A DNA stretch of 41,007 nucleotides. Origin: a virus. Within the stretch, counting starts at the first letter, position 1, and every line of letters begins with the position of its first letter. The DNA lies in UHGV virus genome UHGV-0067929; one strand, 5' to 3'. The translations under genes were made by a program, and so were the position numbers. The notes below the pieces were generated by a model. That model did not search any database and was not told where the DNA came from. It saw only the letters and a program-made list of their open reading frames with translations. This document shows, piece after piece, positions 1 through 41,007 of the stretch.

Positions 1-49
1 ATGTTTGCAGTTTCAAGGCATTTCCTTAAATCTGCTGGTGATGCCCGGT

Positions 50-700
50 TCATGCTGCACGCTCCCGCCCCTGGTTGTCTGTTGGTGACAGCGGAGCATT
101 GCTGAATGCATTTGTTAATCTGGCAATATCCAACGCGTATCCAGGGTGTAGTTGCACTGCCGGGTCTTCGCACTGATTACCCCAAACATCGAAGCCATGA
201 GACGACTGGCGGGCGAACAGTTCAATGCGAGAAACATCGCCTAACAATTGCACAAGTTTTTCACGAACGACATCTGGTTTTCTTGAATGCTCAAGCCGCG
301 GTGCGGTAAATGACTGAACGATCCCTGCATTAATGCGCGGAGGTAGTTTTCCCTTTACTGCAAACAGGCAATCTTCACTATTGGCGCGAGTCATGTGACC
401 CATACCCATAACCAGTTTATCTGGTTGTCGACTACCACATTTTATCCACGTGAATCCCTTCATGGTCATCAGACGGAATCCCCAGGCTTCAACAACTTTT
501 AGTGCTTCGAGTGGTTGTGTTGGCACCCACCACATGGCCAACAGACAGTTTTCATCGGCCAAATCCCACACAGGAAGGCGGCAGATATCCATCACACTCA
601 TAACCGGATATTTAAAACCGGCACCGCGATTACCATCTGCGGCTTTGTCCCGGTATACCCAGGGTGGATCTGCATAGATTAGTGTGTATTTCTTAGTCAT
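50..700 (-). CDS. DNA N6-adenine methyltransferase (MT-A70-like, phage Dam-type)
   Basis: 216-aa ORF; DPPW catalytic motif (YADPPW) near N-terminus; last gene of leftward early operon. Confidence 0.8.
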   Translation of the reverse strand: MTKKYTLIYADPPWVYRDKAADGNRGAGFKYPVMSVMDICRLPVWDLADENCLLAMWWVPTQPLEALKVVEAWGFRLMTMKGFTWIKCGSRQPDKLVMGMGHMTRANSEDCLFAVKGKLPPRINAGIVQSFTAPRLEHSRKPDVVREKLVQLLGDVSRIELFARQSSHGFDVWGNQCEDPAVQLHPGYALDIARLTNAFSNAPLSPTDNQGRERAA

Positions 701-992
701 AAACCACCCCGCAACATCCTATACCGCTATAGTCGCCACGGCGAAGGCCGTTACCTTTTGTGATACATTGGTCCCTGCGAACCGCGATCCTTGCACGCTC
801 AACATCACCAGAAGCAACATCCATACACTGAAGCCAAAGGTGGGCGGCAATGCGGAACTGCCCTTTTTTCTCTCTTTCAATCGCGCGTTTTTCGATCTCT
901 ATCGCCGCAGGAGTAACGGCAACAACCTTTGAAGGGCTGCGCATTGAAACCTTGTTCATGTGATATTTTTCAAGTCGGCTTAACTTTCTCAC
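693..992 (-). CDS. hypothetical protein
   Basis: 99-aa ORF co-oriented in the leftward operon, 8-nt overlap with methylase start; no recognisable motif. Confidence 0.35.
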   Translation of the reverse strand: MRKLSRLEKYHMNKVSMRSPSKVVAVTPAAIEIEKRAIEREKKGQFRIAAHLWLQCMDVASGDVERARIAVRRDQCITKGNGLRRGDYSGIGCCGVVYD

Positions 993-1101
993 TTAATCCA
1001 ACCCTCTCTGAAAATTAATGCCAGCAGATAAAGCCATGCAGAAACAGAGGCCAGGAATAAGTACCATCCTGACCATTTGCTCCAGTGCCTTAGCAGCACA
1101 C

Positions 1102-1350
1102 TCATGCCGCGTTGCTCACGGGACGATATACACGTTGCTGAACAGGAGGTTTTTTACCCTGGAACTCTGCCGGGCTTGCTGCCTGACGTTCATCAAGCCA
1201 ACGCTCAACTTCATCACGGTTCCATGCGCAGCGTTTATCGGTGATATACCAGCGTTTAGGAAATTCCCCTGCGCGCTCCATACGGTCGATAGTGCTCCAT
1301 GACAGTGGCACCACCGCCAGGAGTTCCTTCTTACCTAATGCACCTTTCAT
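1102..1350 (-). CDS. AlpA-family phage transcriptional regulator (excisionase-like HTH)
   Basis: 82 aa; LSWSTIDRMERAGEFPKRW...WNRDEVERWL pattern typical of AlpA/Vis-like small DNA-binding proteins. Confidence 0.7.
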   Translation of the reverse strand: MKGALGKKELLAVVPLSWSTIDRMERAGEFPKRWYITDKRCAWNRDEVERWLDERQAASPAEFQGKKPPVQQRVYRPVSNAA

Positions 1351-1399
1351 AAATACCTCTCTTGGTTGCAGTGCGGCGCGCGTGGCGCCGCGGTGGTGG

Positions 1400-2281
1400 T
1401 TACATAGATGTTTCGTTTAATTCTTCCCGACGAACGCTGTAAACGTCGGTGGCTTTTGCCAGCAGTTCGTCATCATCTGAAAGTTTTTGTGCAATGTATT
1501 TGTAAGCCTTATCCAGTTCGGAGACAGTGCTGTAATTCATCGCTGCGCTGGTAAAGGCCATCAGCATTTCTTCTGGATCACGGCTATCCGCTTTACGCGT
1601 TTGCTCATCAGGCTTTTTCGCTGGTTTAGCGTTGATCAGACTGTTCATTCCCGCAGCAGTGGTCGTTTGCGGAGTAATGTCTCGCTCAACGCGCGGTGCC
1701 GTTTCCTGTAATTCGTCAGGGGTGTAAACACCGAGAAGTACATCAGGAGCGTGCAGGCGAGCCCATCGTTTCGTGCAAAGATAGGCAAGCTGCTGGCGCG
1801 GATCCTGTTCCCACAATGGAGAGTTACGCACTCCGGCTTGCGCCATACTGATGGTAAGCTCACGGGGTTCTGCTTCTCCTTTAAGAACTGCTGACACAGT
1901 TACCGTCAGATTCGGTGATTTATCTGTTTTGCCGTTAACATTCGACCAGTCACCGCTCCAGCGATAATTCAGGCGTGTCGCTAGCAGGCTGGAAGAGGAT
2001 ACGACCGCGTTTACCAACTGTGCTTCGTAGCCTAACGTTCCGTTTACCACATGCGTTTTCTGCGCCACGGCGAAAGGATTCATTCCCCACTGTGCCGCCT
2101 GCATGGTCACCGCCAGACAATCGGCAGGTTTGCCTTCAAGATGTTTCGGTACAGTCGCTTTGCTTTGTGACATCAACTCCGCGAAACGCACCAGTTGATT
2201 CATGCCCTCCGGGCTGAAGATTGCCGCAGCAGTACCTACAGTTGCGCCTGGTTGTGATGTGATTGCGATATCATTGCTCAT
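1400..2281 (-). CDS. single-strand annealing recombinase (Bet/RecT-type)
   Basis: 293 aa; segment SPLWEQDPRQQLAYLCTKRWARL resembles the conserved Bet region (WQSHPKRMLRHKAMIQCARL as recalled); immediately downstream of and overlapping the exonuclease gene. Confidence 0.7.
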   Translation of the reverse strand: MSNDIAITSQPGATVGTAAAIFSPEGMNQLVRFAELMSQSKATVPKHLEGKPADCLAVTMQAAQWGMNPFAVAQKTHVVNGTLGYEAQLVNAVVSSSSLLATRLNYRWSGDWSNVNGKTDKSPNLTVTVSAVLKGEAEPRELTISMAQAGVRNSPLWEQDPRQQLAYLCTKRWARLHAPDVLLGVYTPDELQETAPRVERDITPQTTTAAGMNSLINAKPAKKPDEQTRKADSRDPEEMLMAFTSAAMNYSTVSELDKAYKYIAQKLSDDDELLAKATDVYSVRREELNETSM

Positions 2282-3099
2282 ACGTACATATCCTGTTTAC
2301 GTGCCCAGTCAGGGCGTTTAATAATTTCCACTCCGCCCCACTCATCGTTGATGCGGCATTCGTGATAGGTATTCAGATCCCGGCGGAACAGAGCGTGCCC
2401 GGCATCGACATCCGGCGCATCCAGCTCGAACACGCGTACCGGATACCGACCACAATCAATGCTTTCGCTCACGGCAAGAAAGAAAAAACCATGTGGCTGA
2501 CCAGTAACCCTCATTGCGCCTTCGCGGTACATTGCGTCCTGCACGTGGTAGCGGAACTCCTCGATGTGGCGTGCAAAACGGTCCATATCTGCAACCTTTT
2601 TCACGTCGACGATCACGTTGTGCTCGTTCAGCCATTTGTCTGGACGAATTCGGCACAACTCACCCGTATCTTCATCGTTCCAGTACATTGATGCTTCGCA
2701 GTAACCAGGTGCTTCCAACATCCAGCGTGCCGCCGGGTGAGCCATTGCGCTATCACGCATCAGCTCCAGTTTTCGCCACTGCTCTGCATCAAGTACCGAA
2801 ATCCCCATATCCGCTACATCACGAATAAATGCCTCTTCGTCAGCTTTACCTTGTTTTGTCCGACGATCGAATTTCGGTGAAACGATGAAGCGTTTGTCAA
2901 ACTCTCCAGGTTCCAGAAGCAGACAGTGCAGAGCAGTACCCATGTCCAGTGCAGACTTCTTCTCTTCGTCTTCCGGAGCAGCCTTCACCCATTTCAGAAG
3001 GGCAGGGTTCTTAGCCACCATATCTAGCTGCGACTTACTCACGCCGTCACCGGCGTGGTAGTCCTCGTTGCTGATATCGAAATAAATTCCCGGATTCAT
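2278..3099 (-). CDS. PD-(D/E)xK family exonuclease (recombination partner of the annealase)
   Basis: 273 aa; GTALHCLLLE, RIRPDKWL and VIVDVKK motifs consistent with RecB-like nuclease fold; ATGA overlap with annealase start. Confidence 0.7.
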   Translation of the reverse strand: MNPGIYFDISNEDYHAGDGVSKSQLDMVAKNPALLKWVKAAPEDEEKKSALDMGTALHCLLLEPGEFDKRFIVSPKFDRRTKQGKADEEAFIRDVADMGISVLDAEQWRKLELMRDSAMAHPAARWMLEAPGYCEASMYWNDEDTGELCRIRPDKWLNEHNVIVDVKKVADMDRFARHIEEFRYHVQDAMYREGAMRVTGQPHGFFFLAVSESIDCGRYPVRVFELDAPDVDAGHALFRRDLNTYHECRINDEWGGVEIIKRPDWARKQDMYV

Positions 3100-3395
3100 G
3101 CCGCGTCCCTCTGCCCATCAATCTGATCAGCCAGATCCCAGCGGGCGATAATTGCCATTGCCTCGCGCCGGTAGGCATCCATTAGTTCTTCGAACTCAGG
3201 GCTGTCTTTAGCGGCCTCCAGTACTTCCTTGCGAACGCCTTTAACTGTTACAACGTCGAAAGTTGATGCCAGTTGATGAAGCCGGATACTCTCAATCAGT
3301 TCAACTTGTCGGTCATATAGCTGTTCTGACAGGCGGTAGTCCTTGTCGAATGCCAGCATGATTTTTTGAAGATTTTTCTGCTGATTAACGTTCAT
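3096..3395 (-). CDS. hypothetical early protein
   Basis: Start moved to second ATG (3395), which is preceded by GGAGGG with 6-nt spacing; translationally coupled to exonuclease. Confidence 0.5.
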   Translation of the reverse strand: MNVNQQKNLQKIMLAFDKDYRLSEQLYDRQVELIESIRLHQLASTFDVVTVKGVRKEVLEAAKDSPEFEELMDAYRREAMAIIARWDLADQIDGQRDAA

Positions 3396-3397
3396 TA

Positions 3398-3550
3398 TCA
3401 GCCCTCCCATATCTCGTTATCGTTGGCCACATCGCGAGCTTCTTTGCTGACGAAAGCCCACTTAATGCCTTCCTGTAAGGTGCGGAACTTCCAGCTCATG
3501 AATCCGCATGCAGTAACGCAGTACCAACCGTTGATGATTTTCCACTGCAT
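3398..3550 (-). CDS. small hypothetical protein (50 aa), first gene of leftward operon
   Basis: ORF below the track cutoff, MQWKIINGWYCVTACGFMSWKF...; GAGG 9 nt upstream of ATG; stop overlaps the SD of the next gene. Confidence 0.3.
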   Translation of the reverse strand: MQWKIINGWYCVTACGFMSWKFRTLQEGIKWAFVSKEARDVANDNEIWEG

Positions 3551-3630
3551 AACTTGTTACCTCGGTCTGTTACCGTTGAGGTAATAATTATGCGTATCTG
3601 GTTTGATGTCAATAGATATGAGTTAAAAAA

Positions 3631-3647
3631 ATTACCCGTTAGGTAAT
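3631..3647. promoter_or_regulatory. operator-like palindrome ATTACCCGTTAGGTAAT (early-left promoter region)
   Basis: Perfect 6-bp inverted arms, 5-bp spacer; between leftward operon start and repressor gene. Confidence 0.55.
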
Positions 3648-3703
3648 CGAATAGGCAATAAAAAAGCCGCCATAAGGCGGCTTACTTACTGAAAAATATG
3701 ATT

Positions 3704-4288
3704 TTATTGTTTGTTTTTTTCGTTCTGGTTGATGACAAATTCAATGTAACTTTCGATCTTTGCCTTCTCTGTTTCAGGTAACAATGCGTAGCGCGAGCGG
3801 TCATAGTTGATAGTTGCAGGGTCATGCGGATGGATCAGTAGTTCATATCCGTGACGCCCGAATGCAGATGCAACATTCTCCAGGGTGGAAATGGAAACGC
3901 TGACCTCATTGTTTAACAGGCGGCTTATTGTCACCTGGGCGACGCCGGATGCGCGGTGAAGTTTTCCCTGAGTTGAAAGGTCGCGGCTTTCACTCATCCA
4001 GCGTTCCAGGTTGTGAGCTGCCAGCTGACCAATGTCGCTTGGGCCGACAGGCTGAAAACCTTCCTGAGAAAGCGAGCGATCGATATCAAGCCAGTTACGG
4101 GGTTTATTGGCGGCAGCTTCAATTTTTCGCGCAACCTGGTCGCCGATAACCTTCTTGCCAAGAGCCCAGCGGTTTACCAGATTTGCCTGAGTTCCAAGTT
4201 TTTCTGCCATCCGCGTCTGAACACCATTGAATTCACGGTCGATCAAGTCGTTGAGATTTTGCCTGCGGACGTCCTGGATACTTTTCAT
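3704..4288 (-). CDS. CI-like prophage repressor with two HTH regions, no peptidase S24 domain
   Basis: 194 aa; HTH-like segments MAEKLGTQANLVNRW and SGVAQVTISRLLNNEVSVSISTLENVASAF; divergent from Cro-like gene with palindromic operators between. Confidence 0.65.
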   Translation of the reverse strand: MKSIQDVRRQNLNDLIDREFNGVQTRMAEKLGTQANLVNRWALGKKVIGDQVARKIEAAANKPRNWLDIDRSLSQEGFQPVGPSDIGQLAAHNLERWMSESRDLSTQGKLHRASGVAQVTISRLLNNEVSVSISTLENVASAFGRHGYELLIHPHDPATINYDRSRYALLPETEKAKIESYIEFVINQNEKNKQ

Positions 4289-4342
4289 TTTCTGGAAAAT
4301 CGCCTCATATATGAATCAGTAGATGATTCAATTTAAAGCAAT

Positions 4343-4359
4343 ATTACCCAACAGGTAAA
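4343..4359. promoter_or_regulatory. operator-like palindrome ATTACCCAACAGGTAAA (repressor/cro intergenic)
   Basis: Same ATTACC-N5-GGTAA pattern. Confidence 0.55.
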
Positions 4360-4381
4360 TGCACCTCATAGGTAACTATCC

Positions 4382-4410
4382 TTGATTTTTGTTACCTTAT
4401 GGGTGAATAT
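4382..4410 (+). promoter_or_regulatory. sigma70-like promoter for Cro-like gene
   Basis: TTGATT - 17 nt - GAATAT, 33 nt upstream of ATG 4443. Confidence 0.5.
4391..4407. promoter_or_regulatory. operator-like site GTTACCTTATGGGTGAA within spacer of cro promoter
   Basis: Imperfect copy; sits between -35 TTGATT (4382-4387) and -10 GAATAT (4405-4410). Confidence 0.5.
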
Positions 4411-4430
4411 TTATTATCTGAAATAAATAT
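4407..4430. promoter_or_regulatory. inverted repeat ATATTTAT-N8-ATAAATAT at cro 5' region
   Basis: 8-bp perfect arms overlapping the -10 and transcript start region. Confidence 0.35.
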
Positions 4431-4442
4431 CAGGCAATAGCT

Positions 4443-4673
4443 ATGAGCGATAACGGACATTTCGATTTCAAAAAGCACTGGCTTGCACTTACTCCGGATG
4501 AGCGTGAAGCCTTCGCACAGGAAGCCGGAACGACGAGTCACTATATCCAGACTCACTTAACAGGTAAGCGCAAAATGCCAGGTAAGGTATTGATGAATGG
4601 GCTTTTTAAAGCCTGTAAAACAAGACAATGGCTGCGCTCAAAAGCGGAACTGGCATACTTCTTCTACTCATGA
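4443..4673 (+). CDS. Cro-like small DNA-binding regulator
   Basis: 76 aa; position divergent from repressor, own promoter with operator in spacer; followed by an intrinsic terminator. Confidence 0.55.
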   Translation: MSDNGHFDFKKHWLALTPDEREAFAQEAGTTSHYIQTHLTGKRKMPGKVLMNGLFKACKTRQWLRSKAELAYFFYS

Positions 4674-4695
4674 TATCTGGCAACAACCCTCTGTA

Positions 4696-4717
4696 GACCG
4701 CCATCCGGCGGTCTTTT
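4696..4717 (+). terminator. intrinsic terminator after Cro-like gene
   Basis: GACCGCC-ATCC-GGCGGTC then TTTT. Confidence 0.6.
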
Positions 4718-4727
4718 CATATCTATT

Positions 4728-4744
4728 CGTACCTCAAAGGTAAT
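4728..4744. promoter_or_regulatory. operator-like site CGTACCTCAAAGGTAAT
   Basis: Half-site GGTAAT intact, left arm degenerate; upstream of replication genes. Confidence 0.4.
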
Positions 4745-4823
4745 AAAAAACCAAATCTGGTTGATCTTTTTTTTGTGTCAGCACAAAATGACCGTAATCC
4801 CAATACTAATAACAGGGCTTACC

Positions 4824-5024
4824 ATGGAAATCATTACACGTATTGATGCCGCAAAGCGCGGACTTAAACGCTACTACACCGGAAAAACATGTAAGCACGG
4901 ACATGACAGTGAACGCTGGGTTTACAACGGACACTGTGTTGAGTGCACCATGGAATCAAACCGTCGTATCAGGGCAGAGATTAAGCAGATCATGATTAAT
5001 TCCTCCCCACAACATTCAAGCTGA
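4824..5024 (+). CDS. small Cys/His-rich (zinc-ribbon-like) protein
   Basis: CKHGH...HCVEC spacing; start chosen at ATG 4824, the track TTG start at 4761 lacks support. Confidence 0.35.
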   Translation: MEIITRIDAAKRGLKRYYTGKTCKHGHDSERWVYNGHCVECTMESNRRIRAEIKQIMINSSPQHSS

Positions 5025-5039
5025 TAGCGGAGATTAATC

Positions 5040-5855
5040 ATGAGCAGACATGCAACAGATTGGGCCTGGGAGACAGATCCAGGTAGCTCGTCATTAAAGC
5101 TCATACTGCTCTCGATGGCTGACAGAGCCGATGAATATAACCTCTGCTACCCCAGCATAGAACGCCTCGTTAAAGACACTTGCCTGAATAAAAAAACCGT
5201 GCAGGCCGGGCTTATATCGCTCATGAAAATGGGGCTTATTTCAGATACCGGAGAGAGAAAGGGAGCGACGAAAAGAGTGCGGGTTTTCTCTCTTAATATA
5301 ACCAAAAAAGGGAACATTAAAGGCAACCTAGAAGGACGTAATGAACCCGAAAACGGTAATGTTCCCGAAAACGGGAATATACCCAAAAACGGGATGTTGA
5401 ATGATCCCAAAAACGGGATGTTGAATGATCCCAAAAACGGGATCCAGAACCAGTCATATAACCAGTCATTTAACCAAGAGAGGGAGAGCAGGACAAAAAG
5501 CGGGGATTCTGTGCCTCATGACCCCGGAGCAAACAACGCCGTGATGAATAACTTTGTTCCTCCTGGTGGGCCAGGGCAATTAGGAAAATTTGTCATGCAT
5601 GAACAATGGCAGCCATCAGATGACTTTCTTCGGAAAAGCTCATTGCAGGGGATCTACCTGGACAGTCTGCCAACGGCACAGGAACTTGCAGAGTTCAGAA
5701 TTTACTGGATGGCTGAGGGTAAGGCATACCATCAGGCACAGTGGGAGCAGAAGCTGGCAAGGCGGCTGCAGATTAGCAGACAGAAGCAATCAACATTACC
5801 TGATAACAACGTTCCGCACTGGAACAGCCCTGAAGCATGGGAGGATTTCTTGTGA
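5040..5855 (+). CDS. replication initiation protein (lambda O analogue; N-terminal winged-helix, DnaT-like C-terminus)
   Basis: 271 aa; position before P-like gene; central linker encoded by tandem iterons; C-terminal WQPSDDFL...EFRIYWMAEG...QWEQKL pattern. Confidence 0.7.
   Translation: MSRHATDWAWETDPGSSSLKLILLSMADRADEYNLCYPSIERLVKDTCLNKKTVQAGLISLMKMGLISDTGERKGATKRVRVFSLNITKKGNIKGNLEGRNEPENGNVPENGNIPKNGMLNDPKNGMLNDPKNGIQNQSYNQSFNQERESRTKSGDSVPHDPGANNAVMNNFVPPGGPGQLGKFVMHEQWQPSDDFLRKSSLQGIYLDSLPTAQELAEFRIYWMAEGKAYHQAQWEQKLARRLQISRQKQSTLPDNNVPHWNSPEAWEDFL
5346..5444. repeat. iteron array inside replication initiator gene (candidate ori)
   Basis: Five direct repeats CCC(G/A)AAAACGG(T/G)A at 5346, 5364, 5382, 5406, 5430 (spacing 18,18,24,24), followed by CCAGTCAT-TAACC doublet. 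Confidence 0.6.
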
Positions 5856-6637
5856 ACAACGTTTTTACCGCGATACAAAACCGTGACGGAGAAGCCCTTT
5901 CTCGCATGTCAGGTTATGAGCATCAGTACGTCAACAATGACAATGTGGTGAACATGTCAGCAGAGAGGCTTGTTGATGCCCTTTTCAAACAGCTGAAACA
6001 ACTGTTTCCGGCGGCAGTGGTAACCAACCTGAAGACGCCAGAGCAGGAAGTCGCTGCAAAACAGCAGTGGATTGCTGCGTTTGCCGAAGGGGGGATCCGA
6101 ACCCGTGAACAGGTTTCTGCTGGTATGCGCCACGCCCGCGCCAGTGAATCTCCGTTCTGGCCGTCGCCAGGGCAATTCATCAAGTGGTGTAAAGACAGTA
6201 AGATGGTTCTTGGCGTCACCATTGACGATGTGATGGCGGAGTTTCACCGGTACAGCAAGGAAAAAAGTTTATATCCTGGTGGTCCCGAAAGATTCCCGTG
6301 GCGACATCCGGTTATGTACTGGGTCGTATGTGATACCCGCCGTGCAATGTATCAGCGCCAGCTTAGCGAGATTGAGGTTGAGAAACACGCGCGCAGGCTG
6401 CTCGATGATTGGGCGAAAAAGGTGGCTTCCGGACAGCAGATACCCGATCCGGTGATCAGCATACAGGCAAAGCCAGAGCCCATGAGTACACCTCCGGACA
6501 CAGGGAGAGACGTTTACCATCCACCAGGGCGAAGTTTCGGGTGCATGCCTAACGCCGCCACCCTTGGGGGAATAACACCGGCTCAGTGGCTGATGGAGGA
6601 ATACAGGCGAGGAAAGGCGGCAGGATTTATCAAGTAA
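5837..6637 (+). CDS. replication protein P-like helicase loader
   Basis: Strong resemblance to lambda P as recalled: QWIAAFAEGGIRTREQVSAGMRHARASESPFWPSPGQFIKWCKD versus RQWVLAFRENGITTMEQVNAGMRVARRQNRPFLPSPGQFVAWCRE. Confidence 0.8.
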   Translation: MGGFLVNNVFTAIQNRDGEALSRMSGYEHQYVNNDNVVNMSAERLVDALFKQLKQLFPAAVVTNLKTPEQEVAAKQQWIAAFAEGGIRTREQVSAGMRHARASESPFWPSPGQFIKWCKDSKMVLGVTIDDVMAEFHRYSKEKSLYPGGPERFPWRHPVMYWVVCDTRRAMYQRQLSEIEVEKHARRLLDDWAKKVASGQQIPDPVISIQAKPEPMSTPPDTGRDVYHPPGRSFGCMPNAATLGGITPAQWLMEEYRRGKAAGFIK

Positions 6638-6673
6638 TACCAGCGCGATAGCGCATTTTTTTACGCTTCGATA

Positions 6674-6690
6674 ATTACCTGTTGGGTAAT
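6674..6690. promoter_or_regulatory. operator-like palindrome ATTACCTGTTGGGTAAT
   Basis: Perfect arms; upstream of -35 of promoter for 6755 gene. Confidence 0.55.
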
Positions 6691-6708
6691 AAAATATTCT
6701 AAAATCTA

Positions 6709-6737
6709 TTGATTTCGTGTCTTATGTGGTTTTTAAT
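6709..6737 (+). promoter_or_regulatory. sigma70-like promoter for nin-like operon
   Basis: TTGATT - 17 nt - TTTAAT. Confidence 0.45.
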
Positions 6738-6752
6738 TACCTCAGAGGTAAA
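6736..6752. promoter_or_regulatory. operator-like palindrome ATTACCTCAGAGGTAAA
   Basis: Overlaps -10/+1 and ends 2 nt before ATG 6755. Confidence 0.55.
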
Positions 6753-6754
6753 TC

Positions 6755-7099
6755 ATGAGAAAACAGATACAGGCTCTTGGTCGACTCAAAACAGGTCAGA
6801 TGAACAAAACAGAATCTGCGTATTGCCAGCACCTTGAGCTGCGTAAACGTGCAGGAGAAATCGTCTGGTATCGATTTGAGGGTATCAAGCTGCGGTTAGC
6901 TGACAACACGTTCTATACGCCCGATTTTGCTGTGATGCTCGCCACCGGCGAGATGGAACTGCACGAAGTGAAAGGTTTCTGGACCGACGACGCCAGGGTG
7001 AAAACCAAAGTCGCCGCAGATCAGTATCCGTTCCGAATCATCGGGGTAACGGTTAAACCAAAGAAAGCAGGTGGTGGCTGGATCATCGAAGAGTTCTGA
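6755..7099 (+). CDS. PD-(D/E)xK nuclease-fold protein (VRR-NUC-like)
   Basis: 114 aa; YTPDF...ELHEVKG (PD...ExK) arrangement. Confidence 0.45.
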   Translation: MRKQIQALGRLKTGQMNKTESAYCQHLELRKRAGEIVWYRFEGIKLRLADNTFYTPDFAVMLATGEMELHEVKGFWTDDARVKTKVAADQYPFRIIGVTVKPKKAGGGWIIEEF

Positions 7100-7160
7100 A
7101 TCGACGATCTTTTTAGTTATCAATGTTATCAATAAGTTATGTGGATAAGCGAGGGTAAAG

Positions 7161-7592
7161 ATGGAAAGTAATATCAAAGGGTTAGTTGCCGCCGGGCATG
7201 AGATGGCTTCGGAACTGAAAGCAGAATGTGGTGCCGTTGATATGCGTAGTGTGGCAAAGCTGATCAGCGATTTGGCAACGCAACTGGAAGTGCAACTGGT
7301 GCGTGCTAATGCGCTGGCGGTGGAGAATGAGCTGGCTCGTAAGGCAGTTCAGGCATTCTGCGATGTTGTTGGCGACAACACCGAGGTTATCTGCGAGGAG
7401 GTTGGGAGAGATGGCGTTCTGGTTATCTTGGAGGCCATGAAAGCAACAGGAAATATGCCTGCCACCGATGCTTTCCTGGCTGAAGTACGAGCGCAGGGCG
7501 TGGAGATGTTTGCGGAGTGTGCATACACACTTGAACATCATGATCACGCAGTAGCCTTCGCCGCTGAGCTTCGCAAAGGAGGCAACCAGTGA
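7161..7592 (+). CDS. hypothetical protein
   Basis: 143-aa ORF with AAGATG start context, co-oriented in nin-like region. Confidence 0.5.
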   Translation: MESNIKGLVAAGHEMASELKAECGAVDMRSVAKLISDLATQLEVQLVRANALAVENELARKAVQAFCDVVGDNTEVICEEVGRDGVLVILEAMKATGNMPATDAFLAEVRAQGVEMFAECAYTLEHHDHAVAFAAELRKGGNQ

Positions 7593-7846
7593 GTAATTCC
7601 GCACGGCTACAGCTTGGTTTTTCACCGCTATCAAAAACCATCGTGTTGGCCAAAATGCGCGATTTAGGTGACGGAACAAAACGCCGTGTAGGCAATGATC
7701 GCGGTCGTGATGTAACCAACGAGGCCGCACAACTCGTTTGGCATCTTGTCATGGCAGAAGGCGGTGAAATCAATTGGGAGCTGGATGATGGTTCTCGCAT
7801 GGTGTTAAGGGCAGAAAAGCAGGGGGCAAACGATGAAAAACCGTAA
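7589..7846 (+). CDS. hypothetical protein
   Basis: 85-aa ORF, 4-nt overlap with upstream gene. Confidence 0.4.
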   Translation: MSNSARLQLGFSPLSKTIVLAKMRDLGDGTKRRVGNDRGRDVTNEAAQLVWHLVMAEGGEINWELDDGSRMVLRAEKQGANDEKP

Positions 7847-8025
7847 AGCTAAGATGCTTATCTCCCGTGTATACAGATTTTGCTATCCCAGCCAGTGGTT
7901 GAGAGTTAGCAATCGCCGTGTGGTGTTGTTTTCATTTTCTGGAATTGCCAGAGAGGGAATCAAAGATAAGCGCAGCGCGGCGCAAAACCGCTGGAAAAAC
8001 CACTTGCGCACTAAAGGAGATTGAT

Positions 8026-8391
8026 ATGGCACTGACGAAAAAACAACGTGCAGAACTGCGCATGAAGTTCGGCGGTCGCTGCGCTTATTGCGGCTGCGAA
8101 CTTGGCGAAAAGTGGCATGCAGACCATGTAAAACCGGTCATTCGTTTTAATGGAAATATGCTTCACAAGGAACGTGACGATATATCCAACATGGTTCCGG
8201 CATGCCACCCATGCAATCTGCACAAGCATTGCAGTAGCCTGGAAGATTATCGGCGAATTATCAGTGATGGTCGTCGTGAATTCCTTGCGTCCGGGAAAGG
8301 CAAGGCGCTGGTTCGTATGGGATTGGTTGAAATGAAATCTGACCCGGTTGTGTTCTGGTTTGAAAAATATCAAGAAGGGGCTACGGCATGA
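8026..8391 (+). CDS. HNH endonuclease
   Basis: Start at ATG 8026 after AAAGGAG; CAYCGC...HADHVKP...N...PACHPCN motif (zinc-binding HNH). Confidence 0.8.
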   Translation: MALTKKQRAELRMKFGGRCAYCGCELGEKWHADHVKPVIRFNGNMLHKERDDISNMVPACHPCNLHKHCSSLEDYRRIISDGRREFLASGKGKALVRMGLVEMKSDPVVFWFEKYQEGATA

Positions 8392-8837
8392 CCACTATTA
8401 CCAAAGAGCGACTGCTGACAATCAAGCAGTGGCGCGAAACATACGGACCTGGTAGCAACGTTGTACTGCCAGCAGAAGAAGCGGAAGAACTGGCACGAAT
8501 TGTGCTGGCATCGCTGGCAGCAGAGCCGGTGGCATATCAGTACCGCCTGTGGGATACGGAATATGATGAATGGGGAGAATGGGAAGATTGCGGGGAATGT
8601 GCTTTTGAAGGATTTGTTGAGGAAGAGAAATGTCAGGGGGCAGGTGTTCAGACCCGTAAGTTATACACCGTACCACAGGTATCAGCTGTACCGGATGGAC
8701 TGGTTAAAGCAGTGCGCTTCTATGAACAGGTTAAGCATGAAAATCCGCCAGTCGAAACCGGAGCATGGAAAGACGCTGTTGACTGGGTGCTCAAAGAGGC
8801 TTGCCAGGCTGTAAACATTGGCACTAAAGGAGAGTGA
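8388..8837 (+). CDS. hypothetical protein
   Basis: 149 aa; N-terminal segment (IVLASLAAEPVAYQY) paralogous to N-terminus of next gene. Confidence 0.5.
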   Translation: MTTITKERLLTIKQWRETYGPGSNVVLPAEEAEELARIVLASLAAEPVAYQYRLWDTEYDEWGEWEDCGECAFEGFVEEEKCQGAGVQTRKLYTVPQVSAVPDGLVKAVRFYEQVKHENPPVETGAWKDAVDWVLKEACQAVNIGTKGE

Positions 8838-8838
8838 T

Positions 8839-9390
8839 GTGACCACTTTCACCGACAAAGAACTGATTAAAGAAATCAAAGAACGTATCAGCAGCCTGGA
8901 CGTACGAGACGATATTGAGCGCCGGGCTTATGAAATTGCTCTGGCATCGCTAGAAGCCGAACCTGTAAGCCAAACTTACAACTTGCCAGAATTAATCGAA
9001 GGCATGGAGGTTTCCATTGATGTAAGCACTTGTGATGCTGATTTAGGTAATCGCTATTTCGGCACAGTAACCGAGGCGTTAGAACTTGATACTGCCAAGA
9101 ATGGTTACATCCTCCTGGTTCAGGACGCAGAGCCAAACTTCGATGTAAATGGCAACTCTCCGGTAACTCCGGATGGTTGGATAAGCTGTAGTGAGCGAAT
9201 GCCGGATAGCAAAACAGCCGTTCTTGTTGCCAGGGAGTTTGACAGGAAAGGTGACTGGCGAATGAAATGGGCGACTTACATACCGGGGCATCCTGACGCT
9301 AATGATGGGTGGATAATTCCTGGTGCGTCGTGGAAACCGTCACACTGGATGCCGCTACCAGAACCGCCGCAGGAGGTTAACCGTGGCTAA
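8839..9390 (+). CDS. DUF551-like phage protein
   Basis: GTG start 7 nt after AAGGAG; C-terminal W...HWMPLPEPP signature of DUF551 as recalled. Confidence 0.6.
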   Translation: MTTFTDKELIKEIKERISSLDVRDDIERRAYEIALASLEAEPVSQTYNLPELIEGMEVSIDVSTCDADLGNRYFGTVTEALELDTAKNGYILLVQDAEPNFDVNGNSPVTPDGWISCSERMPDSKTAVLVAREFDRKGDWRMKWATYIPGHPDANDGWIIPGASWKPSHWMPLPEPPQEVNRG

Positions 9391-9664
9391 CCTGCAACTT
9401 GCCGTCAAAGGTGAATACTTCGATGCCATGATTCGTGGAGAGAAAACGGAAGAGTATCGCTTGTGTAATGACTACTGGAATAAGCGCCTCGTTAACCGTA
9501 AGTATGACCGCCTGATTATCACAAAGGGATACCCGAAGCGCGACGATTCCAGCCGCAGAATTGACGTCCCGTATGACGGATATGAAATCAAGACAATCAC
9601 ACATCCCCACTTCGGCGATAAACCGGTAAAGGTGTTCGCGATAAAGGTAAATATTGATGGCTAA
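9383..9664 (+). CDS. ASCH-like (PUA-fold) domain protein
   Basis: GTG start after AGGAGG; AVKGEYFDAMIRGEKTEEYR resembles ASCH N-terminal strand pattern. Confidence 0.45.
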   Translation: MANLQLAVKGEYFDAMIRGEKTEEYRLCNDYWNKRLVNRKYDRLIITKGYPKRDDSSRRIDVPYDGYEIKTITHPHFGDKPVKVFAIKVNIDG

Positions 9665-9995
9665 ATCAGCAGCAGAGCGCAAAGCCGCTCAGAGAGCCAG
9701 ACAAGCTGCATCTGGTGTGCGTAAGCTGGAGATTGTGCTTGATGCTCAGGAAATTGAAATGCTGGAGCGTAACTGTGCCACGCGTCGCCCAGGGCGTGCG
9801 CCTTACGAATTTGGTGAGTATATAGCGTTACTGATCCGCCAGGATGATGCACGCGTGCGCGGGCGTATAAAATCGATCAGCAGAAAACGTTGCGGTAAGT
9901 GCGGCGAGAGAGTTCCAGTTAATTCATGCCCGTGTAATGGTGACTCGCAATGCTGGGTGACTAAAGGCTGGCATGAAACGAAATTAATAGTGTGA
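9654..9995 (+). CDS. hypothetical protein with C-terminal Cys cluster
   Basis: 113 aa; CGKCGERVPVNSCPCNGDSQC; stop overlaps the GTGACATGTCAC palindrome. Confidence 0.45.
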   Translation: MMAKSAAERKAAQRARQAASGVRKLEIVLDAQEIEMLERNCATRRPGRAPYEFGEYIALLIRQDDARVRGRIKSISRKRCGKCGERVPVNSCPCNGDSQCWVTKGWHETKLIV

Positions 9996-10003
9996 CATGT
10001 CAC
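9992..10003. repeat. 12-bp perfect palindrome GTGACATGTCAC (copy a)
   Basis: Module junction upstream of terminase. Confidence 0.6.
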
Positions 10004-10044
10004 GAGTAGATTATGCATGATGAATTTGATGTGTTTTGAATACT

Positions 10045-10070
10045 GCCGCCAACTATGGCGGCTTTATTTT
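10045..10070 (+). terminator. intrinsic terminator upstream of terminase operon
   Basis: GCCGCC-AACTAT-GGCGGC then TTTATTTT. Confidence 0.6.
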
Positions 10071-10080
10071 GCATGGTACT

Positions 10081-10097
10081 ATTACCACAACGGTAAC
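10081..10097. promoter_or_regulatory. operator-like palindrome ATTACCACAACGGTAAC upstream of terminase
   Basis: Same motif family. Confidence 0.5.
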
Positions 10098-10098
10098 T

Positions 10099-10115
10099 AT
10101 TACCACGGTGGTTAT
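10099..10115. promoter_or_regulatory. operator-like site ATTACCACGGTGGTTAT overlapping terminase small subunit start
   Basis: Left arm perfect, right arm degenerate. Confidence 0.4.
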
Positions 10116-10710
10116 GATGCCTGCTGAACCTAAAACCTATAAACGCAAATCAACGCAATTTAAGCCACTAACAGCAATGCAGGAGGCTTATTGCCAGTCA
10201 TACATCAAAACGCCTGAAAACCAGACTCAGGCAGCGATTAACGCAGGATTCTCTCCAAATACAGCGGCAGTTAAAGCCAGTGTCATGATGCGCGATGAAC
10301 GCATTCAAAAACGGATTGCCGAGCTGATGGAAGAGCGCAACAAGCGCCTGCGCGTCAGTGCTGATTATGTCCTGCTGCGCCTGGTGGAAATCGACCAGAT
10401 GGACGTGATTGATATCCTCAACGACGATGGGAGCCTTAAGCCAATCCGTGAGTGGCCGAAAATCTGGCGCACTACGCTTAGCGGCTTTGATCTGTCATCG
10501 ACCATCATGAACATGAACGAGGATTCGATAGAGACAATCCTCAAAAAAATTAAATGGCCTGACAAGGTGAAGAACCTCGAACTGATTGGTAAGCACGTCG
10601 ACGTCAACGCATTCAAAGAACGCCTGGATGTTAATGTGAATGTGACAATTGCTGATCGCATAGCGGCAGCCAGGAAGAGACTGAAAGAACGTCAGGATGG
10701 CAATCAGTGA
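10114..10710 (+). CDS. terminase small subunit
   Basis: Start at ATG 10114; AYCQSYIKTPENQTQAAINAGFSPNTAAVKASVMMR typical of Terminase_2-type small subunits; directly upstream of large subunit. Confidence 0.8.
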   Translation: MMPAEPKTYKRKSTQFKPLTAMQEAYCQSYIKTPENQTQAAINAGFSPNTAAVKASVMMRDERIQKRIAELMEERNKRLRVSADYVLLRLVEIDQMDVIDILNDDGSLKPIREWPKIWRTTLSGFDLSSTIMNMNEDSIETILKKIKWPDKVKNLELIGKHVDVNAFKERLDVNVNVTIADRIAAARKRLKERQDGNQ

Positions 10711-12182
10711 CAGATACAGCGTTATCTCCTGAAGAGCAGTTAATCGAGGATATTGCAGGGTTCACTCACGATCCGCTTGGCTATGCCCTCTATGCGTTCC
10801 CGTGGGGGGAAGAGGGGACTGAACTGGCACATGCTACCGGCCCACGTCAATGGCAGGCTGATGCGTTCCGAGAGATACGTGATCACCTGCAGAATCCAGA
10901 GACGCGCTATCAGCCGCTTATGCTGGCACGCGCTTCTGGTCACGGTATTGGTAAATCCGCATTCATCTCAATGCTGATCAACTGGGGCATGTCCACTTGC
11001 GAGGATTGTAAGGTCGTGGTGACCGCCAACACCGACAACCAGCTACGAACGAAGACCTGGCCGGAAATTATCAAGTGGTCGAACCTTGCTATCACGAAAG
11101 ACTGGTTTACCTGTACTGCTACCGCGATGTACAGCAATGACCCAGGGCACGACAAGCGGTGGCGGGCTGACGCAATACCCTGGTCTGAGCACAACACTGA
11201 GGCATTCGCCGGACTACACAACGAGCGCAAACGCATCATCGTGGTATTCGATGAAGCGTCGAACATTGCGGATCTGGTGTGGGAAGTTGCCGAGGGTGCG
11301 CTAACGGACGAAGACACTGAGATTATCTGGGTGGCGTTCGGAAACCCGACGCGTAATACCGGACGTTTCCGCGAATGTTTCCGCAAATATAAACACCGCT
11401 GGAAAACTGCGCAGATTGACAGCCGGACGGTGGAAGGCACTAACAAACAGCAGTTGCAGAAATGGGTTGATGACTACGGGGAAGACAGCGACTTCGTTAA
11501 AATCCGTGTGCGCGGCATATTCCCGGATGCATCTGAATTGCAGTTTATCCCTACCGGACTTACTGACGAGGCAATGAAACGGGTGGTCACCGCTGCGCAG
11601 GTTGCACATGCTCCGGTGATAATTGGCGTTGACCCGGCATACTCAGGCGTTGATGACGCGGTGATATACCTGCGGCAGGGGCTGCACAGTAAGGTGCTAT
11701 GGACTGGTAACAAGACCACCGACGATCTGATTATGGCGAAGCGTATCGCTGACTTTGAAGACCAGTACCAGGCTGACGCGGTGTTCATCGACTTCGGTTA
11801 CGGTACCGGTCTGAAGTCAATCGGTGACGGTTGGGGGCGTACATGGCAACTTGTTCCGTTCGGTGGCGCGTCTACTGACCCGCAGATGCTCAACAAGCGT
11901 GGGGAGATGTTCAATTCATGCAAGACATGGCTGAGGCTCGGCGGCATGCTGGATGACCAGGAAACTGCAGACGACCTGTCGGCGGCAGAGTACAAAGTTC
12001 GCGTGGACGGTAAAATCGTTATCGAACCGAAGGAAGATATCAAGGAGCGGCTTGGGCGTTCGCCGGGTAAAGGCGATGCGCTACTGCTGACGTTTGCTTT
12101 CCCTGTGTCGAAGCGTCTGCGAATTACCGGGCAGCAGAACCAGCAAGGCAAGGCCATCACAGATTACGATCCCTATGCTTAA
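10707..12182 (+). CDS. terminase large subunit
   Basis: 491 aa; ATPase motifs (ASGHGIGKS, IIVVFDEAS) followed by nuclease-domain Asp cluster (IGVDPAYSGVDD); GTG start overlapping small-subunit stop. Confidence 0.9.
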   Translation: MTDTALSPEEQLIEDIAGFTHDPLGYALYAFPWGEEGTELAHATGPRQWQADAFREIRDHLQNPETRYQPLMLARASGHGIGKSAFISMLINWGMSTCEDCKVVVTANTDNQLRTKTWPEIIKWSNLAITKDWFTCTATAMYSNDPGHDKRWRADAIPWSEHNTEAFAGLHNERKRIIVVFDEASNIADLVWEVAEGALTDEDTEIIWVAFGNPTRNTGRFRECFRKYKHRWKTAQIDSRTVEGTNKQQLQKWVDDYGEDSDFVKIRVRGIFPDASELQFIPTGLTDEAMKRVVTAAQVAHAPVIIGVDPAYSGVDDAVIYLRQGLHSKVLWTGNKTTDDLIMAKRIADFEDQYQADAVFIDFGYGTGLKSIGDGWGRTWQLVPFGGASTDPQMLNKRGEMFNSCKTWLRLGGMLDDQETADDLSAAEYKVRVDGKIVIEPKEDIKERLGRSPGKGDALLLTFAFPVSKRLRITGQQNQQGKAITDYDPYA

Positions 12183-12208
12183 TCCGCTGGTGGGGATAAT
12201 GTCGTTGA

Positions 12209-12257
12209 TATCCTCTGATGAGGATAAAACAAAGCCAGCTCATCGGCTGGCTGTTTG
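12209..12257. terminator. bidirectional terminator region between terminase and moron gene
   Basis: Hairpins TATCCTC/GAGGATA and GCCAGC/GCTGGC separated by AAAACAAA, T-tract on each strand. Confidence 0.5.
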
Positions 12258-12268
12258 TGACATGTCAC
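12257..12268. repeat. 12-bp perfect palindrome GTGACATGTCAC (copy b)
   Basis: Junction after terminase, next to terminator hairpin. Confidence 0.6.
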
Positions 12269-12272
12269 GGTG

Positions 12273-12692
12273 TTATTTAATGGCATTAAATCCAGCGTTG
12301 ATGGCTTCCGCAATATTGATGGCACTTGTTTTATCGAAGTGCCCATTCTGAATAAGCGCCGCATGCAGGCATTGTAACTTCATGTTGTATAAGTGTTCGC
12401 TCATGTAATCATTATCACTTTTTGCTTTAGCGTAAACAGCGCGAGAAATATCAAACACATCGCCTTTTTCCATTTCAGAACGTTGTGCTGTTATCCAGTC
12501 ATGGAACGTAACGCTAGTACCATGGTCTTCGCTAAGAGTTAACCCGGCCAGTCCCTCACTCTGAATTACTTCGTAATGCATTTCATTATTAGCAAAAACG
12601 CCATAAAAAATGCAGTCTTCAGCCTGAACGATACGAGAATATTTTAATGGCCATTCATTTAGATACTTAGCCAACATATCAATTGTCTTCAT
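12273..12692 (-). CDS. hypothetical protein (moron, opposite strand to late genes)
   Basis: 139-aa ORF with AAGGTGAG SD; lies with a tRNA between terminase and portal. Confidence 0.5.
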   Translation of the reverse strand: MKTIDMLAKYLNEWPLKYSRIVQAEDCIFYGVFANNEMHYEVIQSEGLAGLTLSEDHGTSVTFHDWITAQRSEMEKGDVFDISRAVYAKAKSDNDYMSEHLYNMKLQCLHAALIQNGHFDKTSAINIAEAINAGFNAIK

Positions 12693-12802
12693 GATCTCAC
12701 CTTAAAAAAATGCCCGGCGAACTTGGCGAACTGGAAGCAATGAGTTATGCCTTCCGTGGCTGTACTGGTTTACAGCATGAAGTCATCACAATGGCGTCCT
12801 GC

Positions 12803-12847
12803 TGTAAAAAGGGCGGTGATAGTTCTTCAAGGGAAACCATCACCGCC
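12803..12847 (-). terminator. terminator downstream of tRNA-Arg
   Basis: 9-bp stem GGCGGTGAT/ATCACCGCC followed on minus strand by CTTTTTAC. Confidence 0.5.
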
Positions 12848-12890
12848 AAGCACCTGGAACTTCTGGCATCACGGTCCTTAGGCGTGATTC

Positions 12891-12967
12891 TGGCGTGGCA
12901 TGCAGGATTCGAACCTGCGACCAACTGCTTAGAAGGCGGTTGCTCTGTCCAACTGAGCTAATGCCAC
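12891..12967 (-). tRNA. tRNA-Arg (anticodon UCU), phage-borne argU-like
   Basis: 77-nt cloverleaf read by hand: 7-bp acceptor stem GTGGCAT/ATGCCAC, D-arm TAGCTCAGTTGGACAGAGC, anticodon loop CTTCTAA, T-arm GCAGGTTCGAATCCTGC, CCA end; one C-A mismatch in anticodon stem. Confidence 0.8.
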
Positions 12968-13288
12968 AACGCTGAGAGCACTTAGCCTGTTAAGGCGCCA
13001 CACTTTGTCGCGGCTCCATAAATGCTCTCATCGTTGTACCCTCGTCTCTTCCGAGGCGTCACACCGAATCGCCGGGATGGTGAATCCCCGTGCGCGGAAT
13101 AAAACCGCTCGACTTGCACATTCCGGCTACCTGGTTCGTTTGCCCGAGCAAGGGAGGGTGCCCCTTAAACGTATCCAGACCGCTATCGTCGCATGTGCCA
13201 TACGCCGTACTGCTCAAAATAAAAGCTCACTCCACCTGTTCAATTTAACGACAAGCCAGTCAGGTTAGTAACCGGAATGAGCTCTTTA

Positions 13289-13305
13289 GTTACCCGAAAG
13301 GTAAT
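13289..13305. promoter_or_regulatory. operator-like palindrome GTTACCCGAAAGGTAAT upstream of portal operon
   Basis: Same motif family. Confidence 0.5.
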
Positions 13306-13394
13306 AATTCACGCGTTAAATGTCAACCTTCTACGATAAATAAATCATATGTGGTTAAATTGGTAATAATTTAATTGCGTACGGAGTCATTGAT

Positions 13395-13601
13395 ATGTGC
13401 ATGGGTAGCTCACCATCAGTGCCTGCAACACCAGAAGTTCAGGCAGCACCACAGGAGCAGGATGCCGCCGTTGTTGATGCCCGCGACGAAGAAACACGTC
13501 GCCGTCGCGCTGCTGCTGGTCGTAGTTCTACGCTGCTTACCGGTTCTCAGGGCGACACATCAACCGCTAATACCAGCGGTAAAACGCTGCTTGGTCAGTA
13601 A
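13395..13601 (+). CDS. small hypothetical protein upstream of portal
   Basis: 68-aa ORF, GGAG 9 nt upstream; low-complexity Ala/Arg/Thr-rich. Confidence 0.3.
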   Translation: MCMGSSPSVPATPEVQAAPQEQDAAVVDARDEETRRRRAAAGRSSTLLTGSQGDTSTANTSGKTLLGQ

Positions 13602-13615
13602 CCGGAGTCATTGAA

Positions 13616-15295
13616 ATGGCGGAAACAACTAAAGAGCGATTGAACAAACAGTTCGCACAACTTGAAAGCGAGCGTCAGTCGTTTGAGCCGCACTGGCGCG
13701 AGTTGAGTGATTACATCAACCCGCGTGGTTCCCGCTTTCTGACTTCTGAGGTCAACCGTAACGATCGACGCAATACACGCATTATTGATTCGACCGGGAC
13801 TATGGCGGCGCGCACTCTCGCCAGCGGCATGATGTCAGGCATCACAAGCCCCGCGCGTCCGTGGTTTCGCCTGGCTACGCCAGATCCTGAAATGATGGAT
13901 TATGGCCCTGTTAAGTTGTGGCTTGAGGCGGTGCAGAACCGCATGAACGATATGTTCAATAAGTCGAATCTCTATCAGTCGCTGCCGCAGTTATACGGAA
14001 GCCTCGGCACATACAGCACTGGTGCAATGGCGGTGCTGGAGGATGACGAGGACATCATTCGCACAATGCCATTCCCGATAGGCAGTTACTACCTGGCTAA
14101 CTCACCTCGTGGCAGTGTGGACACCTGTTTTCGCAAGTTCTCTATGACTGTTCGTCAGCTTGTTCAGGAGTTCGGGCTAAATAACGTCAGCGAATCCGTA
14201 AAAAGCATGTGGGAAAGCGGCACCTACGAGAAGTGGATTGAAGTGATGCATTCGGTTTACCCGAACATTGACCGCGATACATCGAAGCTGGATAGCAAGA
14301 ACAAGCCATTCAAATCGGTTTATTACGAGGTTGGTGGCGATAACGACAAGTTGTTGCGTGAGTCCGGATTCGATGAGTTTCCAATTATGGCTCCGCGCTG
14401 GGAAGTTAACGGCGAAGATGTTTATGGATCATCATGCCCGGGTATGCTGGCGCTTGGACCTGTTAAGGCATTGCAGCTTCTCCAGAAGCGCAAGTCGCAG
14501 TTGATTGATAAAGCCACCAATCCGCCGATGGTTGCTCCGACTTCCCTCAAGAATCAGCGCGCCTCCCTTCTTCCTGGCGACATCACGTATATCGATCAGA
14601 TTACTGGTCAGGATGGCTTCAGGCCTGCTTATCTGGTTAACCCCAGTACAGCAGATTTGGTGGCAGACATTCAGGACACTCGTCAAATCATTAACAGCGC
14701 CTACTTTGTCGATCTGTTCATGATGTTGCAGAACATCAATACCCGCTCTATGCCTGTTGAAGCGGTGATCGAAATGAAAGAAGAAAAACTTCTGATGTTG
14801 GGGCCGGTTCTGGAGCGTCTGAACGACGAATGTCTTAATCCTCTCATTGACCGCGCTTTCTCGATGATGGTGCGTAAAAACATGCTGCCGCCACCGCCTG
14901 ACGCGATGGAAGGCATGCCCCTGAAGGTCGAATACATTTCCGTCATGGCTCAGGCGCAGAAGTCTATCGGCCTGTCCAGTCTGGCGTCCACGGTTAACTT
15001 CATTGGTCAACTTGCGCAAGCGAAACCAGAAGCTCTCGACAAACTCAACGTTGATCAGGCGATCGATGCATTCGCTGATATGTCTGGAGTGTCTCCAACT
15101 GTCATTGTTCCGCAGGAACAGGTTGAGCAGGCTCGCCAGCAACGGGCACAGCAGCAACAGCAGCAACAAATGATGGCGATGGGGATGGCGGCGGCACAGG
15201 GTGCCAAGACGCTAAGCGAAGCTAAAACTTCGGATCCGAGTGTTTTGTCAGCTATGGCGAATGCAGTTAGTGGTCAGGGTGGGCAATCACAATGA
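13616..15295 (+). CDS. portal protein (T7 gp8-like head-to-tail connector)
   Basis: 559 aa; position after terminase; C-terminal QQQQQQMMAMGMAAAQG tail resembles the T7 gp8 C-terminus as recalled. Confidence 0.8.
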   Translation: MAETTKERLNKQFAQLESERQSFEPHWRELSDYINPRGSRFLTSEVNRNDRRNTRIIDSTGTMAARTLASGMMSGITSPARPWFRLATPDPEMMDYGPVKLWLEAVQNRMNDMFNKSNLYQSLPQLYGSLGTYSTGAMAVLEDDEDIIRTMPFPIGSYYLANSPRGSVDTCFRKFSMTVRQLVQEFGLNNVSESVKSMWESGTYEKWIEVMHSVYPNIDRDTSKLDSKNKPFKSVYYEVGGDNDKLLRESGFDEFPIMAPRWEVNGEDVYGSSCPGMLALGPVKALQLLQKRKSQLIDKATNPPMVAPTSLKNQRASLLPGDITYIDQITGQDGFRPAYLVNPSTADLVADIQDTRQIINSAYFVDLFMMLQNINTRSMPVEAVIEMKEEKLLMLGPVLERLNDECLNPLIDRAFSMMVRKNMLPPPPDAMEGMPLKVEYISVMAQAQKSIGLSSLASTVNFIGQLAQAKPEALDKLNVDQAIDAFADMSGVSPTVIVPQEQVEQARQQRAQQQQQQQMMAMGMAAAQGAKTLSEAKTSDPSVLSAMANAVSGQGGQSQ

Positions 15296-15588
15296 CAGAT
15301 TACGAAGACGATCAACTGAAAGAAGAAAACGCCCGTAAGCAACGTGACATGGCGCAGCGTGAAATTGATGACATTCGCTTTGTCATGAGCAGTGAACAGG
15401 GGCGTCGCGTTGTCTGGTCGGTGCTGGAGAAAGGCCGTGTGTTTTCCGCTATCTCACCGATGGACGCTATGGCAATGGCATTTAATGAGGGGCAACGCAA
15501 TCTGGCGCTGGAACTGTTTCAGCGCGTTATGGCGCATTGCCCTGAACAGTATTTGAAGATGGCCAAAGAGGCCAGTGAACAGGAGTGA
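15292..15588 (+). CDS. hypothetical head-assembly protein
   Basis: 98 aa, ATGA-coupled to portal gene. Confidence 0.5.
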   Translation: MTDYEDDQLKEENARKQRDMAQREIDDIRFVMSSEQGRRVVWSVLEKGRVFSAISPMDAMAMAFNEGQRNLALELFQRVMAHCPEQYLKMAKEASEQE

Positions 15589-15590
15589 TC

Positions 15591-16286
15591 ATGAATTTAT
15601 TTGAGCGTTTGCTGTATCGCCGTCTTTGCAATGAGCAACCAGTCGATGGTGGAGCAGCTCCGGCTGCGTCAGAACCGTCAGCGCCTGCAGGTGATAACCC
15701 TGCTCCAGTTGGTGATCCATCACAACAGGAAGGTGATAAGCCACAACCTGTTGCTGATGGCGATAAACCTGCTGATGACAAAAAGCCTGAAAACGATAAG
15801 CAGGATGAAAAAAAGGACGGCGATAAACCAGAGGGGGCGCCTGAGAAGTACGAGTTTCAGGCTGCCGAAGGCGTAGAGCTGGATACAGAAGCGTTGAAGG
15901 AATTCGAGCCGGTGGCGCGAGAACTTAACCTGACCAACGAACAAGCGCAAAAGCTGGTTGATGCTTATCCGAAGATTCTGGCAGGTGTTCAGCAGCGCCA
16001 GGCAGAAGCCTGGCAGAAAACAACCGAGCAGTGGGCTGCGGATGTAAAAGCTGACAAAGAAATCGGTGGCGACAAGTTGATTTCTAACCTTAGCGCCGCA
16101 CAGCGTGCGCTTGACCAGTTCGGGACACCCGAGCTCAAAGAATATCTGAACACCACCGGACTGGGTAATCACCCTGATCTGGTCAAAACGTTCGTGAAAA
16201 TCGGAAAGGCGATGTCTGAAGATGGCATGGTCACCGGTGGTAATGAAGGCCAGCGTAGTGCGGCCGAAGTGCTCTATGGCAAATAA
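15591..16286 (+). CDS. putative scaffolding protein
   Basis: Acidic, Pro/Ala/Lys-rich low-complexity N-half and helical C-half; located between portal and capsid; ATG 5 nt after AGGAG. Confidence 0.55.
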   Translation: MNLFERLLYRRLCNEQPVDGGAAPAASEPSAPAGDNPAPVGDPSQQEGDKPQPVADGDKPADDKKPENDKQDEKKDGDKPEGAPEKYEFQAAEGVELDTEALKEFEPVARELNLTNEQAQKLVDAYPKILAGVQQRQAEAWQKTTEQWAADVKADKEIGGDKLISNLSAAQRALDQFGTPELKEYLNTTGLGNHPDLVKTFVKIGKAMSEDGMVTGGNEGQRSAAEVLYGK

Positions 16287-16300
16287 GAGAGGAAATGACA

Positions 16301-17287
16301 ATGGCTGTTAAAGGCTTAACTGCGCTAACGCTGGCTGACTGGGGTAAGCGCGTCGATCCAAACGGGAAAGTCGATAAGATTATCGAGCTTCTCGGTCAAA
16401 CTAACCCGATCCTTCAGGATATGCCTTTTGTCGAAGGGAACCTTCCTACCGGACACCGAACCACCATTCGTTCTGGTTTACCTTCAGCTACCTGGCGTTT
16501 GCTGAACTATGGCGTACAGCCAAGCAAATCAACCACAGTGCAGGTAACCGATTCCGTTGGCATGCTGGAAACCTATGCTGAAGTCGATAAGTCACTGGCT
16601 GATCTGAACGGCAATACCGCTGAATTCCGCCTGTCTGAAGACCGCGCATTTATTGAAGCGATGAATCAGCAGATGGCGCAGACGCTGTTTTATGGTGATT
16701 CCAGCGTTAACCCTCAGCAGTTTATGGGACTGTCCTCCCGCTATTCCAGCCTGTCTGCGGGTAATGCTCAGAACATCATTGATGCTGGTGGCACGGGTAC
16801 AGATAACACCTCAATCTGGTTAGTGGTGTGGGGCGAAAACACCGTGCATGGCATCTTCCCGAAAGGGCAGAAGGCTGGCATCCAGATGGAAGATAAAGGC
16901 CAGGTGACACTGGAAGATGCTAATGGCGGCAAGTACGAAGGTTATCGCACCCATTACAAATGGGACAACGGACTTGCTCTGCGTGACTGGCGTTATGTTG
17001 TTCGCATTGCAAACATCGATGTCAGCAATCTTTCAGAACCTTCCTCTGCCGCAAATATTGCGAAGTTGATGGTTAAAGCACTGCATCGCATTCCAAACCG
17101 TGGCATGGGGCGCCCGGTGTTCTACATGAACCGCACTGTAGGCCAGGCTCTTGATTTGCAGTCTCTGGAGAAAACATCTCTGGCGATTAGCGTAAAAGAG
17201 ACTGAAGGCGAGTGGTGGACGTCATTCCGTGGTGTACCAATCCGTGAAACTGATGCGCTTCTGGAAACAGAAGCCCGCGTGGTGTAA
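16301..17287 (+). CDS. major capsid protein
   Basis: ~328 aa, position after scaffold, followed by a strong intrinsic terminator further downstream; start chosen at ATG 16301 (8 nt after AAGAGAGG). Confidence 0.7.
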   Translation: MAVKGLTALTLADWGKRVDPNGKVDKIIELLGQTNPILQDMPFVEGNLPTGHRTTIRSGLPSATWRLLNYGVQPSKSTTVQVTDSVGMLETYAEVDKSLADLNGNTAEFRLSEDRAFIEAMNQQMAQTLFYGDSSVNPQQFMGLSSRYSSLSAGNAQNIIDAGGTGTDNTSIWLVVWGENTVHGIFPKGQKAGIQMEDKGQVTLEDANGGKYEGYRTHYKWDNGLALRDWRYVVRIANIDVSNLSEPSSAANIAKLMVKALHRIPNRGMGRPVFYMNRTVGQALDLQSLEKTSLAISVKETEGEWWTSFRGVPIRETDALLETEARVV

Positions 17288-17338
17288 CGCCTGTTATTAA
17301 CCTGTGGGTCGTAACAGACCCACTAATGGAGAAAGAAG

Positions 17339-17776
17339 ATGATCACCGACAAACTGTTGATGTTCTCCGAAGCACAGGCGGTAACTGATACCGCGGCTTC
17401 TACTGACGTAATCGATCTCGGTCCAATTGACGGAAAACGTCGTGATATCGGCGTGGGTTACCCGCTTGAGTTTTGGGTGCTGGTTAACACAGCCGCCACG
17501 GCAAGCGGTGATGCAACTGTAAACATCCAGTTGCAGACGAGTGAGAATAACAGCTCATGGACCACTATTTATGATAGTGGCGCACTGGCAAAGACCGCCC
17601 TGACAGCAGGTAAACGAGTTGTTTCTGCAAAGGTGCCTGCCGGTGTTCAGCGATATCTGCGTGTTAACTACTCCGTCGCAACTGGCCCACTAACGGCTGG
17701 CGAATTCACTGCTGGTATCAGTCTTGATGTTGATGCCAATACGCCGTATCCGATCCGCTCAAAAGTAACTGGTTAA
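17339..17776 (+). CDS. hypothetical virion protein (possible capsid decoration)
   Basis: 145 aa, beta-rich composition, directly after capsid gene. Confidence 0.5.
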   Translation: MITDKLLMFSEAQAVTDTAASTDVIDLGPIDGKRRDIGVGYPLEFWVLVNTAATASGDATVNIQLQTSENNSSWTTIYDSGALAKTALTAGKRVVSAKVPAGVQRYLRVNYSVATGPLTAGEFTAGISLDVDANTPYPIRSKVTG

Positions 17777-17786
17777 GGTGATATCG

Positions 17787-18122
17787 ATGTCAGGTGAGAA
17801 ACCAAGATACCGCGTTCTGCGCCTCTCTCATATCCATAACACTCTGTGGCCGGAGGGGGCAGAAATCGAATACGAAGGTGAGCCTGGTAGCGCACTGGAA
17901 CCTGTTAACGATGCAGCCAGACAGGCAAAAGCAAAAGTTGCAGGAAAGGTGTCAATGGCAGCAATCAGCACCAAAATCATCAACGATGTGTCAGATGATG
18001 GTGAACTGGATAAGCTCCGTGAAGAGTACGAATTGCTCTTTAACGAGAAGCCACACCATAACGCCAAAGCCGAAACGCTCCGCGAGAAGATCGCAGATAA
18101 GCGTAAAGAACTGGGCGTGTAA
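17787..18122 (+). CDS. hypothetical virion protein
   Basis: ATG 6 nt after AAGGTG; followed by terminator hairpin at 18139-18160. Confidence 0.5.
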   Translation: MSGEKPRYRVLRLSHIHNTLWPEGAEIEYEGEPGSALEPVNDAARQAKAKVAGKVSMAAISTKIINDVSDDGELDKLREEYELLFNEKPHHNAKAETLREKIADKRKELGV

Positions 18123-18138
18123 GCCTCGCGGATCAGAC

Positions 18139-18160
18139 AAGGGGCTTCGGCCCCTTTATT
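18139..18160 (+). terminator. intrinsic terminator within head gene block
   Basis: AAGGGGC-TTCG-GCCCCTT then TATT. Confidence 0.6.
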
Positions 18161-18172
18161 GCAGGAGTGTAT

Positions 18173-18496
18173 ATGGAACTCGTAAACCTCAAAACCGGCA
18201 CTGACAGCTACCAGGATGAGAGCGGAGAAACCAGAACTCGCGATGAATACCCGTGGGGGCTGTGCATCACGCTGAATAACGACACATTGAATAAGCTGAA
18301 GGCGCAACCTAAGGGCGTCGGAACAGAAGTGATGATAACTGCAAAGGCTGTTATTCGAGGCCTGTCTGCCAGAGAAACTGACGATGGCGTTAATCGCAGC
18401 GCCGATCTGCAGATCACTGATATGGCGATCGCTCCTGTTTCCGGGGATGTAGAAAAATCAGCGGCTGAAACTCTGTACGGTAACGGAGGTGAGTGA
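18173..18496 (+). CDS. hypothetical virion protein
   Basis: ATG 5 nt after AGGAG. Confidence 0.5.
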   Translation: MELVNLKTGTDSYQDESGETRTRDEYPWGLCITLNNDTLNKLKAQPKGVGTEVMITAKAVIRGLSARETDDGVNRSADLQITDMAIAPVSGDVEKSAAETLYGNGGE

Positions 18497-19101
18497 TGGC
18501 CTCTGTAGTAGAGATCTGTAATCGTGCGCTGTCCAATATTGGCAACAGCCGCAGCATTAACAGCCTGACGGAAGCCAGCAAGGAAGCGGGGGAATGTTCG
18601 CTGCACTTTGAGGCCTGCCGTGATGCTGTGCTTTCTGATTTTGACTGGAACTTTGCTACCAAACGCGTGGCGCTTGCAGATACGAGCAATCCACCGCCTG
18701 ACTGGGAATATGCGTACCAGTACCCGTCAGATTGTCTGCGCATTACTGAAATTATGCTTCCTGGTGTACGCAATCCAACAGCATCAATGCGCGTTCAGTA
18801 CGAAGTTGGTGCAGACACCAACGGAACAGGAAAGTTGATCTACACAGATCAGCCTCAGGCATGGCTCAAGTATGTCTCTCGCGTTACAGATGTGAACATG
18901 TTTGATGCCATTTTTATGGAGGCGTTGGCTTGGCGTCTTGCGGCAGCTATTAACATGGCGCTGACTGGGAATGCAGACCTCGGTACGTTTGCCCTCAATA
19001 TGTACAATCGCGTGATTCTTAGTGCTGGCTCGCATAGCCAGAATGAATCACAGGAACCACAGCCACCGGTTGACGAGTTTACCATTGCGAGGTTGTCCTG
19101 A
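18496..19101 (+). CDS. tail adaptor (T7 gp11-like tail tubular protein A)
   Basis: 201 aa, similar size to gp11; N-terminal pattern around NRALSNIGNS...WNF resembles gp11; TGATG coupling. Confidence 0.5.
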   Translation: MASVVEICNRALSNIGNSRSINSLTEASKEAGECSLHFEACRDAVLSDFDWNFATKRVALADTSNPPPDWEYAYQYPSDCLRITEIMLPGVRNPTASMRVQYEVGADTNGTGKLIYTDQPQAWLKYVSRVTDVNMFDAIFMEALAWRLAAAINMALTGNADLGTFALNMYNRVILSAGSHSQNESQEPQPPVDEFTIARLS

Positions 19102-21572
19102 TGGCTATCAGTTGGATCCAGCCAAGCTTTGCTGGTGGTGAGATTGGACCGTCGTTGTACGGGCGTATCGACATGGCGAAGTACCAGGTGGCATTGCGCA
19201 AGTGCGATAACTTTATCGTGCGGCAGTATGGCGGCGTTGAGAATCGACCTGGTACGCGTTTTGTCGGTGCCGCCAAATACCCAAATCGGAAATGCCGCCT
19301 GATCCCGTTCCAGTTCTCGACGGTTCAGACTTATGCTCTGGAGTTCGGACACCAGTACATGCGCGTTATCAAAGATGGCGCGTTGGTGCTGAACAGCAGC
19401 AATGTTATTTATGAAATTGCCACGCCATATACTGAAGCCGATCTGTTCCGAATTAAATTCACGCAAAGCGCAGACGTGCTTACGCTGGTTCATCCGGCAT
19501 ACCCGCCAAAAGAGTTGCGTCGCTATGCGCATGACAACTGGCAACTGGTTGATGTGGTAACGAAGAACGGGCCATTTGAAGATATCAATATTGACGAGTC
19601 AGTGACGGTTTATGCCAGCGCCAGCACCGGGACAATTACGTTAACGGCAAGCGCCTCTATTTTTGGCGCGGAGCAGGTAGGCAAATTGTTCTATCTGGAA
19701 CAGCCTGCAGTGGATTCTGTGCCGGTATGGGAAACCAGTAAGAGTACGTCGATTGGCGATATTCGCCGTGCAGACAGTAACTACTATCGCGCCGTTACAG
19801 CAGGCAAAACAGGTACTTTGCGCCCTTCGCATACAGAAGGCACATCATGGGATGGCTGGGGCGGATCCGGTGATGATGATACTGGCATTGAGTGGGAGTA
19901 TCTGCACAGTGGTTTTGGCATTGCCCGTATCACTGCTGCAAATGGCACTACTGCAACTGCTGAGGTGATTTCCTATATTCCTTCGCAGGTCGTTGGCGAG
20001 GATAATGCCAGCTATAAATGGGCTAAATATGCCTGGAACAGTGTTAATGGTTATCCTGGCACTGTTGTTTATTATCAACAACGTCTTTACTTCGCCGCAT
20101 CGACTGCGTTCCCTCAGACTATCTGGGCCAGCCGTACTGGGGATTATAAGGATTTTGGCAAAAGCAATCCTACGCAGGATGACGACAGAATTATCTACAC
20201 CTATGCCGGGCGTCAGGTTAATGAGATCCGCCACCTGATTGATGTTGGTTCGCTGGTGGCGCTGACTTCCGGAGGTGAGTACGTCATCACCGGCGACCAG
20301 AACAAAGTGTTAACCCCATCATCATTTGCATTCAGCTCTCAGGGATCAAATGGCTCGAGCAATGTCCCACCAATTGCCGTGGCGAATATTGCTCTGTTCG
20401 TCCAGGAGAAAGGCAGTGTTGTCCGTGATCTGGCCTACTCATTCGATGTTGACGGCTATCAGGGGAACGACCTGACCATCCTTGCCAATCATCTTTTTCA
20501 GAAGCACAGCATTGTTGACTGGTGCTTCTCGATTGTCCCTTACTCCAGTGCCTTCTGCATTCGTGATGACGGTAAATTACTGGTGATGACCTATTTGCGT
20601 GATCAGCAGGTTTTTGCATGGGCACCACAATCCAGTACCGGAAAATATGAAAGCACATGCAGTATCAGCGAAGGTAATGAAGATGCGGTGTATTTCGTCG
20701 TTAACCGAACCGTTAACGGGCAAACAGTGAGATACATCGAGCGGCTGTCCAGCCGTTTATTTACCAGCGATGAAGATGCTTTCTTTGTTGATTCTGGCCT
20801 TAGCTATGATGGAAGAAATACGTCTGACAGAACGATGACCATCACTGGTGGTTCTGGTGAATGGGATTACCGTGCGGAATATACAATCAGTGTTTCTGGT
20901 GGTGCGTACTTCACCAGTAGTGATGTCGGCGCGCAACTACAGTTCCCTTATACCGGAACTGATCCTGATACTGGCGATGAAGTGTCAAAAGAATTACGTT
21001 GCGACATTATTTCTGTAACCAGCAATACCGCTGTAGTGGTTCGTCCTAACAGGAACGTCCCACCATCCCTCAGGAATGTGGCTACCACAAACTGGCAGAT
21101 GGCGCGCCGGACATTTGGAGGTCTGTCTCATCTTGAAGGCCAGACCGTAAACATTCTCTCTGATGCGAACGTGGAACCACAGAAAGTGGTTTCCGGAGGT
21201 GCCGTCACGCTGGAATCTCCGGGTGCTGTAGTGCACATCGGCCTGCCAATAACTGCTGAATTCGAAACACTGGATATCAACATTAACGGACAGGAAACGC
21301 TGCTGGACAAAAAACAGGTGATCCCGTCCGTTACTCTGGTTGTGAATGCCAGTCGCGGCATCTGGGCGACTACGCCCGGCGGTAAATGGTACGAATATCC
21401 ACAGCGTGAATTCGAGTTCTACGATGATCCTGTTGATGATGCTACCGGAAAAGTAGAAGTGAAACTGGACAGTAACTGGGGCAAAAACGGACGTGTAAAA
21501 ATCCGTCAGCTTGACCCGTTGCCGCTGTCTGTTCTTGCCGTTATTCCTCGCCTTACTGTTGGGGGATTCTGA
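19101..21572 (+). CDS. tail nozzle (T7 gp12-like tail tubular protein B)
   Basis: 823 aa, similar size to gp12 and immediately after adaptor; N-terminal GGEIGPSL...GGVENRPGTRFV pattern. Confidence 0.55.
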   Translation: MAISWIQPSFAGGEIGPSLYGRIDMAKYQVALRKCDNFIVRQYGGVENRPGTRFVGAAKYPNRKCRLIPFQFSTVQTYALEFGHQYMRVIKDGALVLNSSNVIYEIATPYTEADLFRIKFTQSADVLTLVHPAYPPKELRRYAHDNWQLVDVVTKNGPFEDINIDESVTVYASASTGTITLTASASIFGAEQVGKLFYLEQPAVDSVPVWETSKSTSIGDIRRADSNYYRAVTAGKTGTLRPSHTEGTSWDGWGGSGDDDTGIEWEYLHSGFGIARITAANGTTATAEVISYIPSQVVGEDNASYKWAKYAWNSVNGYPGTVVYYQQRLYFAASTAFPQTIWASRTGDYKDFGKSNPTQDDDRIIYTYAGRQVNEIRHLIDVGSLVALTSGGEYVITGDQNKVLTPSSFAFSSQGSNGSSNVPPIAVANIALFVQEKGSVVRDLAYSFDVDGYQGNDLTILANHLFQKHSIVDWCFSIVPYSSAFCIRDDGKLLVMTYLRDQQVFAWAPQSSTGKYESTCSISEGNEDAVYFVVNRTVNGQTVRYIERLSSRLFTSDEDAFFVDSGLSYDGRNTSDRTMTITGGSGEWDYRAEYTISVSGGAYFTSSDVGAQLQFPYTGTDPDTGDEVSKELRCDIISVTSNTAVVVRPNRNVPPSLRNVATTNWQMARRTFGGLSHLEGQTVNILSDANVEPQKVVSGGAVTLESPGAVVHIGLPITAEFETLDININGQETLLDKKQVIPSVTLVVNASRGIWATTPGGKWYEYPQREFEFYDDPVDDATGKVEVKLDSNWGKNGRVKIRQLDPLPLSVLAVIPRLTVGGF

Positions 21573-22036
21573 TGATCGATGTTCAAATTATTCCCGCAAC
21601 CGAAGAGCATCTTCAGATGATTTTGCCGGATGTTCGTCAGGCTGATATTGACGAACTGTATGCGGTATCACTGATGACTACCGAAGATGCGCTGCGTGTT
21701 GGTCTGCGTACTGCGACTATGGCCTGGTCAGGATTTGCGAACGGAGAACTGGTAACCATGTTTGGCGTATCTCCGGCGTCAATGATCGGTGGCAATGGTA
21801 CGCCCTGGCTGGTCGGAACCAGCCGTATCGAAAAATATCAGAAGACATTTCTTCGCCACTGCCGCCCTGTATTGCAGCAGATGCTGGCAGTTTATCCGCG
21901 CCTGGAAAACTATGTCGACGAGCGAAACCATGTTGCCAAAGCATGGCTGCACTGGCTTGGATTCAGGCTTGAAGAAGCCGCGCCTTATGGTGCTCTTGGT
22001 CTTAATTTCCACAGATTTCACATGGAGAGAAAATAA
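21572..22036 (+). CDS. hypothetical virion/internal protein
   Basis: 154 aa, TGATG-coupled, in gp13-equivalent position. Confidence 0.4.
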   Translation: MIDVQIIPATEEHLQMILPDVRQADIDELYAVSLMTTEDALRVGLRTATMAWSGFANGELVTMFGVSPASMIGGNGTPWLVGTSRIEKYQKTFLRHCRPVLQQMLAVYPRLENYVDERNHVAKAWLHWLGFRLEEAAPYGALGLNFHRFHMERK

Positions 22037-22581
22037 TGTGCGATCCGGTTATTGCTGGTGGCGCAATGCTCGCCATGAGTGGCATTCAGGCATACACCCA
22101 GTACCAACAGGGAAAGTATGCCTCGAAGGTTGCAGAAGCGAACGCAGATATAGCCACAGCTCAGGCAAATGATGCAATAAACAGAGGTAACGCTGAAGCT
22201 GAGCAACGGCGCAGAGAGACCCGACAGCGGCTTGGTACACAGGCGGCGACAATGGGGGCTACCGGCGCTGATTTATCTACAGGTAACGCGCTGGATATAT
22301 TTGGCGACACTGCCCAGTTTGGCGCTCTTGATTCGCTGACGACGGTGAATAACGCGCAACGCGAGGCTTACGGTTATCAGGTTCAGGCTGCCAACTATAA
22401 AGCAGAAGCCAGTTCAGCCCGTAAACAGGGGAATGTGGGAGCAGCAACAACATTGCTCACTGCGCCTCTGAAGGCATACGGTGCGTACCAGATGTTTGGT
22501 GGGACGTGGAGTCCGTTTACTCAAAGCACTCCTGCGCCAATCGGGGCAGCAGCAGGAACCAGATTACCCGGAGGATTATAA
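22036..22581 (+). CDS. internal virion protein (T7 gp14-like)
   Basis: 181 aa; starts MC...GGAMLAMSGIQA like gp14 (MCWAAAIPIAISGAQA as recalled); Ala/Gln-rich. Confidence 0.5.
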   Translation: MCDPVIAGGAMLAMSGIQAYTQYQQGKYASKVAEANADIATAQANDAINRGNAEAEQRRRETRQRLGTQAATMGATGADLSTGNALDIFGDTAQFGALDSLTTVNNAQREAYGYQVQAANYKAEASSARKQGNVGAATTLLTAPLKAYGAYQMFGGTWSPFTQSTPAPIGAAAGTRLPGGL

Positions 22582-25094
22582 TGCCAGTCGTACCAACAGT
22601 ATCCGGACGTCAGGTTGAGAGTCGTGGAGTTCAGTCAGCAGGCTTGCAGACGTTTTCTCAGCAAGGTATTGGTGATGCTTTTGTTCGGGCAGGGACAGAG
22701 GCAATTGATGTTTTGGGGCAGGCAAAACAGCGTGCCAATATCGCTCTGGCTCAGGAGGCATCTCTTAACCTCAGTCAGATAAGCAGCGATCTGCTGAATA
22801 ATCCTGAAACAGGATTGCTTAACCTGAAAGGGAAAAATGCTATTGGAAAAGGCCATGAGTATACGCAGCAGTTTGATGCTCAGGTCGAACAACTGGCTAT
22901 GTCGCTGCCGGATGAACAGGCTCGTAATGCTTTCATGCAGCAGGCGCAGCAGCAGCGCATTCAGTTCACTACGCAGGCCGGGCGACACGAGATAGGGCAA
23001 ATTAATGCCTACGAAGAAGGCCAGTTTCAGGCGACACTGCTGAACAATGGTAAAAATGCCGCAGCATTGTATGGCGACAACGCCGCATACGTATTGGCTA
23101 ACAAGCAAACTTTCCAGCAAATTGAGGAGTACGGTGTTGCACATGGCTGGAGCAACGAGCAAATCCAGGCCAAGAAAATCGAGTTTAAAGAGAAGGTTGC
23201 TGATGCTGCATTGTCCCAGTGGTCGGCAAACAATGCGACCGCATTCATCCAAAGTAATGGCGAGTTAAGTGATACTGCTGCTGGAGCTCGCCGTGCTGTA
23301 GCAGATAGTGACTCTTCCGAGCGTGCCCGTGGCATACGCAACAATAACCCAGGAAATCTCGAATACAGCAAAACTAATCCGTGGGTAGGCCAGACCGGTG
23401 ATGATGGTCGATTTGCTAAATTCGAAACACCTGAACACGGGATTCGTGCATTAGGGCGGAACCTGATGTCGTATCAGAGGCAGGGTATTGATACCGTCAG
23501 CGAGATAATTAATCGCTGGGCACCGCCTGCTGATAAAAATGACACTATGTCGTATATCAAAGCAGTGTGCGAACAACTTGGCGTTTCTGCTGATGAGCCT
23601 CTCGATGCATCTAATCCTGATACCCTGAAGGCGCTTTGTGCAGCCATTATCCATCATGAGAACGGTAGCCAGCCATACAGTGATCAGCAGTTAACTGCTG
23701 GTGTCAGTGCAGCACTTGGTTTATCAACAATTCCAACCAACACCAAACGCTATACCGGTAATGCAGCATTCGATGCGGCATCTCCTGAGGCGCAGGCAAG
23801 TTTTATGCGACAGGCGGATCAACTGCGTCGGCAGCAGCAGGCTGAATATAAAACGATGATTGACAGCCAGGTTCGCGATGCGACAGCTGCGTATATGCGT
23901 GGCGTTGAATTTCCTAACCCACCTGGTGAGGCTGATTTTATTGCAGCTTATGGAGTAAGAGAAGGAAACCTGCGATATACCGAGTTCAGAAATACGCAAA
24001 TCGCCGGACAGTATATAGGCTCTTTCCGCAACATGCCGACAAGCAGCATTACAGCATATGTTGAGCAATTACGCCCGGATACTGGTGAGACAGGGGAGGG
24101 TTATGCGGCACGAGCCGCTCTTTATGACAACGTTGTGTCGGCTGCAAGTCAGGTGATAAAGCAGCGACAGGCTGATCCTGTACAGTTCTCTCTTGCCGCC
24201 GGACAGGCAAAGCCTATCGACATGAGCAATAAGGATAACTTTGGACAGAGCGTTGCCTTGCGTGCTGCTCAGGTCAGTGACCTTGCTAAGTCATATGGCA
24301 CTCCACTGACGTTCTTTTCCAAAGACGAGGCCAATCAGATCGGTGTTTTCTTTCGTGATGCGCCCGTTTCCCAACAGGCAGCATATCTCGATACCATCAG
24401 GCAGAACACTGGTGGTGGGCAGGTGTATATGTCAGCACTACAGCAGATCAGTGCCAACGCTCCATCTGCTGCCGTTGCCGGGATACTGATGGATAAGCCA
24501 GGTGGTATTTTGGCAGAAAAAAACTGGTTTAATCCGGATGTTTCCGTGTCTCCAGAAACCGCTGCGCAGACAATTCTTGCTGGCGCGGCGGCTCGTAAAG
24601 GTACTGATGACGCGAAAGGTATTCCGATGCCTAAAGATGCTGATCTTCGCCTTGAGTTTTCTGACATGGTGAAGGATGCATTTGCTGGTGATGCTCATGG
24701 GGCATCAATGGCATACGAGATCGCAAAGGACTATTACGCTGGTGTGATGGCGAAAAAAGGCGTGGTATCAGGCGAAATTGACAATGATATCTGGAAACAG
24801 GCTGTTAACGTAGCTACAGGTGGCGTGCATGACTATAACGGAATGGGGAATGTTCTTTTGCCGTGGGGAATGTCTGCAGAGCAATTCGATAAGCAGGTTA
24901 ATCAGGCTTGGAATGAACAAGTTGTTGGCACAGGGATAAAAACACCGCCTGGTCAGTATGGTTTGCAAAGTTACGGCGATAGTCAGTACCTGGTGAAACT
25001 TGGTACTGGTTATCTGCTAAAAGATGATGGTTCTCCCGTTGTTCTTGATCTGACACAGAAGCGTCAGAGATTCTCCGGAGATATTCCGCAATGA
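22581..25094 (+). CDS. internal virion / DNA-ejection protein
   Basis: 837 aa from ATG 22581 (TAATG coupling after GGAGG); large Gln/Ala-rich protein in gp15-equivalent position. Confidence 0.5.
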   Translation: MPVVPTVSGRQVESRGVQSAGLQTFSQQGIGDAFVRAGTEAIDVLGQAKQRANIALAQEASLNLSQISSDLLNNPETGLLNLKGKNAIGKGHEYTQQFDAQVEQLAMSLPDEQARNAFMQQAQQQRIQFTTQAGRHEIGQINAYEEGQFQATLLNNGKNAAALYGDNAAYVLANKQTFQQIEEYGVAHGWSNEQIQAKKIEFKEKVADAALSQWSANNATAFIQSNGELSDTAAGARRAVADSDSSERARGIRNNNPGNLEYSKTNPWVGQTGDDGRFAKFETPEHGIRALGRNLMSYQRQGIDTVSEIINRWAPPADKNDTMSYIKAVCEQLGVSADEPLDASNPDTLKALCAAIIHHENGSQPYSDQQLTAGVSAALGLSTIPTNTKRYTGNAAFDAASPEAQASFMRQADQLRRQQQAEYKTMIDSQVRDATAAYMRGVEFPNPPGEADFIAAYGVREGNLRYTEFRNTQIAGQYIGSFRNMPTSSITAYVEQLRPDTGETGEGYAARAALYDNVVSAASQVIKQRQADPVQFSLAAGQAKPIDMSNKDNFGQSVALRAAQVSDLAKSYGTPLTFFSKDEANQIGVFFRDAPVSQQAAYLDTIRQNTGGGQVYMSALQQISANAPSAAVAGILMDKPGGILAEKNWFNPDVSVSPETAAQTILAGAAARKGTDDAKGIPMPKDADLRLEFSDMVKDAFAGDAHGASMAYEIAKDYYAGVMAKKGVVSGEIDNDIWKQAVNVATGGVHDYNGMGNVLLPWGMSAEQFDKQVNQAWNEQVVGTGIKTPPGQYGLQSYGDSQYLVKLGTGYLLKDDGSPVVLDLTQKRQRFSGDIPQ

Positions 25095-26893
25095 GTTACT
25101 TTGGCCTTAATCCAGTAAACCAGAATCAGCAGCTTGACGAAGCAGCATCAAATCCAGTTGGCTTTAACAGCGATGTTGGTTTTTTCGACAATGCTGTAGG
25201 AGCGGCATTGTCTGGTTTGTACTCCGGGCTGGTGGCAAAGCCAGATCAGTTGCTCTGGGCAGGGATGGATAAAATCGTATCCCCGATTGCTCAGTTTGTT
25301 AACGAAAACACCTCGCTCAATGACACTTCAGTTTCATACATTGCCGAGCAGAGAAAACTAGCAGAGCAGCAGGTTAAGCGGCTGACGCCTGATGCCGCGA
25401 CAACCGGAACCGCCGGGCAGGTTCTTTATGGGTTGTTCGATATGGGCGGGCAGGCTGTTATCGGTACAACGCTCGGTGGTCCGGTCGGAGGTGCTGCGGC
25501 GGTAACTTCGCTACAGGGTTTTTCTGAGTTTGAACGGCTGACAGCACAGGGTGTTGATTTCAGGACGGCGCAGGAAGCGGGATTAGTGCAGGGTATTACT
25601 GCTGGTGCCGGAACACTGATCCCTATGAGCCTCGGGTTACGTGCTGGTGGTGCGCTGGCGGAAGGTGTGGCGGCTCAGCTTGCGCGGACGGGTGAAAGTT
25701 CAGTGCGACGCGCCGCAGCAACAGCAGTACGTGCAACGCCAGATATTGCCTATGCCGCAGGTACAAATATTGCGTTCGGTATGGCACAGCGTGGGCTTAC
25801 TGCAAAAACGCTTCGTGATGGTGGCTATAGCGAAATGGCTAACCAGTATGATGTGTTGGATCGACAGGCAATTGCTATTGATGCTGTTCTTGGGGTGGCG
25901 TTTGGTGGTGTCGGCAGATTTATTAACTCTCGCGGTGAGGCTACAAGCACCCCCAATTTTTCACCAGTTGATGTCGATGCTGCACTGGCGGCGAATGCCG
26001 CTCATCATGCTGAAATTGATATTGCTCCCGGCGTGCCGATCAACGTGCTTTCGCGTAATTCTCACATTCAGGCTCTGCGAAAAGCCATGTCTGATGTTAG
26101 CCAGGGGAGACCTGTAGACGTAGCCAGCATTGTTGAGTCTGCATCTTTCAGTGAAATTCCTGGGCGCAAGAATCTGCTGTCTCAGGCAGTTAATGAGGCT
26201 CTGTCATCTGTAGATGATGGAGTAACGGCGCGCGCTATCGAAAATCGGTTGCTTGAAGAACAGGCTGCGCAGCTTTTGCCTCGTGGCGATAGACAGGTTT
26301 ACCAGTCTGAAATCGCTAATAGCCAACGAATTATTGAAAATCTCACTGAACAGCGCGCACAAATTCTTGCAGAAGAGCCAACCGGTAGCGGTAAAGCTTT
26401 GTCTCGTGCTCGATCAGATAAACAGGCCAGACTTCGGGATATTGACCAACGAATCCGGCAGGCACAAGAACGCCTGGAATTTTCCCGTAACGCGTTGGCA
26501 CCGCATGAGCCTGGCGGTCAGTTTTTTGAAGCTCGAGCAGAACTGGCTCGGAGACAGCAGGCAGAAAGTGAACTTAATGCTCAGGCTGTTTCATTCTATA
26601 AAACAGCAGAGGTCAGGACGCCAGACGAAGTAGCTCCTTTTGAGCCCGGTAAGATATTGCAACAGACAGAACAAAAAATGATGGCAGATCCGGCAGGAGA
26701 TATTGATCTGCGTATAGCTGAAGACTCGCTGCTTGAATATCCGGACATGATAATCACCGTGCTGGATGATGATGGTAATCCACAATCGCGCAGCGCGCGT
26801 GAAGTACTGGATGAAGCGAACAGGGAAAGTGAGCAGGCAATACAGGATTCCAGCCTGTTTGATGTCGCTGTGGCGTGTTTCTTGAGAGGTTAA
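25091..26893 (+). CDS. internal virion / DNA-ejection protein
   Basis: 600 aa, ATGA-coupled; Gly/Ala-rich N-half. Confidence 0.45.
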   Translation: MSYFGLNPVNQNQQLDEAASNPVGFNSDVGFFDNAVGAALSGLYSGLVAKPDQLLWAGMDKIVSPIAQFVNENTSLNDTSVSYIAEQRKLAEQQVKRLTPDAATTGTAGQVLYGLFDMGGQAVIGTTLGGPVGGAAAVTSLQGFSEFERLTAQGVDFRTAQEAGLVQGITAGAGTLIPMSLGLRAGGALAEGVAAQLARTGESSVRRAAATAVRATPDIAYAAGTNIAFGMAQRGLTAKTLRDGGYSEMANQYDVLDRQAIAIDAVLGVAFGGVGRFINSRGEATSTPNFSPVDVDAALAANAAHHAEIDIAPGVPINVLSRNSHIQALRKAMSDVSQGRPVDVASIVESASFSEIPGRKNLLSQAVNEALSSVDDGVTARAIENRLLEEQAAQLLPRGDRQVYQSEIANSQRIIENLTEQRAQILAEEPTGSGKALSRARSDKQARLRDIDQRIRQAQERLEFSRNALAPHEPGGQFFEARAELARRQQAESELNAQAVSFYKTAEVRTPDEVAPFEPGKILQQTEQKMMADPAGDIDLRIAEDSLLEYPDMIITVLDDDGNPQSRSAREVLDEANRESEQAIQDSSLFDVAVACFLRG

Positions 26894-26898
26894 ATTAA

Positions 26899-29373
26899 AT
26901 GAGACAGGAATGTATACAAGCGGTCCAGCAGGCGGCGCAGCGCACGTTAACGGCGCGAGAAATACAGAACATTGAAGACCGCATTTATCGAAATATGCGC
27001 TCCATTGCTCGTGATGACCCGATGTCGTGGAGACAACTTTCCGAATCAGAGCGGCTATATCGAGCAGCACAATTGGCATCTGAAGAATTACAGCGAGAAG
27101 CGGCATTAAAGAAACGTCGTGTGGCTCTCACTATAGCCGCGCGTCAGAGATTGGATAAATTTATCAATAGCTATCAAGGGGCTGATGGGAAACTTGGAGC
27201 TCTTAACCGTACTATAGCTTTTAATGCAGACGGTAAATCTAATTTCCTCTCTGTTGAATCCAGAACAAAAGCCACCCGTGATTATGCATTGAGTCAATTG
27301 CAGGAGGCATTCGAAGCAGTTGATCCTCGCTTTTTTGGTCTGTTTGAAGATGAAGCGGGCGTACGTGACCTGGTATATGAAATGCGGGGGCAAAATACTG
27401 GCAATGCTAAAGCAAGAAAAGGTGCTAAGGCGTGGAGAGAAGTTACAGAGCTGCTGCGCCGCCGGTTTAATGATGCTGGTGGGGACATTGGCTATCTCGA
27501 AAACTGGGGGATCCCTCAACATCATTCTATGGAAAAGGTTGGGGCGGTATCAAAGGATAAGTGGGTTGGCGATGTTATAGGTAAGCTGGATCGCAAATAT
27601 TATACCCGAGCCGATGGACAACTGATGAACGATGCCGAGTTGTCTGCATTTCTTGGAGAGGCTTATAACACGATCGCTACTGGTGGGCTGAATAAGCTTA
27701 CTGATACCGGAATGCGAATTTCCGGCGCACGTGCTAACCGTGGTAATGCATCACGACAGATACATTTCAAAGATGCAGATTCCTATCTCCAATATCAACA
27801 ACTTTATGGTGATCGCTCTCTATGGGAAATCATGGTCGGTCACTTGGAAGGTATCAGTAAAGATATTGCTCTGGTGGAAACATATGGTCCAAACCCCGAT
27901 CATGTTTTCCGCTCCCTTCTTGATCAGGTTAAGGCAGAAACGGCAACAGCTAACCCGAGTAAAACCGGTAGCGTCGAGCGTCTGGCGAACAAAACAGAGA
28001 ACTTGTACAACTTTATTTCCGGAAAAACACAGCCTGTAGCGAATCCGCACATCGCGCGATGGTCTGACAATATCCGCAACTGGCTGGTTGCCAGCAGACT
28101 CGGATCCGCGTTGCTGTCATCGTTCTCTGATCTTGGAACCATGTATCTGTCTGCGAAGGTTACCAACCTTCCAATGAACCAGTTATTTCGCAACCAGCTT
28201 GAAGCTATGGACCCAACGAACCGTACTGAGCTTGCGCGGGCGCGCCGCGCTGGCCTGGCGATGGAATCTCTACTTGGCAGCGTTAACCGCTGGGCGATGG
28301 ATAATATGGGGCCGTCTGTGTCTCGTTGGGCGGCAACGGCGGTAATGCGTGCCAGTGGGCTTACAGCATGGTCAGATGCGCACAAGCGCGCCTATGGCGT
28401 AACCATGATGGGAAGCCTGGGAGAAGTAGTGTCACGGACACCAGACCTTCGTAGCCTCGATGACTCTGATTTTCGTATCCTGAAAAGTAAAGGGATTACT
28501 GACACAGACTGGAGCGTATGGAAGCTGGCGCAACAGGAGGACTGGGGGAACGGTAATAATACGATGCTGACACCGGAAAGCATTATGCGTATCCCTGATT
28601 CAGCAGTTAAACATCTTGGTGAGCCTGAACGCGTGAAATTTGAGGCAATGCGTAAACTGCTCGGTGCCGTAACTGAAGAAGTTGATATGGCTGTTATTAC
28701 ACCGGGCGCACGTGAGCAGATGTTCGTAGGGTCTGGTCTTCAGCGTGGAACATGGAAAGGTGAATTAACGAGAAGTGTTTTCCTGTTTAAATCGTTCCCT
28801 ATCTCGGTTGTTATGCGTCACTGGTCACGCGCTATGGGTATGCCGTCTGCTGGTGGGCGTGCAGCATATATAGCAACGTTTTTAGCAAGCACAACCATGC
28901 TTGGTGCTCTTTCCATGCAGATTACTGATCTTATTAATGGGAGAAATCCAAAGGAAATGACCGGTGACCACATGGTTAAATTCTGGATAAATGCATTTTT
29001 AAAAGGTGGCGGGGCTGGGTTGTACGGTGATTTTCTTTTCTCTGACCACACTAGGTACGGGAGCGGCGCGCTGGCGTCGATGCTTGGCCCGGTAGCTGGT
29101 CTGGTTGATGACGTAGTGAAGATAGCTCAGGGCATACCGCTAAATGCTGTGGAAGGGAAGAGTGAGCAGACTGGTGGTGATCTGGTTAAGCTGGGGAAGG
29201 GGCTGATGCCAGGTGCGAATCTCTGGTACTTGAAGGCGGCTCTCGATCATATGATCTTTAACCAGATGCAGGAGTATTTTTCACCAGGCTATTTGCGTAA
29301 AATGGAGCAACGTTCGAAGAAAGAGTTTAACCAGACATACTGGTGGCGACCTCAGGATGTCACTCCGCAATAA
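26899..29373 (+). CDS. internal virion / DNA-ejection protein
   Basis: 824 aa, last gene of the ejection-protein block. Confidence 0.45.
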   Translation: MRQECIQAVQQAAQRTLTAREIQNIEDRIYRNMRSIARDDPMSWRQLSESERLYRAAQLASEELQREAALKKRRVALTIAARQRLDKFINSYQGADGKLGALNRTIAFNADGKSNFLSVESRTKATRDYALSQLQEAFEAVDPRFFGLFEDEAGVRDLVYEMRGQNTGNAKARKGAKAWREVTELLRRRFNDAGGDIGYLENWGIPQHHSMEKVGAVSKDKWVGDVIGKLDRKYYTRADGQLMNDAELSAFLGEAYNTIATGGLNKLTDTGMRISGARANRGNASRQIHFKDADSYLQYQQLYGDRSLWEIMVGHLEGISKDIALVETYGPNPDHVFRSLLDQVKAETATANPSKTGSVERLANKTENLYNFISGKTQPVANPHIARWSDNIRNWLVASRLGSALLSSFSDLGTMYLSAKVTNLPMNQLFRNQLEAMDPTNRTELARARRAGLAMESLLGSVNRWAMDNMGPSVSRWAATAVMRASGLTAWSDAHKRAYGVTMMGSLGEVVSRTPDLRSLDDSDFRILKSKGITDTDWSVWKLAQQEDWGNGNNTMLTPESIMRIPDSAVKHLGEPERVKFEAMRKLLGAVTEEVDMAVITPGAREQMFVGSGLQRGTWKGELTRSVFLFKSFPISVVMRHWSRAMGMPSAGGRAAYIATFLASTTMLGALSMQITDLINGRNPKEMTGDHMVKFWINAFLKGGGAGLYGDFLFSDHTRYGSGALASMLGPVAGLVDDVVKIAQGIPLNAVEGKSEQTGGDLVKLGKGLMPGANLWYLKAALDHMIFNQMQEYFSPGYLRKMEQRSKKEFNQTYWWRPQDVTPQ

Positions 29374-29382
29374 GGAACAACA

Positions 29383-29796
29383 ATGAAGGAATTATTGCTG
29401 TTATCGGTATTTTTGATATCCGCTTGCTCGACATCCTATGATGTTTATGACGGTGTTGATAAGGCATATTGCGACAAAGTTAAAATGGATTTTTCTCTTG
29501 CCAAGACGGCGAAGGATAGTTGTATTGATCACTACGTCAAGACTTATACCAAGCCAGCATCATCGGCATCTGATATTGCTGAAGGTGCTGTGTTTGAGTG
29601 TAACAAGGTGATATCCATCGCAGCGAGTTCTTCATACGATGCTGCTGTATGTGCAATGGCTGAAAGAAACGGCATGTCAGTGCAAAAAGTTAATAGCATG
29701 ATAAACAGTAATGACGAAGCCAAAATAAGAACTGATATCAGCTCGGTGAAAAAAGATGCCATGAACAGAGTTGTAAAATATCAGTCATCTTTATAA
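29383..29796 (+). CDS. lipoprotein (moron; candidate superinfection-exclusion factor)
   Basis: Signal peptide with lipobox LISAC; low GC compared with flanks; five further Cys in mature part. Confidence 0.6.
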   Translation: MKELLLLSVFLISACSTSYDVYDGVDKAYCDKVKMDFSLAKTAKDSCIDHYVKTYTKPASSASDIAEGAVFECNKVISIAASSSYDAAVCAMAERNGMSVQKVNSMINSNDEAKIRTDISSVKKDAMNRVVKYQSSL

Positions 29797-29799
29797 GTC

Positions 29800-29811
29800 G
29801 TGACATGTCAC
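29800..29811. repeat. 12-bp perfect palindrome GTGACATGTCAC (copy c)
   Basis: Junction between lipoprotein gene and Bro island, next to terminator hairpin. Confidence 0.6.
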
Positions 29812-29812
29812 A

Positions 29813-29835
29813 GGCCGCAAAAGCGGCCTTGTTTT
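29813..29835 (+). terminator. intrinsic terminator after lipoprotein gene
   Basis: GGCCGC-AAAA-GCGGCC then TTGTTTT. Confidence 0.6.
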
Positions 29836-29853
29836 AACGAATGCCACCGCCCG

Positions 29854-30540
29854 TCAGAAGAACCCTGCTTTGTCGTTGATGTACTCCGCGTGCGTCTGGA
29901 TATCACGCAGGCATTTGTTCACACCGACGATGTAGCAGAACATGGTGGTCAACTCCGCCGCCGCGCCCGATACGTCGTGCCCGTCGTCCTGTAACTGGTT
30001 CAGCAGATTCATCAGCAGTGAGTTCTCCGTCAGGCCGAGAACACCAGACGGCGAGTGAATCAGGCTGCGGTAGCCGGGCTTCAGTGGGGCGCTGTAGGTT
30101 TTGTTCTCTATCTTCATTGCCTGCATCACTGCTGATGCTGTGGCGTTGGCTACTTGGTCGGCAACCATCTTTATGCGTTCTTCCTGCGGGAGCGAGTTTT
30201 TAATGTAACTTCCGGTGCGGCGGATCTGAGGAAGAACCTCACCTGTAACCCATTTACGAAAGCGGTATGGGATAGTGCCTGGTGTCACCGCATCGCGGCA
30301 GCGGAGGATCAGTGTGTAGAGGCCTGACTCGTTGATAATATTGGTTTCGCCTTGACGGCCTAAGTTAAATTTAGCCCTTTCATCATCATCAAGAGATTTT
30401 ATTGACATAGTGGGGTTTGTCAGTTGAAGAGCTTTAATAACGTCTTTGGCAACAAACCAAGGATTTCCATCAATAACAATGGCTCGAATGGTTGCTTCTG
30501 ATTCAAAATGAAAAACAGATGGGGTTACGTTAGCAGTCAT
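29854..30540 (-). CDS. Bro-N domain antirepressor-like protein, paralogue 1
   Basis: Start set to ATG 30540 by alignment with paralogues (MTANVTPSVFHFE...IRAIVIDGNPWFVAKDV Bro-N signature); constant C-terminal module shared with 31767-32459 and 33543-34238. Confidence 0.75.
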   Translation of the reverse strand: MTANVTPSVFHFESEATIRAIVIDGNPWFVAKDVIKALQLTNPTMSIKSLDDDERAKFNLGRQGETNIINESGLYTLILRCRDAVTPGTIPYRFRKWVTGEVLPQIRRTGSYIKNSLPQEERIKMVADQVANATASAVMQAMKIENKTYSAPLKPGYRSLIHSPSGVLGLTENSLLMNLLNQLQDDGHDVSGAAAELTTMFCYIVGVNKCLRDIQTHAEYINDKAGFF

Positions 30541-30770
30541 AGTGATCACCTTTGTAGTTAGGTTAATCACCACTACCGACGCCAATCGGTTGGTGGTGAA
30601 CTGTGCAGGGTTGGCGTAACCGGCTACAAAGGACCCGGCGCACCTTTCGGTGCCCCCACACAGCCCACCATAGAATAGGTGCGCTTTACACATAAAAAAA
30701 CCGCTTATGCGGCATATGTGCCTCTGTAGTAATCCGGGACGCCAATCCCGGCACTGGATTTTGCCAGTGC
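30541..30770 (-). ncRNA. structured leader RNA of Bro paralogue 1 (candidate c4-like regulatory RNA)
   Basis: Reverse-complement copy of the same leader; elements at 30721-30729 (mimic), 30624-30632 (anti-SD), 30549-30557 (SD). Confidence 0.45.
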
Positions 30771-30805
30771 CCGATTACTATGGCACAAGAGGAGTGCGAT
30801 GTAAA

Positions 30806-30822
30806 TTTACCGCAAGGGTAAT
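30806..30822. promoter_or_regulatory. operator-like palindrome TTTACCGCAAGGGTAAT at Bro paralogue 1 leader promoter
   Basis: Abuts -35 TTTACA (minus strand). Confidence 0.5.
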
Positions 30823-30968
30823 AATAGACACAGGTGGATATTAAAATCAACCATATTTGGTTAAGGTGTATAAAAGAGCCACCAGCGAGAAATTGTACCG
30901 CGATGTAAAATAACGAGCATCTGCTGGCTTACAACCAGCGATGTTTCAAATTTGTCACTACTATCAAC

Positions 30969-31367
30969 GTGCCATTCCACGGCGCAGAACTTTATGTTGT
31001 CAATCACAACGGAGAACCGTACACCCCAATGAAACCTATCGTTGAGGGAATGGGTATGGATTGGGCTGCTCAATTTGTTAAATTAAAACAGAGATTTGTC
31101 AAAGGTATTTCGGAAATCGAAATACCTTCTGCTGGCGGTAAACAGTTAATGATATGCCTTGCCTTTCGTAAGTTTGCGGCTTGGCTTTCAAGCATTCAGC
31201 CAAACAAAGTCCGTCCTGAAATCCGCGACAAGGTAATCCAGTATCAGGAAGAGTGTGACGATGTGCTCTACGAGTACTGGACTAAAGGCCATGTGGTTAA
31301 CCCACGCAAAGCTAAAAAGGCGTTGCCGGGTAAAATAACCACTGAACAGCAGGAGGTTTACACTTAA
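30969..31367 (+). CDS. phage antirepressor-like domain protein (Ant N-terminal-type), possibly 5'-truncated
   Basis: FHGAELYVVNHNGEPYTPMKPIVEGMGMDW...RKFAAWL...QEECDDVLYEYW; only a GTG start with no SD, no in-frame ATG upstream. Confidence 0.4.
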   Translation: MPFHGAELYVVNHNGEPYTPMKPIVEGMGMDWAAQFVKLKQRFVKGISEIEIPSAGGKQLMICLAFRKFAAWLSSIQPNKVRPEIRDKVIQYQEECDDVLYEYWTKGHVVNPRKAKKALPGKITTEQQEVYT

Positions 31368-31391
31368 CACTTGATTACATTAACACAAAAT

Positions 31392-31408
31392 ATTACCTTA
31401 AAGGTAAT
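31392..31408. promoter_or_regulatory. operator-like palindrome ATTACCTTAAAGGTAAT
   Basis: Perfect arms. Confidence 0.55.
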
Positions 31409-31484
31409 ATCTTGCTTTCAGGTGATCAAGCGTTAAACGCAATCAACCAAATACGGTTGATTTTAATGTTTCTTCGCGCTTATC

Positions 31485-31501
31485 ATTACCTTTACGGTAA
31501 A
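31485..31501. promoter_or_regulatory. operator-like palindrome ATTACCTTTACGGTAAA at Bro paralogue 2 leader promoter
   Basis: Abuts -35 TTTACA at 31502-31507. Confidence 0.55.
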
Positions 31502-31530
31502 TTTACATCGCACTCCTCTTGTGCCATAGT
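31502..31530 (+). promoter_or_regulatory. sigma70-like promoter of Bro paralogue 2 leader
   Basis: TTTACA - 17 nt - (TGc)CATAGT extended -10. Confidence 0.45.
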
Positions 31531-31536
31531 AATCGG

Positions 31537-31766
31537 GCACTGGCAAAATCCAGTGCCGGGATTGGCGTCCCGGATTACTACAGAGGCACATATGCCGCAT
31601 AAGCGGTTTTTTTATGTGTAAAGCGCACCTATTCTATGGTGGGCTGTGTGGGGGCACCGAAAGGTGCGCCGGGTCCTTTGTAGCCGGTAAGACCAACTCT
31701 GCACAGTTCACCACCATCTGATTGGTCTCAGCGGTGGTGATTAACCTAACTACAAAGGTGATCGCC
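31537..31766 (+). ncRNA. structured leader RNA of Bro paralogue 2 (candidate c4-like regulatory RNA)
   Basis: From predicted TSS: two GC hairpins (31536-31573), SD mimic CTACAGAGG (31578-31586), hairpin+U7 (31594-31613), GAAA-capped hairpin (31654-31667), anti-SD CCTTTGTAG in a loop (31675-31683), 8-bp hairpin (31708-31740), SD CTACAAAGG (31750-31758). Confidence 0.45.
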
Positions 31767-32459
31767 ATGAATACCAAACCTTCCATCTTTTCCTTTGAGT
31801 CATCCTGCCAGATCCGTATGTTCATGATTGACGGAGAACCTTGGTTTGTCACCAAAGATGTGTGCAATGCTTTGAATATTGATGTTACACAAGCGAGAAA
31901 ACTTGATAAAAAAGGCTGGAACAAAAAGGGGCTGTATTCAATACAGACCCCTGGTGGAATACAAGAACTATCCATAGTTTCAGAATCAGGTCTCTACATC
32001 CTTATTCTGCGTTGCAAAGAGGCAATGACTGAGGGAACGAGAGCATTCAGATTTCTTGAATGGGTTACAGGTGAGGTTCTTCCTCAGATCCGCCGCACCG
32101 GAAGTTACATTAAAAACTCGCTCCCGCAGGAAGAACGCATAAAGATGGTTGCCGACCAAGTAGCCAACGCCACAGCATCAGCAGTGATGCAGGCAATGAA
32201 GATAGAGAACAAAACCTACAGCGCCCCACTGAAGCCCGGCTACCGCAGCCTGATTCACTCGCCGTCTGGTGTTCTCGGCCTGACGGAGAACTCACTGCTG
32301 ATGAATCTGCTGAACCAGTTACAGGACGACGGGCACGACGTATCGGGCGCGGCGGCGGAGCTGACCACCATGTTCTGTTACATCGTCGGTGTGAGCAAGT
32401 GCCTGCGTGATATCCAGACCCACGCGGAGTACATCAACGACAAGGCAGGGTTCTTCTGA
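31767..32459 (+). CDS. Bro-N domain antirepressor-like protein, paralogue 2
   Basis: MNTKPSIFSFESSCQIRMFMIDGEPWFVTKDV Bro-N signature; SD CTACAAAGG 9 nt upstream; C-terminal ~145 aa near-identical to paralogues. Confidence 0.75.
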   Translation: MNTKPSIFSFESSCQIRMFMIDGEPWFVTKDVCNALNIDVTQARKLDKKGWNKKGLYSIQTPGGIQELSIVSESGLYILILRCKEAMTEGTRAFRFLEWVTGEVLPQIRRTGSYIKNSLPQEERIKMVADQVANATASAVMQAMKIENKTYSAPLKPGYRSLIHSPSGVLGLTENSLLMNLLNQLQDDGHDVSGAAAELTTMFCYIVGVSKCLRDIQTHAEYINDKAGFF

Positions 32460-32495
32460 CGGCGGCGGCACAGGGATGTGCCTTTAAATAATCCT
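32063..32495 (+). repeat. ~0.43-kb repeat R2 (3' half of Bro paralogue 2), inverted relative to R1/R3
   Basis: Reverse complement of 33543-33960 region with few mismatches. Confidence 0.8.
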
Positions 32496-32529
32496 GTACG
32501 ATTGCAGACCGGGGGGTGAATAGAGTACT

Positions 32530-32546
32530 ATTACCTTACGGGTGAT
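32530..32546. promoter_or_regulatory. operator-like site ATTACCTTACGGGTGAT
   Basis: Upstream of leader peptide/membrane protein unit. Confidence 0.45.
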
Positions 32547-32582
32547 CCATAGCGATTAGGCACCGATACAGGAGGAGCCCAC

Positions 32583-32615
32583 ATGAGAAAATTTGACGAG
32601 TACGAAGGCGTTTAA
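32583..32615 (+). CDS. candidate 10-codon leader peptide (MRKFDEYEGV)
   Basis: ATG 5 nt after GGAGGAG, stop 18 nt before an 8-bp GC hairpin with U-tract. Confidence 0.3.
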   Translation: MRKFDEYEGV

Positions 32616-32633
32616 CATTCGGATAGTTTAATG

Positions 32634-32657
32634 ACGGGGCCATCAGGCCCCGTTTTC
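32634..32657 (+). terminator. attenuator-like hairpin between leader peptide and membrane protein gene
   Basis: ACGGGGCC-ATCA-GGCCCCGT then TTTTC. Confidence 0.5.
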
Positions 32658-32674
32658 ATGTCTGGAGACAGTTT

Positions 32675-33214
32675 GTGTTAAGTGAAGAAATGCAATTTGC
32701 CATGGCTGTGGCTCAAATCGTAAGTGCAGTCGCGGTTTCGCTTGGCTTGTTCATAGCTATCGCTACTATTATTTATAATGTAAATACAGCGAGAAAAGTA
32801 CACACTTCAGTATTCCTTGGTGAAAGCAGGTTTGATGTAGATTATAAGAAAGGCCTATCTACTATGCGCCGCATTCACGAGTCGAACAAATCATTCCGCT
32901 CTTATATGTATCCAAGCAATGGGCAGGCTGATCTTACGGATGAAGAAAAGATAGAGAAGAGAGAAATAATTTACTGTCTAGGTTTCTACGAACGCATGGC
33001 TGTGAGCGTGAAGCGGAAAACTTATGATGAGACCATGATTAAGGAAGTATTTTACAGCTCCGTTGTAAATAACTATCAGATTGCGCTACCTCTTATACAA
33101 GCTATTAGAGAAAAAGAAAACATAAACACATATTTTAAAGAATATGAATGGTTGGCCACACGATGGAAGGATTGTCCATTGAAGGATAAATCCCCGTGGT
33201 ACAAGTTTTGGTAA
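32675..33214 (+). CDS. membrane-anchored protein of unknown function (AT-rich moron)
   Basis: N-terminal hydrophobic helix (AMAVAQIVSAVAVSLGLFIAIATIIY) then ~140-aa soluble domain; markedly AT-rich coding region; followed by terminator. Confidence 0.6.
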   Translation: MLSEEMQFAMAVAQIVSAVAVSLGLFIAIATIIYNVNTARKVHTSVFLGESRFDVDYKKGLSTMRRIHESNKSFRSYMYPSNGQADLTDEEKIEKREIIYCLGFYERMAVSVKRKTYDETMIKEVFYSSVVNNYQIALPLIQAIREKENINTYFKEYEWLATRWKDCPLKDKSPWYKFW

Positions 33215-33236
33215 GCCCGCAGCGCGGGCTTTTTTG
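33215..33236 (+). terminator. intrinsic terminator after membrane protein gene
   Basis: GCCCGC..GCGGGC then TTTTTTG. Confidence 0.6.
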
Positions 33237-33307
33237 TGGATGAAACAAAAGTCAGTGCTACACTCATTGACGCCACATTGAGATGGCTTATAGATGGAAA
33301 TCTCACA

Positions 33308-33469
33308 ATGAAAAAAGCATTTGCTGCACTGTTCGTTTTGTTGTCTCTGGTGGCTTCAACTCAGGCCTCTGCTGGTCGTTGTCAGCACGACAGCGACACT
33401 GCTGCTGACGGCTCCCGCTGCGGCGGGCGTTCTGCGGATTCCCGCCCGGGTGGCGGTGGCATTCGTTAA
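33308..33469 (+). CDS. small secreted Cys-containing peptide (53-aa precursor)
   Basis: Canonical signal peptide MKKAFAALFVLLSLVASTQASA with AxA site; promoter-like TTGACG-N16-TATAGA upstream. Confidence 0.45.
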   Translation: MKKAFAALFVLLSLVASTQASAGRCQHDSDTAADGSRCGGRSADSRPGGGGIR

Positions 33470-33491
33470 AAACAAGGCCGCGAAAGCGGCC
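33468..33491 (-). terminator. terminator downstream of Bro paralogue 3
   Basis: GGCCGC-GAAA-GCGGCC followed on minus strand by TTGTTTTT. Confidence 0.5.
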
Positions 33492-34021
33492 TGTGACATG
33501 TCACGATAGTTCCGTTTTGCACATCCCTGTGCCGCCGTTCTGTCAGAAGAACCCTGCCTTGTCGTTGATGTACTCCGCGTGGGTCTGGATATCACGCAGG
33601 CACTTGCTCACACCGACGATGTAACAGAACATGGTGGTCAGCTCCGCCGCCGCGCCCGATACGTCGTGCCCGTCGTCCTGTAACTGGTTCAGCAGATTCA
33701 TCAGCAGTGAGTTCTCCGTCAGGCCGAGAACACCAGACGGCGAGTGAATCAGGCTGCGGTAGCCGGGCTTCAGTGGGGCGCTGTAGGTTTTGTTCTCTAT
33801 CTTCATTGCCTGCATCACTGCTGATGCTGTGGCGTTGGCTACTTGGTCGGCAACCATCTTTATGCGTTCTTCCTGCGGGAGCGAGTTTTTAATGTAACTT
33901 CCGGTGCGGCGGATCTGAGGAAGAACCTCACCTGTAACCCATTTACGAAAGCGGTAGGGGATAGTTCCTGGTGTCACAGCATCGCGGCAGCGGAGGATCA
34001 GTGTGTAGAGGCCTGACTCGG
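33492..34021 (-). repeat. ~0.5-kb repeat R3 (3' half and 3' UTR of Bro paralogue 3)
   Basis: Direct repeat of R1, 3.7 kb apart. Confidence 0.8.
33493..33504. repeat. 12-bp perfect palindrome GTGACATGTCAC (copy d)
   Basis: Other flank of the Bro island core, next to terminator hairpin. Confidence 0.6.
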
Positions 34022-34238
34022 AGATGATGATCGATTCTTGCTCACCGCCAGGGGTGTCGGTTGAAGCGACGCCCTTCTCATCATCATCAAGTTTTCGAAC
34101 AGCATCTCGATGGTTTGCTATGCCTATAGCCCGACAAACATCTGAAGCGATAAACCATGGCTCACCATTAATGACGATTACTCGTATATCGCCTTGGGAT
34201 TCGAAAGAAAAAATGGACGTGCTTTTTGTAGCTGTCAT
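33543..34238 (-). CDS. Bro-N domain antirepressor-like protein, paralogue 3
   Basis: MTATKSTSIFSFESQGDIRVIVINGEPWFIASDV; SD CTAAAAGG; constant C-terminal module. Confidence 0.75.
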   Translation of the reverse strand: MTATKSTSIFSFESQGDIRVIVINGEPWFIASDVCRAIGIANHRDAVRKLDDDEKGVASTDTPGGEQESIIISESGLYTLILRCRDAVTPGTIPYRFRKWVTGEVLPQIRRTGSYIKNSLPQEERIKMVADQVANATASAVMQAMKIENKTYSAPLKPGYRSLIHSPSGVLGLTENSLLMNLLNQLQDDGHDVSGAAAELTTMFCYIVGVSKCLRDIQTHAEYINDKAGFF

Positions 34239-34468
34239 AGTGGTTACCTTTTAGTCTGGTTAATCACCACTACCGACGCCAATCGGTTGGTGGTGAACTG
34301 TGCAGGGTTGGCGTAACCGGCTAAAAGGACCCGGCGCACCTTTCGGTGCCCCCACACAGCCCACCATAATACGAATGTGGCCGTGCTATACGCATAAAAA
34401 AACCGCTTGCGCGGTGAATGCGCCTTTTAGTAATCCGGGACGCCAATCCCGGCACTGGATTTTGCCAG
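34239..34468 (-). ncRNA. structured leader RNA of Bro paralogue 3 (candidate c4-like regulatory RNA, variant specificity)
   Basis: Same architecture; elements at 34423-34430 (mimic CTAAAAGG), 34321-34328 (anti-SD CCTTTTAG), 34247-34254 (SD CTAAAAGG), all changed in concert. Confidence 0.45.
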
Positions 34469-34506
34469 TGCCTGATTACTATGGCACAAGAGGAGTGCGA
34501 TGTAAA

Positions 34507-34523
34507 TTTACCGCAAAGGTAAA
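34507..34523. promoter_or_regulatory. operator-like palindrome TTTACCGCAAAGGTAAA at Bro paralogue 3 leader promoter
   Basis: Same position relative to leader as 30806 and 31485 copies. Confidence 0.5.
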
Positions 34524-34553
34524 TATAAGCACTCCGCTTGGTAATTGCAAACC

Positions 34554-34826
34554 TTATCTGGTTTGCTTTCGTAATTGTTCGGCACAATAGTCGAGATGTG
34601 TTTGCAGATCCTGCATAGACATCTGTGAGCTGGTGACGTAGTTAATCAGTGCAGTCAGTTCGGCAAGTGGGCCATCGACATTAAATCCATCCTTATCGAG
34701 ATCCCGGAGTAATTTCATCAAGTGCGATCCCTCCACCAGTGACCTGACGCCTCCCGGCGTGTGAATCCTTTCGGTAAATCCGTCTTCCAGTGGATAGTGA
34801 TACTGCTGCATCTTAATCTTCTCCAT
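34554..34826 (-). CDS. stand-alone homologue of the Bro paralogue C-terminal module
   Basis: 90 aa; RIHTPGGVRSLVEGSHLMKLLRDLDKDGFNVDGPLAELTAL...DLQTHLDY aligns with LIHSPSGVLGLTENSLLMNLLNQLQDDGHDVSGAAAELTTM...DIQTHAEY. Confidence 0.5.
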   Translation of the reverse strand: MEKIKMQQYHYPLEDGFTERIHTPGGVRSLVEGSHLMKLLRDLDKDGFNVDGPLAELTALINYVTSSQMSMQDLQTHLDYCAEQLRKQTR

Positions 34827-34887
34827 GCAATAACTGTATATTTATACAGTAGCAAATAATTTGTTTGCTATCCAGCACGTTTTGCAA

Positions 34888-34904
34888 ATTACCTGAAAGG
34901 TAAT
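34888..34904. promoter_or_regulatory. operator-like palindrome ATTACCTGAAAGGTAAT between C-module gene and tailspike
   Basis: Perfect arms in divergent promoter region. Confidence 0.55.
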
Positions 34905-35007
34905 ATCTATTCATATTCACAGTCTTTCTATCCATATGTGGTTTTTCAGGTAATAGAATAACCAGATATGCGGCGCAACGGGTGCTGCGACTATCTGGAG
35001 ATTTAAC

Positions 35008-37023
35008 ATGACGGTCTCAACCGAAGTTGACCACAACGAATACACAGGTAACGGCGTTACGACATCATTTCCGTACACCTTCCGTATTTTCAAAAAATCC
35101 GACCTGGTTGTTCAGGTGTCTGACCTGAACGGGAACGTAACAGAATTGGTTCTGGATACCGGTTATACGGTAACTGGGGCGGGCACTTATAGTGGCGGTT
35201 CTGTTGTTCTTCCGTCGCCGCTTGCTGCTGGATGGCGAATTACGATAGATCGTGTGCTTGATGTAGTGCAGGAGACAGACCTTCGCAATCAGGGAAAGTT
35301 TTTCCCCGAAGTGCATGAAGATGCCTTTGACTACCTGACGATGCTGATCCAGCAATGTTTTGGGTGGTTCAGACGTGCATTGATGAAACCATCTTTGCTT
35401 GCAAAATATTACGATGCAAAGCAAAACAGAATTTCTAACCTTGCAGATCCATCACTTGAGCAGGACGCTGTAAATAATCGCTCAATGCGTAATTATGTCG
35501 ATGCTGCAATCGCCGGAGTTGTTGGTGGTTTTGGTTGGTTTATTCAGTATGGTTCAGGCGCGGTATATAGAACGTTTCAGGATAAGATGCGGGATACTGT
35601 CAGTGTTCTTGACTTTGGCGCTAAAGGTGATGGAGTCACAAATGATACAGATGCTTTCATTGCCGCGGCATCTGCTTCGCCACAAGGTGTTTATGTTCCT
35701 GATGGCACGTATTTATTGCCGGAAGATATTAATGGAAGATTTTATGGCCCAGGAAAAATAATTAAAGAGACAGGAGCGGAACGAATTCCGTTTACCAATG
35801 TAGCTCAGTCTCATAGCAACCTTATTTTAGGTTATGATGCCGCAAAAAATTACACTGACTCTGGTAAAGGTAATCAATTGGTTTTGCTTGGACCAAGTTC
35901 TGGTCGCAACATAACTAGCGGCACTAACACAATCGTGGTTGGTGTGGGTGGTTTGTCAGGAGATACTCTAGAAGATGATCTTACAGATAAGTCGCCATTT
36001 TCTGGAACAGAGATTATCAGTATAGGTATTAATGCTTTGAAGAAAGCCACCACTGGAAATAACATGATTGGTATTGGCAGGGATGCGCTAAACGAGTGTA
36101 AGGATGGTAGGTTCAATGTTGCAGTTGGTATGTCAGCTTTGCAGCAACTCCATTCTGGAGAAGCTAATGTTGCAATAGGACGCTCTGCAGGAATGCGTAC
36201 TGGCATCTACACAGACCCTCAAGGTGTACGTCTTGGGTATAATAAATGTAATGGAAATACCCTTATTGGTAATGCAGCTGGTAGGGAGTTAAAGCAAGGT
36301 GATCATAACACAGCTATAGGTAATGGAGCATTGCGAGGAGTATCATCAACAGAGAACCCATACACTGGGACTCTCACAGGTAATTTTAATACAGCAATTG
36401 GTGTTGATGCTCTCAATTCCCTATCCTCAGGTGACCTGAATGTTATGATAGGAGCAAGAGCAGGAAGAAAATTACCAACTGGAAATGGTAATATTTTTAT
36501 AGGTCCAGATGCTGGTGCCGGAATATCAGAAGATACCTCCAATAAATTCATTGTAAATAATCACAAAGGATTGCCTTTTTTAGAAGGTGTTATGGGAGGC
36601 GCACAAGCGGAAGATAACTATTTGCGTATAGATGGTAGTGTTGCCCCCCAGATAGATAATCAAAGAACTTGTGGTCAATCTAGTCGTAGATGGCAAACTG
36701 TCTTTGCAACTAATGGTGTAATACAAACATCTGACGGTAGATGTAAAGATGTGTATGAGATATCTACGGCAGAGTATAGTGCAGGGCTAGAATTAGCCAT
36801 TAGCATGATAAAGTTTAAATGGACAGATGCAGAATCTGATAAGTATCACTTCGGATGTATGGCTCAAGAAGTAATGCTGATTATGGAGAAATATAATCTT
36901 AACCCTACAGACTATTCTCTGGTTACTTATGATAAAGAATCGGATATGTATGGTGTAAATTACGCTGACTTATCTTGTTTCTGTATTGCCGCTATGTCTA
37001 AACATTTATTACGAAGTGCGTAA
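35008..37023 (+). CDS. tailspike protein (conserved N-terminal particle-binding domain, beta-helix, C-terminal peptidase S74 intramolecular chaperone)
   Basis: DFGAKGDGVTNDTDAF pectate-lyase-like motif; C-terminal SDGRCKDV...FKW...HFGCMAQEV...VNYADL chaperone-domain pattern. Confidence 0.85.
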   Translation: MTVSTEVDHNEYTGNGVTTSFPYTFRIFKKSDLVVQVSDLNGNVTELVLDTGYTVTGAGTYSGGSVVLPSPLAAGWRITIDRVLDVVQETDLRNQGKFFPEVHEDAFDYLTMLIQQCFGWFRRALMKPSLLAKYYDAKQNRISNLADPSLEQDAVNNRSMRNYVDAAIAGVVGGFGWFIQYGSGAVYRTFQDKMRDTVSVLDFGAKGDGVTNDTDAFIAAASASPQGVYVPDGTYLLPEDINGRFYGPGKIIKETGAERIPFTNVAQSHSNLILGYDAAKNYTDSGKGNQLVLLGPSSGRNITSGTNTIVVGVGGLSGDTLEDDLTDKSPFSGTEIISIGINALKKATTGNNMIGIGRDALNECKDGRFNVAVGMSALQQLHSGEANVAIGRSAGMRTGIYTDPQGVRLGYNKCNGNTLIGNAAGRELKQGDHNTAIGNGALRGVSSTENPYTGTLTGNFNTAIGVDALNSLSSGDLNVMIGARAGRKLPTGNGNIFIGPDAGAGISEDTSNKFIVNNHKGLPFLEGVMGGAQAEDNYLRIDGSVAPQIDNQRTCGQSSRRWQTVFATNGVIQTSDGRCKDVYEISTAEYSAGLELAISMIKFKWTDAESDKYHFGCMAQEVMLIMEKYNLNPTDYSLVTYDKESDMYGVNYADLSCFCIAAMSKHLLRSA

Positions 37024-37048
37024 GTACATATTTTATTGTTATTCCTAA

Positions 37049-37069
37049 ACCACCTCCTTGTGAGGTGGT
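37049..37069 (+). terminator. hairpin after tailspike (weak terminator)
   Basis: ACCACCTC-CTTGT-GAGGTGGT, poor U-tract. Confidence 0.35.
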
Positions 37070-37305
37070 ATGTTATAGCTATCTTTTACTGATTAAATCA
37101 GTGAATTAATAACTTAAATATTGTAATTATGCCTAAATTACTCGTTAATAATTTCTCTACCGTGTTTTAATCAGTGACACTTTTTCGGCAGTAATGAGTT
37201 TAACATTAGTATTACAATGAATTACCTGTTTAACCACATGTGGTTTATTGTGTATGATGAACCCCTTAAATTAGGGGGGCATATGCACATTAAACGGTGG
37301 TTTTT

Positions 37306-37710
37306 ATGTCAGTTCAGATAACCAGTGAGTCTTTAAATCAGTGGCTTAGCATGAGTTCTCTGGTGGCGGTTATAGCAGGAGCACCTCCTGAGGTTGCTTT
37401 GGGGTCTTTGGCTGGAGCGGTTATTTTTGTTACCTCTGCAGTAGAGTATCCCATTCGTCGTCGCGTACTCTTGTCGATGCTTAGCTTTCTCTGCGGACTT
37501 CTTTTCTACAAACCAGCAGCATCAATTCTTATCGGCATAGCCAGCCTGATCCCTACAATTACGCAGGACTCGTTTGAGAAAGGGATTGTTTTCTCTGCTG
37601 GTGCATTCGTGTCAGCAATCGTCGCAGTTCGAATTGGAATCTGGCTCTATCACCGTTCCGATAATCCACGCGAGTTAATTCCGGGGAGAAAAGGCGATGG
37701 TAACGCATGA
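37306..37710 (+). CDS. membrane protein, putative holin or holin regulator
   Basis: Several hydrophobic helices; first gene of lysis cassette; start at ATG 37306 after GGTGG. Confidence 0.5.
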   Translation: MSVQITSESLNQWLSMSSLVAVIAGAPPEVALGSLAGAVIFVTSAVEYPIRRRVLLSMLSFLCGLLFYKPAASILIGIASLIPTITQDSFEKGIVFSAGAFVSAIVAVRIGIWLYHRSDNPRELIPGRKGDGNA

Positions 37711-38005
37711 GTTTTTTTTGCTTATTACCAATGCAGTTATTTGTACTGGCATAGCAATTCGCGTTGTCACATTCCGACGTAACGGATCTCAACATCGAAG
37801 ATGGGGTGGTTGGCTTGCTTATTTCCTGATTGTTGCATCGGCCAGTATTCCGGTTCGTGTCGCCTATGCAATCTGGTTCCGCACGCCAATGGCTGTGGAT
37901 TTATCTGAGGTCATTATCAACGCTGTCATGCTTGCTGCGGTTATTAAAACGCACGGTAACGTTGTTCAAATTTTCAAAGTATCGAGGTCTAAACATGGAG
38001 ATTAA
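37697..38005 (+). CDS. putative holin
   Basis: 102 aa with three hydrophobic segments and charged C-terminus, immediately upstream of and overlapping endolysin. Confidence 0.45.
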
Positions 38006-38624
38006 ACAATTCCAGCGAGCTGCTGGTATCAGCGATGTGCTGGCCGCACGCTGGTTCTCGCATATAACTTCTGCGATGAAAGAGTTTGGTATCAGAAAAC
38101 CCGAAGATCAGGCAATGTTTATTGCTCAGGTCGGGCATGAGTCTGGAGGCTTCACCCGGTTGCAGGAAAATTTCAACTACAGCGTCAGCGGACTGGCGAG
38201 CTTTGTCAGGACTGGACGCCTCACCCAGGGACAGGCTAATGCACTGGGGCGCCGTGCTGGTGAACCACCATTGCCACTTGAGCGCCAGCGCGCGATCGCA
38301 AATCTGGTTTACAGCAAACGCATGGGTAACAATGCTCCCGGCGATGGCTGGAATTACCGTGGGCGCGGGCTTATCCAGATTACCGGTTTGAATAACTATC
38401 GTGACTGCGGAAACGGTCTGAAAGTTGACCTGCTGGAGAATCCTGAACTGCTGGCGCAGGACGAATACGCGGCTCGTAGCGCGGCGTGGTTCTTTGCCAG
38501 CAAAGGATGCATGAAGTATACCGGTGATATTGCACGTGTAACTCTGATTATCAATGGTGGCCGGAACGGCATCGACGACCGGCGCGCGCGGTACGTCACT
38601 GCCAGTAAGGTGCTGGCTATATGA
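37995..38624 (+). CDS. endolysin, glycoside hydrolase family 19 type
   Basis: [12 protein letters not shown]...[12 protein letters not shown] motifs characteristic of GH19 chitinase-like lysozymes. Confidence 0.85.
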
Positions 38625-39103
38625 TCTGGGCATTCGTAAAAGCATATTGGAAACAACTGATTATCGTGGTGATGCTTGCTGCTCTGTTCATCGTCGGAGT
38701 GGTTGCCTGGAATATACACGGCAGTCGCCAGTACGATGCCGGGTATGCGCAGGCGGAAGAAGACCGCAAAGACGAAGAAGACAAAGTTCGTCAGTACTAC
38801 GAACAGGAGAAAGTGACCAATGAACGTGAAGCGCAGCAGAGAATCGACCAGGCGCGCAATGATGCTCTTGATGCTGCCGCTCGCGCTGGCAGGTTGCAGC
38901 AACAACTCTTTGCCATCCGTGAGCAGCTCAGGCAGTATAACGCCATTGTCGGCGCTGGGACGTCAGCCGCAGACACCGGAGTTTTGCTTGCCGACGTGCT
39001 CAGCAAATCTCTCGAGAGAAACAGACAACTGGCAGAGTATGCTGACCGGGCAGCCGAAGCCGGAAGAGTCTGCGAAAAACAGTATGACACCCTGACAAGA
39101 TAG
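38621..39103 (+). CDS. Rz: i-spanin (Rz-like)
   Basis: N-terminal TM helix then long charged coiled-coil region; ATGA-coupled to endolysin; embeds a +1-frame lipoprotein ORF. Confidence 0.7.
38859..39095 (+). CDS. Rz1: o-spanin (Rz1-like lipoprotein) embedded in Rz
   Basis: [13 protein letters not shown] lipobox, Pro-rich mature peptide, entirely within Rz in another frame. Confidence 0.6.
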   Translation: MMLLMLPLALAGCSNNSLPSVSSSGSITPLSALGRQPQTPEFCLPTCSANLSRETDNWQSMLTGQPKPEESAKNSMTP

Positions 39104-39286
39104 CATGGCATTTTTCATGGTACTGATTTCCGGTGACGGTATATAAAACGGTACGGTGAAAATCATGTTGCAGGAAGTTGTTATCAGTCAATTGGTTATG
39201 GTATCCGTAAATAATTGAGTGGGAATAAACCCGAACACTAAATGCTGAGGTTTTCTATTCGTACGAGGCTTCAGCATATTTTGGTA

Positions 39287-39321
39287 ACAAAACCCTCTGT
39301 TCATCCACTGGAGGGTTTTTT
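39287..39321. terminator. bidirectional terminator at prophage/host junction region
   Basis: A-tract, AACCCTC...GAGGGTT hairpin, TTTTTT. Confidence 0.6.
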
Positions 39322-39378
39322 ATGCAATTAAAAAGCCCATAATCCTCACGAATTACAGGCCTGGTAGTGGAAAGACGA

Positions 39379-39921
39379 TTAATTAAACCAACTGTCTGAT
39401 TTATTTTCTTCTGCTTTACCCACGCTTTTCATCAAATCACGACCACCTTCAGTCATATTCCTGTTAGCGTCAGCTTCAGATTGTACAACATCGGTTTGCG
39501 CTGCTTTGTGTTTCAGTTCCTGATCGATAAATTCGTTCTCACGCTTAACGCGCGCTTCTTCTTTTGCCAGCGCCAGTTTTTGCTTCTGAATCTCTAAGTT
39601 GCGTAGCTCATCTTCATAACTTTGATCGCGCTTTTTATCCGCAGTGAATTCGGCGTCCCGTTTATCCTGGCGAGCTTTTTTATCCGCTGCTGCTGCTGCC
39701 GCTCTTTTATTCGCTGCGGCCTGAGCGTTTGCGCGCCGTTGCTTCTCTTGCTGGATTTCCCTGTTGCGCTCCGCAACCCATTCGTCATGCTGCCTTTGTT
39801 CTTCATTTTTGCCTTGCTGTTCAGCTTCTGCGACCGCAGAGAGTTGATCCTGTAATGAAGAGGCGAAAGCCGGGCTACTAACAGCAGCTAATATGGCGGC
39901 GCAAAGAAAAACTTTCTTCAT
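39379..39921 (-). CDS. secreted Ala/Lys/Glu-rich coiled-coil protein (host-like)
   Basis: Signal peptide MKKVFLCAAILAAVSSPAFA; lies outside the lysis cassette beyond a bidirectional terminator. Confidence 0.55.
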   Translation of the reverse strand: MKKVFLCAAILAAVSSPAFASSLQDQLSAVAEAEQQGKNEEQRQHDEWVAERNREIQQEKQRRANAQAAANKRAAAAAADKKARQDKRDAEFTADKKRDQSYEDELRNLEIQKQKLALAKEEARVKRENEFIDQELKHKAAQTDVVQSEADANRNMTEGGRDLMKSVGKAEENKSDSWFN

Positions 39922-39936
39922 GAGTCCTCCTGATAG

Positions 39937-40455
39937 TTAGCTCTTTTCAGGACATTTTGTATTTGGCTGAATACGCGTTTCGTTATAAGTGGTGGTAATA
40001 ACAACGGCTAAACCCGTTGTGAACTGGCATTCTTTACCCACCTGGGTGGAGGTGTACACTTTGGTGCCTTCCTTATAAGTTAAAGAGACACCTTCCACTA
40101 AGGTTTTATCATTCACCATAGTACCCGCTGCCGCGCCTACAGCTCCGCCACCAACTGCACCAGCCGTTGTTCCGGAGTTACTACCAGATCCAACGTTATG
40201 GCCGATAACGCCGCCTGCGACAGCGCCAATAAGTGCGCCAAAGGCTTGCGCATTCCGTTTATTTTGTGAGTTATCTACGGCAACTTTTGCGGGAAGAATG
40301 GAGATAATATTAACGGTTTTAGTTTCTTGCTTTGTATTCAGTTGATCGGTTTGATAGACATCGGCGGCATGGTCGTCAGCATTTGACTGGCATCCTGCCA
40401 GGGTGAATGACGCTAAAATTGCCACAGGCAGAAAACATTTTTTAAATTTCATCAC
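39937..40455 (-). CDS. glycine-zipper lipoprotein (YcfJ/Umo-like, host-like)
   Basis: Lipobox LAGC; GALIGAVAGGVIGHNVGSG glycine-zipper core resembling E. coli YcfJ as recalled. Confidence 0.65.
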   Translation of the reverse strand: MMKFKKCFLPVAILASFTLAGCQSNADDHAADVYQTDQLNTKQETKTVNIISILPAKVAVDNSQNKRNAQAFGALIGAVAGGVIGHNVGSGSNSGTTAGAVGGGAVGAAAGTMVNDKTLVEGVSLTYKEGTKVYTSTQVGKECQFTTGLAVVITTTYNETRIQPNTKCPEKS

Positions 40456-41007
40456 TATTCCTTGTTGTACACATTACGAAAAATAAGACATTTAAGATCA
40501 TCAAAAGAAGAAAGTAAATGTATTGCGGATAAAGGAATAGATTTAATTTATTAAAATTCACCAGGATAATAAATTAATAAAAAATATAATTGAAATATAT
40601 ATATTAATTTAATGTTTATTCCGTCCTTAGGCAAGATGATCGTCAGTCAGGGCAAAGAGGCGAGATTTAAGGTGAAAGAATGCTTGCCGCTTTGATAACA
40701 ACAAAGAGCAACAGCATCTGACAACATTGAGCCGTCTTGTTCAGGAAGGATGACGAAGGTAACCGCTAACGTTGTACCGATGATTCGATAGAGAGTGTGG
40801 ATTGTTGAGCTTCTTTTTTGCTCTGATGATGCTGCCAGGCACTGACGGACGAGTAGATAAAGCGGCCAAAGAAGAAGATAAAGCTAATGAGTAGTACGAT
40901 ACGGGTCATACGACTGTTAAATCGGTGTCGTTTTCGCATACTGGTTGCCTGACTCACAAAAGGTTCCTTGAAGTATGTCCCACTCAGGAGACGGTACTTA
41001 CATTAAG

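Follow-up and report, generated by a model that had tools for sequence, protein, structure and literature searches.

The immunity repressor (Rep) of the prophage studied here is very probably unlocked by a small antirepressor, Ant, that is under SOS/LexA control, with the Bro genes of the same prophage forming a second layer. The analyzed stretch of DNA (the window) comprises 41,007 nucleotides of the UHGV virus genome UHGV-0067929. The principle is already known: non-cleavable repressors that are switched off by antirepressors under LexA control have been established for this genus of phages, and the complex has a crystal structure. A preliminary description of the same DNA had proposed induction through antirepressor binding with a trigger other than LexA; this idea was largely right, although already known, and the exclusion of LexA was wrong. 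The circuit is directly supported by the homologies of Rep and Ant to both chains of the PDB entry 5D50, the absence of a peptidase S24 domain from Rep, the LexA box, the co-occurrence of Rep and Ant, and the RNA elements of the Bro leaders with their complementarity. By analogy, the steps known from phage SPC32H would also operate for the present Rep, and the Bro layer would have the role proposed below.

The repressor gene and the domain layout of its product are as follows.

3704..4288, minus strand: rep, immunity repressor of 194 aa, ATG start (open reading frame listing and Pfam)
Rep, about residues 1-70: N-terminal HTH
Rep, residues 71-88: variable linker
Rep, about residues 89-150: second HTH
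Rep, about residues 151-190: C-terminal tetramerisation/Ant-binding domain

According to the analysis in Pfam, Rep contains the HTH_3 domain (E=1.2e-9) in two stretches, of which residues 106-147 are the best, and a weaker HTH-type match (YdaS_toxin/DUF739) is located at its N-terminus (residues 20-61). NCBIfam gave HTH-type matches only, all of them sub-threshold. These matches and the reading frame at 3704-4288 on the minus strand bear out the previously reported 194-aa repressor with two HTH-like segments. The protein is 100% identical to the repressors of phages phiV10 and vB_EcoP_ZX5 (ZX5). Residues 1-190 align with residues 2-197 of the chain 5D50_A, named "Repressor" (E=4e-42), and the PDB entry 5D4Z was also matched. 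5D50 is Rep of the Salmonella phage SPC32H solved in complex with Ant. Rep of SPC32H is 42% identical to the present protein end to end, with 54% in the N-terminal HTH, 34% in the second HTH, and 48% in the C-terminal domain. In the family alignment, the proportion of invariant positions is 47% in the N-terminal HTH, 32% in the second HTH, 32% in the C-terminal domain, and 0% in the linker, and an alignment of Rep from six phages shows an invariant NLVNRW helix and invariant C-terminal motifs AFG..YE/I.YD..Y..LP..EK.KI. The structure model of Rep built from the single sequence has a mean pLDDT of 45, too low to be informative. From its sequence, we identify the 194-aa protein as the immunity repressor of a prophage of the phiV10/epsilon15 type (Uetakevirus) and as the ortholog of SPC32H Rep; the alignments indicate that it is an ordinary member of a structurally solved repressor family.

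As for self-cleavage, no match to Peptidase_S24 was found in Rep using Pfam down to E<=1, and a scan of the sequence for cleavage and catalytic features revealed no Ala-Gly, Cys-Gly, Cys or G-x-S-M motif. Only 47 residues are left after the second HTH. The absence of an S24 signature, claimed in the preliminary description, is confirmed by these results, and no cryptic S24 domain was detected by Pfam and NCBIfam. The SPC32H Rep, as reportedly found by Kim & Ryu in 2013, stays uncleaved during SOS.

The following features were identified at the locus of the small antirepressor.

34554..34811, minus strand: ant, small antirepressor of 85 aa (homology to SPC32H Ant, 5D50_E and phrog_450)
34832..34851, just upstream of ant: LexA (SOS) box AACTGTATATTTATACAGTA, 18/20 to consensus
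34889..34903, in the gap between ant and the tailspike gene: palindrome ATTACC-N5-GGTAAT, candidate Rep operator

Ant is 88% identical to Ant of SPC32H and shows high similarity to 5D50_E (E=4.4e-47) and phrog_450 (E=3e-48); its identity is 97.6% to the phiV10 protein and 100% to that of ZX5. An alternative upstream in-frame ATG at 34826 gives a product of 90 aa, and GGAG is located at 34822-34819. The gene occupies a syntenic position upstream of the tailspike gene, on the opposite strand, and both Rep and Ant were present in 35 of the 36 phage records. The LexA box includes a perfect CTGT-N8-ACAG (34834-34849) and lies about 10 nt upstream of the ant ribosome-binding site. At 18/20, it is the one match in the window, with 0.00 expected. 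The box is kept at the same ant offset in 8/8 related phages aligned (perfect in six, and with one mismatch in two Klebsiella phages), and across relatives it is the sole conserved CTGT-N8-ACAG site. Two further copies of this motif, at 12760 and 17302, were read as chance occurrences: their spacers include GC, and neither has an equivalent in SPC32H or epsilon15. Read by eye, a candidate ant promoter (TGGATA-17-TACTGT) is conserved but weak, and the -35 and -10 elements of the gene have no confident assignment.

It was stated earlier that the Bro leaders contain no CTGT-N8-ACAG, and this is literally true, as only near-matches with one mismatch occur there, in the GC-rich stems of C4. The conclusion that the trigger would be at the RNA level rather than LexA is not supported, as the near-consensus LexA box at ant had been overlooked. 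Antirepressor-driven induction stands insofar as the Rep family is inactivated by Ant binding (5D50), with the operative SOS-responsive antirepressor most likely being the 85-aa Ant and not the Bro-N proteins. Because Rep and Ant are homologous to the known pair, the LexA box is conserved and the two genes co-occur, the order of events is expected to run from SOS through LexA cleavage and Ant to Rep disassembly.

Candidate sites of Rep action and the associated promoters were located mainly around rep.

3570..3584: TTACC-N5-GGTAA palindrome, candidate Rep operator (equivalent sites "repressor/lysogeny" in the epsilon15 annotation)
3584..3612, minus strand: predicted leftward early promoter TTGACA-17-AATTAT (consensus match; putative function)
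3632..3646: TTACC-N5-GGTAA palindrome, candidate Rep operator (equivalent sites "repressor/lysogeny" in the epsilon15 annotation)
3664..3683, minus strand: intrinsic terminator 3' of rep (equivalent annotated in phiV10)
4344..4358: palindrome between rep and the cro-like gene, candidate Rep operator
4392..4406: palindrome with one mismatch, sharing positions with the -35/spacer of the rightward promoter predicted at 4389-4417
4443..4673, plus strand, divergent from rep: cro-like small regulator of 76 aa (phrog_35 "transcriptional repressor", E=5.6e-13)
34508..34522: palindrome directly adjoining the -35 of the cassette 3 isrK promoter

The palindromes at 3570-3584 and 3632-3646 bracket the predicted leftward early promoter. 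In total, the window contains 16 matches to the palindrome versus 0.85 expected, all of them intergenic or at promoters, and the same enrichment was observed in SPC32H. The palindrome in the gap between ant and the tailspike gene is invariant in 8/8 phages, and the same site of epsilon15 is annotated as "repressor". We infer that the TTACC-N5-GGTAA palindromes are Rep operators, as predicted sites. Phages whose Reps differ by 58% share identical candidate operators, which does not account for immunity specificity.

In the proposed circuit, a Rep tetramer would shut the early promoters, with its N-terminal HTH domains placed, by homology, on the TTACC-N5-GGTAA palindromes. Rep itself would be unable to self-cleave, and host LexA would occupy the near-consensus SOS box that overlaps the ant promoter region. 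Upon DNA damage, active RecA would lead to LexA self-cleavage and to the production of Ant. The Ant tetramer would then bind the C-terminal domains of Rep, splitting the Rep tetramer into dimers that would be poor DNA binders, and the early promoters would fire.

Published data agree with several of these steps. For SPC32H, two papers describe Rep as binding DNA in the form of a tetramer that is broken by Ant (PMC9638917) and assign both tetramerisation and Ant binding to the C-terminal domain of Rep (PMC9986798). A review that cites Kim & Ryu 2013 states that induction of Salmonella prophages is driven by LexA-controlled antirepressors (PMC7380047). The identical Rep of ZX5 blocks lytic growth (PMC9782041), exposure to a DNA-damaging microcin gave 21- to 47-fold induction of prophages of the phiV10 species (bioRxiv 10.64898/2026.05.26.727859), and TL-2011b, whose Rep is 98.5% identical to the present one, showed abundant release after mitomycin C (PMC3293862). 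Since ZX5 lysogens spontaneously release 10^7 PFU/mL (PMC9782041), SOS-independent routes also exist.

The three Bro-N cassettes of the accessory region, and a further antirepressor-like fragment, have the following composition.

29854..30540, minus strand: bro1, Bro-N with Ant-like C-terminal domain (Pfam Bro-N, E=8e-20)
30589..30821, minus strand: cassette 1 leader (palindrome 30807-30821, promoter 30777-30805, isrK 30694-30770)
30589..30675, minus strand: cassette 1 C4, a' ACGCCAA, b' CCUUUGUAG
30969..31367, plus strand: P22-type Ant remnant, N-terminal domain only (Pfam P22_AR_N, E=8e-42)
31486..31718, plus strand: cassette 2 leader (palindrome 31486-31500, promoter 31502-31530, isrK 31537-31613)
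31632..31718, plus strand: cassette 2 C4, a' AGACCAA, b' CCUUUGUAG
31767..32459, plus strand: bro2, Bro-N with Ant-like C-terminal domain, 230 aa (Pfam Bro-N, E=2e-13)
33543..34238, minus strand: bro3, Bro-N fused to SPC32H-Ant-like C-terminal domain, 231 aa (Pfam Bro-N, E=2e-21)
34247..34282, minus strand: cassette 3 C4 targets, a2 UUGGCGU (34282-34276) and b2 CUAAAAGG (34254-34247)
34286..34371, minus strand: cassette 3 C4 antisense RNA (RF01695, 77.7 bits), a' ACGCCAA, b' loop CCUUUUAG
34396..34471, minus strand: cassette 3 isrK-type sRNA with terminator (Rfam RF01394, 77.9 bits)
34478..34506, minus strand: TG-extended promoter TTTACA-17-CATAGT predicted for cassette 3, with 7 nt between its end and the isrK 5' end

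Mosaicism and repeats are pronounced in the accessory region. The Pfam matches confirm the presence of three Bro-N antirepressor-like genes noted in the preliminary description. The encoded proteins Bro1, Bro2, and Bro3 show 81%, 80%, and 99% identity to ORF4 of ZX5, respectively, and a small upstream ORF in frame with bro1 gives a 279-aa ORF reaching 30693. Bro3 is 42% identical to Ant (E=1e-16), and its residues 150-226 match 5D50_E (E=1.9e-13). The Ant-like ORF mentioned in the same description does exist and contains P22_AR_N. It aligns to residues 13-143 of the 314-aa Ant of TL-2011b and lacks P22_AR_C, and it was rejected as a working antirepressor since it is truncated to the N-terminal domain of P22 Ant.

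The same promoter element was found in all three cassettes at a distance of 7 nt from each isrK 5' end, and a terminator hairpin follows isrK. In the three leaders, C4 scored 79.5, 77.7, and 74.0 bits (RF01695, gathering score 45), and the three copies of isrK scored 76.8-77.9 bits (RF01394, gathering score 50); isrK of cassette 3 overlaps a sub-threshold c4-a1b1 target element (34432-34484). The a' and b' segments of C4 are exact complements, 7-9 nt long, of targets at fixed offsets, and one target covers the ribosome-binding site; in cassette 3, the b2 target overlaps the Shine-Dalgarno sequence of Bro3. The loops and targets show compensatory changes between cassettes and in comparison with Gifsy-1. 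Because isrK and the C4 antisense RNA are present in each leader, the Bro genes are probably under RNA-level control, so this part of the earlier proposal holds, while its role as the induction trigger does not, given the LexA box at ant. Such control is predicted to be a second layer. Since the cassettes have palindrome-bearing promoters as well as isrK and C4 leaders, the Bro genes would be expressed only with Rep off and C4 repression overcome. Their products could strengthen the switch or serve as anti-immunity factors during infection.

It is possible, although somewhat doubtful, that the circuit is organized in two tiers, with SOS-gated Ant starting induction and the three Bro-N::Ant-domain fusions, each with its own C4 lock, acting after it. 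Each fusion would be placed behind a Rep-operator promoter and a C4 lock with distinct a'/b' specificity. The fusions might provide commitment or positive feedback, or they might serve as anti-immunity factors or cross-prophage inducers with diversified Bro-N domains. The third Bro cassette immediately follows ant, in the same orientation, and could receive read-through transcription that starts at the LexA-controlled promoter. To our knowledge, there is no earlier description of a podovirus prophage with three antirepressors under partly orthogonal antisense gating. When 5,426 complete E. coli genomes were compared, coverage of the triple-cassette region reached >=80% in none, a measure made unreliable by the internal repeats.

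The preliminary description had favored the Bro-N proteins as primary inducers, with an RNA-level trigger (relief of antisense repression) independent of LexA. This is unlikely in view of the small Ant, which is under a conserved near-consensus LexA box and whose gene occurs in every relative. SPC32H and epsilon15 contain Rep and Ant but no Bro cassette at the locus, and the single Bro gene of phiV10 is frameshifted and lacks the Ant-like domain. In favor of this reading, each Bro gene has isrK and C4 and no LexA box in its leader, and the exact complementarity of the loop to the Shine-Dalgarno sequence co-varies between cassettes; against it, there is no evident signal that would relieve C4 repression, and the candidate Rep operator at the cassette promoters suggests that the Bro genes act downstream of Rep inactivation and not upstream. 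Further points in its favor are the Ant-like C-terminal domain in each of the Bro proteins, the effect of overexpressed ZX5 ORF4 (99% identical to Bro3), which cut lysogens from 10^9 to 10^6, about 1000-fold (PMC9782041), and the activation of antirepressor translation by IsrK in Gifsy-1 (PMC4825925).

A defective prophage or a decayed switch, in which rep, ant and the Bro genes would be remnants without working induction, is very improbable. One clear remnant, the N-terminal fragment of P22 Ant, is present in the window, and both the mosaic, repeated accessory region and the location of the integrase end of the prophage outside the window are compatible with decay. However, the ORFs of rep, ant, the cro-like gene, and all three Bro genes are intact, ZX5, which forms plaques, has a Rep and an Ant that are 100% identical to the present ones (as is the Rep of phiV10), the LexA box and operators are intact, and the structural and lysis ORFs are apparently uninterrupted. 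Inactivation of Rep by proteolysis, whether Rep cuts itself at a non-canonical site under RecA stimulation or is cut by an ImmA/IrrE-type partner protease, is hardly credible, and the analysis yielded nothing positive in its favor: work on DdrO/IrrE indicates that XRE-family repressors without S24 can be cut by partner metalloproteases (PMC6868357), but Rep lacks S24 and cleavage-site features, its entire chain aligns to a solved non-protease fold (5D50_A), the four ORFs flanking rep include no COG2856/M78 protease gene of the ImmR/ImmA or DdrO/IrrE type and have no protease domain (Pfam gave no matches, or weak sub-threshold unrelated ones), the inspected regulatory, early and lysis genes of phiV10 (record positions 18500-39104) include no annotated protease, so that a partner protease next to rep was rejected, and the review gives cleavage as not the major route (PMC7380047).

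The value of an SOS-gated Ant as the starting point of induction is corrective. Ant is annotated as "hypothetical" in the phiV10-group genomes, including phiV10, ZX5, and TL-2011b. In the experimental paper on the identical repressor, the Bro-N protein alone is credited with antirepression, the small Ant was outside the tests, and neither LexA nor SPC32H is mentioned (PMC9782041). When phiV10-type phages are engineered (e.g., E. coli O157 reporter phages), ant together with its SOS box is to be taken as the induction switch, and the same applies when the induction of prophages by DNA-damaging antibiotics is to be predicted. The triple RNA-gated cassette counts as a curiosity of modest weight; its three Bro::Ant-domain units with co-varying C4 loops and targets represent a compact system for orthogonal antisense control and antirepressor specificity.

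Rep shares the N-terminal HTH and the role of prophage master repressor with the peptidase S24 group (LexA, lambda CI, and P22 C2). Unlike these proteins, it has no S24 domain, cleavage site or Ser-Lys catalytic context, and its C-terminal part consists of the second HTH and a short tetramerisation domain.

Among the closest known systems is the Rep-Ant-LexA switch of SPC32H, reportedly described by Kim & Ryu (2013, J Virol) and Kim et al. (2016, PNAS). SPC32H belongs to the same genus and shares the gene order: a cro-like gene diverges from rep, and the tailspike gene is immediately preceded by ant, which is located on the other strand. The LexA box is at the same ant offset, and the operator-like palindrome is found at equivalent positions. 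In SPC32H, a terminator comes straight after ant, whereas here the isrK-C4-Bro cassette is next, without a terminator between them, and two further such cassettes lie nearby.

The present prophage shares with the E. coli phages phiV10 and ZX5 the integration site at the 3' end of guaA. In the window, the published 17-nt attP core had no match at <=1 mismatch, and a partial attachment core of 13 nt is located at 39213-39225. Each of these phages has one Bro cassette (that of phiV10 being frameshifted), whereas the window contains three in addition to the P22-Ant remnant. In the ZX5 experiments, lytic growth was blocked by the repressor, and lysogeny was lowered by the Bro protein (PMC9782041).

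The isrK-orf45-anrP locus of Gifsy-1 has the same RNA leader (isrK, C4, and the a1b1 element) upstream of an antirepressor gene, and the output studied there is the AntQ antiterminator (PMC4825925). A small nucleotide-conserved ORF over the C4 region is common to Gifsy-1 and the present cassettes. Bro3 showed no similarity to STM2616 of Gifsy-1, taken as the probable AnrP (E=23), so AnrP was rejected as a Bro homolog and the RNA leader alone is common.

In the immI locus of P1/P7 (c4 - icd - ant), the leader of the antirepressor gene likewise includes a C4 RNA (PMC12197685). As in the Bro cassettes, a' and b' of this RNA are complementary to targets in the same transcript, one of which is located over the ribosome-binding site. 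The heteroimmunity of P1 versus P7 results from specificity variants with compensatory changes (PMC12197685), as seen here between cassettes. In contrast to P1/P7, the only indication here that the primary repressor controls the cassette promoter is the adjacent palindrome, the cargo is a Bro-N::SPC32H-Ant-domain fusion and not P1 Ant, and three cassettes with three a'/b' combinations are present in one prophage.

The window contains most of a prophage of the phiV10/epsilon15 type (genus Uetakevirus). According to megablast, positions 3000-5100 match E. coli phages phiV10, vB_EcoP_ZX5 (ZX5), TL-2011b and others with 96–98% identity. At 39213-39225, ATTGAGTGGGAAT matches 13 nt of the published attP/attB core (guaA 3' end); this partial core marks the right end of the prophage. 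Beyond this junction, three minus-strand ORFs (180, 172 and 63 aa; 39379-40957) presumably resemble yfgI, yfgH and yfgG, which lie near guaA in E. coli. The core is consistent with insertion at the 3' end of guaA, the site reported for ZX5 (PMC9782041). A tRNA-Arg gene (anticodon TCT; 12891-12967, minus strand) lies in the late region, at a position shared with Salmonella phage SPC32H.

The immunity repressor (Rep) is encoded by a real ORF:
3704-4288, minus strand: Rep, 194 aa, ATG start

In tblastn, Rep shares 100% identity with the annotated repressors of phiV10, ZX5, phiv142-3 and others, 75–78% with those of Enterobacter phages Tyrion and BUCT554, and 42–45% with those of SPC32H, epsilon15 and Klebsiella phages. 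Its PHROGs families are all "transcriptional regulator/repressor". Pfam finds HTH_3 (E=1.2e-9) in two stretches, the best at residues 106-147, and a weaker HTH-type match at N-terminal residues 20-61. The preliminary description held that Rep lacks an S24 autocleavage domain, and this is confirmed: a Pfam search for a cryptic Peptidase_S24 domain gave no match even at E<=1, the sequence contains no Ala-Gly, Cys-Gly, Cys or G-x-S-M, and the 47 residues remaining after the second HTH could not accommodate an S24 domain. The repressor chain (A) of PDB 5D50, in which SPC32H Rep is bound to its antirepressor Ant, aligns to the whole Rep chain (residues 1-190, E=4e-42), and 5D4Z aligns to the C-terminal half. 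Since this structure is not a protease, a cryptic protease fold in Rep is excluded at the level of sequence homology. Pfam detected no partner protease among the four ORFs flanking rep, and the annotation of the phiV10 regulatory, lysis and early genes (record positions 18500-39104) lists none. Rep has every testable feature of the SPC32H Rep family and none of those of the S24 family.

Within the Rep family, 47% of positions in the N-terminal HTH are invariant, among them the NLVNRW recognition helix, against 32% in the second HTH, 32% in the C-terminal domain and 0% in the linker. This pattern agrees with the SPC32H-type model, in which, as stated in PMC9638917, the Rep tetramer binds DNA, the dimer binds only weakly, and an Ant tetramer disrupts the Rep tetramer, engaging two Rep dimers; the Rep C-terminal domain is stated to serve both tetramerisation and Ant binding (PMC9986798). 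In ZX5, overexpression of a repressor identical to Rep abolished free phage and lowered lysin and holin transcripts by >99.9% (PMC9782041).

The partner of Rep is also encoded in the window:
34554-34811, minus strand: Ant, small antirepressor, 85 aa (ORF 34554-34826, probable start 34811)
34832-34851: LexA (SOS) box, directly upstream of ant

Ant shows 88% identity to SPC32H Ant, matches 5D50 chain E (E=4.4e-47) and is encoded, as in SPC32H, by a minus-strand gene lying a short way upstream of the tailspike gene. It is encoded in 35 of the 36 phage records having a full-length Rep homolog and is far more conserved than Rep (62–86% vs 42–78%). The box, AACTGTATATTTATACAGTA, matches 18 positions of the 20-nt LexA consensus and is the sole such match in the window (0.00 expected). 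When the sequences upstream of ant were aligned, 8/8 phages had a box at an equal offset from the ant GGAG; six carry a perfect CTGT-N8-ACAG, and both Klebsiella phages deviate by one mismatch. Two other CTGT-N8-ACAG matches in the window have no conserved counterpart. This near-consensus, positionally conserved box contradicts the suggestion that LexA is not involved in induction. For SPC32H, Kim and Ryu reportedly observed no Rep cleavage in the SOS response, and one base change in the LexA box is said to make Ant production constitutive. PMC7380047, citing Kim & Ryu 2013, states that SPC32H Ant is produced once LexA has cleaved itself.

Based on the SPC32H literature, the conservation of the Rep family and independent biology, it is quite probable that the SOS response would cause LexA cleavage, which would permit Ant synthesis, and that Ant would then disassemble Rep. 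A DNA-damaging microcin induced prophages of the phiV10 species 21- to 47-fold (bioRxiv 10.64898/2026.05.26.727859), and mitomycin C caused abundant release of TL-2011b (PMC3293862), whose Rep is 98.5% identical to that of the window. The central claim of the preliminary description, a non-cleavable Rep with an antirepressor route, is correct, yet it is already established for Uetakevirus; the epsilon15 RefSeq record tags its repressor "HHpred: 5d50_A". The small Ant of the E. coli phiV10 group is less well documented, being annotated "hypothetical" and left unconsidered in the ZX5 study (PMC9782041).

The palindrome TTACC-N5-GGTAA occurs at 16 sites in the window (<=1 mismatch; 0.85 expected), all intergenic or at promoters, throughout the prophage and including late-gene fronts. 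We predict that these are Rep operators. Candidate operators include:
3570, 3632: either side of the predicted leftward early promoter
4344, 4392: rep-cro gap
34889: ant-tailspike gap
30807, 31486, 34508: each abutting the -35 of one Bro-cassette promoter
6675, 6737, 10082, 10100, 13290: ahead of gene blocks

The palindrome is likewise enriched at equivalent places in SPC32H, and the epsilon15 RefSeq record labels exactly such sites, e.g., attaccttacaggtaat, "repressor/lysogeny". The half-sites are identical among phages with Reps just 42% identical, which is odd for immunity specificity.

The three Bro-N genes and the ORF with a P22 Ant N-terminal domain, noted previously, are present:
29854-30540, minus strand: Bro1 (cassette 1); isrK + C4 leader 30589-30770, minus strand
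31767-32459, plus strand: Bro2 (cassette 2); leader 31537-31718, plus strand
33543-34238, minus strand: Bro3 (cassette 3); leader 34286-34471, minus strand
30969-31367, plus strand: truncated P22-type antirepressor, N-terminal domain alone

The C-terminal halves of the Bro proteins are nearly identical and their Bro-N domains differ. Homology to SPC32H-type Ant extends over the last ~80 residues (42% identity, E=1e-16; 5D50_E, E=1.9e-13; phrog_450). Each gene is preceded by a ~300-nt leader with a predicted promoter, an isrK-type sRNA with a terminator, and a C4 antisense RNA, every isrK and C4 call exceeding the Rfam gathering score. In all cassettes, two parts of C4 are matched by exact complements: the b' loop by 7–9 nt (b2) whose offset is fixed and which overlap the Bro Shine-Dalgarno sequence, and the a' segment by 7 nt (a2) a few bases beyond C4. 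Both pairs co-vary, with three loop combinations across the three cassettes and compensatory changes in the targets.

Antisense segments of C4 and their targets (a'/a2; b'/b2)
Cassette 3 (and phiV10): ACGCCAA / UUGGCGU; CCUUUUAG / CUAAAAGG
Cassette 1: ACGCCAA / UUGGCGU; CCUUUGUAG / CUACAAAGG
Cassette 2: AGACCAA / UUGGUCU; CCUUUGUAG / CUACAAAGG
Gifsy-1: ACGCCAA / UUGGCGU; CGGUGAU / AUCACCG

In cassette 2, the a1-like loop of isrK (31537-31613) is still UUGGCGU, while a' and a2 of C4 (31632-31718) have both changed; this IsrK is therefore predicted to pair better with C4 RNA from cassette 1 or 3.

RNA-level control of the Bro antirepressors is thus well supported, but we read it as a second layer; the proposal that induction is triggered by RNA and not by LexA is not supported. 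This reading is based on the candidate Rep operators at the cassette promoters, the lack of a Bro cassette at this locus in SPC32H and epsilon15, the frameshift in the sole phiV10 Bro-N gene (p23, L002 1147-1731) relative to Bro3 and ZX5 ORF4, and the location of cassette 3, which follows ant directly and is not separated from it by a terminator, so that LexA control could feed into it as well. The phiV10 p23 product lacks the Ant-like C-terminal domain. ZX5 ORF4 is 99% identical to Bro3, and its overexpression decreased lysogens ~1000-fold (PMC9782041). A layered circuit, with SOS-gated Ant as the first tier and RNA-gated Bro::Ant-domain fusions as the second, is proposed tentatively and seems rather doubtful.

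The accessory stretch that separates the virion genes from ant (29380-35010) is strongly mosaic across E. coli. Parts of it match 1,339 of 5,426 complete genomes, often beside a YafO toxin gene or a gene for a full P22-type Ant. Less well documented is the presence in one prophage of three Bro::Ant-domain cassettes that are RNA-gated and differ in C4 specificity; this arrangement was not found intact in these genomes (>=80% coverage of the region in 0/5,426), repeats making coverage unreliable. Between cassettes 2 and 3 lies a DUF4760 gene with its own terminator (32675-33214, plus strand; Pfam E=1.6e-30; phrog_2284, function unknown), probably a moron. A 137-aa ORF (29383-29796, plus strand) with a lipoprotein-like signal (…LISAC) and a phrog_8691 match stands where phiV10 and SPC32H carry a small integral membrane protein.

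As for known systems, the P22-type remnant aligns to residues 13-143 of the 314-aa TL-2011b Ant, which has an Arc-like repressor upstream that is absent from the window. A small orf45-like ORF overlaps the C4 3' half (34244-34357 and 29854-30693, minus strand); in cassette 3 it ends 5 nt short of the Bro3 ATG, and in cassette 1 its frame continues into Bro1, forming a 279-aa ORF. It is reminiscent of the ORF that serves translational coupling in Gifsy-1, where isrK-orf45-anrP has the same leader (PMC4825925), although AnrP itself is unrelated to the Bro proteins. The C4 pairing follows the same logic as the c4-ant control of P1/P7 (PMC12197685).

What the first reader, a model, noticed from the sequence alone, without database searches (positions are those of the whole stretch)
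5346..5470. Iteron array embedded in the replication initiator gene (candidate phage origin)
Five direct repeats of CCC(G/A)AAAACGG(G/T)A at 18- and 24-bp spacing lie in the middle of the O-like gene, where they encode the low-complexity PENGNVPENGNIPKNGMLNDPKNG linker, followed by a CCAGTCAT doublet. This mirrors lambda, where the ori iterons lie inside gene O. The first iteron ends in GGTAAT, the operator half-site, which may be coincidence.
Basis: partly seen in the sequence, partly recalled or inferred. Interest (0 to 1): 0.45.

Follow-up and report, generated by a model that had tools for sequence, protein, structure and literature searches.

The report
Predicted phage replication origin inside initiator gene
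The repeats are real and are very probably the replication origin of a phiV10-like temperate E. coli phage, built like phage lambda's (initiator-binding sites inside the initiator's own gene); this is an expected arrangement that has not been tested experimentally here.

Summary
Five direct repeats with core CCC(G/A)AAAACGG start at 5346, 5364, 5382, 5406 and 5430, spaced 18, 18, 24 and 24 bp. A weaker sixth copy lies at 5301, and an AACCAGTCAT doublet follows at 5448-5471.

The repeats sit in the disordered linker of a 271-aa initiator: an N-terminal winged helix (Pfam HTH_36) and a C-terminal DnaT-like domain. A lambda P-type helicase-loader gene follows directly. The window is a phiV10-like Uetakevirus.

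The key evidence is comparative. In 24 of 28 homologous genes, from Enterobacterales to Vibrio, Acinetobacter and Desulfovibrio, the same 10-bp core recurs in the same linker, on the coding strand only. It is read in all three reading frames (90/15/8 hits; about 0.34 off-frame hits expected by chance). The outer arms co-vary to keep dyad symmetry. So the DNA is conserved, not the peptide.

The "doublet" is also conserved DNA, at a fixed distance after the last repeat, and is read in two frames.

Edwardsiella phage GF-2 joins this N-domain and its repeats to lambda O's C-terminal domain.

Verdict: a lambda-style intragenic iteron origin and a new member of a known kind. Binding and origin firing are inferred. 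The window has no lambda-like AT-rich tract. GGTAAT in repeat 1 is coincidence.

The parts
5040..5855 (+). Replication initiator gene (271 aa): N-terminal winged helix, disordered repeat linker, C-terminal DnaT-like domain.
   Evidence: ORF. Pfam HTH_36 at aa 18-67 (E 1.8e-10) and DnaT C-domain at aa 184-252 (E 1.2e-15). PHROG 1032 'replication initiation protein', E 1e-107. 96-99% nucleotide identity to phiV10, PAS61 and phiv142-3.
5040..5300 (+). Coding region of the winged-helix DNA-binding domain (aa 1-87), the presumed iteron reader.
   Evidence: AlphaFold2 model: mean pLDDT 87.7, pTM 0.78, order H-H-(strand)-H-H-beta hairpin; residues 90-100 have pLDDT below 50. Foldseek finds only generic winged-helix proteins: MarR, Fur/PerR, TFE-alpha, and plasmid Rep 5kbj at E 0.04.
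5301..5312 (+). Upstream weaker iteron copy (ACCAAAAAAGGG), 45 bp before iteron 1.
   Evidence: Matches the family core CC[AG]AA[AT]NNGG. Most close relatives encode TKNG at this position; phiV10 and BP9 read ACCAAAAACGGG.
5346..5357 (+). Iteron 1, CCCGAAAACGGT.
5364..5375 (+). Iteron 2, CCCGAAAACGGG. With its flanks it reads TTCCCG-AAAA-CGGGAA, a 16-bp palindrome around AAAA.
   Evidence: The first C is A (ACC, Thr) in phiV10 and in many relatives.
5382..5393 (+). Iteron 3, CCCAAAAACGGG.
   Evidence: Invariant in 44 distinct close relatives.
5406..5417 (+). Iteron 4, CCCAAAAACGGG (with flanks ATCCC-AAAAAC-GGGAT).
5430..5441 (+). Iteron 5, the last one (with flanks GATCCC-AAAAAC-GGGATC, 6-bp arms).
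5444..5477 (+). Conserved post-iteron element: CAGAAC, then AACCAGTCATAT, AACCAGTCATTT and AACCAA. About 60% A+T. Candidate unwinding or loading element.
   Evidence: TRF 12-bp array. In 21 loci, CAGAAYC lies at a fixed +14 to +20 from the last core (C 21/21, A 21/21 and similar). AAYCNNYCA units at 12-13-nt period are read in two frames (26 in f0, 24 in f1), at 6.2 per kb against 0.39 per kb elsewhere. No third-codon position varies among 44 close relatives.
5478..5505 (+). Purine-rich tract (GAGAGGGAGAGCAGGACAAAAAGCGGGG) containing a decayed iteron-like ACAAAAAGCGGGG. It occupies the position of lambda's A-rich tract but is not AT-rich here.
   Evidence: 75% purine and 45% A+T at +45 to +85 after the last core. 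AT skew 0.6. The iteron-like part is polymorphic among relatives (TK-S/N/T/A-GD).
5589..5795 (+). Coding region of the DnaT-like C-terminal domain (aa 184-252), the presumed ssDNA-binding or helicase-loader contact module.
   Evidence: Pfam PF17948, E 1.2e-15. Matches solved E. coli DnaT chains 9zbt_D, 6aep_A and 4ou6_A with E 6e-21 to 4e-20, over DnaT residues 85-170 only.
5837..6637 (+). Lambda P-type helicase-loader gene, overlapping the end of the initiator gene.
   Evidence: Pfam Phage_lambda_P, E 1.5e-56. PHROG 109 'P-like helicase loader', E 4.7e-92.

Best explanation
The array is the replication origin of this phiV10-like temperate phage and is organised like ori-lambda.

Proposed mechanism:
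1. The initiator's N-terminal winged-helix domain binds, probably as dimers, to five or six direct repeats of a roughly 16-bp imperfect palindrome ((A/T)TCCC-(A/G)AAAAC-GGGA(T/A)). These repeats lie in the part of its own gene that encodes the flexible linker.
2. The multi-protein complex on these A-tract-containing sites distorts the DNA.
3. The duplex opens just to the right of the last repeat, in or near the conserved CAGAAC + AACCAGTCAT 12-mer element (5444-5477).
4. The C-terminal DnaT-like domain then brings in the P-like loader with host DnaB helicase.

Shown here: the repeats, their conservation as DNA, their dyad symmetry, the fold of the N-domain, the modular co-inheritance of domain and repeats, and the adjacent P-type gene.

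Inferred: binding, the site of opening, helicase recruitment, and that replication actually starts here.
For: 1. The repeats are real and confined to this spot in the 41-kb window.

2. DNA-level conservation. The core CC[AG]AA[AT]NNGG occurs 2-8 times in the same linker of the homologous gene in 24 of 28 diverse loci. These include E. coli, Edwardsiella, Proteus, Providencia, Vibrio, Pseudoalteromonas, Acinetobacter, Marinobacterium, Wohlfahrtiimonas and Desulfovibrio. Hits are in the coding-strand orientation apart from a few near-palindromic variants, and there are almost none in the 2-kb flanks. Of 113 hits, 90 are read as P-(E/K)-N-G, 15 in the +1 frame (T-Q-K-R) and 8 in the third frame. 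About 0.34 off-frame hits are expected by chance. The off-frame copies lie in intact full-length ORFs such as GF-2, PPompW, L092 and L103.

3. Dyad symmetry with compensatory change in the arms: GATCCC/GGGATC, ACCCCC/GGGGGT, TGACCC/GGGTCA, GTGCC/GGCAC. Flank pairs outside the search pattern are complementary in 46-53% of 96 sites, against 26-34% expected from column composition.

4. Modularity. The N-domain and its array are constant while the C-terminal domain varies. GF-2 carries this module fused to lambda O's C-terminal domain: 62% identity over 144 aa, starting at lambda O residue 156, just past lambda's A-rich tract.

5. Lambda's annotated iterons (ATCCCTCAAAACGAGGGA, ATCCCCTAAAACGAGGGA, ATCCCTCAAATTGGGGGA, ATCCCTCAAAACAGGGGG) have spacings of 20, 24 and 23 bp and lie in frames 0, 2, 2 and 1. 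They show the same build and near-identical arms and centre.

6. Copy number varies from 4 to 8, always by whole units, among 80 near-identical phages. Lambdoid Stx phages likewise carry 6 iterons against lambda's 4 (PMC7466680).

7. The N-domain is a confident winged helix followed by disorder. A P-type loader gene is adjacent.

8. There is no competing signal: no Rfam hit, and no unusual single-strand fold (z = -1.05).
Against: - There is no experimental evidence for binding or initiation in this phage or in any family member that I could find.
- The window has no lambda-like AT-rich tract next to the repeats. The 35 bp after the last iteron are 60% A+T against 52% background, and the next 40 bp are only 45% A+T. 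Only some family members (L092, L096, L098, L100, L101) reach 68-82% A+T there.
- The N-domain is not demonstrably homologous to lambda O's N-domain (hhalign E 0.029, probability 1.7%). The similarity of the iterons could be convergent.
- Polymorphism among close relatives is too low to show purifying selection on silent sites by itself: 3 of 44 third-codon positions vary in the array region, against 32 of 177 in the two domains.
- Same-genus phages SPN1S and Tyrion have other N-domains and no obvious array. The arrangement is therefore a swappable module and not a fixed feature of the genus.
Confidence: 0.8

Rival explanations
1. The repeats are only a slippage-expanded, low-complexity protein linker (PENG/PKNG) with no cis-acting role, and the origin lies elsewhere.
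For: - The 24-bp units are 100% identical and copy number varies among close relatives, as expected of slippage.
- The region is predicted to be disordered.
- The peptide motif P-(E/K)-N-G is also conserved.
Against: - The same DNA core is used in all three reading frames, within single intact genes and across genera (23 off-frame hits against 0.34 expected).
- The arms co-vary to preserve a palindrome, which a peptide constraint cannot explain.
- The following 12-13-mers are likewise read in two frames.
- Orientation and position are fixed relative to the N-domain.
Confidence: 0.04
2. The repeats are genuine binding sites for the initiator, but they serve in control (autoregulation, titration or handcuffing, a transcription roadblock) and not as the start site. 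Unwinding would occur elsewhere, for example in the AT-richer intergenic regions at about 4300-4440 or 6640-6750.
For: - There is no strong AT-rich tract next to the array in this window.
- Iterons in plasmids have both initiation and control roles (PMC4980987; established knowledge).
- The lowest G+C near the gene (32.5%) lies upstream of the main array, at 5270-5329.
Against: - In every characterised phage with this architecture the intragenic iterons are the origin: lambda and Stx phages (PMC7466680); the same inference is drawn for P22 and L (PMC8022706).
- A conserved non-iteron DNA element sits at a fixed distance from the last iteron in 21 loci, as expected for an opening or loading site.
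- The GF-2 recombination junction keeps N-domain, iterons and 12-mers together as one unit.
Confidence: 0.1
3. The repeats are bound by some other protein (a host factor, or a phage partition or packaging protein) and belong to another kind of cis site that happens to lie in this gene.
For: - Arrays of short direct repeats also characterise centromere-like and pac sites (established knowledge).
- No binding data exist for these repeats.
Against: - The array co-occurs strictly with one DNA-binding domain, across hosts as distant as Desulfovibrio and Acinetobacter and across different phage types.
- There are no DnaA boxes nearby.
- An integrating prophage has no need of a partition site.
Confidence: 0.04

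Closest known systems
ori-lambda and the O/P replication module of lambdoid phages (lambda, Stx phages 933W and P27)
   Same: - Four to six direct repeats, each an imperfect inverted repeat, lie in the middle of the initiator gene between its DNA-binding N-domain and its C-terminal domain.
- Iterons are read in different frames.
- Copy number varies between relatives.
- A P-type helicase-loader gene lies immediately downstream.
- The iteron sequence is strikingly alike: lambda ATCCC-TC-AAAAC-GA-GGGAT against ATCCC-AAAAAC-GGGAT here (PMC7466680).
   Different: - The N-domain is Pfam HTH_36, not Phage_rep_O, and homology to lambda O's N-domain is not demonstrable.
- The iterons are about 3 bp shorter.
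- The C-domain is DnaT-like, not lambda O-C.
- There is no roughly 40-bp AT-rich tract. A conserved CAGAAC + AACCAGTCAT 12-13-mer element follows the last iteron instead.
P22 gene 18 and phage L gene 18 origins (repeats within the initiator gene, inferred as origins)
   Same: The same logic and architecture apply: distantly related ori-binding proteins each carry their own distinct iterons inside their coding region. For phage L the origin is inferred from the repeats alone (PMC8022706).
   Different: The repeat sequences differ (phage L: TGTCCAACGGA). Those phages pair the initiator with a DnaB-type helicase (gp12), not a P-type loader.
Edwardsiella phage GF-2 ORF62 ('replication initiation O-like') and the wider family of HTH_36 initiators (Vibrio phage Her and H20-like phages, Acinetobacter AP22 and Ab105-2phi, PPompW prophages)
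   Same: Homologous N-domain (45-58% identity), the same iteron core, and the same post-iteron CAGAAYC / AAYCNNYCA element at the same offset.
   Different: The C-terminal domains and partner genes differ. GF-2 has the lambda O C-domain with a P gene. The Acinetobacter phages have other C-domains with a phage DnaB-like helicase. Vibrio phage Her has another C-domain and no P-type gene annotated downstream.
Iteron-plasmid origins (RK2 oriV/TrfA, F/RepE, pPS10/RepA)
   Same: Direct repeats are bound by a winged-helix initiator. Short 13-mer-type repeats lie in the adjacent unwinding element, and Rep proteins can bind them sequence-specifically as ssDNA (PMC4081077, PMC4980987). This is a possible model for the 12-13-mers here.
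   Different: - The plasmid origins are intergenic.
- Their initiators have two winged-helix domains (Rep_3 type).
- DnaA boxes are usually present; none is found here.
- Their unwinding elements are clearly AT-rich.
E. coli DnaT (primosomal protein I), the name given to this gene in several database records
   Same: The C-terminal 70-85 residues are homologous to the DnaT C-terminal DNA-binding domain.
   Different: The match covers only DnaT residues 85-170. The N-terminal two thirds of this protein are a winged helix plus repeat linker that DnaT lacks. Gene context (cro-like gene, initiator, P) marks it as an origin-specific initiator and not a restart factor.

Membership tests
Lambda-type intragenic iteron origin (ori inside the O-like initiator gene) | Three or more direct repeats in the middle of the initiator gene, between the DNA-binding N-domain and the C-terminal domain. 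| tested here: met
   Five strong copies and one weak copy at 5301-5441, between the HTH_36 domain (aa 18-67) and the DnaT-like domain (aa 184-252).
Lambda-type intragenic iteron origin (ori inside the O-like initiator gene) | Each iteron is an imperfect inverted repeat, the binding site of a dimeric protein. | tested here: met
   TTCCCG-AAAA-CGGGAA and GATCCC-AAAAAC-GGGATC in the window. The arms co-vary across 21-96 sites from other loci. Lambda's iterons are 19-bp imperfect inverted repeats (PMC7466680).
Lambda-type intragenic iteron origin (ori inside the O-like initiator gene) | The repeats are constrained as DNA, independently of the encoded peptide. | tested here: met
   113 core hits in 24 loci fall in frames 90/15/8; 0.34 off-frame hits are expected by chance. 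Lambda's four iterons lie in frames 0, 2, 2 and 1 (coordinates).
Lambda-type intragenic iteron origin (ori inside the O-like initiator gene) | An AT-rich unwinding tract directly adjoins the iterons. | tested here: inconclusive
   The window has 60% A+T at +10 to +45 and 45% at +45 to +85, against 52% background. Some homologues reach 68-82%. A conserved 12-13-mer element occupies the position instead.
Lambda-type intragenic iteron origin (ori inside the O-like initiator gene) | A helicase-loader (P-type) or helicase gene lies immediately downstream of the initiator gene. | tested here: met
   5837-6637 is Phage_lambda_P (E 1.5e-56) and PHROG 109.
Lambda-type intragenic iteron origin (ori inside the O-like initiator gene) | The initiator binds the iterons and replication starts there. 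| not testable with these tools
   This needs EMSA or footprinting, mini-replicon assays, or marker-frequency analysis.
Lambda O protein family (Pfam Phage_rep_O, PF04492) | The N-terminal domain matches Phage_rep_O. | tested here: not met
   Pfam gives HTH_36 only, whereas lambda O gives PF04492 at E 5.7e-36. The profile comparison with lambda O gives E 0.029 and probability 1.7%.
Lambda O protein family (Pfam Phage_rep_O, PF04492) | The C-terminal, P-interacting domain is homologous to lambda O residues about 156-299. | tested here: not met
   The window protein has a DnaT-like C-domain. The homologue in GF-2 does have the lambda O C-domain, 62% identical.
DnaT / primosomal protein I (the database name for this gene) | Full-length similarity to DnaT, including its N-terminal domain. 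| tested here: not met
   Only query residues 180-265 align, to DnaT residues 85-170. The N-terminus is a winged helix.
Iteron-plasmid origin (Rep_3-type initiator) | A two-winged-helix Rep initiator, DnaA box(es) and an AT-rich unwinding element with 13-mers next to intergenic iterons. | tested here: not met
   There is a single winged helix and no Rep_3 hit. No DnaA box lies within the region. The array is intragenic. 12-13-mer repeats are present but are not AT-rich.

The most novel reading that the evidence does not exclude
The CAGAAYC + (AAYCNNYCA) x 2-3 element may be a so far undescribed, sequence-specific origin component. It sits at a fixed distance from the last iteron and is conserved as DNA in two reading frames, from E. 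coli phages to Vibrio, Acinetobacter and Desulfovibrio prophages. It could be a strand-opening or helicase-loading motif recognised as single-stranded DNA, analogous to the 13-mers of plasmid unwinding elements or to DnaA-trios. In that case it would replace the simple AT-rich tract of lambda in a very widespread class of phage origins. These origins are defined by an HTH_36 winged-helix initiator module that is freely recombined with different helicase-recruiting C-terminal domains.
Probability: 0.3. Interest if true: 0.55.

Novelty: new member of a known kind. Interest (0 to 1): 0.35.

Why it matters
- It gives a precise, testable origin for phiV10-type phages, which are used as E. coli O157 reporter and typing phages. 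It also covers a large family of prophage initiators that databases mislabel as 'primosomal protein I / DnaT' or just 'helix-turn-helix protein'.
- It shows that the lambda solution, with the origin embedded in the linker-coding part of the initiator gene, extends to a second winged-helix family. That family's iterons look remarkably like lambda's.
- The N-domain plus its origin moves as one recombination unit between different helicase-recruitment domains.
- Practically, the A5-containing repeats explain why many database entries for this gene are truncated, and they mark a hot spot of copy-number variation.
- The conserved 12-13-mer element is the one feature that could teach something new about how such origins are opened.

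Tried and rejected
- **Operator half-site idea.** TTACC-N5-GGTAA is abundant in the window, but iteron 1 does not match it even with 2 mismatches. Rejected as coincidence.
- **Structured RNA.** The only Rfam hit is far below threshold (19.7 bits against a gathering score of 120.4), and the single-strand fold has z = -1.05. Rejected.
- **DnaA boxes near the array.** None were found, and the window-wide count is at chance level.
- **Lambda-like AT-rich tract.** Not present in the window.
- **Homology of the N-domain to lambda O.** hhalign is not significant. Foldseek against the PDB gives only generic winged-helix matches with E of 5e-3 or worse, so no specific initiator fold family can be claimed.
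- **Selection on silent sites among 80 near-identical relatives.** The trend is in the right direction but there is too little divergence. A first attempt was spoiled by one relative with a shifted repeat architecture.
- **Protein database searches with the N-domain**. These returned mostly truncated fragments of 150 aa or less, useful only as an alignment for structure prediction.
- **First genome-contig scan.** It failed because the alignment had no sufficiently conserved stretch and was repeated with a tighter alignment.
- **Literature.** No paper in the held library describes an origin for phiV10, epsilon15 or these motifs. The epsilon15 genome paper could not be retrieved, so a prior mention there cannot be excluded.
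- **Same-genus phages SPN1S and Tyrion.** I checked them for equivalent arrays. They have different N-domains and none was found.
Full report
**What the window is.** The 816-bp gene at 5040-5855 is 96-99% identical at the nucleotide level to the 'primosomal / replication initiation protein' gene of Escherichia phage phiV10 and its relatives PAS61, EC.W1-9 and phiv142-3 (genus Uetakevirus, temperate podophages). The local gene order is:
- a repressor-like gene (3704-4288, minus strand);
- a cro-like gene (4443-4673);
- a small ORF (4824-5024);
- the initiator (5040-5855);
- a lambda P-type helicase loader (5837-6637);
- a DUF1064 gene.

None of the public records I inspected annotates an origin here.

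**The observation.** Cores CCCGAAAACGGT, CCCGAAAACGGG and three copies of CCCAAAAACGGG start at 5346, 5364, 5382, 5406 and 5430. AACCAGTCATAT, AACCAGTCATTT and AACCAA follow at 5448-5477. Tandem Repeats Finder reports 18-bp, 24-bp (100% identical) and 12-bp arrays. The motif occurs nowhere else in the 41 kb. A sixth, weaker copy lies at 5301-5312. It is a better match in most relatives, which encode TKNG there (phiV10 and BP9 read ACCAAAAACGGG).

**The protein.** Pfam finds HTH_36 at residues 18-67 and the DnaT C-terminal DNA-binding domain at 184-252. The C-domain aligns with solved E. coli DnaT chains, but only with their residues 85-170. An AlphaFold2 model of residues 1-100, built on 36 homologues, is confident (pLDDT 87.7). 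It is a winged helix, and everything from residue 90 onward is disordered. Structure search returns only generic winged-helix proteins. The repeats therefore encode the flexible linker between a DNA-binding domain and a second domain, which is exactly the situation in lambda O.

**Peptide or DNA?** This was the central question. I collected homologues of the N-domain from annotated phages and from one genome per species. Nearly all have a repeat array at the same place.

The 10-bp core CC[AG]AA[AT]NNGG occurs 2-8 times in the linker of 24 of 28 diverse genes. Hits are in the coding-strand orientation, apart from a few near-palindromic variants, and the 2-kb flanks hold essentially no excess. 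The hosts include Escherichia, Superficieibacter, Edwardsiella, Proteus, Providencia, Phaseolibacter, Vibrio, Pseudoalteromonas, Marinobacterium, Wohlfahrtiimonas, Acinetobacter, Desulfovibrio and a Zoogloeaceae MAG.

Of 113 hits, 90 are read as P-(E/K)-(N/I)-G, 15 in the next frame (T-Q-K-R) and 8 in the third frame. Several frames often occur within one intact gene:
- GF-2: TQKR, then PKIG three times;
- L092: frames 1, 0, 2, 1, 1;
- L104: frames alternating 0 and 1.

Chance predicts about 0.34 off-frame hits. A peptide constraint cannot produce this. The DNA word is what is conserved.

The bases flanking the core co-vary to keep a palindrome: GATCCC/GGGATC, ACCCCC/GGGGGT, TGACCC/GGGTCA, GTGCC/GGCAC, GTACC/GGTAC. 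Pairs outside the search pattern are complementary in 46-53% of 96 sites, against 26-34% expected from column composition. That is the signature of a site read by a symmetric protein dimer.

**The 'CCAGTCAT doublet' is part of the same conserved DNA.** In 21 loci the last iteron is followed at a fixed offset by CAGAAYC (individual positions 18-21 of 21 identical). Two or three units of AAYCNNYCA then follow with a period of 12 or 13 nt.

Where the period is 13 (Vibrio, Pseudoalteromonas and others), successive units fall in different frames (NQS... then EPV...). In the window the period is 12, and both are read as NQS(Y/F). The DNA AACCAGTCAT-N2-3-AACCAGTCAT-N2-AACCAAG is nonetheless the same in the window and in Vibrio phage Her. 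The frames split 26 to 24, and the density is 6.2 per kb in the linker against 0.39 per kb elsewhere. Among 44 distinct close relatives this stretch and iterons 3-5 are invariant.

**Comparison with lambda itself.** The lambda record annotates four iterons inside gene O. Read from the sequence they are ATCCCTCAAAACGAGGGA, ATCCCCTAAAACGAGGGA, ATCCCTCAAATTGGGGGA and ATCCCTCAAAACAGGGGG. They are spaced 20, 24 and 23 bp, lie in reading frames 0, 2, 2 and 1, and are followed by an A-rich tract.

The window's iterons (ATCCC-AAAAAC-GGGAT) share lambda's arms and centre but are about 3 bp shorter. The variant centre AAATT of lambda iteron 3 also appears in GF-2 and the Acinetobacter phages. Protein homology between the two N-domains is not demonstrable, however (E 0.029, probability 1.7%). 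Shared ancestry therefore remains a conjecture.

Published work establishes four points about lambda (PMC7466680):
- its iterons are 19-bp imperfect inverted repeats bound by O;
- the origin lies in the middle of O;
- Stx phages carry six iterons where lambda has four;
- the adjacent AT-rich tract is where unwinding occurs.

For P22 and phage L, origins are routinely inferred from such intragenic repeats (PMC8022706).

**Modularity.** The N-domain and its array are combined with different C-terminal domains:
- DnaT-like (window, L102, L093);
- lambda O C-domain (GF-2);
- several others (Proteus/Providencia type, Vibrio/Pseudoalteromonas type, Acinetobacter types next to a phage DnaB-like helicase).

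GF-2's protein is 62% identical to lambda O over its last 144 residues. The junction falls at lambda O residue 156, immediately after lambda's A-rich tract. So the natural recombination unit is 'DNA-binding domain + iterons + post-iteron element'. That is what is expected if the domain reads those sites and the C-domain recruits the helicase machinery.

Conversely, the same-genus phages SPN1S and Tyrion have the DnaT-like C-domain behind unrelated N-domains, with no such array.

**Population variation.** Among 80 viral contigs with an essentially identical N-domain, the array has 4 to 8 (P/T)(E/K)NG units, always differing by whole 18- or 24-bp units. The 12-mer has 2 or 3 copies.

**What does not fit, or is missing.**
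- The window lacks a lambda-like AT-rich tract. The 12-mer element is about 60% A+T, and the next 40 bp are purine-rich (75%) but only 45% A+T. Only some family members have a strongly AT-rich tract there.
- There are no DnaA boxes nearby, no RNA family hit and no unusual folding.
- No experimental data exist, and I found no paper describing this origin.

**Mechanism proposed.**
1. Dimers of the winged-helix domain occupy the five or six iterons.
2. The A-tract-containing array is wrapped or bent into an O-some-like complex.
3. Strand opening occurs at or just beyond the conserved 12-mer element.
4. The DnaT-like C-domain, whose E. coli relative binds ssDNA, stabilises the open strands and/or contacts the P-like loader carrying host DnaB.

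The architecture is shown here. Every step of this mechanism is inferred by analogy with lambda.

**Verdict.** This is a predicted lambda-style intragenic iteron origin in a different winged-helix initiator family, a new member of a known kind. A specialist would expect it, so interest is modest (0.35). The one element that could be new is the conserved, frame-independent 12-13-mer motif that stands where lambda has its AT-rich tract.

Noticed in passing
window 3570, 3632, 4344, 6675, 6737, 10082, 13290, 30807, 31393, 31486, 34508, 34889 (15-bp sites); cluster at 4344-4406: The palindrome TTACC-N5-GGTAA occurs 12 times perfectly across the genome. With up to 2 mismatches there are 45 hits, against 12.3 +/- 3.9 in shuffles, and none of 100 shuffles reaches 45. 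Several sites sit just upstream of start codons (6737-6751 lies before the ATG at 6755). Three cluster between the repressor-like and cro-like genes. A perfect 17-nt inverted pair links 4342-4358 and 6675-6691. The motif is a dispersed operator or a hairpin that includes the ribosome-binding site. The SPN1S locus also has ATTACCATAAAGGTAAA in tandem.
   Followed up: partly
database proteins P0001-P0073 (homologues of window 5040-5339): Most database entries for this N-domain are truncated at 90-150 aa, inside the repeat zone, or run on in a wrong frame (for example P0015 ...FECTQKRVFECTQKRV...). The A5 runs and tandem repeats apparently cause frameshifts, mis-called genes or contig breaks.
   Followed up: no
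L002 (PP488543.1, Escherichia phage BP9, 131937-138295) and PP350014.1 (phage PH444): A 138-kb Vequintavirus record (BP9) ends with a phiV10-like recombination, immunity and replication block that is 95% identical to the window. A 115-kb unannotated 'phage PH444' record also contains it. These look like chimeric assemblies or co-assembled prophage DNA.
   Followed up: no
L118 (Salmonella phage SPN1S) 748-1563 and L119 (Enterobacter phage Tyrion) 940-1707: Phages of the same genus carry the same DnaT-like C-domain behind unrelated N-terminal domains, with no PKNG-type array. SPN1S also has no P-type gene after its initiator. Replication modules are swapped within the genus.
   Followed up: partly
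L104 (Granulosicoccaceae MAG) 2001-2447: The homologous ORF stops after 149 aa, inside the 12-13-mer element (TAG within ...CTATCAGTAGGAACC...). The iterons alternate between two reading frames in a 48-bp super-repeat. It may be a decayed prophage gene.
   Followed up: no
window 5390-5433, minus strand: The consensus scan calls two 'terminator-like' hairpins (TGGGATCATTCAACATCCCG + TTTTTGGG) on the antisense strand. They are formed by the arms of adjacent iterons and their A-tracts. They are probably a by-product of the iteron palindromes, but they could stop antisense transcription.
   Followed up: no
window 5837-5855: The longest ORF for the P-like gene (ATG at 5837) overlaps the initiator gene by 19 nt. 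phiV10 annotates the start 15 nt later, giving a 4-nt overlap. The true start is uncertain; either way the genes appear translationally coupled.
   Followed up: no
window 5364-5375 in phiV10-type relatives (ACCGAAAACGG): A trivial coincidence: the variant iteron ACCGAAAACGGT is identical to a papillomavirus E2-binding site (ACCG-N4-CGGT), which is why the literature search for the motif returned HPV papers.
   Followed up: no

What the first reader, a model, noticed from the sequence alone, without database searches (positions are those of the whole stretch)
9992..33504. A 12-bp perfect palindrome GTGACATGTCAC occurs four times, each at a module junction
Copies at 9992, 12257, 29800 and 33493 bracket the terminase module (first two) and the core of the Bro/moron island (last two). 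Three of them abut GC-rich terminator hairpins. Four exact copies of a 12-mer in 41 kb is far above chance. Candidate roles: recombination hotspot at module boundaries, binding site for a regulator, or a site related to DNA packaging. It is not a CRP site (spacer 4 rather than 6).
Basis: seen in the sequence. Interest (0 to 1): 0.5.

Follow-up and report, generated by a model that had tools for sequence, protein, structure and literature searches.

The report
Phage regulator's binding site, repeated
The four-fold 12-base palindrome is real and is most likely the DNA docking site of a small, uncharacterised phage protein whose gene ends inside one of the copies; this gene-plus-site pair recurs across many unrelated phages.

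Summary
In detail: GTGACATGTCAC occurs exactly four times, against 0.01 expected. The window is an epsilon15/phiV10-like (Uetakevirus) prophage. The palindrome is invariant at the same three places in E. coli, Salmonella and Enterobacter relatives, although the flanks and neighbouring hairpins have diverged. The fourth copy belongs to a 38-nt inverted duplicate.

- **Link to a gene.** Copy 1 overlaps the stop codon of a 112-aa gene (epsilon15 gp49 / N15 gp46 family, no Pfam family, not an HNH endonuclease).
- **Generality.** In loci chosen by protein similarity alone, 81 of 127 distinct homologues end inside a GTGAC-NN-GT(C/A)AC site. The central bases differ by lineage, and N15, ZF40 and K233 each hold three copies.
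- **Protein fold.** A confident model has a ribbon-helix-helix DNA-binding fold plus a zinc ribbon weakly resembling TraR.

Best reading: these are operators of this phage protein. In this genus they sit directly beside intrinsic terminators at ends of transcription units, three of them between converging genes. A boundary or roadblock role there is inferred, not shown. The half-sites equal those of matS (MatP), but the spacing is wrong and no homology was detected. I found no description in the searchable literature. This is a new variant of a known kind, of moderate interest.

The parts
9992..10003 (.). Palindrome copy A. It overlaps the TGA stop codon (9993-9995) of the gp49-like gene and lies 41 nt upstream of a terminator and about 80 nt upstream of two repressor operators in front of terS.
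   Evidence: The orthologous copy is present in epsilon15, Tyrion, SPC32H and TL-2011b, and with 1 mismatch in phiV10.
12257..12268 (.). Palindrome copy B, between terL (+) and a converging accessory gene (-). It lies 4 nt from a hairpin whose T-run is on the minus strand.
   Evidence: It is conserved in phiV10, epsilon15, Tyrion and SPC32H while the hairpin sequence changes. The accessory gene to its right varies.
29800..29811 (.). Palindrome copy C. It lies 3 nt after the last gene of the virion operon and directly (0 nt) before a plus-strand terminator, with a converging Bro/Ant gene beyond.
33493..33504 (.). Palindrome copy D, the inverted duplicate of the copy C unit. It lies 38 nt after the stop of the second Bro/Ant gene (-) and directly before a minus-strand terminator.
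   Evidence: inverted repeat I7
9657..9995 (+). Candidate binder: a 112-aa protein of the epsilon15 gp49 / N15 gp46 family (phrog_536). It has a ribbon-helix-helix N-terminal half and a Cys-rich zinc ribbon in the C-terminal half.
10045..10070 (+). Intrinsic-terminator-like hairpin plus T-run at the end of the early-right operon.
12223..12252 (-). Terminator-like hairpin plus T-run for the minus-strand accessory gene. On the plus strand the same hairpin is followed by GTTTG and then the palindrome.
29812..29837 (+). Terminator-like hairpin plus T-run ending the virion operon.
33467..33492 (-). Terminator-like hairpin plus T-run, the inverted copy of the previous one.
10081..10115 (.). Two repressor-type operators (ATTACC-N5-GGTAAT class) in front of terS. 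They form a separate regulatory system and are not part of the palindrome family.
10117..12182 (+). terS-terL unit bracketed by copies A and B. The terS start is taken from the TL-2011b RefSeq annotation; the longest ORF starts at 10036.
12273..12692 (-). Accessory gene (phrog_4846) that converges on terL and ends 4 nt from copy B.
29854..30693 (-). Bro-N/Ant-type gene converging on the virion operon at copy C.
33543..34238 (-). Second Bro-N/Ant-type gene, which ends 38 nt from copy D.

Best explanation
GTGACATGTCAC is the operator of a phage-encoded ribbon-helix-helix protein, the 112-aa product of 9657-9995 (epsilon15 gp49 / N15 gp46 family). A dimer of this protein would bind each two-fold-symmetric site, GTGAC-N2-GTCAC. 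Gene and site travel together, because one site always lies at the 3' end of the gene, usually containing its TGA stop.

In Uetakeviruses the sites lie at ends of transcription units:
- the end of the early-right operon (A);
- the terL / accessory-gene junction (B);
- the end of the virion operon (C);
- the end of an Ant cassette (D).

Each site lies upstream of an intrinsic terminator in the direction of the transcript that terminator ends: directly upstream (0-4 nt) for B, C and D, and 41 nt upstream for A.

Inferred working model, not shown: the bound protein acts on passing RNA polymerase at these boundaries. The most likely form is a roadblock. A polymerase coming from the opposite side would meet the hairpin first, with no T-run, and then the protein. 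The one-directional terminator would thereby insulate in both directions and protect converging units from antisense read-through during lytic growth. The C-terminal zinc ribbon, weakly TraR-like, may contact RNA polymerase.

Shown here: the sites, their conservation, their linkage to the gene family, the lineage-specific centres, the protein fold, and the adjacency to terminators. Inferred: binding itself, and every functional consequence.
For: 1. **Enrichment.** 4 copies against 0.01 expected.
2. **Conservation.** The 12-mer is invariant at three orthologous positions in epsilon15, Tyrion and SPC32H. phiV10 has two exact copies plus one with 1 mismatch, and TL-2011b has two. The flanks and the adjacent hairpin stems differ.
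3. **Linkage to the gene family.**
   - A 14-mer scan of IMG/VR returned 120 loci. 46 carry a gp49-like ORF, nearly always ending in the palindrome, even at 46-55% protein identity.
   - In loci chosen by protein similarity only, 86 of 127 distinct proteins have GT[GT]AC-NN-GT[CA]AC within -25..+45 of the stop. 81 have it at exactly -3. The chance expectation is 0.00027 per locus.
4. **Lineage-specific centres.** The centres seen are AT, CG, CCGG-type, AG, AC, TG, and GG with a GTAAC half-site. Copies within one genome mostly share a centre: N15 3x TG/CA, ZF40 3x AT, K233 2x AC plus 1x CG. Each genome holds 3 copies against about 0.04 expected. N15 and phiV10 both infect E. coli yet use different centres, which argues for a phage-encoded reader.
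6. **Zinc ribbon.** It aligns with TraR at hhalign probability 51%, P 1.6e-4, and hmmsearch E 0.25.
7. **Anatomy.** All four copies are followed by hairpin plus T-run in the direction of transcription. Three of the window's four convergent gene junctions, as judged from the ORF list, carry a copy.
8. **RNA reading is weak.** The RNA mini-hairpin scores only -1.2 kcal/mol, no better than shuffles, and the asymmetric variants would break it.
Against: - No binding data exist. The assignment rests on co-occurrence and fold.
- The site lies at the 3' end of the gene, not at its promoter, which is unusual for an autoregulated RHH repressor.
- Terminator adjacency does not hold outside Uetakeviruses. 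In ZF40 two copies lie in coding DNA (inside gp08 and inside the cII-like gene), and in N15 one copy lies inside repA.
- About a third of homologues have no site at the stop. The P2-like group instead has arrays 0.5-4.5 kb downstream.
- The beta-strand sequence does not map one-to-one onto the central dinucleotide.
- A roadblock at copy B would also stop terS-terL transcripts. That is tolerable only if the portal operon has its own promoter. A repressor operator at 13289 suggests one, but this is not shown.
Confidence: 0.6

Rival explanations
1. Same binder, different job. The protein would be a Q-like late-gene regulator, and copy A would be its loading or activator site at the head of the late genes. 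Copies B-D would be secondary sites. The protein would be loaded onto RNA polymerase, or would activate a promoter, so that the polymerase passes the terminator 41 nt downstream and enters terS.
For: - The gene is the last early gene directly before the late genes in Uetakeviruses and in several distant lineages, where holin, endolysin, spanin and then terminase follow (L290 ORFs).
- No Q homologue is annotated in epsilon15 or phiV10.
- A weak promoter-like match uses the palindrome's GTGACA as its -35 element, and a terminator follows.
- In some relatives a clearer TTGAC(T/G)-N17 promoter-like sequence lies 6-7 nt downstream of the palindrome (L007, L008).
- The possible TraR-like module would suit contact with RNA polymerase.
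Against: - N15 and ZF40 carry the family and also a separate Q-like antiterminator, and there the gene is not next to the late genes.
- Copies B, C and D have no gene to activate in either direction; a terminator or antisense coding follows on each side.
- terS has its own repressor operators, which implies direct repressor control.
- There is no similarity to any Q family in Pfam.
- The promoter match is at chance level (3 found, 3.9 expected).
Confidence: 0.13
2. A host protein reads the site. Candidates are MatP, whose matS site has the same GTGAC/GTCAC half-sites, or another nucleoid or division factor. The phage would use it to position or organise its DNA.
For: - The half-sites are identical to matS, GTGACRNYGTCAC (PMC6907758, read).
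- Enterobacterial hosts have MatP.
- The same 12-mer forms tandem arrays in unrelated bacterial genomes, so other proteins can use it.
Against: - The spacer is 2 rather than 3, and there is no canonical matS in the window.
- The site co-occurs with the phage gene also in high-GC contigs from unidentified hosts. From my own knowledge, MatP is confined to enterobacteria and their relatives.
- Phages of one host (N15 and phiV10, both E. coli) use different centres, each consistent within its genome.
Confidence: 0.07
3. No dedicated binder exists. The palindrome plus hairpin would be a conserved junction sequence that persists because recombination between mosaic phages happens there, or because it travels with accessory-gene cassettes as their 3' end.
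For: - Synteny breaks sit at the palindrome. Five different right flanks were seen at copy B, and many different left flanks at copy C.
- The palindrome-hairpin unit occurs in both orientations, in the window and between window and TL-2011b.
- The unit is found in phages whose structural proteins are only 24-27% identical (L041, L060, L084, L118).
Against: - Twelve bases are too short for efficient homologous exchange.
- It does not explain the copy in the stop codon of one particular gene family across eight or more lineages, the lineage-specific centres, or the copies inside coding DNA in ZF40 and N15.
- The hairpins next to the palindrome diverge while the palindrome does not. A passive junction sequence would not be expected to behave this way.
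Confidence: 0.07
4. A packaging signal. The sites would be pac or cos accessory sites read by the small terminase, or by this protein acting as a packaging specificity factor.
For: - Copies A and B bracket terS-terL.
- In Vibrio phage K233 a copy lies 19 nt before the terS start.
- In P2-like contigs an array of two or three sites lies between the presumed cos region and the end of the portal gene.
Against: - Copies C and D are 17-21 kb from the terminase genes.
- N15 (cos at the genome ends) and ZF40 have no copy near the terminase genes or cos.
- Three or four initiation sites per genome would be unusual for headful packaging.
Confidence: 0.06
5. An RNA element. The conserved 12 nt just 5' of the terminator would act in the transcript, as a seed of a 3'UTR-derived small RNA, a processing site or a protein-binding hairpin.
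For: All four copies are transcribed immediately before a terminator hairpin and U-run, which is the anatomy of Hfq-type 3'-end RNAs.
Against: - The hairpin is only -1.2 kcal/mol, with a z-score of about 0.
- The asymmetric variants (GTGACGGGTAAC) cannot form it.
- Copies occur in both orientations and inside coding DNA in other lineages.
- No Rfam family matches at any copy.
Confidence: 0.04

Closest known systems
Ribbon-helix-helix regulators and their dyad operators (Arc and Mnt of P22, CopG, AmrZ, TraM, ParD/TacA antitoxins)
   Same: The predicted beta-alpha-alpha fold has these proteins as its best structural matches. The site is short and two-fold symmetric, and a genome holds several copies. 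Arc and Mnt likewise belong to phage antirepressor regions.
   Different: - No Pfam RHH model reaches its threshold.
- The protein carries an extra C-terminal zinc ribbon.
- The linked site lies at the stop codon rather than at the promoter of the gene.
- The other copies sit next to terminators rather than promoters.
- Binding is untested.
matS / MatP (Ter macrodomain organiser of E. coli)
   Different: - matS is 13 bp, GTGACRNYGTCAC (PMC6907758); here the spacer is one base shorter, and no canonical matS is present.
- No sequence homology was detected: hhalign probability 0.4%, and Smith-Waterman below the shuffle mean.
- The phage protein lacks MatP's four-helix bundle and coiled coil and has a zinc ribbon instead.
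Q antiterminators with their DNA binding element at the late promoter (lambda, 21, 82)
   Same: A small zinc-containing protein is encoded as the last early gene directly upstream of the late genes. Its presumed DNA site lies just after the gene and a terminator follows shortly downstream.
   Different: - There is no similarity to any Q family.
- N15 and ZF40 have both this protein and a Q homologue.
- Additional copies lie at operon ends, where nothing needs antitermination.
TraR / DksA-type zinc-finger factors that bind the RNA polymerase secondary channel (F TraR, lambda Orf73)
   Same: The C-terminal 60 residues (long helix, CxxC...C ribbon, short helix) align with TraR residues 5-64.
   Different: The signal is weak (hhalign probability 51%, E 0.25). 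The Pfam zf-dskA_traR model does not match, and the second Cys pair is not a clean CxxC. TraR and DksA are not known to be tethered to DNA.
Dispersed centromere-like palindromes of N15 (the sopC-like sites scattered in that genome; from my own knowledge, not checked here)
   Same: A few copies of one palindrome are scattered through a phage genome, including its late region.
   Different: Uetakeviruses integrate and carry no ParA/ParB. N15's three copies of the present motif are distinct from its partition sites.

Membership tests
matS (MatP binding site) | 13-bp consensus GTGACRNYGTCAC | tested here: not met
   All copies are 12 bp with a 2-bp spacer. There are zero matches to the matS consensus in the window. 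The consensus was taken from PMC6907758.
matS (MatP binding site) | Reader is MatP or a MatP homologue | tested here: not met
matS (MatP binding site) | Binding by host MatP | not testable with these tools
   This needs EMSA or ChIP.
Ribbon-helix-helix regulator with dyad operator | Protein has the beta-alpha-alpha RHH fold | tested here: met
Ribbon-helix-helix regulator with dyad operator | Two-fold symmetric site genetically linked to the gene | tested here: met
   81 of 127 distinct homologues end inside GTGAC-NN-GT(C/A)AC. The centres are lineage-specific.
Ribbon-helix-helix regulator with dyad operator | Operator overlaps the promoter of its own operon (autoregulation) | tested here: inconclusive
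   The site is at the 3' end of the gene. In one distant lineage a second copy coincides with the start codon. Only a chance-level promoter match overlaps copy A.
Ribbon-helix-helix regulator with dyad operator | Sequence-specific binding of the protein to the site | not testable with these tools
   No binding assay or complex prediction was available.
Q-type late antitermination module | Homology to a Q family (lambda, 21, 82) | tested here: not met
   No Pfam, NCBIfam or PDB sequence match. N15 and ZF40 encode a separate Q-like protein.
Q-type late antitermination module | Gene directly upstream of the late operon, with promoter, binding element and terminator after it | tested here: inconclusive
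   The position is met in Uetakeviruses and several distant lineages, and a terminator is present. A promoter is not established.
TraR/DksA C4 zinc-finger factors | Match to the zinc-finger family profile and a four-Cys ribbon | tested here: inconclusive
   hhalign probability 51%, P 1.6e-4 over 58 columns. hmmsearch against PDB TraR gives E 0.25. There is no Pfam zf-dskA_traR hit. Three Cys are invariant and the fourth varies in position.
CRP site | TGTGA-N6-TCACA | tested here: not met
   The sequence reads TGTGA-CATG-TCACA at most, so the spacer is 4.
HNH endonuclease next to terminase (HK97-type cos packaging) | HNH domain in the gene upstream of terS | tested here: not met
   No HNH domain in 9654-9995, 9323-9664, 8818-9390 (which is DUF551) or 8388-8837.
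Uetakevirus repressor operators (epsilon15 'repressor' sites) | ATTACC-N5-GGTAAT | tested here: not met
   The motif is different. Those operators are present separately, 21 times in the window.

The most novel reading that the evidence does not exclude
The epsilon15 gp49 / N15 gp46 family would be a widespread class of phage factors that combine a MatP-like reading of GTGAC half-sites (ribbon-helix-helix) with a TraR-like module that engages RNA polymerase. Tethered at a few sites per genome, one always inside its own stop codon, it would act on elongating polymerase at fixed DNA positions. Ordinary one-way terminators would become protein-gated, two-way boundaries of transcription units. An alternative form of the same reading is a phage-made analogue of matS/MatP that organises the phage chromosome.
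Probability: 0.15. Interest if true: 0.7.

Novelty: new variant of a known kind. Interest (0 to 1): 0.5.

Why it matters
If the pairing holds, it assigns a function (sequence-specific DNA binding, with a defined 12-bp target) to a protein family that is annotated only as 'hypothetical' or generically as 'transcriptional regulator'. The family has no Pfam model and occurs in podo-, sipho- and myovirus-type temperate phages of enterobacteria, Vibrio, Aeromonas, Yersinia and high-GC hosts.

It also gives Uetakeviruses (epsilon15, phiV10, SPN1S/SPC32H, some used for detection and biocontrol) a second genome-wide regulatory layer beside the known repressor operators. The new sites lie at the places where mosaic modules and converging transcription units meet.

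The system is small and directly testable: one 112-aa protein, one 12-mer and four junctions. The match with matS half-sites raises the question of whether phage and host read the same DNA word with related folds.

Tried and rejected
- **HNH endonuclease label.** Rejected: no HNH domain in or near the gene.
- **Epsilon15 repressor operator.** Rejected: that motif is different, ATTACC-N5-GGTAAT.
- **Canonical matS and MatP homology.** Rejected on spacing and on sequence tests. Only fold-level similarity remains.
- **RNA structure.** The mini-hairpin is no more stable than shuffles, and no Rfam family matches at the sites.
- **First structure prediction.** A shallow alignment of 78-98% identical sequences gave pLDDT 65 and no fold matches. 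A diverse alignment fixed this. Foldseek against PDB gave nothing below E 0.8.
- **Searches that failed or were uninformative.**
With the close set it returned only near-identical loci.
- **Promoter scans around copy A.** They give chance-level matches only.
- **Literature.** The 12-mer, four variants and a 14-mer form are absent from the searchable literature except as unrelated primers. Papers on SPC32H and epsilon15 do not mention it.
- **Beta-strand against central dinucleotide.** There is no clean one-to-one code.
- **Terminator adjacency outside the genus.** Not general.
Full report
**1.

GTGACATGTCAC occurs at 9992, 12257, 29800 and 33493 and nowhere else. Shuffles that preserve dinucleotide content give 0.01 copies on average, and relaxing to two mismatches adds only one chance-level site.

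Reading the four contexts with the terminator scan gives one common anatomy. In the direction of the local transcript the order is gene stop, palindrome, G+C-rich hairpin, T-run.

| Copy | Position and strand of the terminated transcript | Gap from palindrome to hairpin |
|---|---|---|
| A | plus strand; contains the stop codon of 9657-9995 | 41 nt (hairpin 10045-10062) |
| B | minus strand; 4 nt after the stop of 12273-12692 | 4 nt (hairpin 12252-12233) |
| C | plus strand; 3 nt after the stop of 29383-29796 | 0 nt (hairpin 29812-29829) |
| D | minus strand; 38 nt after the stop of 33543-34238 | 0 nt (hairpin 33492-33475) |

C and D are the two arms of a 38-nt inverted repeat made of palindrome plus hairpin.

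**2. What the window is**

Megablast places it among epsilon15/phiV10-like phages of the genus Uetakevirus, with E. coli relatives at 95-97% identity and Salmonella and Enterobacter relatives at about 80%. I fetched five annotated genomes chosen by overall similarity, not by the palindrome.

The 12-mer is exact at the same three positions (after the gp49-type gene, after terL, after the last virion-operon gene) in epsilon15, Tyrion and SPC32H. phiV10 has two exact copies plus one with a single mismatch at the record junction. TL-2011b has two.

Around the copies the sequence has diverged. The hairpin after terL reads AGCCAGC...GCTGGCT, GCCGCGC...GGCGGGC, AGCCCGCG...CGCGGGCT or CAGCCACC...GGCGGGCA in different phages. 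The gene upstream of copy C differs from phage to phage. An invariant 12-mer inside diverging non-coding DNA points to selection on the 12-mer itself. The published epsilon15 annotation lists repressor, IHF, RNase III and integrase sites but not this motif, and its 'repressor' sites are a different sequence, ATTACC-N5-GGTAAT.

**3. The link to one gene family**

The gene ending in copy A (MAKSAAERK...KLIV, 112 aa) is not an HNH endonuclease. Pfam, NCBIfam and PDB sequence searches find nothing, and PHROGs files it under phrog_536, 'transcriptional regulator'. Only the final G of its last sense codon (GTG) and its TGA stop lie inside the palindrome, so coding constraint cannot explain conservation of the site.

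Two independent searches tie the motif to this family.

- **Search by DNA.** 46 of them carry a homologue, almost always ending in the palindrome, including homologues only 46-55% identical and without Uetakevirus terminase genes nearby.
- **Search by protein only.** I took divergent family members from a profile search of 1.8 billion representatives (180 clusters). I used them to fetch loci without any reference to DNA motifs.
  - Among 127 distinct proteins, 86 have GT[GT]AC-NN-GT[CA]AC within -25..+45 of the stop. 81 have it in exactly the same register (-3). The chance expectation is 0.00027 per locus.
  - The half-sites stay and the centre changes by lineage: GTGACGCGTCAC, GTGACCGGTCAC, GTGACAGGTCAC, GTGACACGTCAC, GTGACGGGTAAC.
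  - In the last lineage a second copy coincides with the start codon of the gene and further copies lie 3.4 and 5.6 kb downstream in the opposite orientation.

Annotated phages of quite different types repeat the pattern:

| Phage | Copies | Locations |
|---|---|---|
| N15 (gene 46) | 3x GTGACTGGTCAC | one over the gene-46 stop codon, one upstream of the antirepressor operon, one inside repA |
| Pectobacterium phage ZF40 | 3x GTGACATGTCAC | one 3 nt after gp22, one in the 3' part of the cII-like gene, one in gp08 |
| Vibrio phage K233 | 3 (2x AC centre, 1x CG centre) | one 19 nt before terS |

Each of these genomes holds three copies where 0.04 are expected. N15 and phiV10 share a host yet use different centres, each consistent within its genome. 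This argues for a phage-encoded reader rather than a host one.

**4. The protein looks like a DNA-binding dimer**

With a shallow alignment the model was poor. With 37 diverse members it reached pLDDT 89.9. The model shows a helix, an extended segment at residues 22-28, two helices, a Cys-rich ribbon and a short helix.

The C-terminal half aligns with the TraR zinc finger. I treat this as a lead only, because Pfam's zf-dskA_traR model does not match.

**5. Relation to matS**

The half-sites are those of the MatP site GTGACRNYGTCAC (PMC6907758), but the spacer is one base shorter and the window has no canonical matS. The family profile does not match E. coli MatP. The resemblance is therefore the same half-site word read by the same fold class. 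It is not membership.

**6. What the copies might do**

This part is inference.

- **Sites at unit ends.** In this genus the copies mark ends of transcription units. Repressor-type operators occur 21 times in the window against 1.3 expected, including in front of terS (10081, 10099) and in front of the portal operon (13289). The virion genes therefore seem to be split into several directly repressed units.
- **Which ends.** Copy A closes the early-right operon, B closes terS-terL against a converging accessory gene and tRNA-Arg, C closes the virion operon against a converging Bro/Ant gene, and D closes another Ant cassette. Three of the four convergent junctions I can see in the ORF list carry a copy.
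- **Roadblock geometry.** At B, C and D the hairpin has a T-run on one side and the palindrome on the other. A protein on the palindrome would meet polymerase arriving from the T-run-less side just as the hairpin emerges. A one-way terminator would then act in both directions. I think this is the most economical role, but nothing here tests it.
- **Q-like alternative.** It is attractive because of gene position: last early gene, with lysis or terminase genes next, also in distant lineages. It fails to explain B-D, and N15 and ZF40 have their own Q.
- **Other alternatives.** A packaging role fits K233 and the P2-like arrays next to cos but not N15, ZF40 or copies C and D. An RNA role is unlikely. 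Terminator adjacency is not seen in N15 or ZF40, so whatever the protein does may differ between phage types.

**7. Module junctions**

In 24 close relatives with enough downstream sequence, 14 have copy B, with nine different flank pairs. The accessory gene to its right changes while the left side (hairpin and terL) stays. At copy C the left flank changes and the right side stays. The C/D unit occurs in both orientations within the window and between window and TL-2011b. The palindrome is thus the last shared sequence before the mosaic break. Whether it promotes exchange, or is simply required at that place, cannot be decided here.

**8. Caveats**

- Loci from the 14-mer scan are biased towards the motif. 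The protein-selected set is not, but its members are not phylogenetically independent. I count about eight lineage-level groups.
- The 14-mer also arises in coding DNA for unrelated reasons, for example ATG CGT GAC ATG TCA CAG at the start of Q21-like genes.
- The frequency of the 12-mer in the E. coli chromosome proper was not measured.
- In some distant bacteria the same 12-mer forms tandem arrays, so it is not exclusive to this phage family.

**9. Verdict**

This is a real, conserved cis element and very probably the operator of an uncharacterised RHH/zinc-ribbon phage protein. The gene-site arrangement is unusual (operator in the stop codon), and in this genus the placement next to terminators at unit boundaries is notable. 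I found no description of it in the searchable literature. It is a new variant of a known kind, of moderate interest, and could be tested quickly at the bench.

Noticed in passing
window 3569-3647, 4343, 4728, 6674, 6736, 10081-10115, 13289, 30806, 31392, 31485, 32530, 34507, 34888: Repressor-type operators ATTACC-N5-GGTAAT, as annotated in epsilon15, occur 21 times with up to 2 mismatches, against 1.3 expected. They include sites in front of terS, the portal operon, the Ant cassettes and the tailspike gene. This suggests direct repressor control of many units rather than a simple early-to-late cascade.
   Followed up: partly
window 30589-30770 (-), 31537-31718 (+), 34286-34471 (-): Three Rfam-significant pairs of isrK plus C4 antisense RNA are present, one in front of each Bro/Ant gene. 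These are P1/P7 immI-type c4-ant cassettes in triplicate: two direct copies (29853-30831 and 33542-34532) and one inverted copy (31481-32462).
   Followed up: partly
window 12891-12967 (-): A tRNA-Arg (anticodon tct) lies on the minus strand between terL and the portal operon, as in SPC32H and the O157 typing phages.
   Followed up: no
L332 6122-6177, L376 1846-1923, L394, L428 4951-5006 (Sorangium); L421 7024-7080; L395 200-247 (Ca. Jettenia): The same 12-mer forms tandem arrays with a 22-bp (Sorangium) or 18-bp (Jettenia) period in unrelated bacterial genomes. There are 29 extra GTGACNNGTCAC in 0.85 Mb of such loci, against 0.8 expected. The neighbouring genes and any reader protein were not identified.
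   Followed up: partly
L326 6625-6905 (beta-proteobacterium MAG): An 82-aa ORF (6649-6897) aligns weakly with the RHH half of the family (5.3 bits in a single comparison). It has the palindrome 24 nt before its start and over its TGA stop, plus GTGACACGTCAC inside. It may be a zinc-ribbon-less relative with the same gene-site arrangement.
   Followed up: partly
L380 828, L387 7314, L398 7440 (Providencia burhodogranariea, three scaffolds): There are three copies of the 14-mer in A+T-rich stretches that look intergenic, in one genome where about 0.03 are expected. No family gene lies within the fetched 8 kb. A host-encoded reader in this species is possible.
   Followed up: no
L255-L284 (P2-like contigs), e.g. 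L256 10860-10935: In P2-like phages the family gene follows the replication gene and has no site at its stop. Instead an array of two or three full or partial sites about 30 bp apart lies between the presumed cos region and the terminator of the portal gene.
   Followed up: partly
L012, L017, L022, L074, L124; L021, L030, L037, L056; L443 (ZF40) 7622: The 12-mer also lies inside coding DNA: at the start of Q21-like antiterminator genes (MRDMSQ) and in the 3' part of cII-like genes. Two diverged cII-like genes (EGRDMSPNK and GCCDMSQRINK) keep the exact 12-mer, and both phages carry the family gene. This hints at selection on the DNA there too.
   Followed up: partly

Follow-up and report, generated by a model that had tools for sequence, protein, structure and literature searches.

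The minus-strand island between terminase and portal

The window (the whole stretch of DNA analysed here, 41,007 nucleotides of virus genome UHGV-0067929) carries a unit on the minus strand between its terminase and portal genes, limited by the end of the terminase ORF at 12182 and by the start of the next plus-strand ORF at 13395. Read in its own direction, this island consists of an operator, a non-coding stretch, a tRNA-Arg(UCU), a strong terminator, a 139-aa ORF and a second terminator (Table 1). An initial annotation, made from the sequence alone, had described such a unit with a terminator and an operator at its ends, and the description holds: every element that it listed is present, either where it had been placed or a few bases away. 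The operator put at 13289 is found at 13290–13304, and the terminator and palindrome put at 12209–12268 resolve into a hairpin with a U-run and a separate palindrome.

Table 1. Features of the island, in order along the minus strand
Feature	Position	Strand	Basis or remark
Candidate island promoter: TTGACA (13321–13326), 17 nt, TACCTT (13298–13303)	13298–13326	-	Read from sequence
Operator-like inverted repeat TTACC-N5-GGTAA, TTACCCGAAAGGTAA	13290–13304		Overlaps −10 of the leftward promoter candidate
Leader	13210–13289	-	Conserved among epsilon15-like phages
Core structured RNA, roughly 170 nt	13036–13209	-	Covariance model and covariation
Core helix P1, hairpin	13187–13207	-	
Core helix P2: 13176–13180 with 13125–13129, enclosing a variable hairpin		-	
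Near-invariant unpaired 19-mer of the core, GGUAGCCGGAAUGUGCAAG	13113–13131	-	
Second variable hairpin of the core		-	
Core helix P5, hairpin; loop CACC pairs with downstream GGUG (pseudoknot)	13058–13088	-	
Core helix P6, hairpin CCUCG-GAAGAGA-CGAGG	13040–13056	-	
Long-range stem P7: CAACGAUGAGAGCAUU (13021–13036) with AGUGCUCUCAGCGUUG (12967–12982)	12967–13036	-	
tRNA-Arg(UCU), related to argU	12891–12967	-	ARAGORN (anticodon TCT) and Rfam tRNA RF00005
Hairpin D, tRNA 3' trailer: AUCACG-CCUAAGGAC-CGUGAU	12868–12888	-	
Terminator E, 14-bp stem then U-run, between tRNA and ORF	12806–12847	-	
U-run, ribosome-binding site AAGGUGAG and start codon of the 139-aa ORF	12690–12711	-	
139-aa ORF, variable cargo gene, GC 39%	12273–12692	-	
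Island terminator (12223–12252) and palindrome GTGACATGTCAC (12257–12268)	12223–12268	-	Hairpin with U-run

The operator-like motif TTACC-N5-GGTAA occurs 16 times in the window against 0.85 matches expected from shuffles, and no shuffle reached 16. The pair of hexamers that the copy at the head of the island overlaps is, as read from the sequence, a candidate promoter of the island, with a weak −10 hexamer. A promoter scan of 12100–13500, including the region from terminator E to the 139-aa ORF, returned no promoter-like site. The suggestion that the non-coding stretch could hold the promoter of the tRNA is thus only marginally right: a candidate exists, and the best one lies upstream of the stretch, overlaps the operator, is weak by consensus and was not called by the scan. 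The leader contains GTCGTTAAAT at 13243–13252, a second promoter-like pair (TTGAAC at 13238–13243 and TATTTT at 13216–13221) and GGTGGAGTGAGCTTTT (13221–13236), which resembles the 3' strand of the long stem P7; motifs similar to those of the leader lie inside the long-stem inserts of other loci.

The phage-borne tRNA-Arg(UCU) of the initial annotation is called by ARAGORN and by the Rfam tRNA model, which scores it at 68 bits against a gathering score of 29. Its likeness to E. coli argU, noted earlier together with a divergent acceptor stem, also stands. The anticodon loop and T arm are identical and the D arm is nearly so (one difference, in the loop), while the acceptor stem and, in addition, the anticodon stem differ; identity over positions 7–77 is 85.9%. 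The anticodon stem of the window allele has one non-standard pair, C29-A41, which is absent from the phage relatives, where position 41 is a G, and an identical allele is present in one of 5426 E. coli genomes. In E. coli K-12, AGA is used on average roughly 2 times per 1000 codons; the long ORFs of the window use it 6.85 times per 1000, about three times as often, which lends modest support to the proposed rationale of AGA decoding. The C-A mismatch had been passed over in the initial annotation, as had the terminator between the tRNA and the ORF, the long stem that joins the RNA described below to the tRNA, and the wide distribution of that RNA.

Downstream of the tRNA, the motif of trailer hairpin D is present in 32 of 67 contexts, and a strict pattern for terminators of the E type matches in 33 of the 67, upstream of the next co-oriented ORF in all but one. 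At the position where the ORF starts, relatives have a short hairpin followed by AUUUUUUUA. The 139-aa protein, previously described as being of unknown function, is without an assignable one here too: it belongs to PHROG 4846 (annotated as unknown function), its 102 homologues, from Enterobacteriaceae, are all hypothetical, a comparison with Pfam gave no match, and its AlphaFold2 model (pLDDT 73, pTM 0.42) found no match in the PDB by Foldseek (best E-value 2.1). The cargo genes downstream of the RNA vary and include Tad2-like and DUF2829 proteins; that the slot of the 139-aa ORF holds Tad2-like and Gp49/66 genes in relatives is the only hint as to function.

A conserved, pseudoknotted RNA family upstream of the tRNA

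The stretch 12968–13288 had been considered relatively GC-rich and without a convincing ORF. Its GC content is 53.3% (59.2% in the core, 48.9% in the window), it contains only mechanical ORFs of 87, 52 and 45 aa, and its homologues differ in length by non-multiples of three. When 12968–13290 was compared with Rfam 15 (4227 models), at gathering thresholds and at E ≤ 10, the only overlap was the end of the tRNA at 12967, and in the homologous region of phage cdtI the core likewise had no match in Rfam. The predicted folding energy of the whole 323-nt stretch is only modestly better than that of shuffles (z = −2.0). The option of a structured RNA, which the initial annotation had raised, is borne out: the stretch contains an RNA with several helices and a pseudoknot, supported by covariation and found again in unrelated phages. 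The core is a member of a conserved structured RNA family with four covariation-supported helices, a pseudoknot and two variable hairpins; it scores 140 bits by the covariance model and is the sole copy in the window.

Covariation statistics were obtained from a MAFFT alignment of 53 sequences with 500 shuffles. Standard pairs fill 98.3% of cells, a proportion that falls to 27–51% once the partners are slid by one to three columns; changes on both sides are seen in 11 pairs and 102 cells, and the covariation score is 0.273 versus 0.117 in shuffles. The observed paired fraction, number of double-changed pairs, number of double-changed cells and covariation score were each reached by none of the 500 shuffles. 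The pseudoknot pair alternates between C-G, in 46 sequences, and A-U, in 6, and the 19-mer is exact in 114 of 120 loci that were gathered independently with a pattern from the 5' part. These data make it very probable that the family is a functional structured RNA.

An alternative is that the element is a protein-coding gene or a site at the DNA level, for instance an operator array, a sequence at a recombination boundary or a single-strand initiation site. In 33 of 53 homologues the opposite strand has a frame that runs through the core without a stop, a hypothetical protein is annotated there in a few genome records, and the element lies at junctions of mosaic modules, all of which would suit this alternative. 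The core lengths (148–180 nt), however, fall into all three classes modulo three and no frame is open in all homologues; the indels are not multiples of three, and the substitutions in the helices are compensatory. The strand, moreover, is fixed with respect to neighbouring tRNAs (46 of 46) and to the direction of the operon, and most records annotate nothing at the RNA. We consider a coding or DNA-level role extremely improbable.

Between the core and the tRNA, the long stem P7 loops out a variable insert and ends on the first base of the tRNA. In the window 15 of its 16 positions are paired, and the other loci show eighteen distinct strand pairs with compensatory changes; the motif of its downstream (3') strand occurs in 54 of the 67 non-redundant contexts. 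A resemblance of this strand, UGCUCUUUCC, to boxA was considered and rejected, because the strand covaries with its partner and the boxA pattern [TC]GCTCTT[TA]A is found near the element in 1 of 150 loci.

Distribution and genomic settings of the RNA

A DNA search found the RNA in 86 phage records, including P1, P7, D6, SJ46, cdtI, mEp460 and Stx2c phages as well as phages of Klebsiella and Salmonella; among 5426 complete E. coli genomes, 1840 have a match. Every context is a phage or a prophage, and the covariance model gives 111–166 bits on all but one of 101 matches (100 loci). None of the E. coli genome matches listed carries an RNA annotation. A full-text search of the literature with sequence strings from the core and the downstream modules found no paper, and a keyword search found no description of such an RNA. 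This elaborately folded RNA is carried without annotation by phage P1, by lambdoid prophages that include Stx-converting ones, by phiV10/epsilon15-like phages and by roughly one in three complete E. coli genomes. A common uncharacterised RNA gene therefore still exists in the best-studied bacterium and its phages.

Three unrelated types of phage carry this RNA in early operons under repressor control. The first comprises the epsilon15/phiV10-like phages; the annotation of epsilon15 places a repressor site and an IHF site in the interval from the portal-side gene gp3 to the RNA core. The second consists of lambdoid phages without N, in which the RNA lies just downstream of pL, and in cdtI a promoter (TTGACA, 16 nt, CATAAT) precedes it, with an operator-like site similar to one of the cI–cro intergenic region. 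In the third, the P1-like phages, the RNA is found between trnI and ban, and the ban operon of phage P1 is C1-controlled; the relevant P1 segment is 71023–71191 of NC_005856. In 55 of 150 loci the gene next upstream is cI-like. No second copy, near pR or elsewhere, was found by a full-sensitivity search of mEp460 and the window.

In 46 of the 150 loci a tRNA lies within 600 nt of the RNA, and all 46 are co-oriented with it: tRNA-Arg(UCU) follows 69–131 nt downstream in 26 loci, and a tRNA with a CAU anticodon (annotated as tRNA-Ile2 in phage P1) precedes the RNA by 14 nt in 18. This adjacency, with the element directly upstream of the tRNA and P7 ending at tRNA +1, could indicate a passive leader that serves the tRNA-Arg precursor only as promoter, 5' leader and processing scaffold and is conserved by travelling with the tRNA. 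Such a reading is largely refuted by the tRNA-free contexts, as 104 of the 150 loci have no tRNA within 600 nt. In phage P1 the element is downstream of the tRNA rather than upstream, the core is more conserved than its tRNA context, and the pseudoknot and the 19-mer far exceed the needs of a leader. We regard a passive leader as very improbable.

In loci without a tRNA, a tRNA-like four-way junction, again in the orientation of the RNA, stands in its place. The junction of cdtI and other phages is recognised neither by the Rfam tRNA model nor by ARAGORN, and the folding energy of the tRNA-like junction is no better than that of shuffles. The junction of ST64B matches STnc100 (RF02076) at 35.1 bits (E = 9e-6), against a gathering score of 47; no STnc100 match was found in cdtI, Tyrion, SopranoGao or the loci L171 and L082, nor in the window, where the tRNA takes this place. 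The STnc100-like character of the module that replaces the tRNA in ST64B suggests that several RNA genes are strung together at this locus. Two viable phages, LLS and ST64B, lack the core and retain the downstream modules, with other non-coding inserts in the slot of the core, and in epsilon15 the core is largely deleted.

In architecture the core resembles an aptamer, combining a multi-helix junction with a pseudoknot and with unpaired nucleotides that are invariant; in phage P1 it is part of the ban 5' UTR, and Tad2-like and DUF2829 proteins are among the cargo. These features are consistent with an RNA that senses a ligand or signal (a riboswitch-like aptamer or a nucleotide sponge) and controls or protects variable anti-defence cargo genes. 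No expression platform overlaps the conserved core, however, the next terminator or ribosome-binding site is about 90 to more than 500 nt away, and the downstream genes are mutually unrelated, which together make a sensing role improbable.

Proposed role and comparison with known RNA systems

We propose that the RNA is processed from a multi-RNA transcript and acts in trans as an accessory early RNA on a conserved host factor, a reading drawn from the sequence and the anatomy of the locus and to which we give a probability of roughly 0.45. Leftward transcription would begin at the operator-controlled early promoter, and the transcript would contain, in order, the core RNA, P7, the tRNA-Arg, trailer hairpin D and terminator E. 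A cut by RNase P at the 5' end of the tRNA, which abuts P7, would yield a discrete core RNA of ~245 nt, and RNase III may also cut in the 16-bp P7 duplex. The core differs from a classical stand-alone sRNA gene in having no terminator directly after it. The 139-aa cargo gene would be expressed at a low or regulated level by read-through of terminator E. Once freed, the RNA may bind, via its invariant unpaired nucleotides, a host-machinery component conserved throughout the Enterobacteriaceae, and binding might either favour lytic development or counter a host defence.

A promoter-proximal position, a strong terminator ahead of the genes and the N-less lambdoid carriers fit a processive antiterminator in cis equally well. 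By this explanation the nascent core, like put of HK022, would bind RNA polymerase and cause read-through of E and later terminators. The core invariably lies close to the promoter or within an early operon, ahead of protein genes and in their orientation, and a strong intrinsic terminator separates it from these genes in at least 33 of the 67 contexts, the window included; the promoter scan gave no site between terminator E and the 139-aa ORF. The annotations of the lambdoid carriers cdtI, mEp460 and Stx2a_WGPS2 contain no N gene, and the RNA of these phages stands just downstream of pL, at the place of nutL or putL; a match to the N family was found in none of 8 tested representatives of the downstream genes from lambdoid, P1-like and epsilon15-like contexts. 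For the related phage LLS, which is without N, a put-like RNA has already been speculated on by Casjens, Smith and colleagues (PMC12315714). The presence of invariant unpaired nucleotides in unrelated phages is compatible with host polymerase as the target, and the sole natural deletion of the core examined also takes out half of terminator E.

Several observations speak against this antiterminator. LLS and ST64B are without the core and yet keep terminator E and the early-left genes, so that read-through in these phages is independent of the core. Each phage has a single copy of the RNA, with no counterpart at pR, whereas putL and putR occur together in HK022; in phage P1 no terminator was found within 700 nt past the core. 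The flanking tRNA or tRNA-like processing signals suggest that the RNA is excised from its transcript, and homology to put is absent, as the covariance model has no match in HK022. Action in cis seems rather unlikely overall, though it is the main rival of the trans-acting reading. We also put forward, tentatively and as somewhat unlikely, that the RNA represents a new class of phage RNA that binds the host machinery, being either a processive antiterminator that replaces N, independently of put, in a large set of lambdoid prophages, or an RNA-only anti-defence or host-takeover factor made together with tRNAs or tRNA mimics within minutes of the start of lytic growth, in P1, lambdoid and epsilon15-like phages alike.

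For lambdoid phages without N (the group of SfV, ST64B, mEp460 and LLS), the position of the RNA provides a concrete candidate for early-left operon expression, and if it acts in trans the RNA would join the few known RNA-only phage effectors. The covariance model can be used to annotate thousands of genomes and also flags the variable cargo slot, for example where this holds a Tad2-like gene.

Among known RNAs, the prophage-encoded, Hfq-associated sRNAs STnc100/PasD (RF02076) show a likeness, below the gathering score in ST64B, to the module that replaces the tRNA in related lambdoid phages, and not to the core. The stable RNAs of the T4 tRNA cluster (species 1 and 2) and the C4 RNA of P1 and P7 are cotranscribed with tRNAs or shaped as RNase P substrates, and are matured by tRNA-processing enzymes. 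The likeness to these lies in the tRNA-linked maturation proposed here, and their sequences are unrelated; C4 and isrK RNAs occur elsewhere in the window and are distinct from the core. Antitermination of the lambda nut or rrn boxA type was rejected, with boxA near the element in 1 of 150 loci and no N gene annotated or detected.

GOLLD and ROOL are large structured RNAs of prophages, often beside tRNA genes. The present RNA is likewise borne by phages and prophages, has a co-oriented tRNA within 600 nt in 46 of 150 loci, folds elaborately around variable inserts and is not tied to one protein gene. It differs from them in size (~170 nt for the core versus 500–800 nt) and in setting, as GOLLD and ROOL belong mainly to Firmicutes and other groups and this RNA to the repressor-controlled early operons of phages of Enterobacteriaceae; the core matched neither these nor any other Rfam model in sequence or structure.

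The put RNA of HK022 binds the zinc-binding domain of the RNA polymerase beta-prime subunit and suppresses termination without protein factors. Homology to it was considered and rejected, the best hit of the covariance model in the HK022 genome being 7.3 bits, in a tail gene. put is ~70 nt long with two stem-loops and is present twice per phage, as putL and putR (PMC9378689), whereas the RNA described here has ~170 nt, four supported helices and a pseudoknot, is present once per phage, is also found in phage P1 and epsilon15-like podoviruses, and is dispensed with by related phages. The two are alike in their position in N-less lambdoid phages, downstream of pL and ahead of terminators and early-left genes, and in that no dedicated phage protein is apparent.

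Layout of the minus-strand island

The window is a phiV10/epsilon15-type (Uetakevirus) phage or prophage, and its region 12100-13500 shares 94.5% identity with Escherichia phage HEMP4 and 97% with phiV10 across the parts in common. Every item that the initial annotation had listed for the minus-strand island between terminase and portal was located, i.e. the ORF, the tRNA, the terminator and the operator-like repeat, and the tRNA, terminators and operator are ordinary.

Features of the island and its flanks, in minus-strand 5'-to-3' order
Feature	Coordinates	Strand	Remark
68-aa ORF, then portal gene	13395 onward	plus	one flank of the island
Operator-like repeat TTACC-N5-GGTAA	13290-13304		first element
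Leader	between operator-like repeat and core	minus	80 nt
Conserved RNA core	13036-13209	minus	
P7, long-range stem	13021-13036 with 12967-12982	minus	16 bp
tRNA-Arg(UCU)	12891-12967	minus	
Hairpin D	12868-12888	minus	tRNA trailer
Terminator E	12806-12847	minus	strong
U-run and ribosome-binding site	between terminator E and 139-aa ORF	minus	
139-aa ORF	12273-12692	minus	
Final terminator	12223-12252	minus	adjoins palindrome GTGACATGTCAC
Large terminase ORF	10707-12182	plus	other flank of the island

The window contains the inverted repeat TTACC-N5-GGTAA at 16 sites where 0.85 would be expected, so that the operator is real in a statistical sense; the sites include 3570, 3632, 4344, 6675, 6737, 10082, 13290, 30807, 31393, 31486, 34508 and 34889. 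It is probably a dispersed operator of the phage repressor, some sites adjoining C4/isrK modules. An isrK RNA and a C4 antisense RNA lie side by side at three places (30589-30770 (-), 31537-31718 (+) and 34286-34471 (-); 74-80 bits each with Rfam), which look like an antirepressor control module of the P1 immI type, in triplicate and in both orientations.

The likeness of the tRNA to host argU holds at 85.9% identity to E. coli argU over positions 7-77, with the T arm and anticodon loop identical and one base different in the D loop; the acceptor stem does differ, as had been stated, and so does the anticodon stem. The latter has a C29-A41 mismatch in the window (GCAGU versus GCGGU in relatives) where the phage relatives carry G41, and of 5426 complete E. 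coli genomes a single one has this exact allele. In the window's 42 long ORFs the AGA frequency is 6.85 per 1000 codons (11.5% of Arg codons), roughly three times the E. coli average of ~2 per 1000, and AGA codons cluster in the tail and some early genes. Codon supplementation by the phage tRNA is plausible, with a modest effect.

A structured RNA family upstream of the tRNA

The stretch that had been left unexplained, with a structured RNA as one option, contains a conserved RNA core. A sensitive DNA search with 12968-13290 returned 86 phage records and revealed a core of ~165-240 nt that is 70-83% identical in unrelated temperate phages, beyond the phiV10-like ones. These comprise P1-like phages (P1, P7, D6, SJ46 and RCS47), lambdoids (cdtI, mEp460, 2H10, Ayreon, and Stx2c, Stx2k and some Stx2a phages), and Klebsiella, Enterobacter and Salmonella phages. 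Matches are present in 1840 of 5426 complete E. coli genomes, at 2474 places (1920 chromosomal and 554 on plasmids), and among the matches listed not one is annotated as an RNA. A specialist would not expect such an element to have escaped annotation in P1 and in one third of the complete E. coli genomes; the core stands out by its prevalence and by its occurrence in model phages.

Pattern scans of viral and genome collections yielded 181 loci, from which nhmmer retrieved 151 copies, and a later scan gave a further 26 loci; 58 copies with mutual identity <93% were aligned. Covariation was tested on a MAFFT alignment of 53 sequences for five helices, named P1, P2, P5, pseudoknot and P6. Standard pairs occupy 98.3% of cells versus 27-51% after a shift of the 3' partners by one to three columns, changes on both sides are seen at 11 pairs (102 cells), and the covariation score is 0.273 versus 0.117 in shuffles; for paired fraction, both-side pairs, both-side cells and covariation score alike, the observed value was reached by 0 of 500 shuffles. 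In the pseudoknot the P5 loop CACC pairs with GGUG further downstream, and it is supported by the switch at one position from C-G (46 sequences) to A-U (6 sequences). Two more hairpins vary in sequence and length, and between them lies an unpaired 19-mer, GGUAGCCGGAAUGUGCAAG. As most loci had originally been found by the 19-mer itself, its conservation was rechecked in 120 loci using a pattern from the 5' part of the core: it is exact in 114 and one base off in 5, the last being a deletion derivative.

The core is non-coding: its length ranges from 148 to 180 nt with all three mod-3 classes represented, and no reading frame is open in all homologues. The indel pattern, the compensatory changes and the fixed strand likewise contradict the view of this element as a coding gene or a DNA site. 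No Rfam 15 family matched at gathering thresholds or at E<=10, and the core belongs to no curated RNA family. A covariance model derived from the alignment gives a single hit in the window (140 bits), one in mEp460 and a full-length copy in SPN1S; on 100 related loci it scores 111-166 bits for all matches but one, the epsilon15 remnant (39 bits). The core represents a family of structured RNAs that combine a pseudoknot with a near-invariant unpaired segment.

Early operons and the downstream cassette

The core lies in an early, repressor-controlled operon in three unrelated phage types (epsilon15-like, lambdoid and P1). In the epsilon15-like phages the operator overlaps the candidate promoter of the island. 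As to the lambdoid phages, a co-oriented cI-like gene stands directly upstream of the core in 55 of the 150 loci compared; in cdtI the cI stop is followed by the cI terminator, a promoter (TTGACA, 16 nt, CATAAT) and the core. This promoter overlaps the site ATGTACCCTTGAGATACAT, and since the latter resembles ATGTACCTCCGATATACAT between cI and cro, we read the two as pL and its operator. The cdtI core begins ~55 nt 3' of the predicted start, and in other phages 5-120 nt after a comparable promoter. In phage P1 the operon under the C1 operator Oban contains the core, with trnI 14 nt ahead of it and ban ~100 nt beyond it. All 46 tRNAs within 600 nt of a core are co-oriented with it; the suggestion that the core is a passive leader of the tRNA is contradicted by 104 of 150 loci being tRNA-free and by the reversed order of tRNA and core in P1.

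A motif marking the downstream (3') strand of P7 follows the core in 54 of 67 non-redundant downstream contexts. The P7 strands CAAC..GAGAGCAYU and AGUGCUCUC..GUUG covary (e.g. GAGAGC/GCUCUC, AAGAGC/GCUCUU, GAGCGC/GCGCUC) and enclose an insert of 35-90 nt or more. The end of P7 coincides exactly with the start of the tRNA, usually tRNA-Arg(UCU), or, where there is no tRNA, with the start of a four-way junction closed by GUGGUG/CACCAC, which tRNA finders do not call. In ST64B this junction (L214 7465-7583 (-)) matches Rfam STnc100 at 35.1 bits (E = 9e-6), below the gathering score of 47; STnc100 is a prophage sRNA family lately linked to Hfq-associated PasD sRNAs (bioRxiv 10.64898/2026.05.13.724894). 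This match suggests that STnc100/PasD-type sRNAs and the tRNA take the same cassette position. Hairpin D is present in 32 of the 67 contexts and a type E terminator, GGCGG...CCGCC, in 33 (strict pattern); with one exception, this terminator precedes the next co-oriented ORF.

Several further sequences touch on this cassette. Together, hairpin D and terminator E of the window (~85 nt) have the shape of an sRNA that comes from a tRNA trailer and ends in a terminator, and they match no Rfam family. At locus L095 a tRNA-like sequence ~360-490 nt past the core has canonical D and T arms and a ~50-nt insertion, and L101 has a T-arm-like GGUUCGAUUCC within the P7 insert; both resemble tRNAs that are decaying or unusual and lodged within the cassette. 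In phage Tyrion, an epsilon15-like Enterobacter phage, the same island holds a match to the int-alpA RNA family (L004 3208-3272; 44 bits versus a gathering score of 35.8).

The protein genes 3' of the cassette differ among relatives, and include the 139-aa family, a Gp49/66-family protein (PF13876), a 263-aa coiled-coil protein and Tad2-like/DUF2829 proteins. The last carry a Thoeris anti-defence domain (PF11195) and follow the cassette in P1-like and Klebsiella phages (L069 677-1252, L005 2511-3032). The 139-aa protein of the window is PHROG 4846 (annotated as unknown function), contains no Pfam domain and has 102 homologues, all hypothetical proteins of Enterobacteriaceae prophages; its AlphaFold2 model (moderate confidence, pLDDT 73) has three helices after a small beta-sheet, and nothing in the PDB matches it. 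With a GC content of 39% and a slot equivalent to that of the Tad2-like genes, the ORF looks like an exchangeable accessory gene, and its position may hint at an anti-defence gene.

Loss of the core and its possible role

The N-less lambdoid phages LLS and ST64B retain pL, P7, the STnc100-like module and terminator E and have no core. The slot between pL and P7 is filled by different non-coding inserts of ~110 and ~300 nt with terminator-like hairpins at the end (LLS, L186 7880-8290 (-); ST64B, L214 7650-7960 (-)), which points to a slot that takes alternative RNAs as cargo; the ST64B insert faintly resembles the core in sequence and gives no match to the covariance model. Conversely, P7 and the modules after it are missing from P1, which has the core. 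In epsilon15 a deletion has fused the first variable core hairpin to the terminator E loop via a shared UUCCCUUGAUGCU repeat; P7, the tRNA and hairpin D are gone, together with most of the core and half of terminator E. This deletion is common to epsilon15 (L003 2049-2120) and one IMG/VR contig (L195). The core is dispensable and modular, held in fixed orientation in early operons beside tRNA or tRNA-like modules, with one copy per phage.

Our preferred reading, to which as a whole we give a probability of about 0.45, is that the core is an accessory early effector RNA acting in trans, its invariant nucleotides acting on a host component shared by Enterobacteriaceae. This would fit because the neighbouring modules are RNA products of their own (a tRNA, or an STnc100-like sRNA with its terminator), because relatives carry alternative RNA inserts in the core slot, and because the core is present or absent among close relatives. 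One precursor from the operator-overlapped promoter of the window would contain core, P7, tRNA, trailer and terminator E, and RNase P cleavage at tRNA +1 would leave core and P7 with a closed, duplex-ended 3' terminus, RNase III possibly acting on P7 as well. In P1, the upstream tRNA would set the 5' end instead. A riboswitch-like sensor is a lesser alternative, as the core has no expression platform.

The main rival is a processive antiterminator acting in cis like the put RNAs of HK022. In the lambdoid phages the early-left genes after the core are yfdP/yfdQ/yfdR-like or a ParB-HTH-type set, and an N gene is neither annotated nor detectable; for the related LLS, the absence of N has been noted and a put-like RNA suggested (Genome Research 2025, PMC12315714). 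The core occupies the nutL/putL position of such N-less phages, a strong terminator stands between it and the genes, and a promoter scan detected nothing promoter-like in the interval from terminator E to the 139-aa ORF. However, terminator E is kept in LLS and ST64B despite the absent core, there is no copy on the pR side, and the core is not homologous to put, and we consider antitermination rather unlikely. The core in any case offers a direct experimental handle on early-left expression in N-less lambdoid phages. Although it qualifies as a member of neither GOLLD or ROOL nor HK022 put, the core is nearest in kind to the former two, which are phage-borne, tRNA-linked, elaborately structured RNAs of unknown function, and nearest in position to put.

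Follow-up and report, generated by a model that had tools for sequence, protein, structure and literature searches.

Phage T5 provides the example of a small periplasmic outer-membrane lipoprotein, Llp, that can shut down phage entry (PMC9586334). Llp and the Cor-type proteins of T5, T1 and phi80 are phage lipoproteins of small size that have a lipobox and disulfide(s). The llp gene adjoins the gene of the receptor-binding protein and has its own early promoter; proteins of this class act on a TonB-dependent receptor, which for Llp is FhuA. In P22, SieA blocks the conduit of the ejection proteins gp20 and gp16; it is an accessory protein, present in 22 of 66 P22-like phages, and exists as several types with less than 30% identity to each other (PMC10883804). 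SieA is a polytopic inner-membrane protein encoded on the opposite strand under its own promoter. Lipobox proteins inside structural gene clusters that have been tested for exclusion are known from other coliphages, the mEpimmI group, where plasmid expression of Lpp021 and Lpp010 demonstrated the effect (PMC11893012); these phages are siphoviruses using OmpA or LamB. The lipoprotein Ltp of the Streptococcus thermophilus phage TP-J34 is reported to block DNA injection and not adsorption (PMC3952083, PMC10883804). Lambda Bor represents a different kind of function, since this prophage-encoded outer-membrane lipoprotein moron of ~100 aa, transcribed as its own unit beside the lysis genes, confers serum resistance.

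The locus described here lies in a window of 41,007 nucleotides (UHGV-0067929; the window is the whole stretch of DNA that was analysed), which represents an E. coli prophage of the epsilon15/phiV10 type (Uetakevirus), inserted beside yfgI. At 29383..29796 (+) it encodes a 137-aa lipoprotein precursor, whose niche is that of sieA, between the last ejection gene and the antirepressor/tailspike (immI) region of a temperate O-antigen-specific podovirus. The order in the window is 824-aa gene, lipoprotein gene, Bro-N/Ant genes and tailspike, and that in P22 is 7, 20, 16, sieA, mnt/arc/ant and 9. The product is, unlike SieA, a predicted outer-membrane lipoprotein, and the two share no sequence similarity (hhalign probability 0.1%). 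It differs from Llp in size (~123 aa mature against 61 aa), in the position of its gene, which follows the gp17-like ejection gene in the late operon rather than adjoining a receptor-binding protein gene, and in belonging to an O-antigen-specific phage; hhalign with the family alignment aligns only residues 2–18 of the signal peptide. Lpp021 and Lpp010 are alike by description (PMC11893012), being lipobox proteins of several sequence types inside the structural cluster of temperate coliphages, but belong to phages of another morphology with protein receptors. Ltp is likewise a lipoprotein, though of a Gram-positive host and with no Pfam Ltp or Foldseek match to the window protein, and hhalign with Bor again aligns only the signal peptide (probability 7%). 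The proteins in the identical position in related phages, phiV10p21, epsilon15 gp18 and phiv142-3 Orf12, have the same Shine-Dalgarno and palindrome-terminator junctions and are also small envelope proteins, but they are inner-membrane hairpins of 46–98 aa with 2–3 transmembrane (TM) segments, no lipobox and unrelated sequences. The kind of protein is familiar, a prophage accessory envelope protein; its sequence and predicted fold make it a new, uncharacterised family.

The lipoprotein and its family

The gene starts with ATG and is preceded, at a distance of 6 nt, by the Shine-Dalgarno sequence AAGGA (29372–29376, +), which overlaps the TAA codon that ends the 824-aa gene before it, so that the intergenic gap is only 9 nt. 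Its GC content of 39.1% is below that of the window (48.9%) and of the virion block (50.6%). The preliminary description had presented it as a low-GC gene for a 137-aa protein with the lipobox LISAC, placed after the ejection-protein block, and all of these features are borne out. The N-terminus reads MKELLLLSVFLISAC and fits the classical pattern of a lipoprotein: K2 lies in the n-region, the h-region is LLLLSVFL, there is no charged residue at -10 to -5, and a signal peptide of residues 1–14 leads into the lipobox L11-I12-S13-A14-C15 (29383..29427, +). The pattern applied was of the PROSITE PS51257 type, which requires a positively charged n-region, an uncharged hydrophobic h-region and [LVI][ASTVI][GAS]C with the cysteine within about residues 15–35. 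It is present in the window protein and in five diverged homologues (P0016, P0018, P0020, P0021 and P0022), and the Providencia homologue carries the name 'lipoprotein' at NCBI. The assignment of the 137-aa protein as a lipoprotein is therefore strongly supported by its sequence, and Cys15 is predicted to become the lipidated N-terminus of a mature part of ~123 aa (pI 6.8), which has no TM helix beyond the signal peptide. In E. coli, a serine behind the lipidated cysteine directs Lol transport to the outer membrane. Position +2 is Ser16 in the window protein, Ser or Thr in all six members and never Asp, and by this rule Lol sorting would place the protein in the outer membrane.

The protein contains cysteines at 15, 30, 47, 73 and 90. 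Beyond the lipobox there are four (C30, C47, C73 and C90) and not the five counted previously. Their spacing of 17/25–26/17 is common, together with the lipobox, to members down to 26% identity, and the four cysteines are typical of what would be an oxidised periplasmic protein. The AlphaFold2 model is an all-helical bundle of six helices with a pLDDT of 86.7 overall and values above 90 in most of the mature part. C30 and C47 are located on helix 1, C73 at the start of helix 3 and C90 within it, an arrangement in which two inter-helix disulfides may staple antiparallel helices, as would fit the equal spacing of 17 residues.

Because the lipobox and cysteines are kept down to 26% identity and dN/dS is 0.05, the reading frame is taken to be a real, well-conserved gene and not a chance feature. 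The dN/dS value derives from the comparison of the window with a Citrobacter allele (32 synonymous and 8 non-synonymous differences) and points to purifying selection on the family. The only PHROGs match is phrog_8691 (E=1.6e-91), of unknown function. In Pfam, no family matches at E<=0.01, including Bor, TraT and the Ltp family; the sole NCBIfam match, CC_3452, reaches 16 bits against a cut-off of 40; and PADLOC-DB v2 returns no defence-protein family at E<=0.1. By hhalign, the mature domain has no match to Llp, Bor or SieA, and no homology to a characterised exclusion protein was found. Foldseek comparison of the AlphaFold2 model with the PDB and BFVD libraries yields generic helical bundles only (E>=0.25), and a sequence-profile search of the PDB designed helical repeats only (E>0.1). 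The family was found by tblastn in none of 50,697 records of isolated phages (INPHARED), and a scan of species-representative genomes confirmed no relative. A word-indexed search of 5.8 billion proteins retrieved only near-identical proteins from E. coli, Enterobacter and Citrobacter and a homologue with 54% identity from Cedecea, and four remote members of 137–142 aa came in addition from an exhaustive profile search over 1.84 billion representatives.

The diverged members occupy two kinds of neighbourhoods. The Cedecea gene lies in a similar prophage, 2 nt after an 848-aa gp17-like gene, and the metagenomic member P0022 (26% identity) stands at the end of a block of T7_gp14, SLT, 573-aa and 855-aa genes. 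This latter locus (L016), from the most diverged phage with a family member, is packed with envelope proteins, the gene being preceded by that of a secreted Cys-rich 191-aa protein (1133–1708, +) and followed on the opposite strand by that of a 253-aa four-TM protein (2258–3019, -). In the Providencia subfamily (P0020, 26% identity), the gene stands alone at 8001–8420 of the chromosomal loci L011–L013, outside phages, within integrase/AlpA/DUF3987 elements, where the genes around it encode GajA/GajB (Gabija), type I and type III restriction-modification systems, PDC-S25 (SIR2) and a DruE-like helicase. Sequence context thus identifies one branch of the family as defence-island cargo, an association limited to this 26%-identical subfamily, and since the subfamily sits outside phages, a protein of this type would be able to work without virion genes.

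A polymorphic slot at the end of the ejection operon

The ejection block encodes a core protein of the T7_gp14 family, a protein of 862 aa that contains a lytic transglycosylase (SLT) region, a 600-aa protein and the 824-aa protein encoded at 26899..29373 (+); the homologues of gp15–gp17 in it span 22506–29373. This last internal-virion gene is a homologue of phiV10p20 and epsilon15 gp17, as indicated by the phiV10 annotation and by phrog_684 ('virion structural protein', E=0). The lipoprotein gene has the orientation of the late operon, and a consensus scan for sigma-70-like promoters on the plus strand over the 2.5 kb upstream (26800–29383), which weak or non-canonical sites could escape, found none; expression in the lysogen is therefore unsupported, and the late operon apparently has this gene as its final cistron. 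The Uetakevirus lysogen paper on ZX5 is without transcriptome data. On the 3' side, Bro-N/antirepressor genes on the opposite strand are followed by the tailspike gene (35008–37023), 5 kb downstream of the lipoprotein gene, and by a complete lysis cassette of holin, endolysin, Rz (38621–39103) and embedded Rz1 (38820–39095, lipobox LAGC). Because this cassette, 9 kb away, contains a separate Rz and an Rz1 o-spanin, the candidate identity of the lipoprotein as the spanin of the phage was rejected.

Between 37023 and 37297, the window has no O-antigen-modifying gene after the tailspike, where phiV10 has oac and epsilon15 a wzy-like polymerase and an inhibitor; the prophage seems to be without the seroconversion type of exclusion.

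Identity of the window to phiV10 and phiv142-3 ends at the Shine-Dalgarno sequence, the left cassette junction, and identity to phiV10 returns at a perfect 12-bp palindrome, GTGACATGTCAC (29800..29811), 3 nt after the stop codon. The same slot is filled in phiV10 (phiV10p21), SPN1S, 65FD and PAS61 by a 46-aa two-TM protein, in phiv142-3 by Orf12 of ~98 aa with three TM segments, and in epsilon15 by gp18, of 64 aa with two. The gene had been described as inserted; the slot is never empty in these relatives, so the event is better read from the sequences as cassette replacement in a swap-prone slot than as simple insertion. Among 80 IMG/VR loci that share the gp17 C-terminus, ~22 encode the lipoprotein, ~31 the 3-TM protein, ~15 the 46-aa 2-TM protein and 8 a short 1-TM protein of roughly 43–62 aa; two IMG/VR loci have the lipoprotein in a truncated 120-aa version. 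In 5426 complete E. coli genomes, the gp17 3' end was found in 320, the phiV10p21-type gene in 53 and the lipoprotein gene in 22. Accessory distribution (22 against 320 genomes), deviant composition (GC 39% against 49–51%) and sharp junctions are what is expected of a moron; as a transcription unit, however, the gene has no promoter of its own in the scan and uses the terminator of the backbone.

The junctions are remarkably uniform. All 28 loci with close homologues (95–100% identity) have the same Shine-Dalgarno junction, and the exact palindrome lies 3 nt past the stop codon in 27, the exception being a single mismatch; the palindrome junction persists among these loci even where the sequence beyond it differs. 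The 453 bp from the start codon to the end of the terminator are 100% identical to those of E. coli strain P4, as are, separately, the 483 bp just upstream, and the two prophages diverge downstream of the lipoprotein gene. A strict linkage between slot occupant and gp17 C-terminal allele was considered and rejected, as an allele of 99–100% identity also occurs with the 46-aa and 98-aa occupants.

When the E. coli and Citrobacter prophages are compared (26899–29796 against 5517–8414 of L006), dS is ~0.5 for the lipoprotein gene, whereas synonymous sites are saturated in the gp17-like gene beside it (dS estimated at >5). This difference suggests that the lipoprotein cassette was exchanged more recently than its gp17-like neighbour. 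E. coli GPEC1258 (NZ_CM142782.1) has two matches to the lipoprotein gene and two to the gp17 3' end, and probably holds two such prophages in one cell.

Possible functions of the lipoprotein

Envelope-level exclusion of incoming phages appears to be the likeliest job of the lipoprotein, a plausible reading for which the evidence is circumstantial and to which we give somewhat less than an even chance. The slot between the last ejection gene and the antirepressor/tailspike region is the sieA position of P22, and all other slot occupants are small membrane proteins. The polymorphism of the slot, the synteny and the defence-island association somewhat strengthen this reading, and Llp and the tested lipoproteins of the mEpimmI phages serve as precedents. 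The analogy is weakened by the orientation of the gene, which, unlike that of sieA, follows the late operon, by the negative promoter scan and by the missing similarity of the mature domain to Llp, Bor and SieA. The two gene copies in GPEC1258 argue against absolute homotypic exclusion, since this strain probably holds two such prophages.

If exclusion is the function, the lipoprotein would be anchored in the outer membrane, face the periplasm and act at the envelope against an incoming phage, presenting a compact helical bundle, stapled by two disulfides, on a tether of ~8 residues. It may interfere with the trans-envelope DNA-delivery conduit of the ejected core proteins as this emerges under the outer membrane, or else obstruct an outer-membrane protein on which irreversible binding or ejection depends. 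As the gene appears to be the last cistron of the late operon, protection may operate mainly during lytic growth, a 'lytic conversion' like that of T5 Llp, which would block superinfection and the wasteful ejection of progeny into debris. Such a late role is at least as likely as expression in the prophage state, although low-level expression in the lysogen is possible. The lipoprotein gene would then belong to a set of envelope-protein cassettes that can replace each other behind the ejection genes of epsilon15-like phages. A more ambitious version would make this a hypervariable exclusion locus in which the lipoprotein family is one allele class and the first outer-membrane-anchored, periplasm-facing blocker of a short-tailed-phage conduit, recruited also into Providencia defence islands, with the palindrome and terminator as the swap junction; taken together, these propositions are rather doubtful.

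Were exclusion the true function, a structurally new lipoprotein family would join the short list of Gram-negative phage entry blockers, and there would be a predictable slot for mining such genes in a common E. coli/Salmonella prophage group. It would also matter for forecasting which phages a lysogen is susceptible to, as with STEC or Salmonella strains against which O-antigen-specific phages, of the Uetakevirus type or others, are directed, and would help in studying how core proteins pass through the envelope once ejected. Otherwise, this is an ordinary uncharacterised prophage accessory gene.

An unlikely alternative is a host-fitness or virulence moron of the Bor type, in which an outer-membrane lipoprotein alters a host trait such as serum or bile resistance, adhesion or envelope stress tolerance, and not phage entry. 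Bor itself shows that an outer-membrane lipoprotein of a phage can serve a purpose other than a phage function, and the low GC content, the patchy accessory spread in prophages of E. coli, Enterobacter, Citrobacter and Cedecea, the many carrier strains that are animal or clinical isolates and the stand-alone copies in Providencia genomic islands are all in keeping with it. The resemblance to Bor, however, ends with the signal peptide, Pfam gives no Bor or TraT match, and the proteins that fill the slot elsewhere, tiny hairpins of the inner membrane, are improbable as virulence factors. Lysogenic-conversion genes need expression from the prophage, for which no promoter of the gene's own was detected, and the island neighbours in Providencia are anti-phage systems rather than virulence genes.

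A late envelope protein with a role in the phage's own lytic cycle, tuning lysis or outer-membrane breakdown or aiding release, would suit a gene that closes the late operon only 9 nt behind its neighbour and for which no separate promoter was found, and this position is kept in phages whose family member has 26% protein identity. Nevertheless, such a role is quite improbable, given that the gene is absent from most relatives and from all sequenced isolated Uetakeviruses (tblastn, 50,697 phage records), unrelated proteins replace the lipoprotein in relatives, a complete holin, endolysin, Rz and Rz1 cassette is present elsewhere in the window, and homologues occur outside phages in the Providencia islands.

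Less probable still is a periplasmic immunity or inhibitor protein directed against a peptidoglycan hydrolase, e.g. the SLT domain of the 862-aa protein ejected by an incoming phage, or against a bacteriocin or T6SS effector. A small, membrane-tethered periplasmic domain with predicted disulfides could serve in this way, its gene lies two genes downstream of that for the SLT-type transglycosylase protein, and T4 Sp, which acts on the gp5 lysozyme, offers a parallel. Yet Pfam and PDB searches revealed no sequence or fold similarity to Ivy, MliC, PliC or other inhibitors, and the other proteins of the slot have hardly any part in the periplasm. Finally, that the gene is non-functional, a chance ORF or decaying remnant, could be argued from the lack of an annotated function anywhere and from the two truncated IMG/VR versions, but is hardly credible in view of the dN/dS of 0.05, the conservation over the full length in four genera and also in remote homologues, where lipobox and cysteines do not vary, the confident AlphaFold2 model and the good Shine-Dalgarno sequence.

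The palindrome, the terminator and neighbouring repeats

The palindrome at 29800–29811, which forms the right slot-cassette junction, is followed directly by a rho-independent terminator (29812..29835, +), AGGCCGC-AAAA-GCGGCCT plus TGTTTT, which lies between convergent genes and ends the late/ejection operon. Its GC-rich hairpin has a 7-bp stem (29812–29829, then TTGTTTT), and a 66-nt stretch containing it folds as RNA with -17.3 kcal/mol. Both elements do follow the gene, as was initially noted; they belong, however, to the conserved phage backbone and not to the cassette. The same terminator element is annotated in phiV10 and epsilon15.

Four exact copies of the 12-mer are present in the window, where ~0.002 would be expected for a given 12-mer in 41 kb. 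The second (9992..10003) lies where the gp49-like regulator gene (9654–9995) ends, upstream of terS, the third (12257..12268) directly after the terL terminator, and the fourth (33493..33504) in an inverted copy of a 38-nt palindrome and terminator module (29798–29835 and 33469–33506). Three of the positions, the end of the gp49-like gene, the site after the terL terminator and the site after the slot gene, are syntenic in epsilon15, phiV10 and the P4 prophage. The copies are found at 2142, 19517 and 39612 in epsilon15 (L129), and at 2262 and 19493 and across the record ends in phiV10 (L021). Every copy lies within ~0–50 nt of a rho-independent terminator. From this distribution, the palindrome is read as a conserved backbone element rather than part of the cassette. 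A protein might bind to it and act on the terminators that the late transcript must pass, in regulator or termination control, or it may be a sequence that joins modules.

The palindrome is unannotated in these phages, and a full-text literature search found no mention of the 12-mer. As an operator of the prophage repressor it was rejected, the annotated (predicted) operators of epsilon15 being ATTACC-N5-GGTAAT.

Two further regions lie close to copies of the palindrome. The copy after terL, with the terL terminator, forms the left boundary of an interval between terL and the portal gene (12273–12967, -) that contains a 139-aa reverse-strand gene and a tRNA-Arg(tct). Beyond the slot, the region 29850–34550 comprises three Bro-N/antirepressor modules (29854–30693, -; 31722–32459, +; 33543–34238, -), which share direct and inverted repeats of 300–535 nt with 90–98% identity, including the inverted copy of the palindrome and terminator. 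The region from the slot to the tailspike is more simply arranged in strain P4, whose lipoprotein gene is identical.

Follow-up and report, generated by a model that had tools for sequence, protein, structure and literature searches.

The window (the whole stretch of 41,007 nt analysed here) probably derives from a phiV10/epsilon15-like (Uetakevirus) E. coli prophage that carries an immI-like ("anti-immunity") antirepressor region with three paralogous modules, A, B and C. We consider it likely that this locus is a multi-copy form of the systems known from P1 immI, Gifsy-1 isrK and SPC32H Ant, with ordinary homologous recombination as its shaping force. It has the last virion-protein gene on one side and the tail-spike gene on the other, and at the same locus the Salmonella relatives have a LexA-controlled ant alone and phiV10 has ant plus one module. 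The features are listed in Table 1.

Table 1. Features of the antirepressor locus and other genes of the window considered here.
Feature	Coordinates	Strand	Evidence
Module A gene, Bro-N type A (aa 1-96) + linker + Ant-like C-terminal domain, 228 aa	29854..30540	-	ORF, Pfam E = 5e-20, alignment
Module A target region: hairpin loop UUGGCGU (a2); CUACAAAGG (b2) overlapping Bro-N Shine-Dalgarno	30541..30588	-	C4 complementarity, covariation, duplex energies
Module A C4/CI-type antisense RNA, a' = ACGCCAA, b' = CCUUUGUAG	30589..30675	-	RF01695, 79.5 bits (gathering 45)
Module A IsrK sRNA + intrinsic terminator, C4-target mimics a1, b1	30694..30770	-	RF01394, 76.8 bits (gathering 50)
Module A promoter TTTACA-17-CATAGT with TG; abutting palindrome TTACCCTTGCGGTAA, probable Rep operator	30777..30821	-	Motif
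Truncated P22-type antirepressor N-terminal domain ORF	30969..31367	+	Pfam P22_AR_N E = 8e-42
Module B palindrome TTACCTTTACGGTAA + promoter	31486..31530	+	Motif
Module B IsrK, identical to module A IsrK (chimeric leader)	31537..31613	+	Rfam
Module B C4 antisense RNA, a' = AGACCAA, b' = CCUUUGUAG	31632..31718	+	Rfam, 74 bits
Module B target region: a2 loop UUGGUCU, compensating B's a'; b2 CUACAAAGG at Shine-Dalgarno	31719..31766	+	Complementarity
Module B gene, Bro-N type B + Ant-like C-terminal module, 230 aa	31767..32459	+	ORF, Pfam, alignment
Cargo DUF4760 membrane protein, own terminator 33213-33231	32675..33214	+	Pfam E = 2e-30
Cargo 53-aa signal-peptide protein (phrog_14503)	33308..33469	+	ORF, phrog match
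Module C gene, Bro-N type C (as phiV10 gp23) + Ant-like C-terminal module, 231 aa	33543..34238	-	ORF, Pfam, homology
Module C target region: a2 UUGGCGU; b2 CUAAAAGG at Shine-Dalgarno	34239..34285	-	Complementarity
Module C C4 antisense RNA, a' = ACGCCAA, b' = CCUUUUAG	34286..34371	-	Rfam, 77.7 bits
Module C IsrK, b1 = CUAAAAGG, agreeing with module C's b'	34396..34471	-	Rfam, 77.9 bits
Module C promoter + palindrome TTACCTTTGCGGTAA	34478..34522	-	Motif
Stand-alone antirepressor ant, 85 aa, SPC32H Ant orthologue	34554..34811	-	PDB 5D50_E E = 4e-47; phrog_450
LexA box CTGTATATTTATACAG, just upstream of ant	34834..34849	.	Motif
Bidirectional terminator after module A; inverted-orientation copy 33469-33506 after module C	29798..29835	.	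Self-comparison
Phage repressor Rep, SPC32H Rep homologue	3704..4288	-	PDB 5D50_A E = 4e-42
Phage RecT recombinase + PD-(D/E)XK exonuclease	1400..3099	-	Pfam RecT E = 1e-31, DUF3799 E = 3e-22

The three Bro-N paralogues of the sequence-only reading are all present as ORFs and match Pfam Bro-N (E = 5e-20, 2e-13 and 2e-21), and the module A protein was found with its exact sequence in 22 contigs. Each module runs, in this order, from a TTACC-N5-GGTAA palindrome abutting a sigma-70 promoter, through IsrK, an sRNA that ends in a terminator of its own, and a C4/CI-type antisense RNA, to a hairpin loop (a2), a Shine-Dalgarno (b2) and the gene for a Bro-N::linker::Ant-like domain protein; C4 has two recognition sites, to which a2 and b2 are complementary. 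Among the three copies, the C-terminal DNA is 98.3-99.8% identical, the promoter and isrK 91-98.5% and C4 91-98%, whereas the Bro-N part reaches only 51-63%, in agreement with the N-terminal divergence noticed before. The common C-terminal region spans 132 aa (WVTGEV...AGFF) instead of the ~145 aa first estimated, and SGLYTLILRCRDAVTPGTIPYRFRK is indeed common to paralogues 1 and 3 (modules A and C). The truncated P22_AR_N ORF has lost its 5' end and the Ant-like tail, both present in the full-length ant of TL-2011b. In relatives, the DUF4760 gene stays attached to the C-terminal module at its 3' end and moves along with it.

Self-alignment confirmed the repeats of more than 400 bp, with inverted pairs of 535 nt (31926-32460 / 33542-34076) and 480 nt (29851-30330 / 31983-32462). 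The direct repeat was also recovered (29853-30152 / 33542-33841, 98% identity), but not its proposed start at 29800, as the gene repeat begins near 29851. The leader pair 30530-30826 / 31481-31777 (297 nt) is 94% identical, and the C-module DNA is likewise repeated among the three copies.

Rfam searches gave three isrK and three C4 matches, all of them well over the gathering scores, and a matching promoter and IsrK terminator were found in every copy. A leader of around 300 bp is common to the modules, as had been described, but it is not the same in all of them: A and B differ at antisense recognition site a and A and C at site b, with targets changed to match. This gives three predicted C4 specificities among the three modules, separate only in part because A/B and A/C have one recognition site in common each. 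In a set of 92 unique leaders from 11 classes, each C4 a'/b' variant is paired with complementary a2/b2 downstream and a1/b1 in isrK, with one exception among the classes, the chimeric B leader of the window type, in which isrK has an A-type a1. As the IsrK of module B is that of module A, its a1 is mismatched to B's own C4 a' and, therefore, module B may be partially mis-wired. In module C, a 1-nt deletion in b2 matches the b' of the same module. In the modules of the window b2 overlaps the Bro-N Shine-Dalgarno, and cognate pairing gives the stablest duplexes (-22.7 to -23.8 kcal/mol, versus -13.1 to -21.2 for non-cognate pairs). In the MFE fold of the module A readthrough RNA, isrK is paired in cis with C4 (z = -5.5). 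By analogy with P1 immI, P4 and Gifsy-1, the pairing of C4 with a2 and b2 would block translation of the fusion protein, and IsrK, through its mimics a1 and b1, would counteract C4.

The N-terminal domain had been presumed to be the repressor-targeting part of these proteins. Our analysis argues that the constant C-terminal module is most likely the repressor binder, rather than the variable Bro-N domain, since this tail is homologous to the SPC32H Ant solved bound to its repressor (PDB 5D50; E = 1.9e-13 against 5D50_E), and a matching Rep and a LexA-box ant are encoded in the window. The best two Foldseek matches of a low-confidence structural model of the module (pLDDT 67) were chains G and H of 5D50, with a weak E-value of 0.013. 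The stand-alone ant is 42% identical to the C-terminal module, and the fusion tails 37-42% identical to Ant, with a pN/pS of 0.04 in the module that reveals strong purifying selection. The same module is fused elsewhere to Bro-N A-D, P22_AR_N, AntA and ORF6N domains, with at least seven N-terminal types on the same tail, and together with the DUF4760 cargo it was found behind Bro-N A, B, C, D and an AntA domain. In SPC32H, the Ant tetramer takes apart Rep tetramers (PMC9638917), and the four Ant-type domains of the window are all presumed to target Rep.

It is unlikely, though to be kept in mind, that Bro-N A, B and C are the true target-specific antirepressor parts, each for a different repressor (for example that of a co-resident prophage), with the Ant-like tail acting as a tetramerisation scaffold only. 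Discrete N-terminal alleles are exchanged on a constant tail, Bro-N, AntA, P22_AR_N and ORF6N are the usual N-terminal domains of annotated antirepressors, and Salmonella has known antirepressors that act in trans and cross-induce other prophages (PMC7380047). However, the sole experimentally grounded homology is that of the tail to a protein solved with its cognate repressor, Bro-N is usually held to be DNA-interacting, one of them being a repressor in a Vibrio satellite (PMC10111431), and our analyses tied no N-terminal type to any repressor.

With the tail as the likely repressor binder, a regulatory scheme can be proposed. The TTACC-N5-GGTAA palindrome is found 16 times in the window versus 0.85 expected, at sites that include the rep-cro intergenic region (adjoining rep) and every isrK promoter, and the syntenic sites of phiV10 hold 8 exact copies versus 0.02 expected. 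Almost every Bro-type leader of the phiV10/epsilon15-like group has it, and the other C4 leader classes lack it. We infer from this distribution that the palindrome is probably the operator bound by Rep. The window also has 3 LexA boxes versus 0.54 expected, of which the one upstream of ant is the only one in the locus. Upon DNA damage, LexA would be cleaved and the stand-alone Ant produced, which would disassemble Rep tetramers and derepress the three IsrK promoters. The Bro-N::Ant fusions, by binding Rep through their conserved Ant-like tail, would then strengthen or widen the derepression.

The repeats, proposed as substrates for recombination, are genuine and used. Comparison with related prophages, the check suggested for this proposal, showed modules rearranged in number, order and orientation: the locus maps of relatives have 0, 1, 2 or 3 modules (median of 1 copy per genome), in varied orders and orientations, and in two of them (L021 and L150) DUF4760 is oppositely oriented between convergent A and B modules. 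Conversion mosaics are found in the window, in such a way that the A tail agrees with B and C over its first ~300 nt and with the A lineage found elsewhere over the final 100 nt, and the B leader has an A-type isrK inside. Tails from different loci show a median of 14 differences per 397 nt and are identical in only 1.1% of pairs, whereas those of B and C are identical over 402 nt without a break and A departs from both at 6 positions. The copies within this genome are homogenised, which points to gene conversion. RecT and the exonuclease offer a plausible enzymatic route for recombination between repeats. The variable middle (C4 recognition sites plus N-terminal domain) would be swapped between related phages through ordinary homologous recombination, with the conserved leader and tail serving as homology arms, which would explain why the DNA is repeated.

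Such recombination could also have left the extra modules A and B as neutral, redundant and decaying leftovers, a reading that we find rather doubtful. The truncated P22-type antirepressor gene within the locus, the mismatched isrK/C4 pair of module B and the sufficiency of one module in most relatives speak for it, but the three ORFs are all intact, the purifying selection on the tail is strong, types A and B of the N-terminal domain are unvarying over dozens of genomes, and every C4 still fits its own downstream target.

Much less probable is a shufflon-like or programmed cassette, in which dedicated inversion or deletion between repeats would switch or diversify an N-terminal repressor-targeting domain, as the sequence-only reading had proposed. 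The constant-variable-constant layout is genuine and the N-terminal domain is swapped on a constant background at population level, but no invertase, resolvase or other site-specific recombinase gene was found among the window ORFs scanned or is implied by phiV10 synteny. There is neither a silent cassette nor a single expression site, but three complete genes, each with a promoter, sRNAs, a ribosome-binding site and a start codon of its own, and since the tails are 98-100% identical a crossover between copies gives the same three proteins again. The N-terminal types are few, discrete and highly conserved alleles (type B is one protein sequence in 33 copies) and not a diversifying repertoire, and it is the constant part that shows the homology to Ant. 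The locus resembles the Hin/Gin/Cin and Rci systems in having segments with gene parts between inverted repeats, and differs from them in its 300-500 bp repeats in place of short crossover sites, in the absence of such a recombinase gene from the ORFs scanned and of promoterless cassettes, and in that inversion yields no new protein. A mis-assembly over the 400-bp repeats is hardly credible, since, although the triple arrangement is known solely from draft or metagenome assemblies (0/5,426 complete E. coli genomes) and short-read assemblers cannot always orient a segment between such inverted repeats, a 219-kb contig that is reported for two samples has the same arrangement, an independent metagenome scaffold contains the left half of it, each of its junctions recurs in complete genomes with one or two modules, and the conversion mosaics are internally consistent.

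The preferred reading, an immI-like locus multiplied by homologous recombination, is supported by comparison with known systems. With the SPC32H Rep-Ant pair (Salmonella, epsilon15-like; PDB 5D4Z, 5D50) the window shares the orthologous 85-aa Ant, its LexA box and genome position, a homologous Rep and the Ant homology of the three Bro-N tails; unlike SPC32H, it has four Ant-type domains, with predicted Rep binding, three of them fused to Bro-N under sRNA instead of LexA control. In P1, C1 operators are dispersed and Ant synthesis is repressed by c4 RNA (PMC8546580). As in P1/P7 immI (C1-controlled promoter, c4 antisense RNA, icd, ant1/2), a C4-family RNA precedes the antirepressor gene and pairs with the ribosome-binding region at two recognition sites, specificity shifts through compensated changes, and a probable repressor operator is located at the promoter, with operators scattered over the genome. 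Here, however, there is no icd-like ORF, the antirepressor gene's own Shine-Dalgarno is the target, a Bro-N::Ant(SPC32H-type) fusion takes the place of Ant1/2, and one phage has three modules with three specificities.

The Salmonella Gifsy-1 isrK-orf45(STnc1160)-anrP locus, connected to P4 CI/seqA (PMC4825925), shows the same succession of IsrK with a readthrough terminator, C4/CI-like RNA and antirepressor-like gene, with IsrK complementary to the downstream RNA. It differs in that the window has no conserved orf45 equivalent (a small ORF inside C4 varies by module), and in that ours is a podovirus with an SPC32H-type repressor and a triplicated locus. In P4 immunity (CI RNA, seqA/seqB/seqC), the upstream mimic seqA corresponds to IsrK and the antisense CI to C4, followed by a downstream target, but P4 acts on transcription termination of replication genes and the target here is the ribosome-binding site of the antirepressor gene. 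Finally, the "Bro network" of phages and satellites (Bro-N, AntA, P22_AR_N, ORF6N, KilA-N and others) comprises domain-swapping proteins that co-occur with C4/isrK RNAs (PMC10111431), and shares with this locus the exchangeable N-terminal domains on a common C-terminal module and the dynamic zone together with those RNAs; what differs here is that the C-terminal module is named, as an SPC32H-type Ant, and that the exchange boundaries are mapped to the RNA leader and the linker/Ant domain.

The three Bro-N genes and the long direct and inverted repeats around them, as described in the sequence-only reading, were borne out with small corrections by the ORF calls, by the Pfam matches to PF02498 (72.3, 51.4 and 76.7 bits in the three ORFs, with a gathering cut-off of 25.6) and by a repeat search of the window. 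Each gene forms, together with its leader, a module (A, B and C in order of position), and the three modules were aligned and scored segment by segment. DNA identity was 91-98.5% for the promoter and isrK, 91-98% for C4, 51-63% for the Bro-N coding part and 98.3-99.8% for the last 403 nt of the gene, which encode the tail shared by the three proteins. Modules B and C have in common an uninterrupted run of 402 nt without any difference. The common C-terminal region is real, its length being 132 aa instead of the approximately 145 aa first proposed.

Positions of the elements of the Bro-N locus and of other features of the window
Feature	Position	Strand	Size or identity	Basis
Bro-N gene, module A	29854-30540	-		ORF call, Pfam
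Bro-N gene, module B	31767-32459	+		ORF call, Pfam
Bro-N gene, module C	33543-34238	-		ORF call, Pfam
Direct repeat	29853-30152 / 33542-33841		98%	repeat search of window
Inverted repeat	31926-32460 / 33542-34076		535 nt	repeat search of window
Inverted repeat	29851-30330 / 31983-32462		480 nt	repeat search of window
Inverted leader repeat	30530-30826 / 31481-31777		297 nt	repeat search of window
Stand-alone ant	34554-34811	-	85 aa	PDB sequence search
LexA box	34834-34849			
rep	3704-4288	-		PDB sequence search
TTACC-N5-GGTAA sites	3570, 3632, 4344, 4392, 4729, 6675, 6737, 10082, 10100, 13290, 30807, 31393, 31486, 32531, 34508, 34889			motif search, at most one mismatch
Small ORFs within C4	30625-30672, 34265-34368	-		
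Cargo slot with DUF4760	32463-33506			
Lipoprotein-type ORF	29383-29796	+	137 aa	
Truncated P22-type antirepressor gene	30969-31367	+		
tRNA-Arg(UCU)	12891-12967	-		
HNH endonuclease ORF	7918-8391	+		
DUF5384 and TraT-like lipoprotein genes	39379-40455	-		

The tail matched no Pfam family, and its identity was obtained through PHROGs and a PDB sequence search. In the latter, the tail (aa 150-226) matched the 86-aa Ant of Salmonella phage SPC32H (5D50_E, E = 1.9e-13), a protein that was crystallised together with its repressor in 5D50. The stand-alone ant, located directly upstream of module C, matched the same chain with E = 4e-47 and is, judged by its sequence, the orthologue of SPC32H Ant, being 42% identical to the tail. 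A cognate-type Rep is present in the same phage, with a match of the rep ORF to the SPC32H repressor chain 5D50_A (E = 4e-42). An AF2 model of the tail built on an alignment of 14 sequences was of low confidence (pLDDT 67) and was weighed as weak support only; the best two Foldseek matches with this model were 5D50_G and 5D50_H (probability 1.00, E = 0.013, target-normalised TM-scores 0.67-0.75). Purifying selection on the tail was strong, with pS = 0.13, pN = 0.005 and a ratio of 0.04 over 52 distinct sequences.

Because of the Ant homology, the Rep homologue in the window and this strong purifying selection, the part most likely to bind the repressor appears to be the constant tail, and not the variable Bro-N domain. 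The presumption that the N-terminal domain targets the repressor is thereby reversed, since the Ant homology falls in the constant part. According to papers that describe the work on SPC32H, Ant acts as a tetramer that takes up two Rep dimers, and the Rep tetramer, which is the DNA-binding form, is broken in this way (PMC9638917). The C-terminal domain of SPC32H Rep is assigned, in such papers, a role in tetramerisation and in Ant binding alike. To our knowledge, the identity of the tail as an Ant homologue is absent from the annotations examined, which read "Bro-N domain-containing protein" or "putative anti-immunity protein".

The leaders were also studied. Upstream of each Bro-N gene, isrK (Rfam RF01394, 76.8-77.9 bits with a gathering score of 50) and the C4 antisense RNA (Rfam RF01695, 79.5, 77.7 and 74 bits with a gathering score of 45) were detected, and every leader has a promoter, TTTACA-17-CATAGT, and an intrinsic terminator for IsrK. 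The recognition sites of C4, named a' and b', have their downstream targets in a hairpin loop (a2) and in the Shine-Dalgarno sequence (b2), and mimics of these targets (a1 and b1) are found within IsrK. Site a' is ACGCCAA in modules A and C and AGACCAA in module B, and site b' is CCUUUGUAG in A and B and CCUUUUAG in C, in such a way that each module matches its own a2 and b2 targets, with pairings of 7 nt for a'/a2 and 8-9 nt for b'/b2. Among 150 leader copies (92 unique), which came from the related loci and from scanning viral contigs, the exposed C4 segments showed nine b' and four a' variants, in 11 classes across which the pairings covary. Every C4 variant has complementary a2, b2, a1 and b1 sites, with the sole exception of the leader type of module B in the window, where the a1 of IsrK is of the A type and mismatches its own a'.

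The computed energies of the loop-target duplexes were between -22.7 and -23.8 kcal/mol for cognate pairs, versus -13.1 to -21.2 kcal/mol for non-cognate ones. As the C4 variants are matched by their own targets and the cognate duplexes are favoured, the leaders are not identical, and their few differences sit on the antisense specificity determinants; of the "same leader" proposed at first, the conservation (91-98.5%) stands and the identity does not. The three C4 specificities are predicted to be only partly separate, because one site is common to A and B and another to A and C. In the fold of the readthrough RNA of module A, IsrK is paired with C4 (z = -5.5).

The same arrangement of an antisense RNA with complementary sites upstream and downstream is found in P1 and P4. 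In P1 immI an icd-like ORF, translationally coupled, lies between c4 and ant, whereas in the window the Bro-N start codon comes directly after the b2/Shine-Dalgarno site, with no icd-like ORF between C4 and the gene. IsrK has been likened to P4 seqA, and STnc1160 to P4 CI, in the work on Gifsy-1 (PMC4825925), and a domain-swapping "Bro network" occurs with C4/isrK RNAs (PMC10111431). A small ORF that begins with an ATG in the 5' strand of the C4 stem was also observed; it spans 15 codons in A as in B, and about 35 in C, where it is longer because an indel in b' shifts the frame; at its position, a 28-aa gene is called in some relatives. Being unconserved between modules, this small ORF is probably not an equivalent of orf45/icd.

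Regarding transcription, the single LexA box of the locus, a perfect one (CTGTATATTTATACAG), precedes the stand-alone ant, whereas the three Bro-N fusions are placed behind isrK promoters instead. The palindrome TTACC-N5-GGTAA was found 16 times in the window with at most one mismatch, compared to 0.85 expected, at positions that include the rep-cro intergenic region, a site abutting the -35 box at all three isrK promoters, and the region upstream of the ant promoter. Sites were also observed at operon starts across the whole genome. In the relative phiV10, eight exact copies are found at syntenic positions (0.02 expected), and the palindrome is present in nearly all the Bro-type leaders of the phage group, other C4 leader classes being without it. 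From this distribution we infer that it is a candidate Rep operator, and the whole set looks like a network of dispersed operators in the style of P1, whose C1 operators are spread through the genome (PMC8546580). At the immI locus of P1 a repressor operator is located at the operon promoter, the putative counterpart here being the candidate site next to the -35 box.

With these elements, a control circuit can be proposed in which DNA damage would remove LexA, leading to the production of the stand-alone Ant, which would dissociate Rep and so open the three isrK promoters. The balance between IsrK and C4 would then decide whether the Bro-N::Ant fusions are translated; these would add Rep-neutralising capacity and possibly further activities through their Bro-N heads. 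The existence of several C4 specificities may widen both the escape from homoimmune relatives and the protection against them. The ingredients are all known, from SPC32H Ant/Rep, P1 immI, P4 CI, Gifsy-1 isrK-anrP and the "Bro network". The difference lies in their combination, with an Ant domain of the SPC32H type fused to Bro-N under C4/IsrK control, and also the presence of three copies with three specificities beside a canonical LexA-controlled ant.

An extension of this circuit, which we regard as unlikely, is that the locus works as an expandable, RNA-addressed antirepressor hub made of bifunctional Bro-N::Ant proteins, each locked by its own antisense "key". If so, the constant tail would neutralise the Rep of the phage itself, and the swappable Bro-N head would be aimed at a second target, such as a host factor, a DNA site or the repressor of another prophage. 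With several keys, the phage would be able to evade the immunity that homoimmune lysogens owe to C4, as a prophage it could in addition shut off the antirepressors of various kinds of relatives that superinfect, and the arms race would proceed by compensated changes at two short RNA sites.

The circuit of LexA, Ant, Rep and C4/IsrK yields by itself testable predictions on prophage induction, cross-induction and superinfection immunity. Two formerly anonymous constant parts can now be named, repressor binding is likely moved from the variable to the constant domain, and one phage can keep related antirepressors under three antisense locks that are partly separate. The prophage family is common and includes O157 typing phages and prophages of pathogenic strains. 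The matched sRNA/target pairs are natural ones and could serve as orthogonal translational switches.

The component maps of around 35 related loci showed the same building blocks in differing numbers, orders and orientations. The unit formed by tail, spacer and DUF4760 is found behind Bro-N types A, B, C and D and behind an AntA domain, and fusions of the tail by itself to P22_AR_N (Ant of the relative TL-2011b) and ORF6N domains also occur. A search for homologous proteins with the tail, used for the range of architectures only, returned mainly AntA fusions (74% identity) and missed near-identical Bro-N proteins. Between convergent A and B modules, DUF4760 has one orientation in one relative (L021) and the opposite in another (L150). 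The distance between tails is independent of the N-terminal type, with a median of 13-14 differences within as between types, and the N-terminal types are nearly invariant, with a single protein sequence in the 33 copies of type B and one in the 24 of type A.

Within the window, the tails of B and C showed 0 differences, a situation found in only 1.1% of between-locus pairs. The first 300 nt, approximately, of the A tail are equal to B and C at precisely those four positions that are different in other A-type loci, and its last 100 nt are A-lineage sequence. Similarly, the leader of module B has the promoter, IsrK and b' loop of A joined to a' and a2 sites of the B type. To judge from this pattern, the copies in the window are homogenised, and gene conversion has made mosaics of the tails and leaders. 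Among the genes of the phage are those for RecT and a PD-(D/E)XK exonuclease. The layout supports an exchange of the variable middle between phages in which the conserved leader and tail are the homology arms, in such a way that the locus offers a clean case of an RNA leader and a protein domain in this role, and of concerted evolution within one genome.

To the sequence-only reading, the constant-variable-constant layout looked like a cassette system that diversifies the N-terminal domain. The window ORFs scanned contained neither a serine or tyrosine recombinase nor an invertase, and the synteny with phiV10 implies none. Each copy is complete, with promoter, sRNAs, Shine-Dalgarno sequence, start codon and full ORF, no silent or partial cassette being present, and a crossover in a leader or a tail gives back the three proteins unchanged because the tails are 98-100% identical. 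For these reasons, a programmed cassette system is very unlikely. Between genomes the cargo segment occurs in both orientations, and a deletion between A and C would yield one of the single-module arrangements that occur naturally.

The window is a phiV10/epsilon15-like podophage genome, and the Bro-N locus is flanked by the last large virion-protein gene on one side and the tail-spike gene on the other. At this position, the count of modules goes from none in Salmonella phage 65FD (ant only) to one in phiV10, two in TL-2011b and many E. coli prophages, and three in this window. A 219-kb ENA contig has the exact triple arrangement, and an independent metagenome scaffold has the left half of it. 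A search of 5,426 complete E. coli genomes did not find the arrangement, which is known from assemblies of the short-read type; an assembly artefact was considered and set aside. The tail was detected in 470 of these 5,426 genomes (median of 1 copy per genome, maximum of 3), and the rep gene in 537.

The E. coli HL15 "plasmid" pHL15EC-2 (L154, NZ_CP079771.1; circular, 41,027 bp) is a closely related phage genome, with a rep 99.8% identical, and contains one type-A module and YafO; it may represent a phage genome that is excised or replicating, and not a plasmid. The tRNA-Arg(UCU) gene between the terminase and portal genes of the window is annotated in pHL15EC-2 and not in phiV10, and an HNH endonuclease ORF is located among the early genes. 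After the lysis cassette, on the opposite strand, a DUF5384 gene and a glycine-zipper/TraT-like lipoprotein gene occupy the position of the integrase gene of phiV10; they are likely lysogenic-conversion genes or the prophage edge.

A variable cargo slot was observed 3' of the Bro-N::Ant gene in the window and, in equivalent form, in the related loci L001, L004-L013, L018 and L143-L152. It contains DUF4760 in the window; in relatives its content is a toxin of the YafO family accompanied by a 59-aa partner, DUF2335, or unknown genes 210-287 aa long, and the slot mostly closes with the same 53-aa signal-peptide protein. A literature search on DUF4760 gave nothing useful, and PADLOC returned no defence-system match for DUF4760, the 53-aa protein, a 137-aa lipoprotein, one Bro-N protein or a P22_AR_N remnant. 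The gene of this lipoprotein (lipoprotein-type signal, …LISAC) stands in place of the 46-aa membrane protein of phiV10 (phrog_8691) and is probably a moron. A second cargo slot, which separates the LexA-controlled ant from the isrK promoter, contains a 242-aa gene on the opposite strand in L014, L016, L017, L019, L020, L022, L144, L145, L149 and L151. The P22_AR_N remnant belongs to a truncated P22-type antirepressor gene of which this domain alone is left; the full-length TL-2011b gene has this same Ant-like tail at its end and an arc-like gene in front, and P22-type remnants of differing length adjoin module A or B in several relatives.
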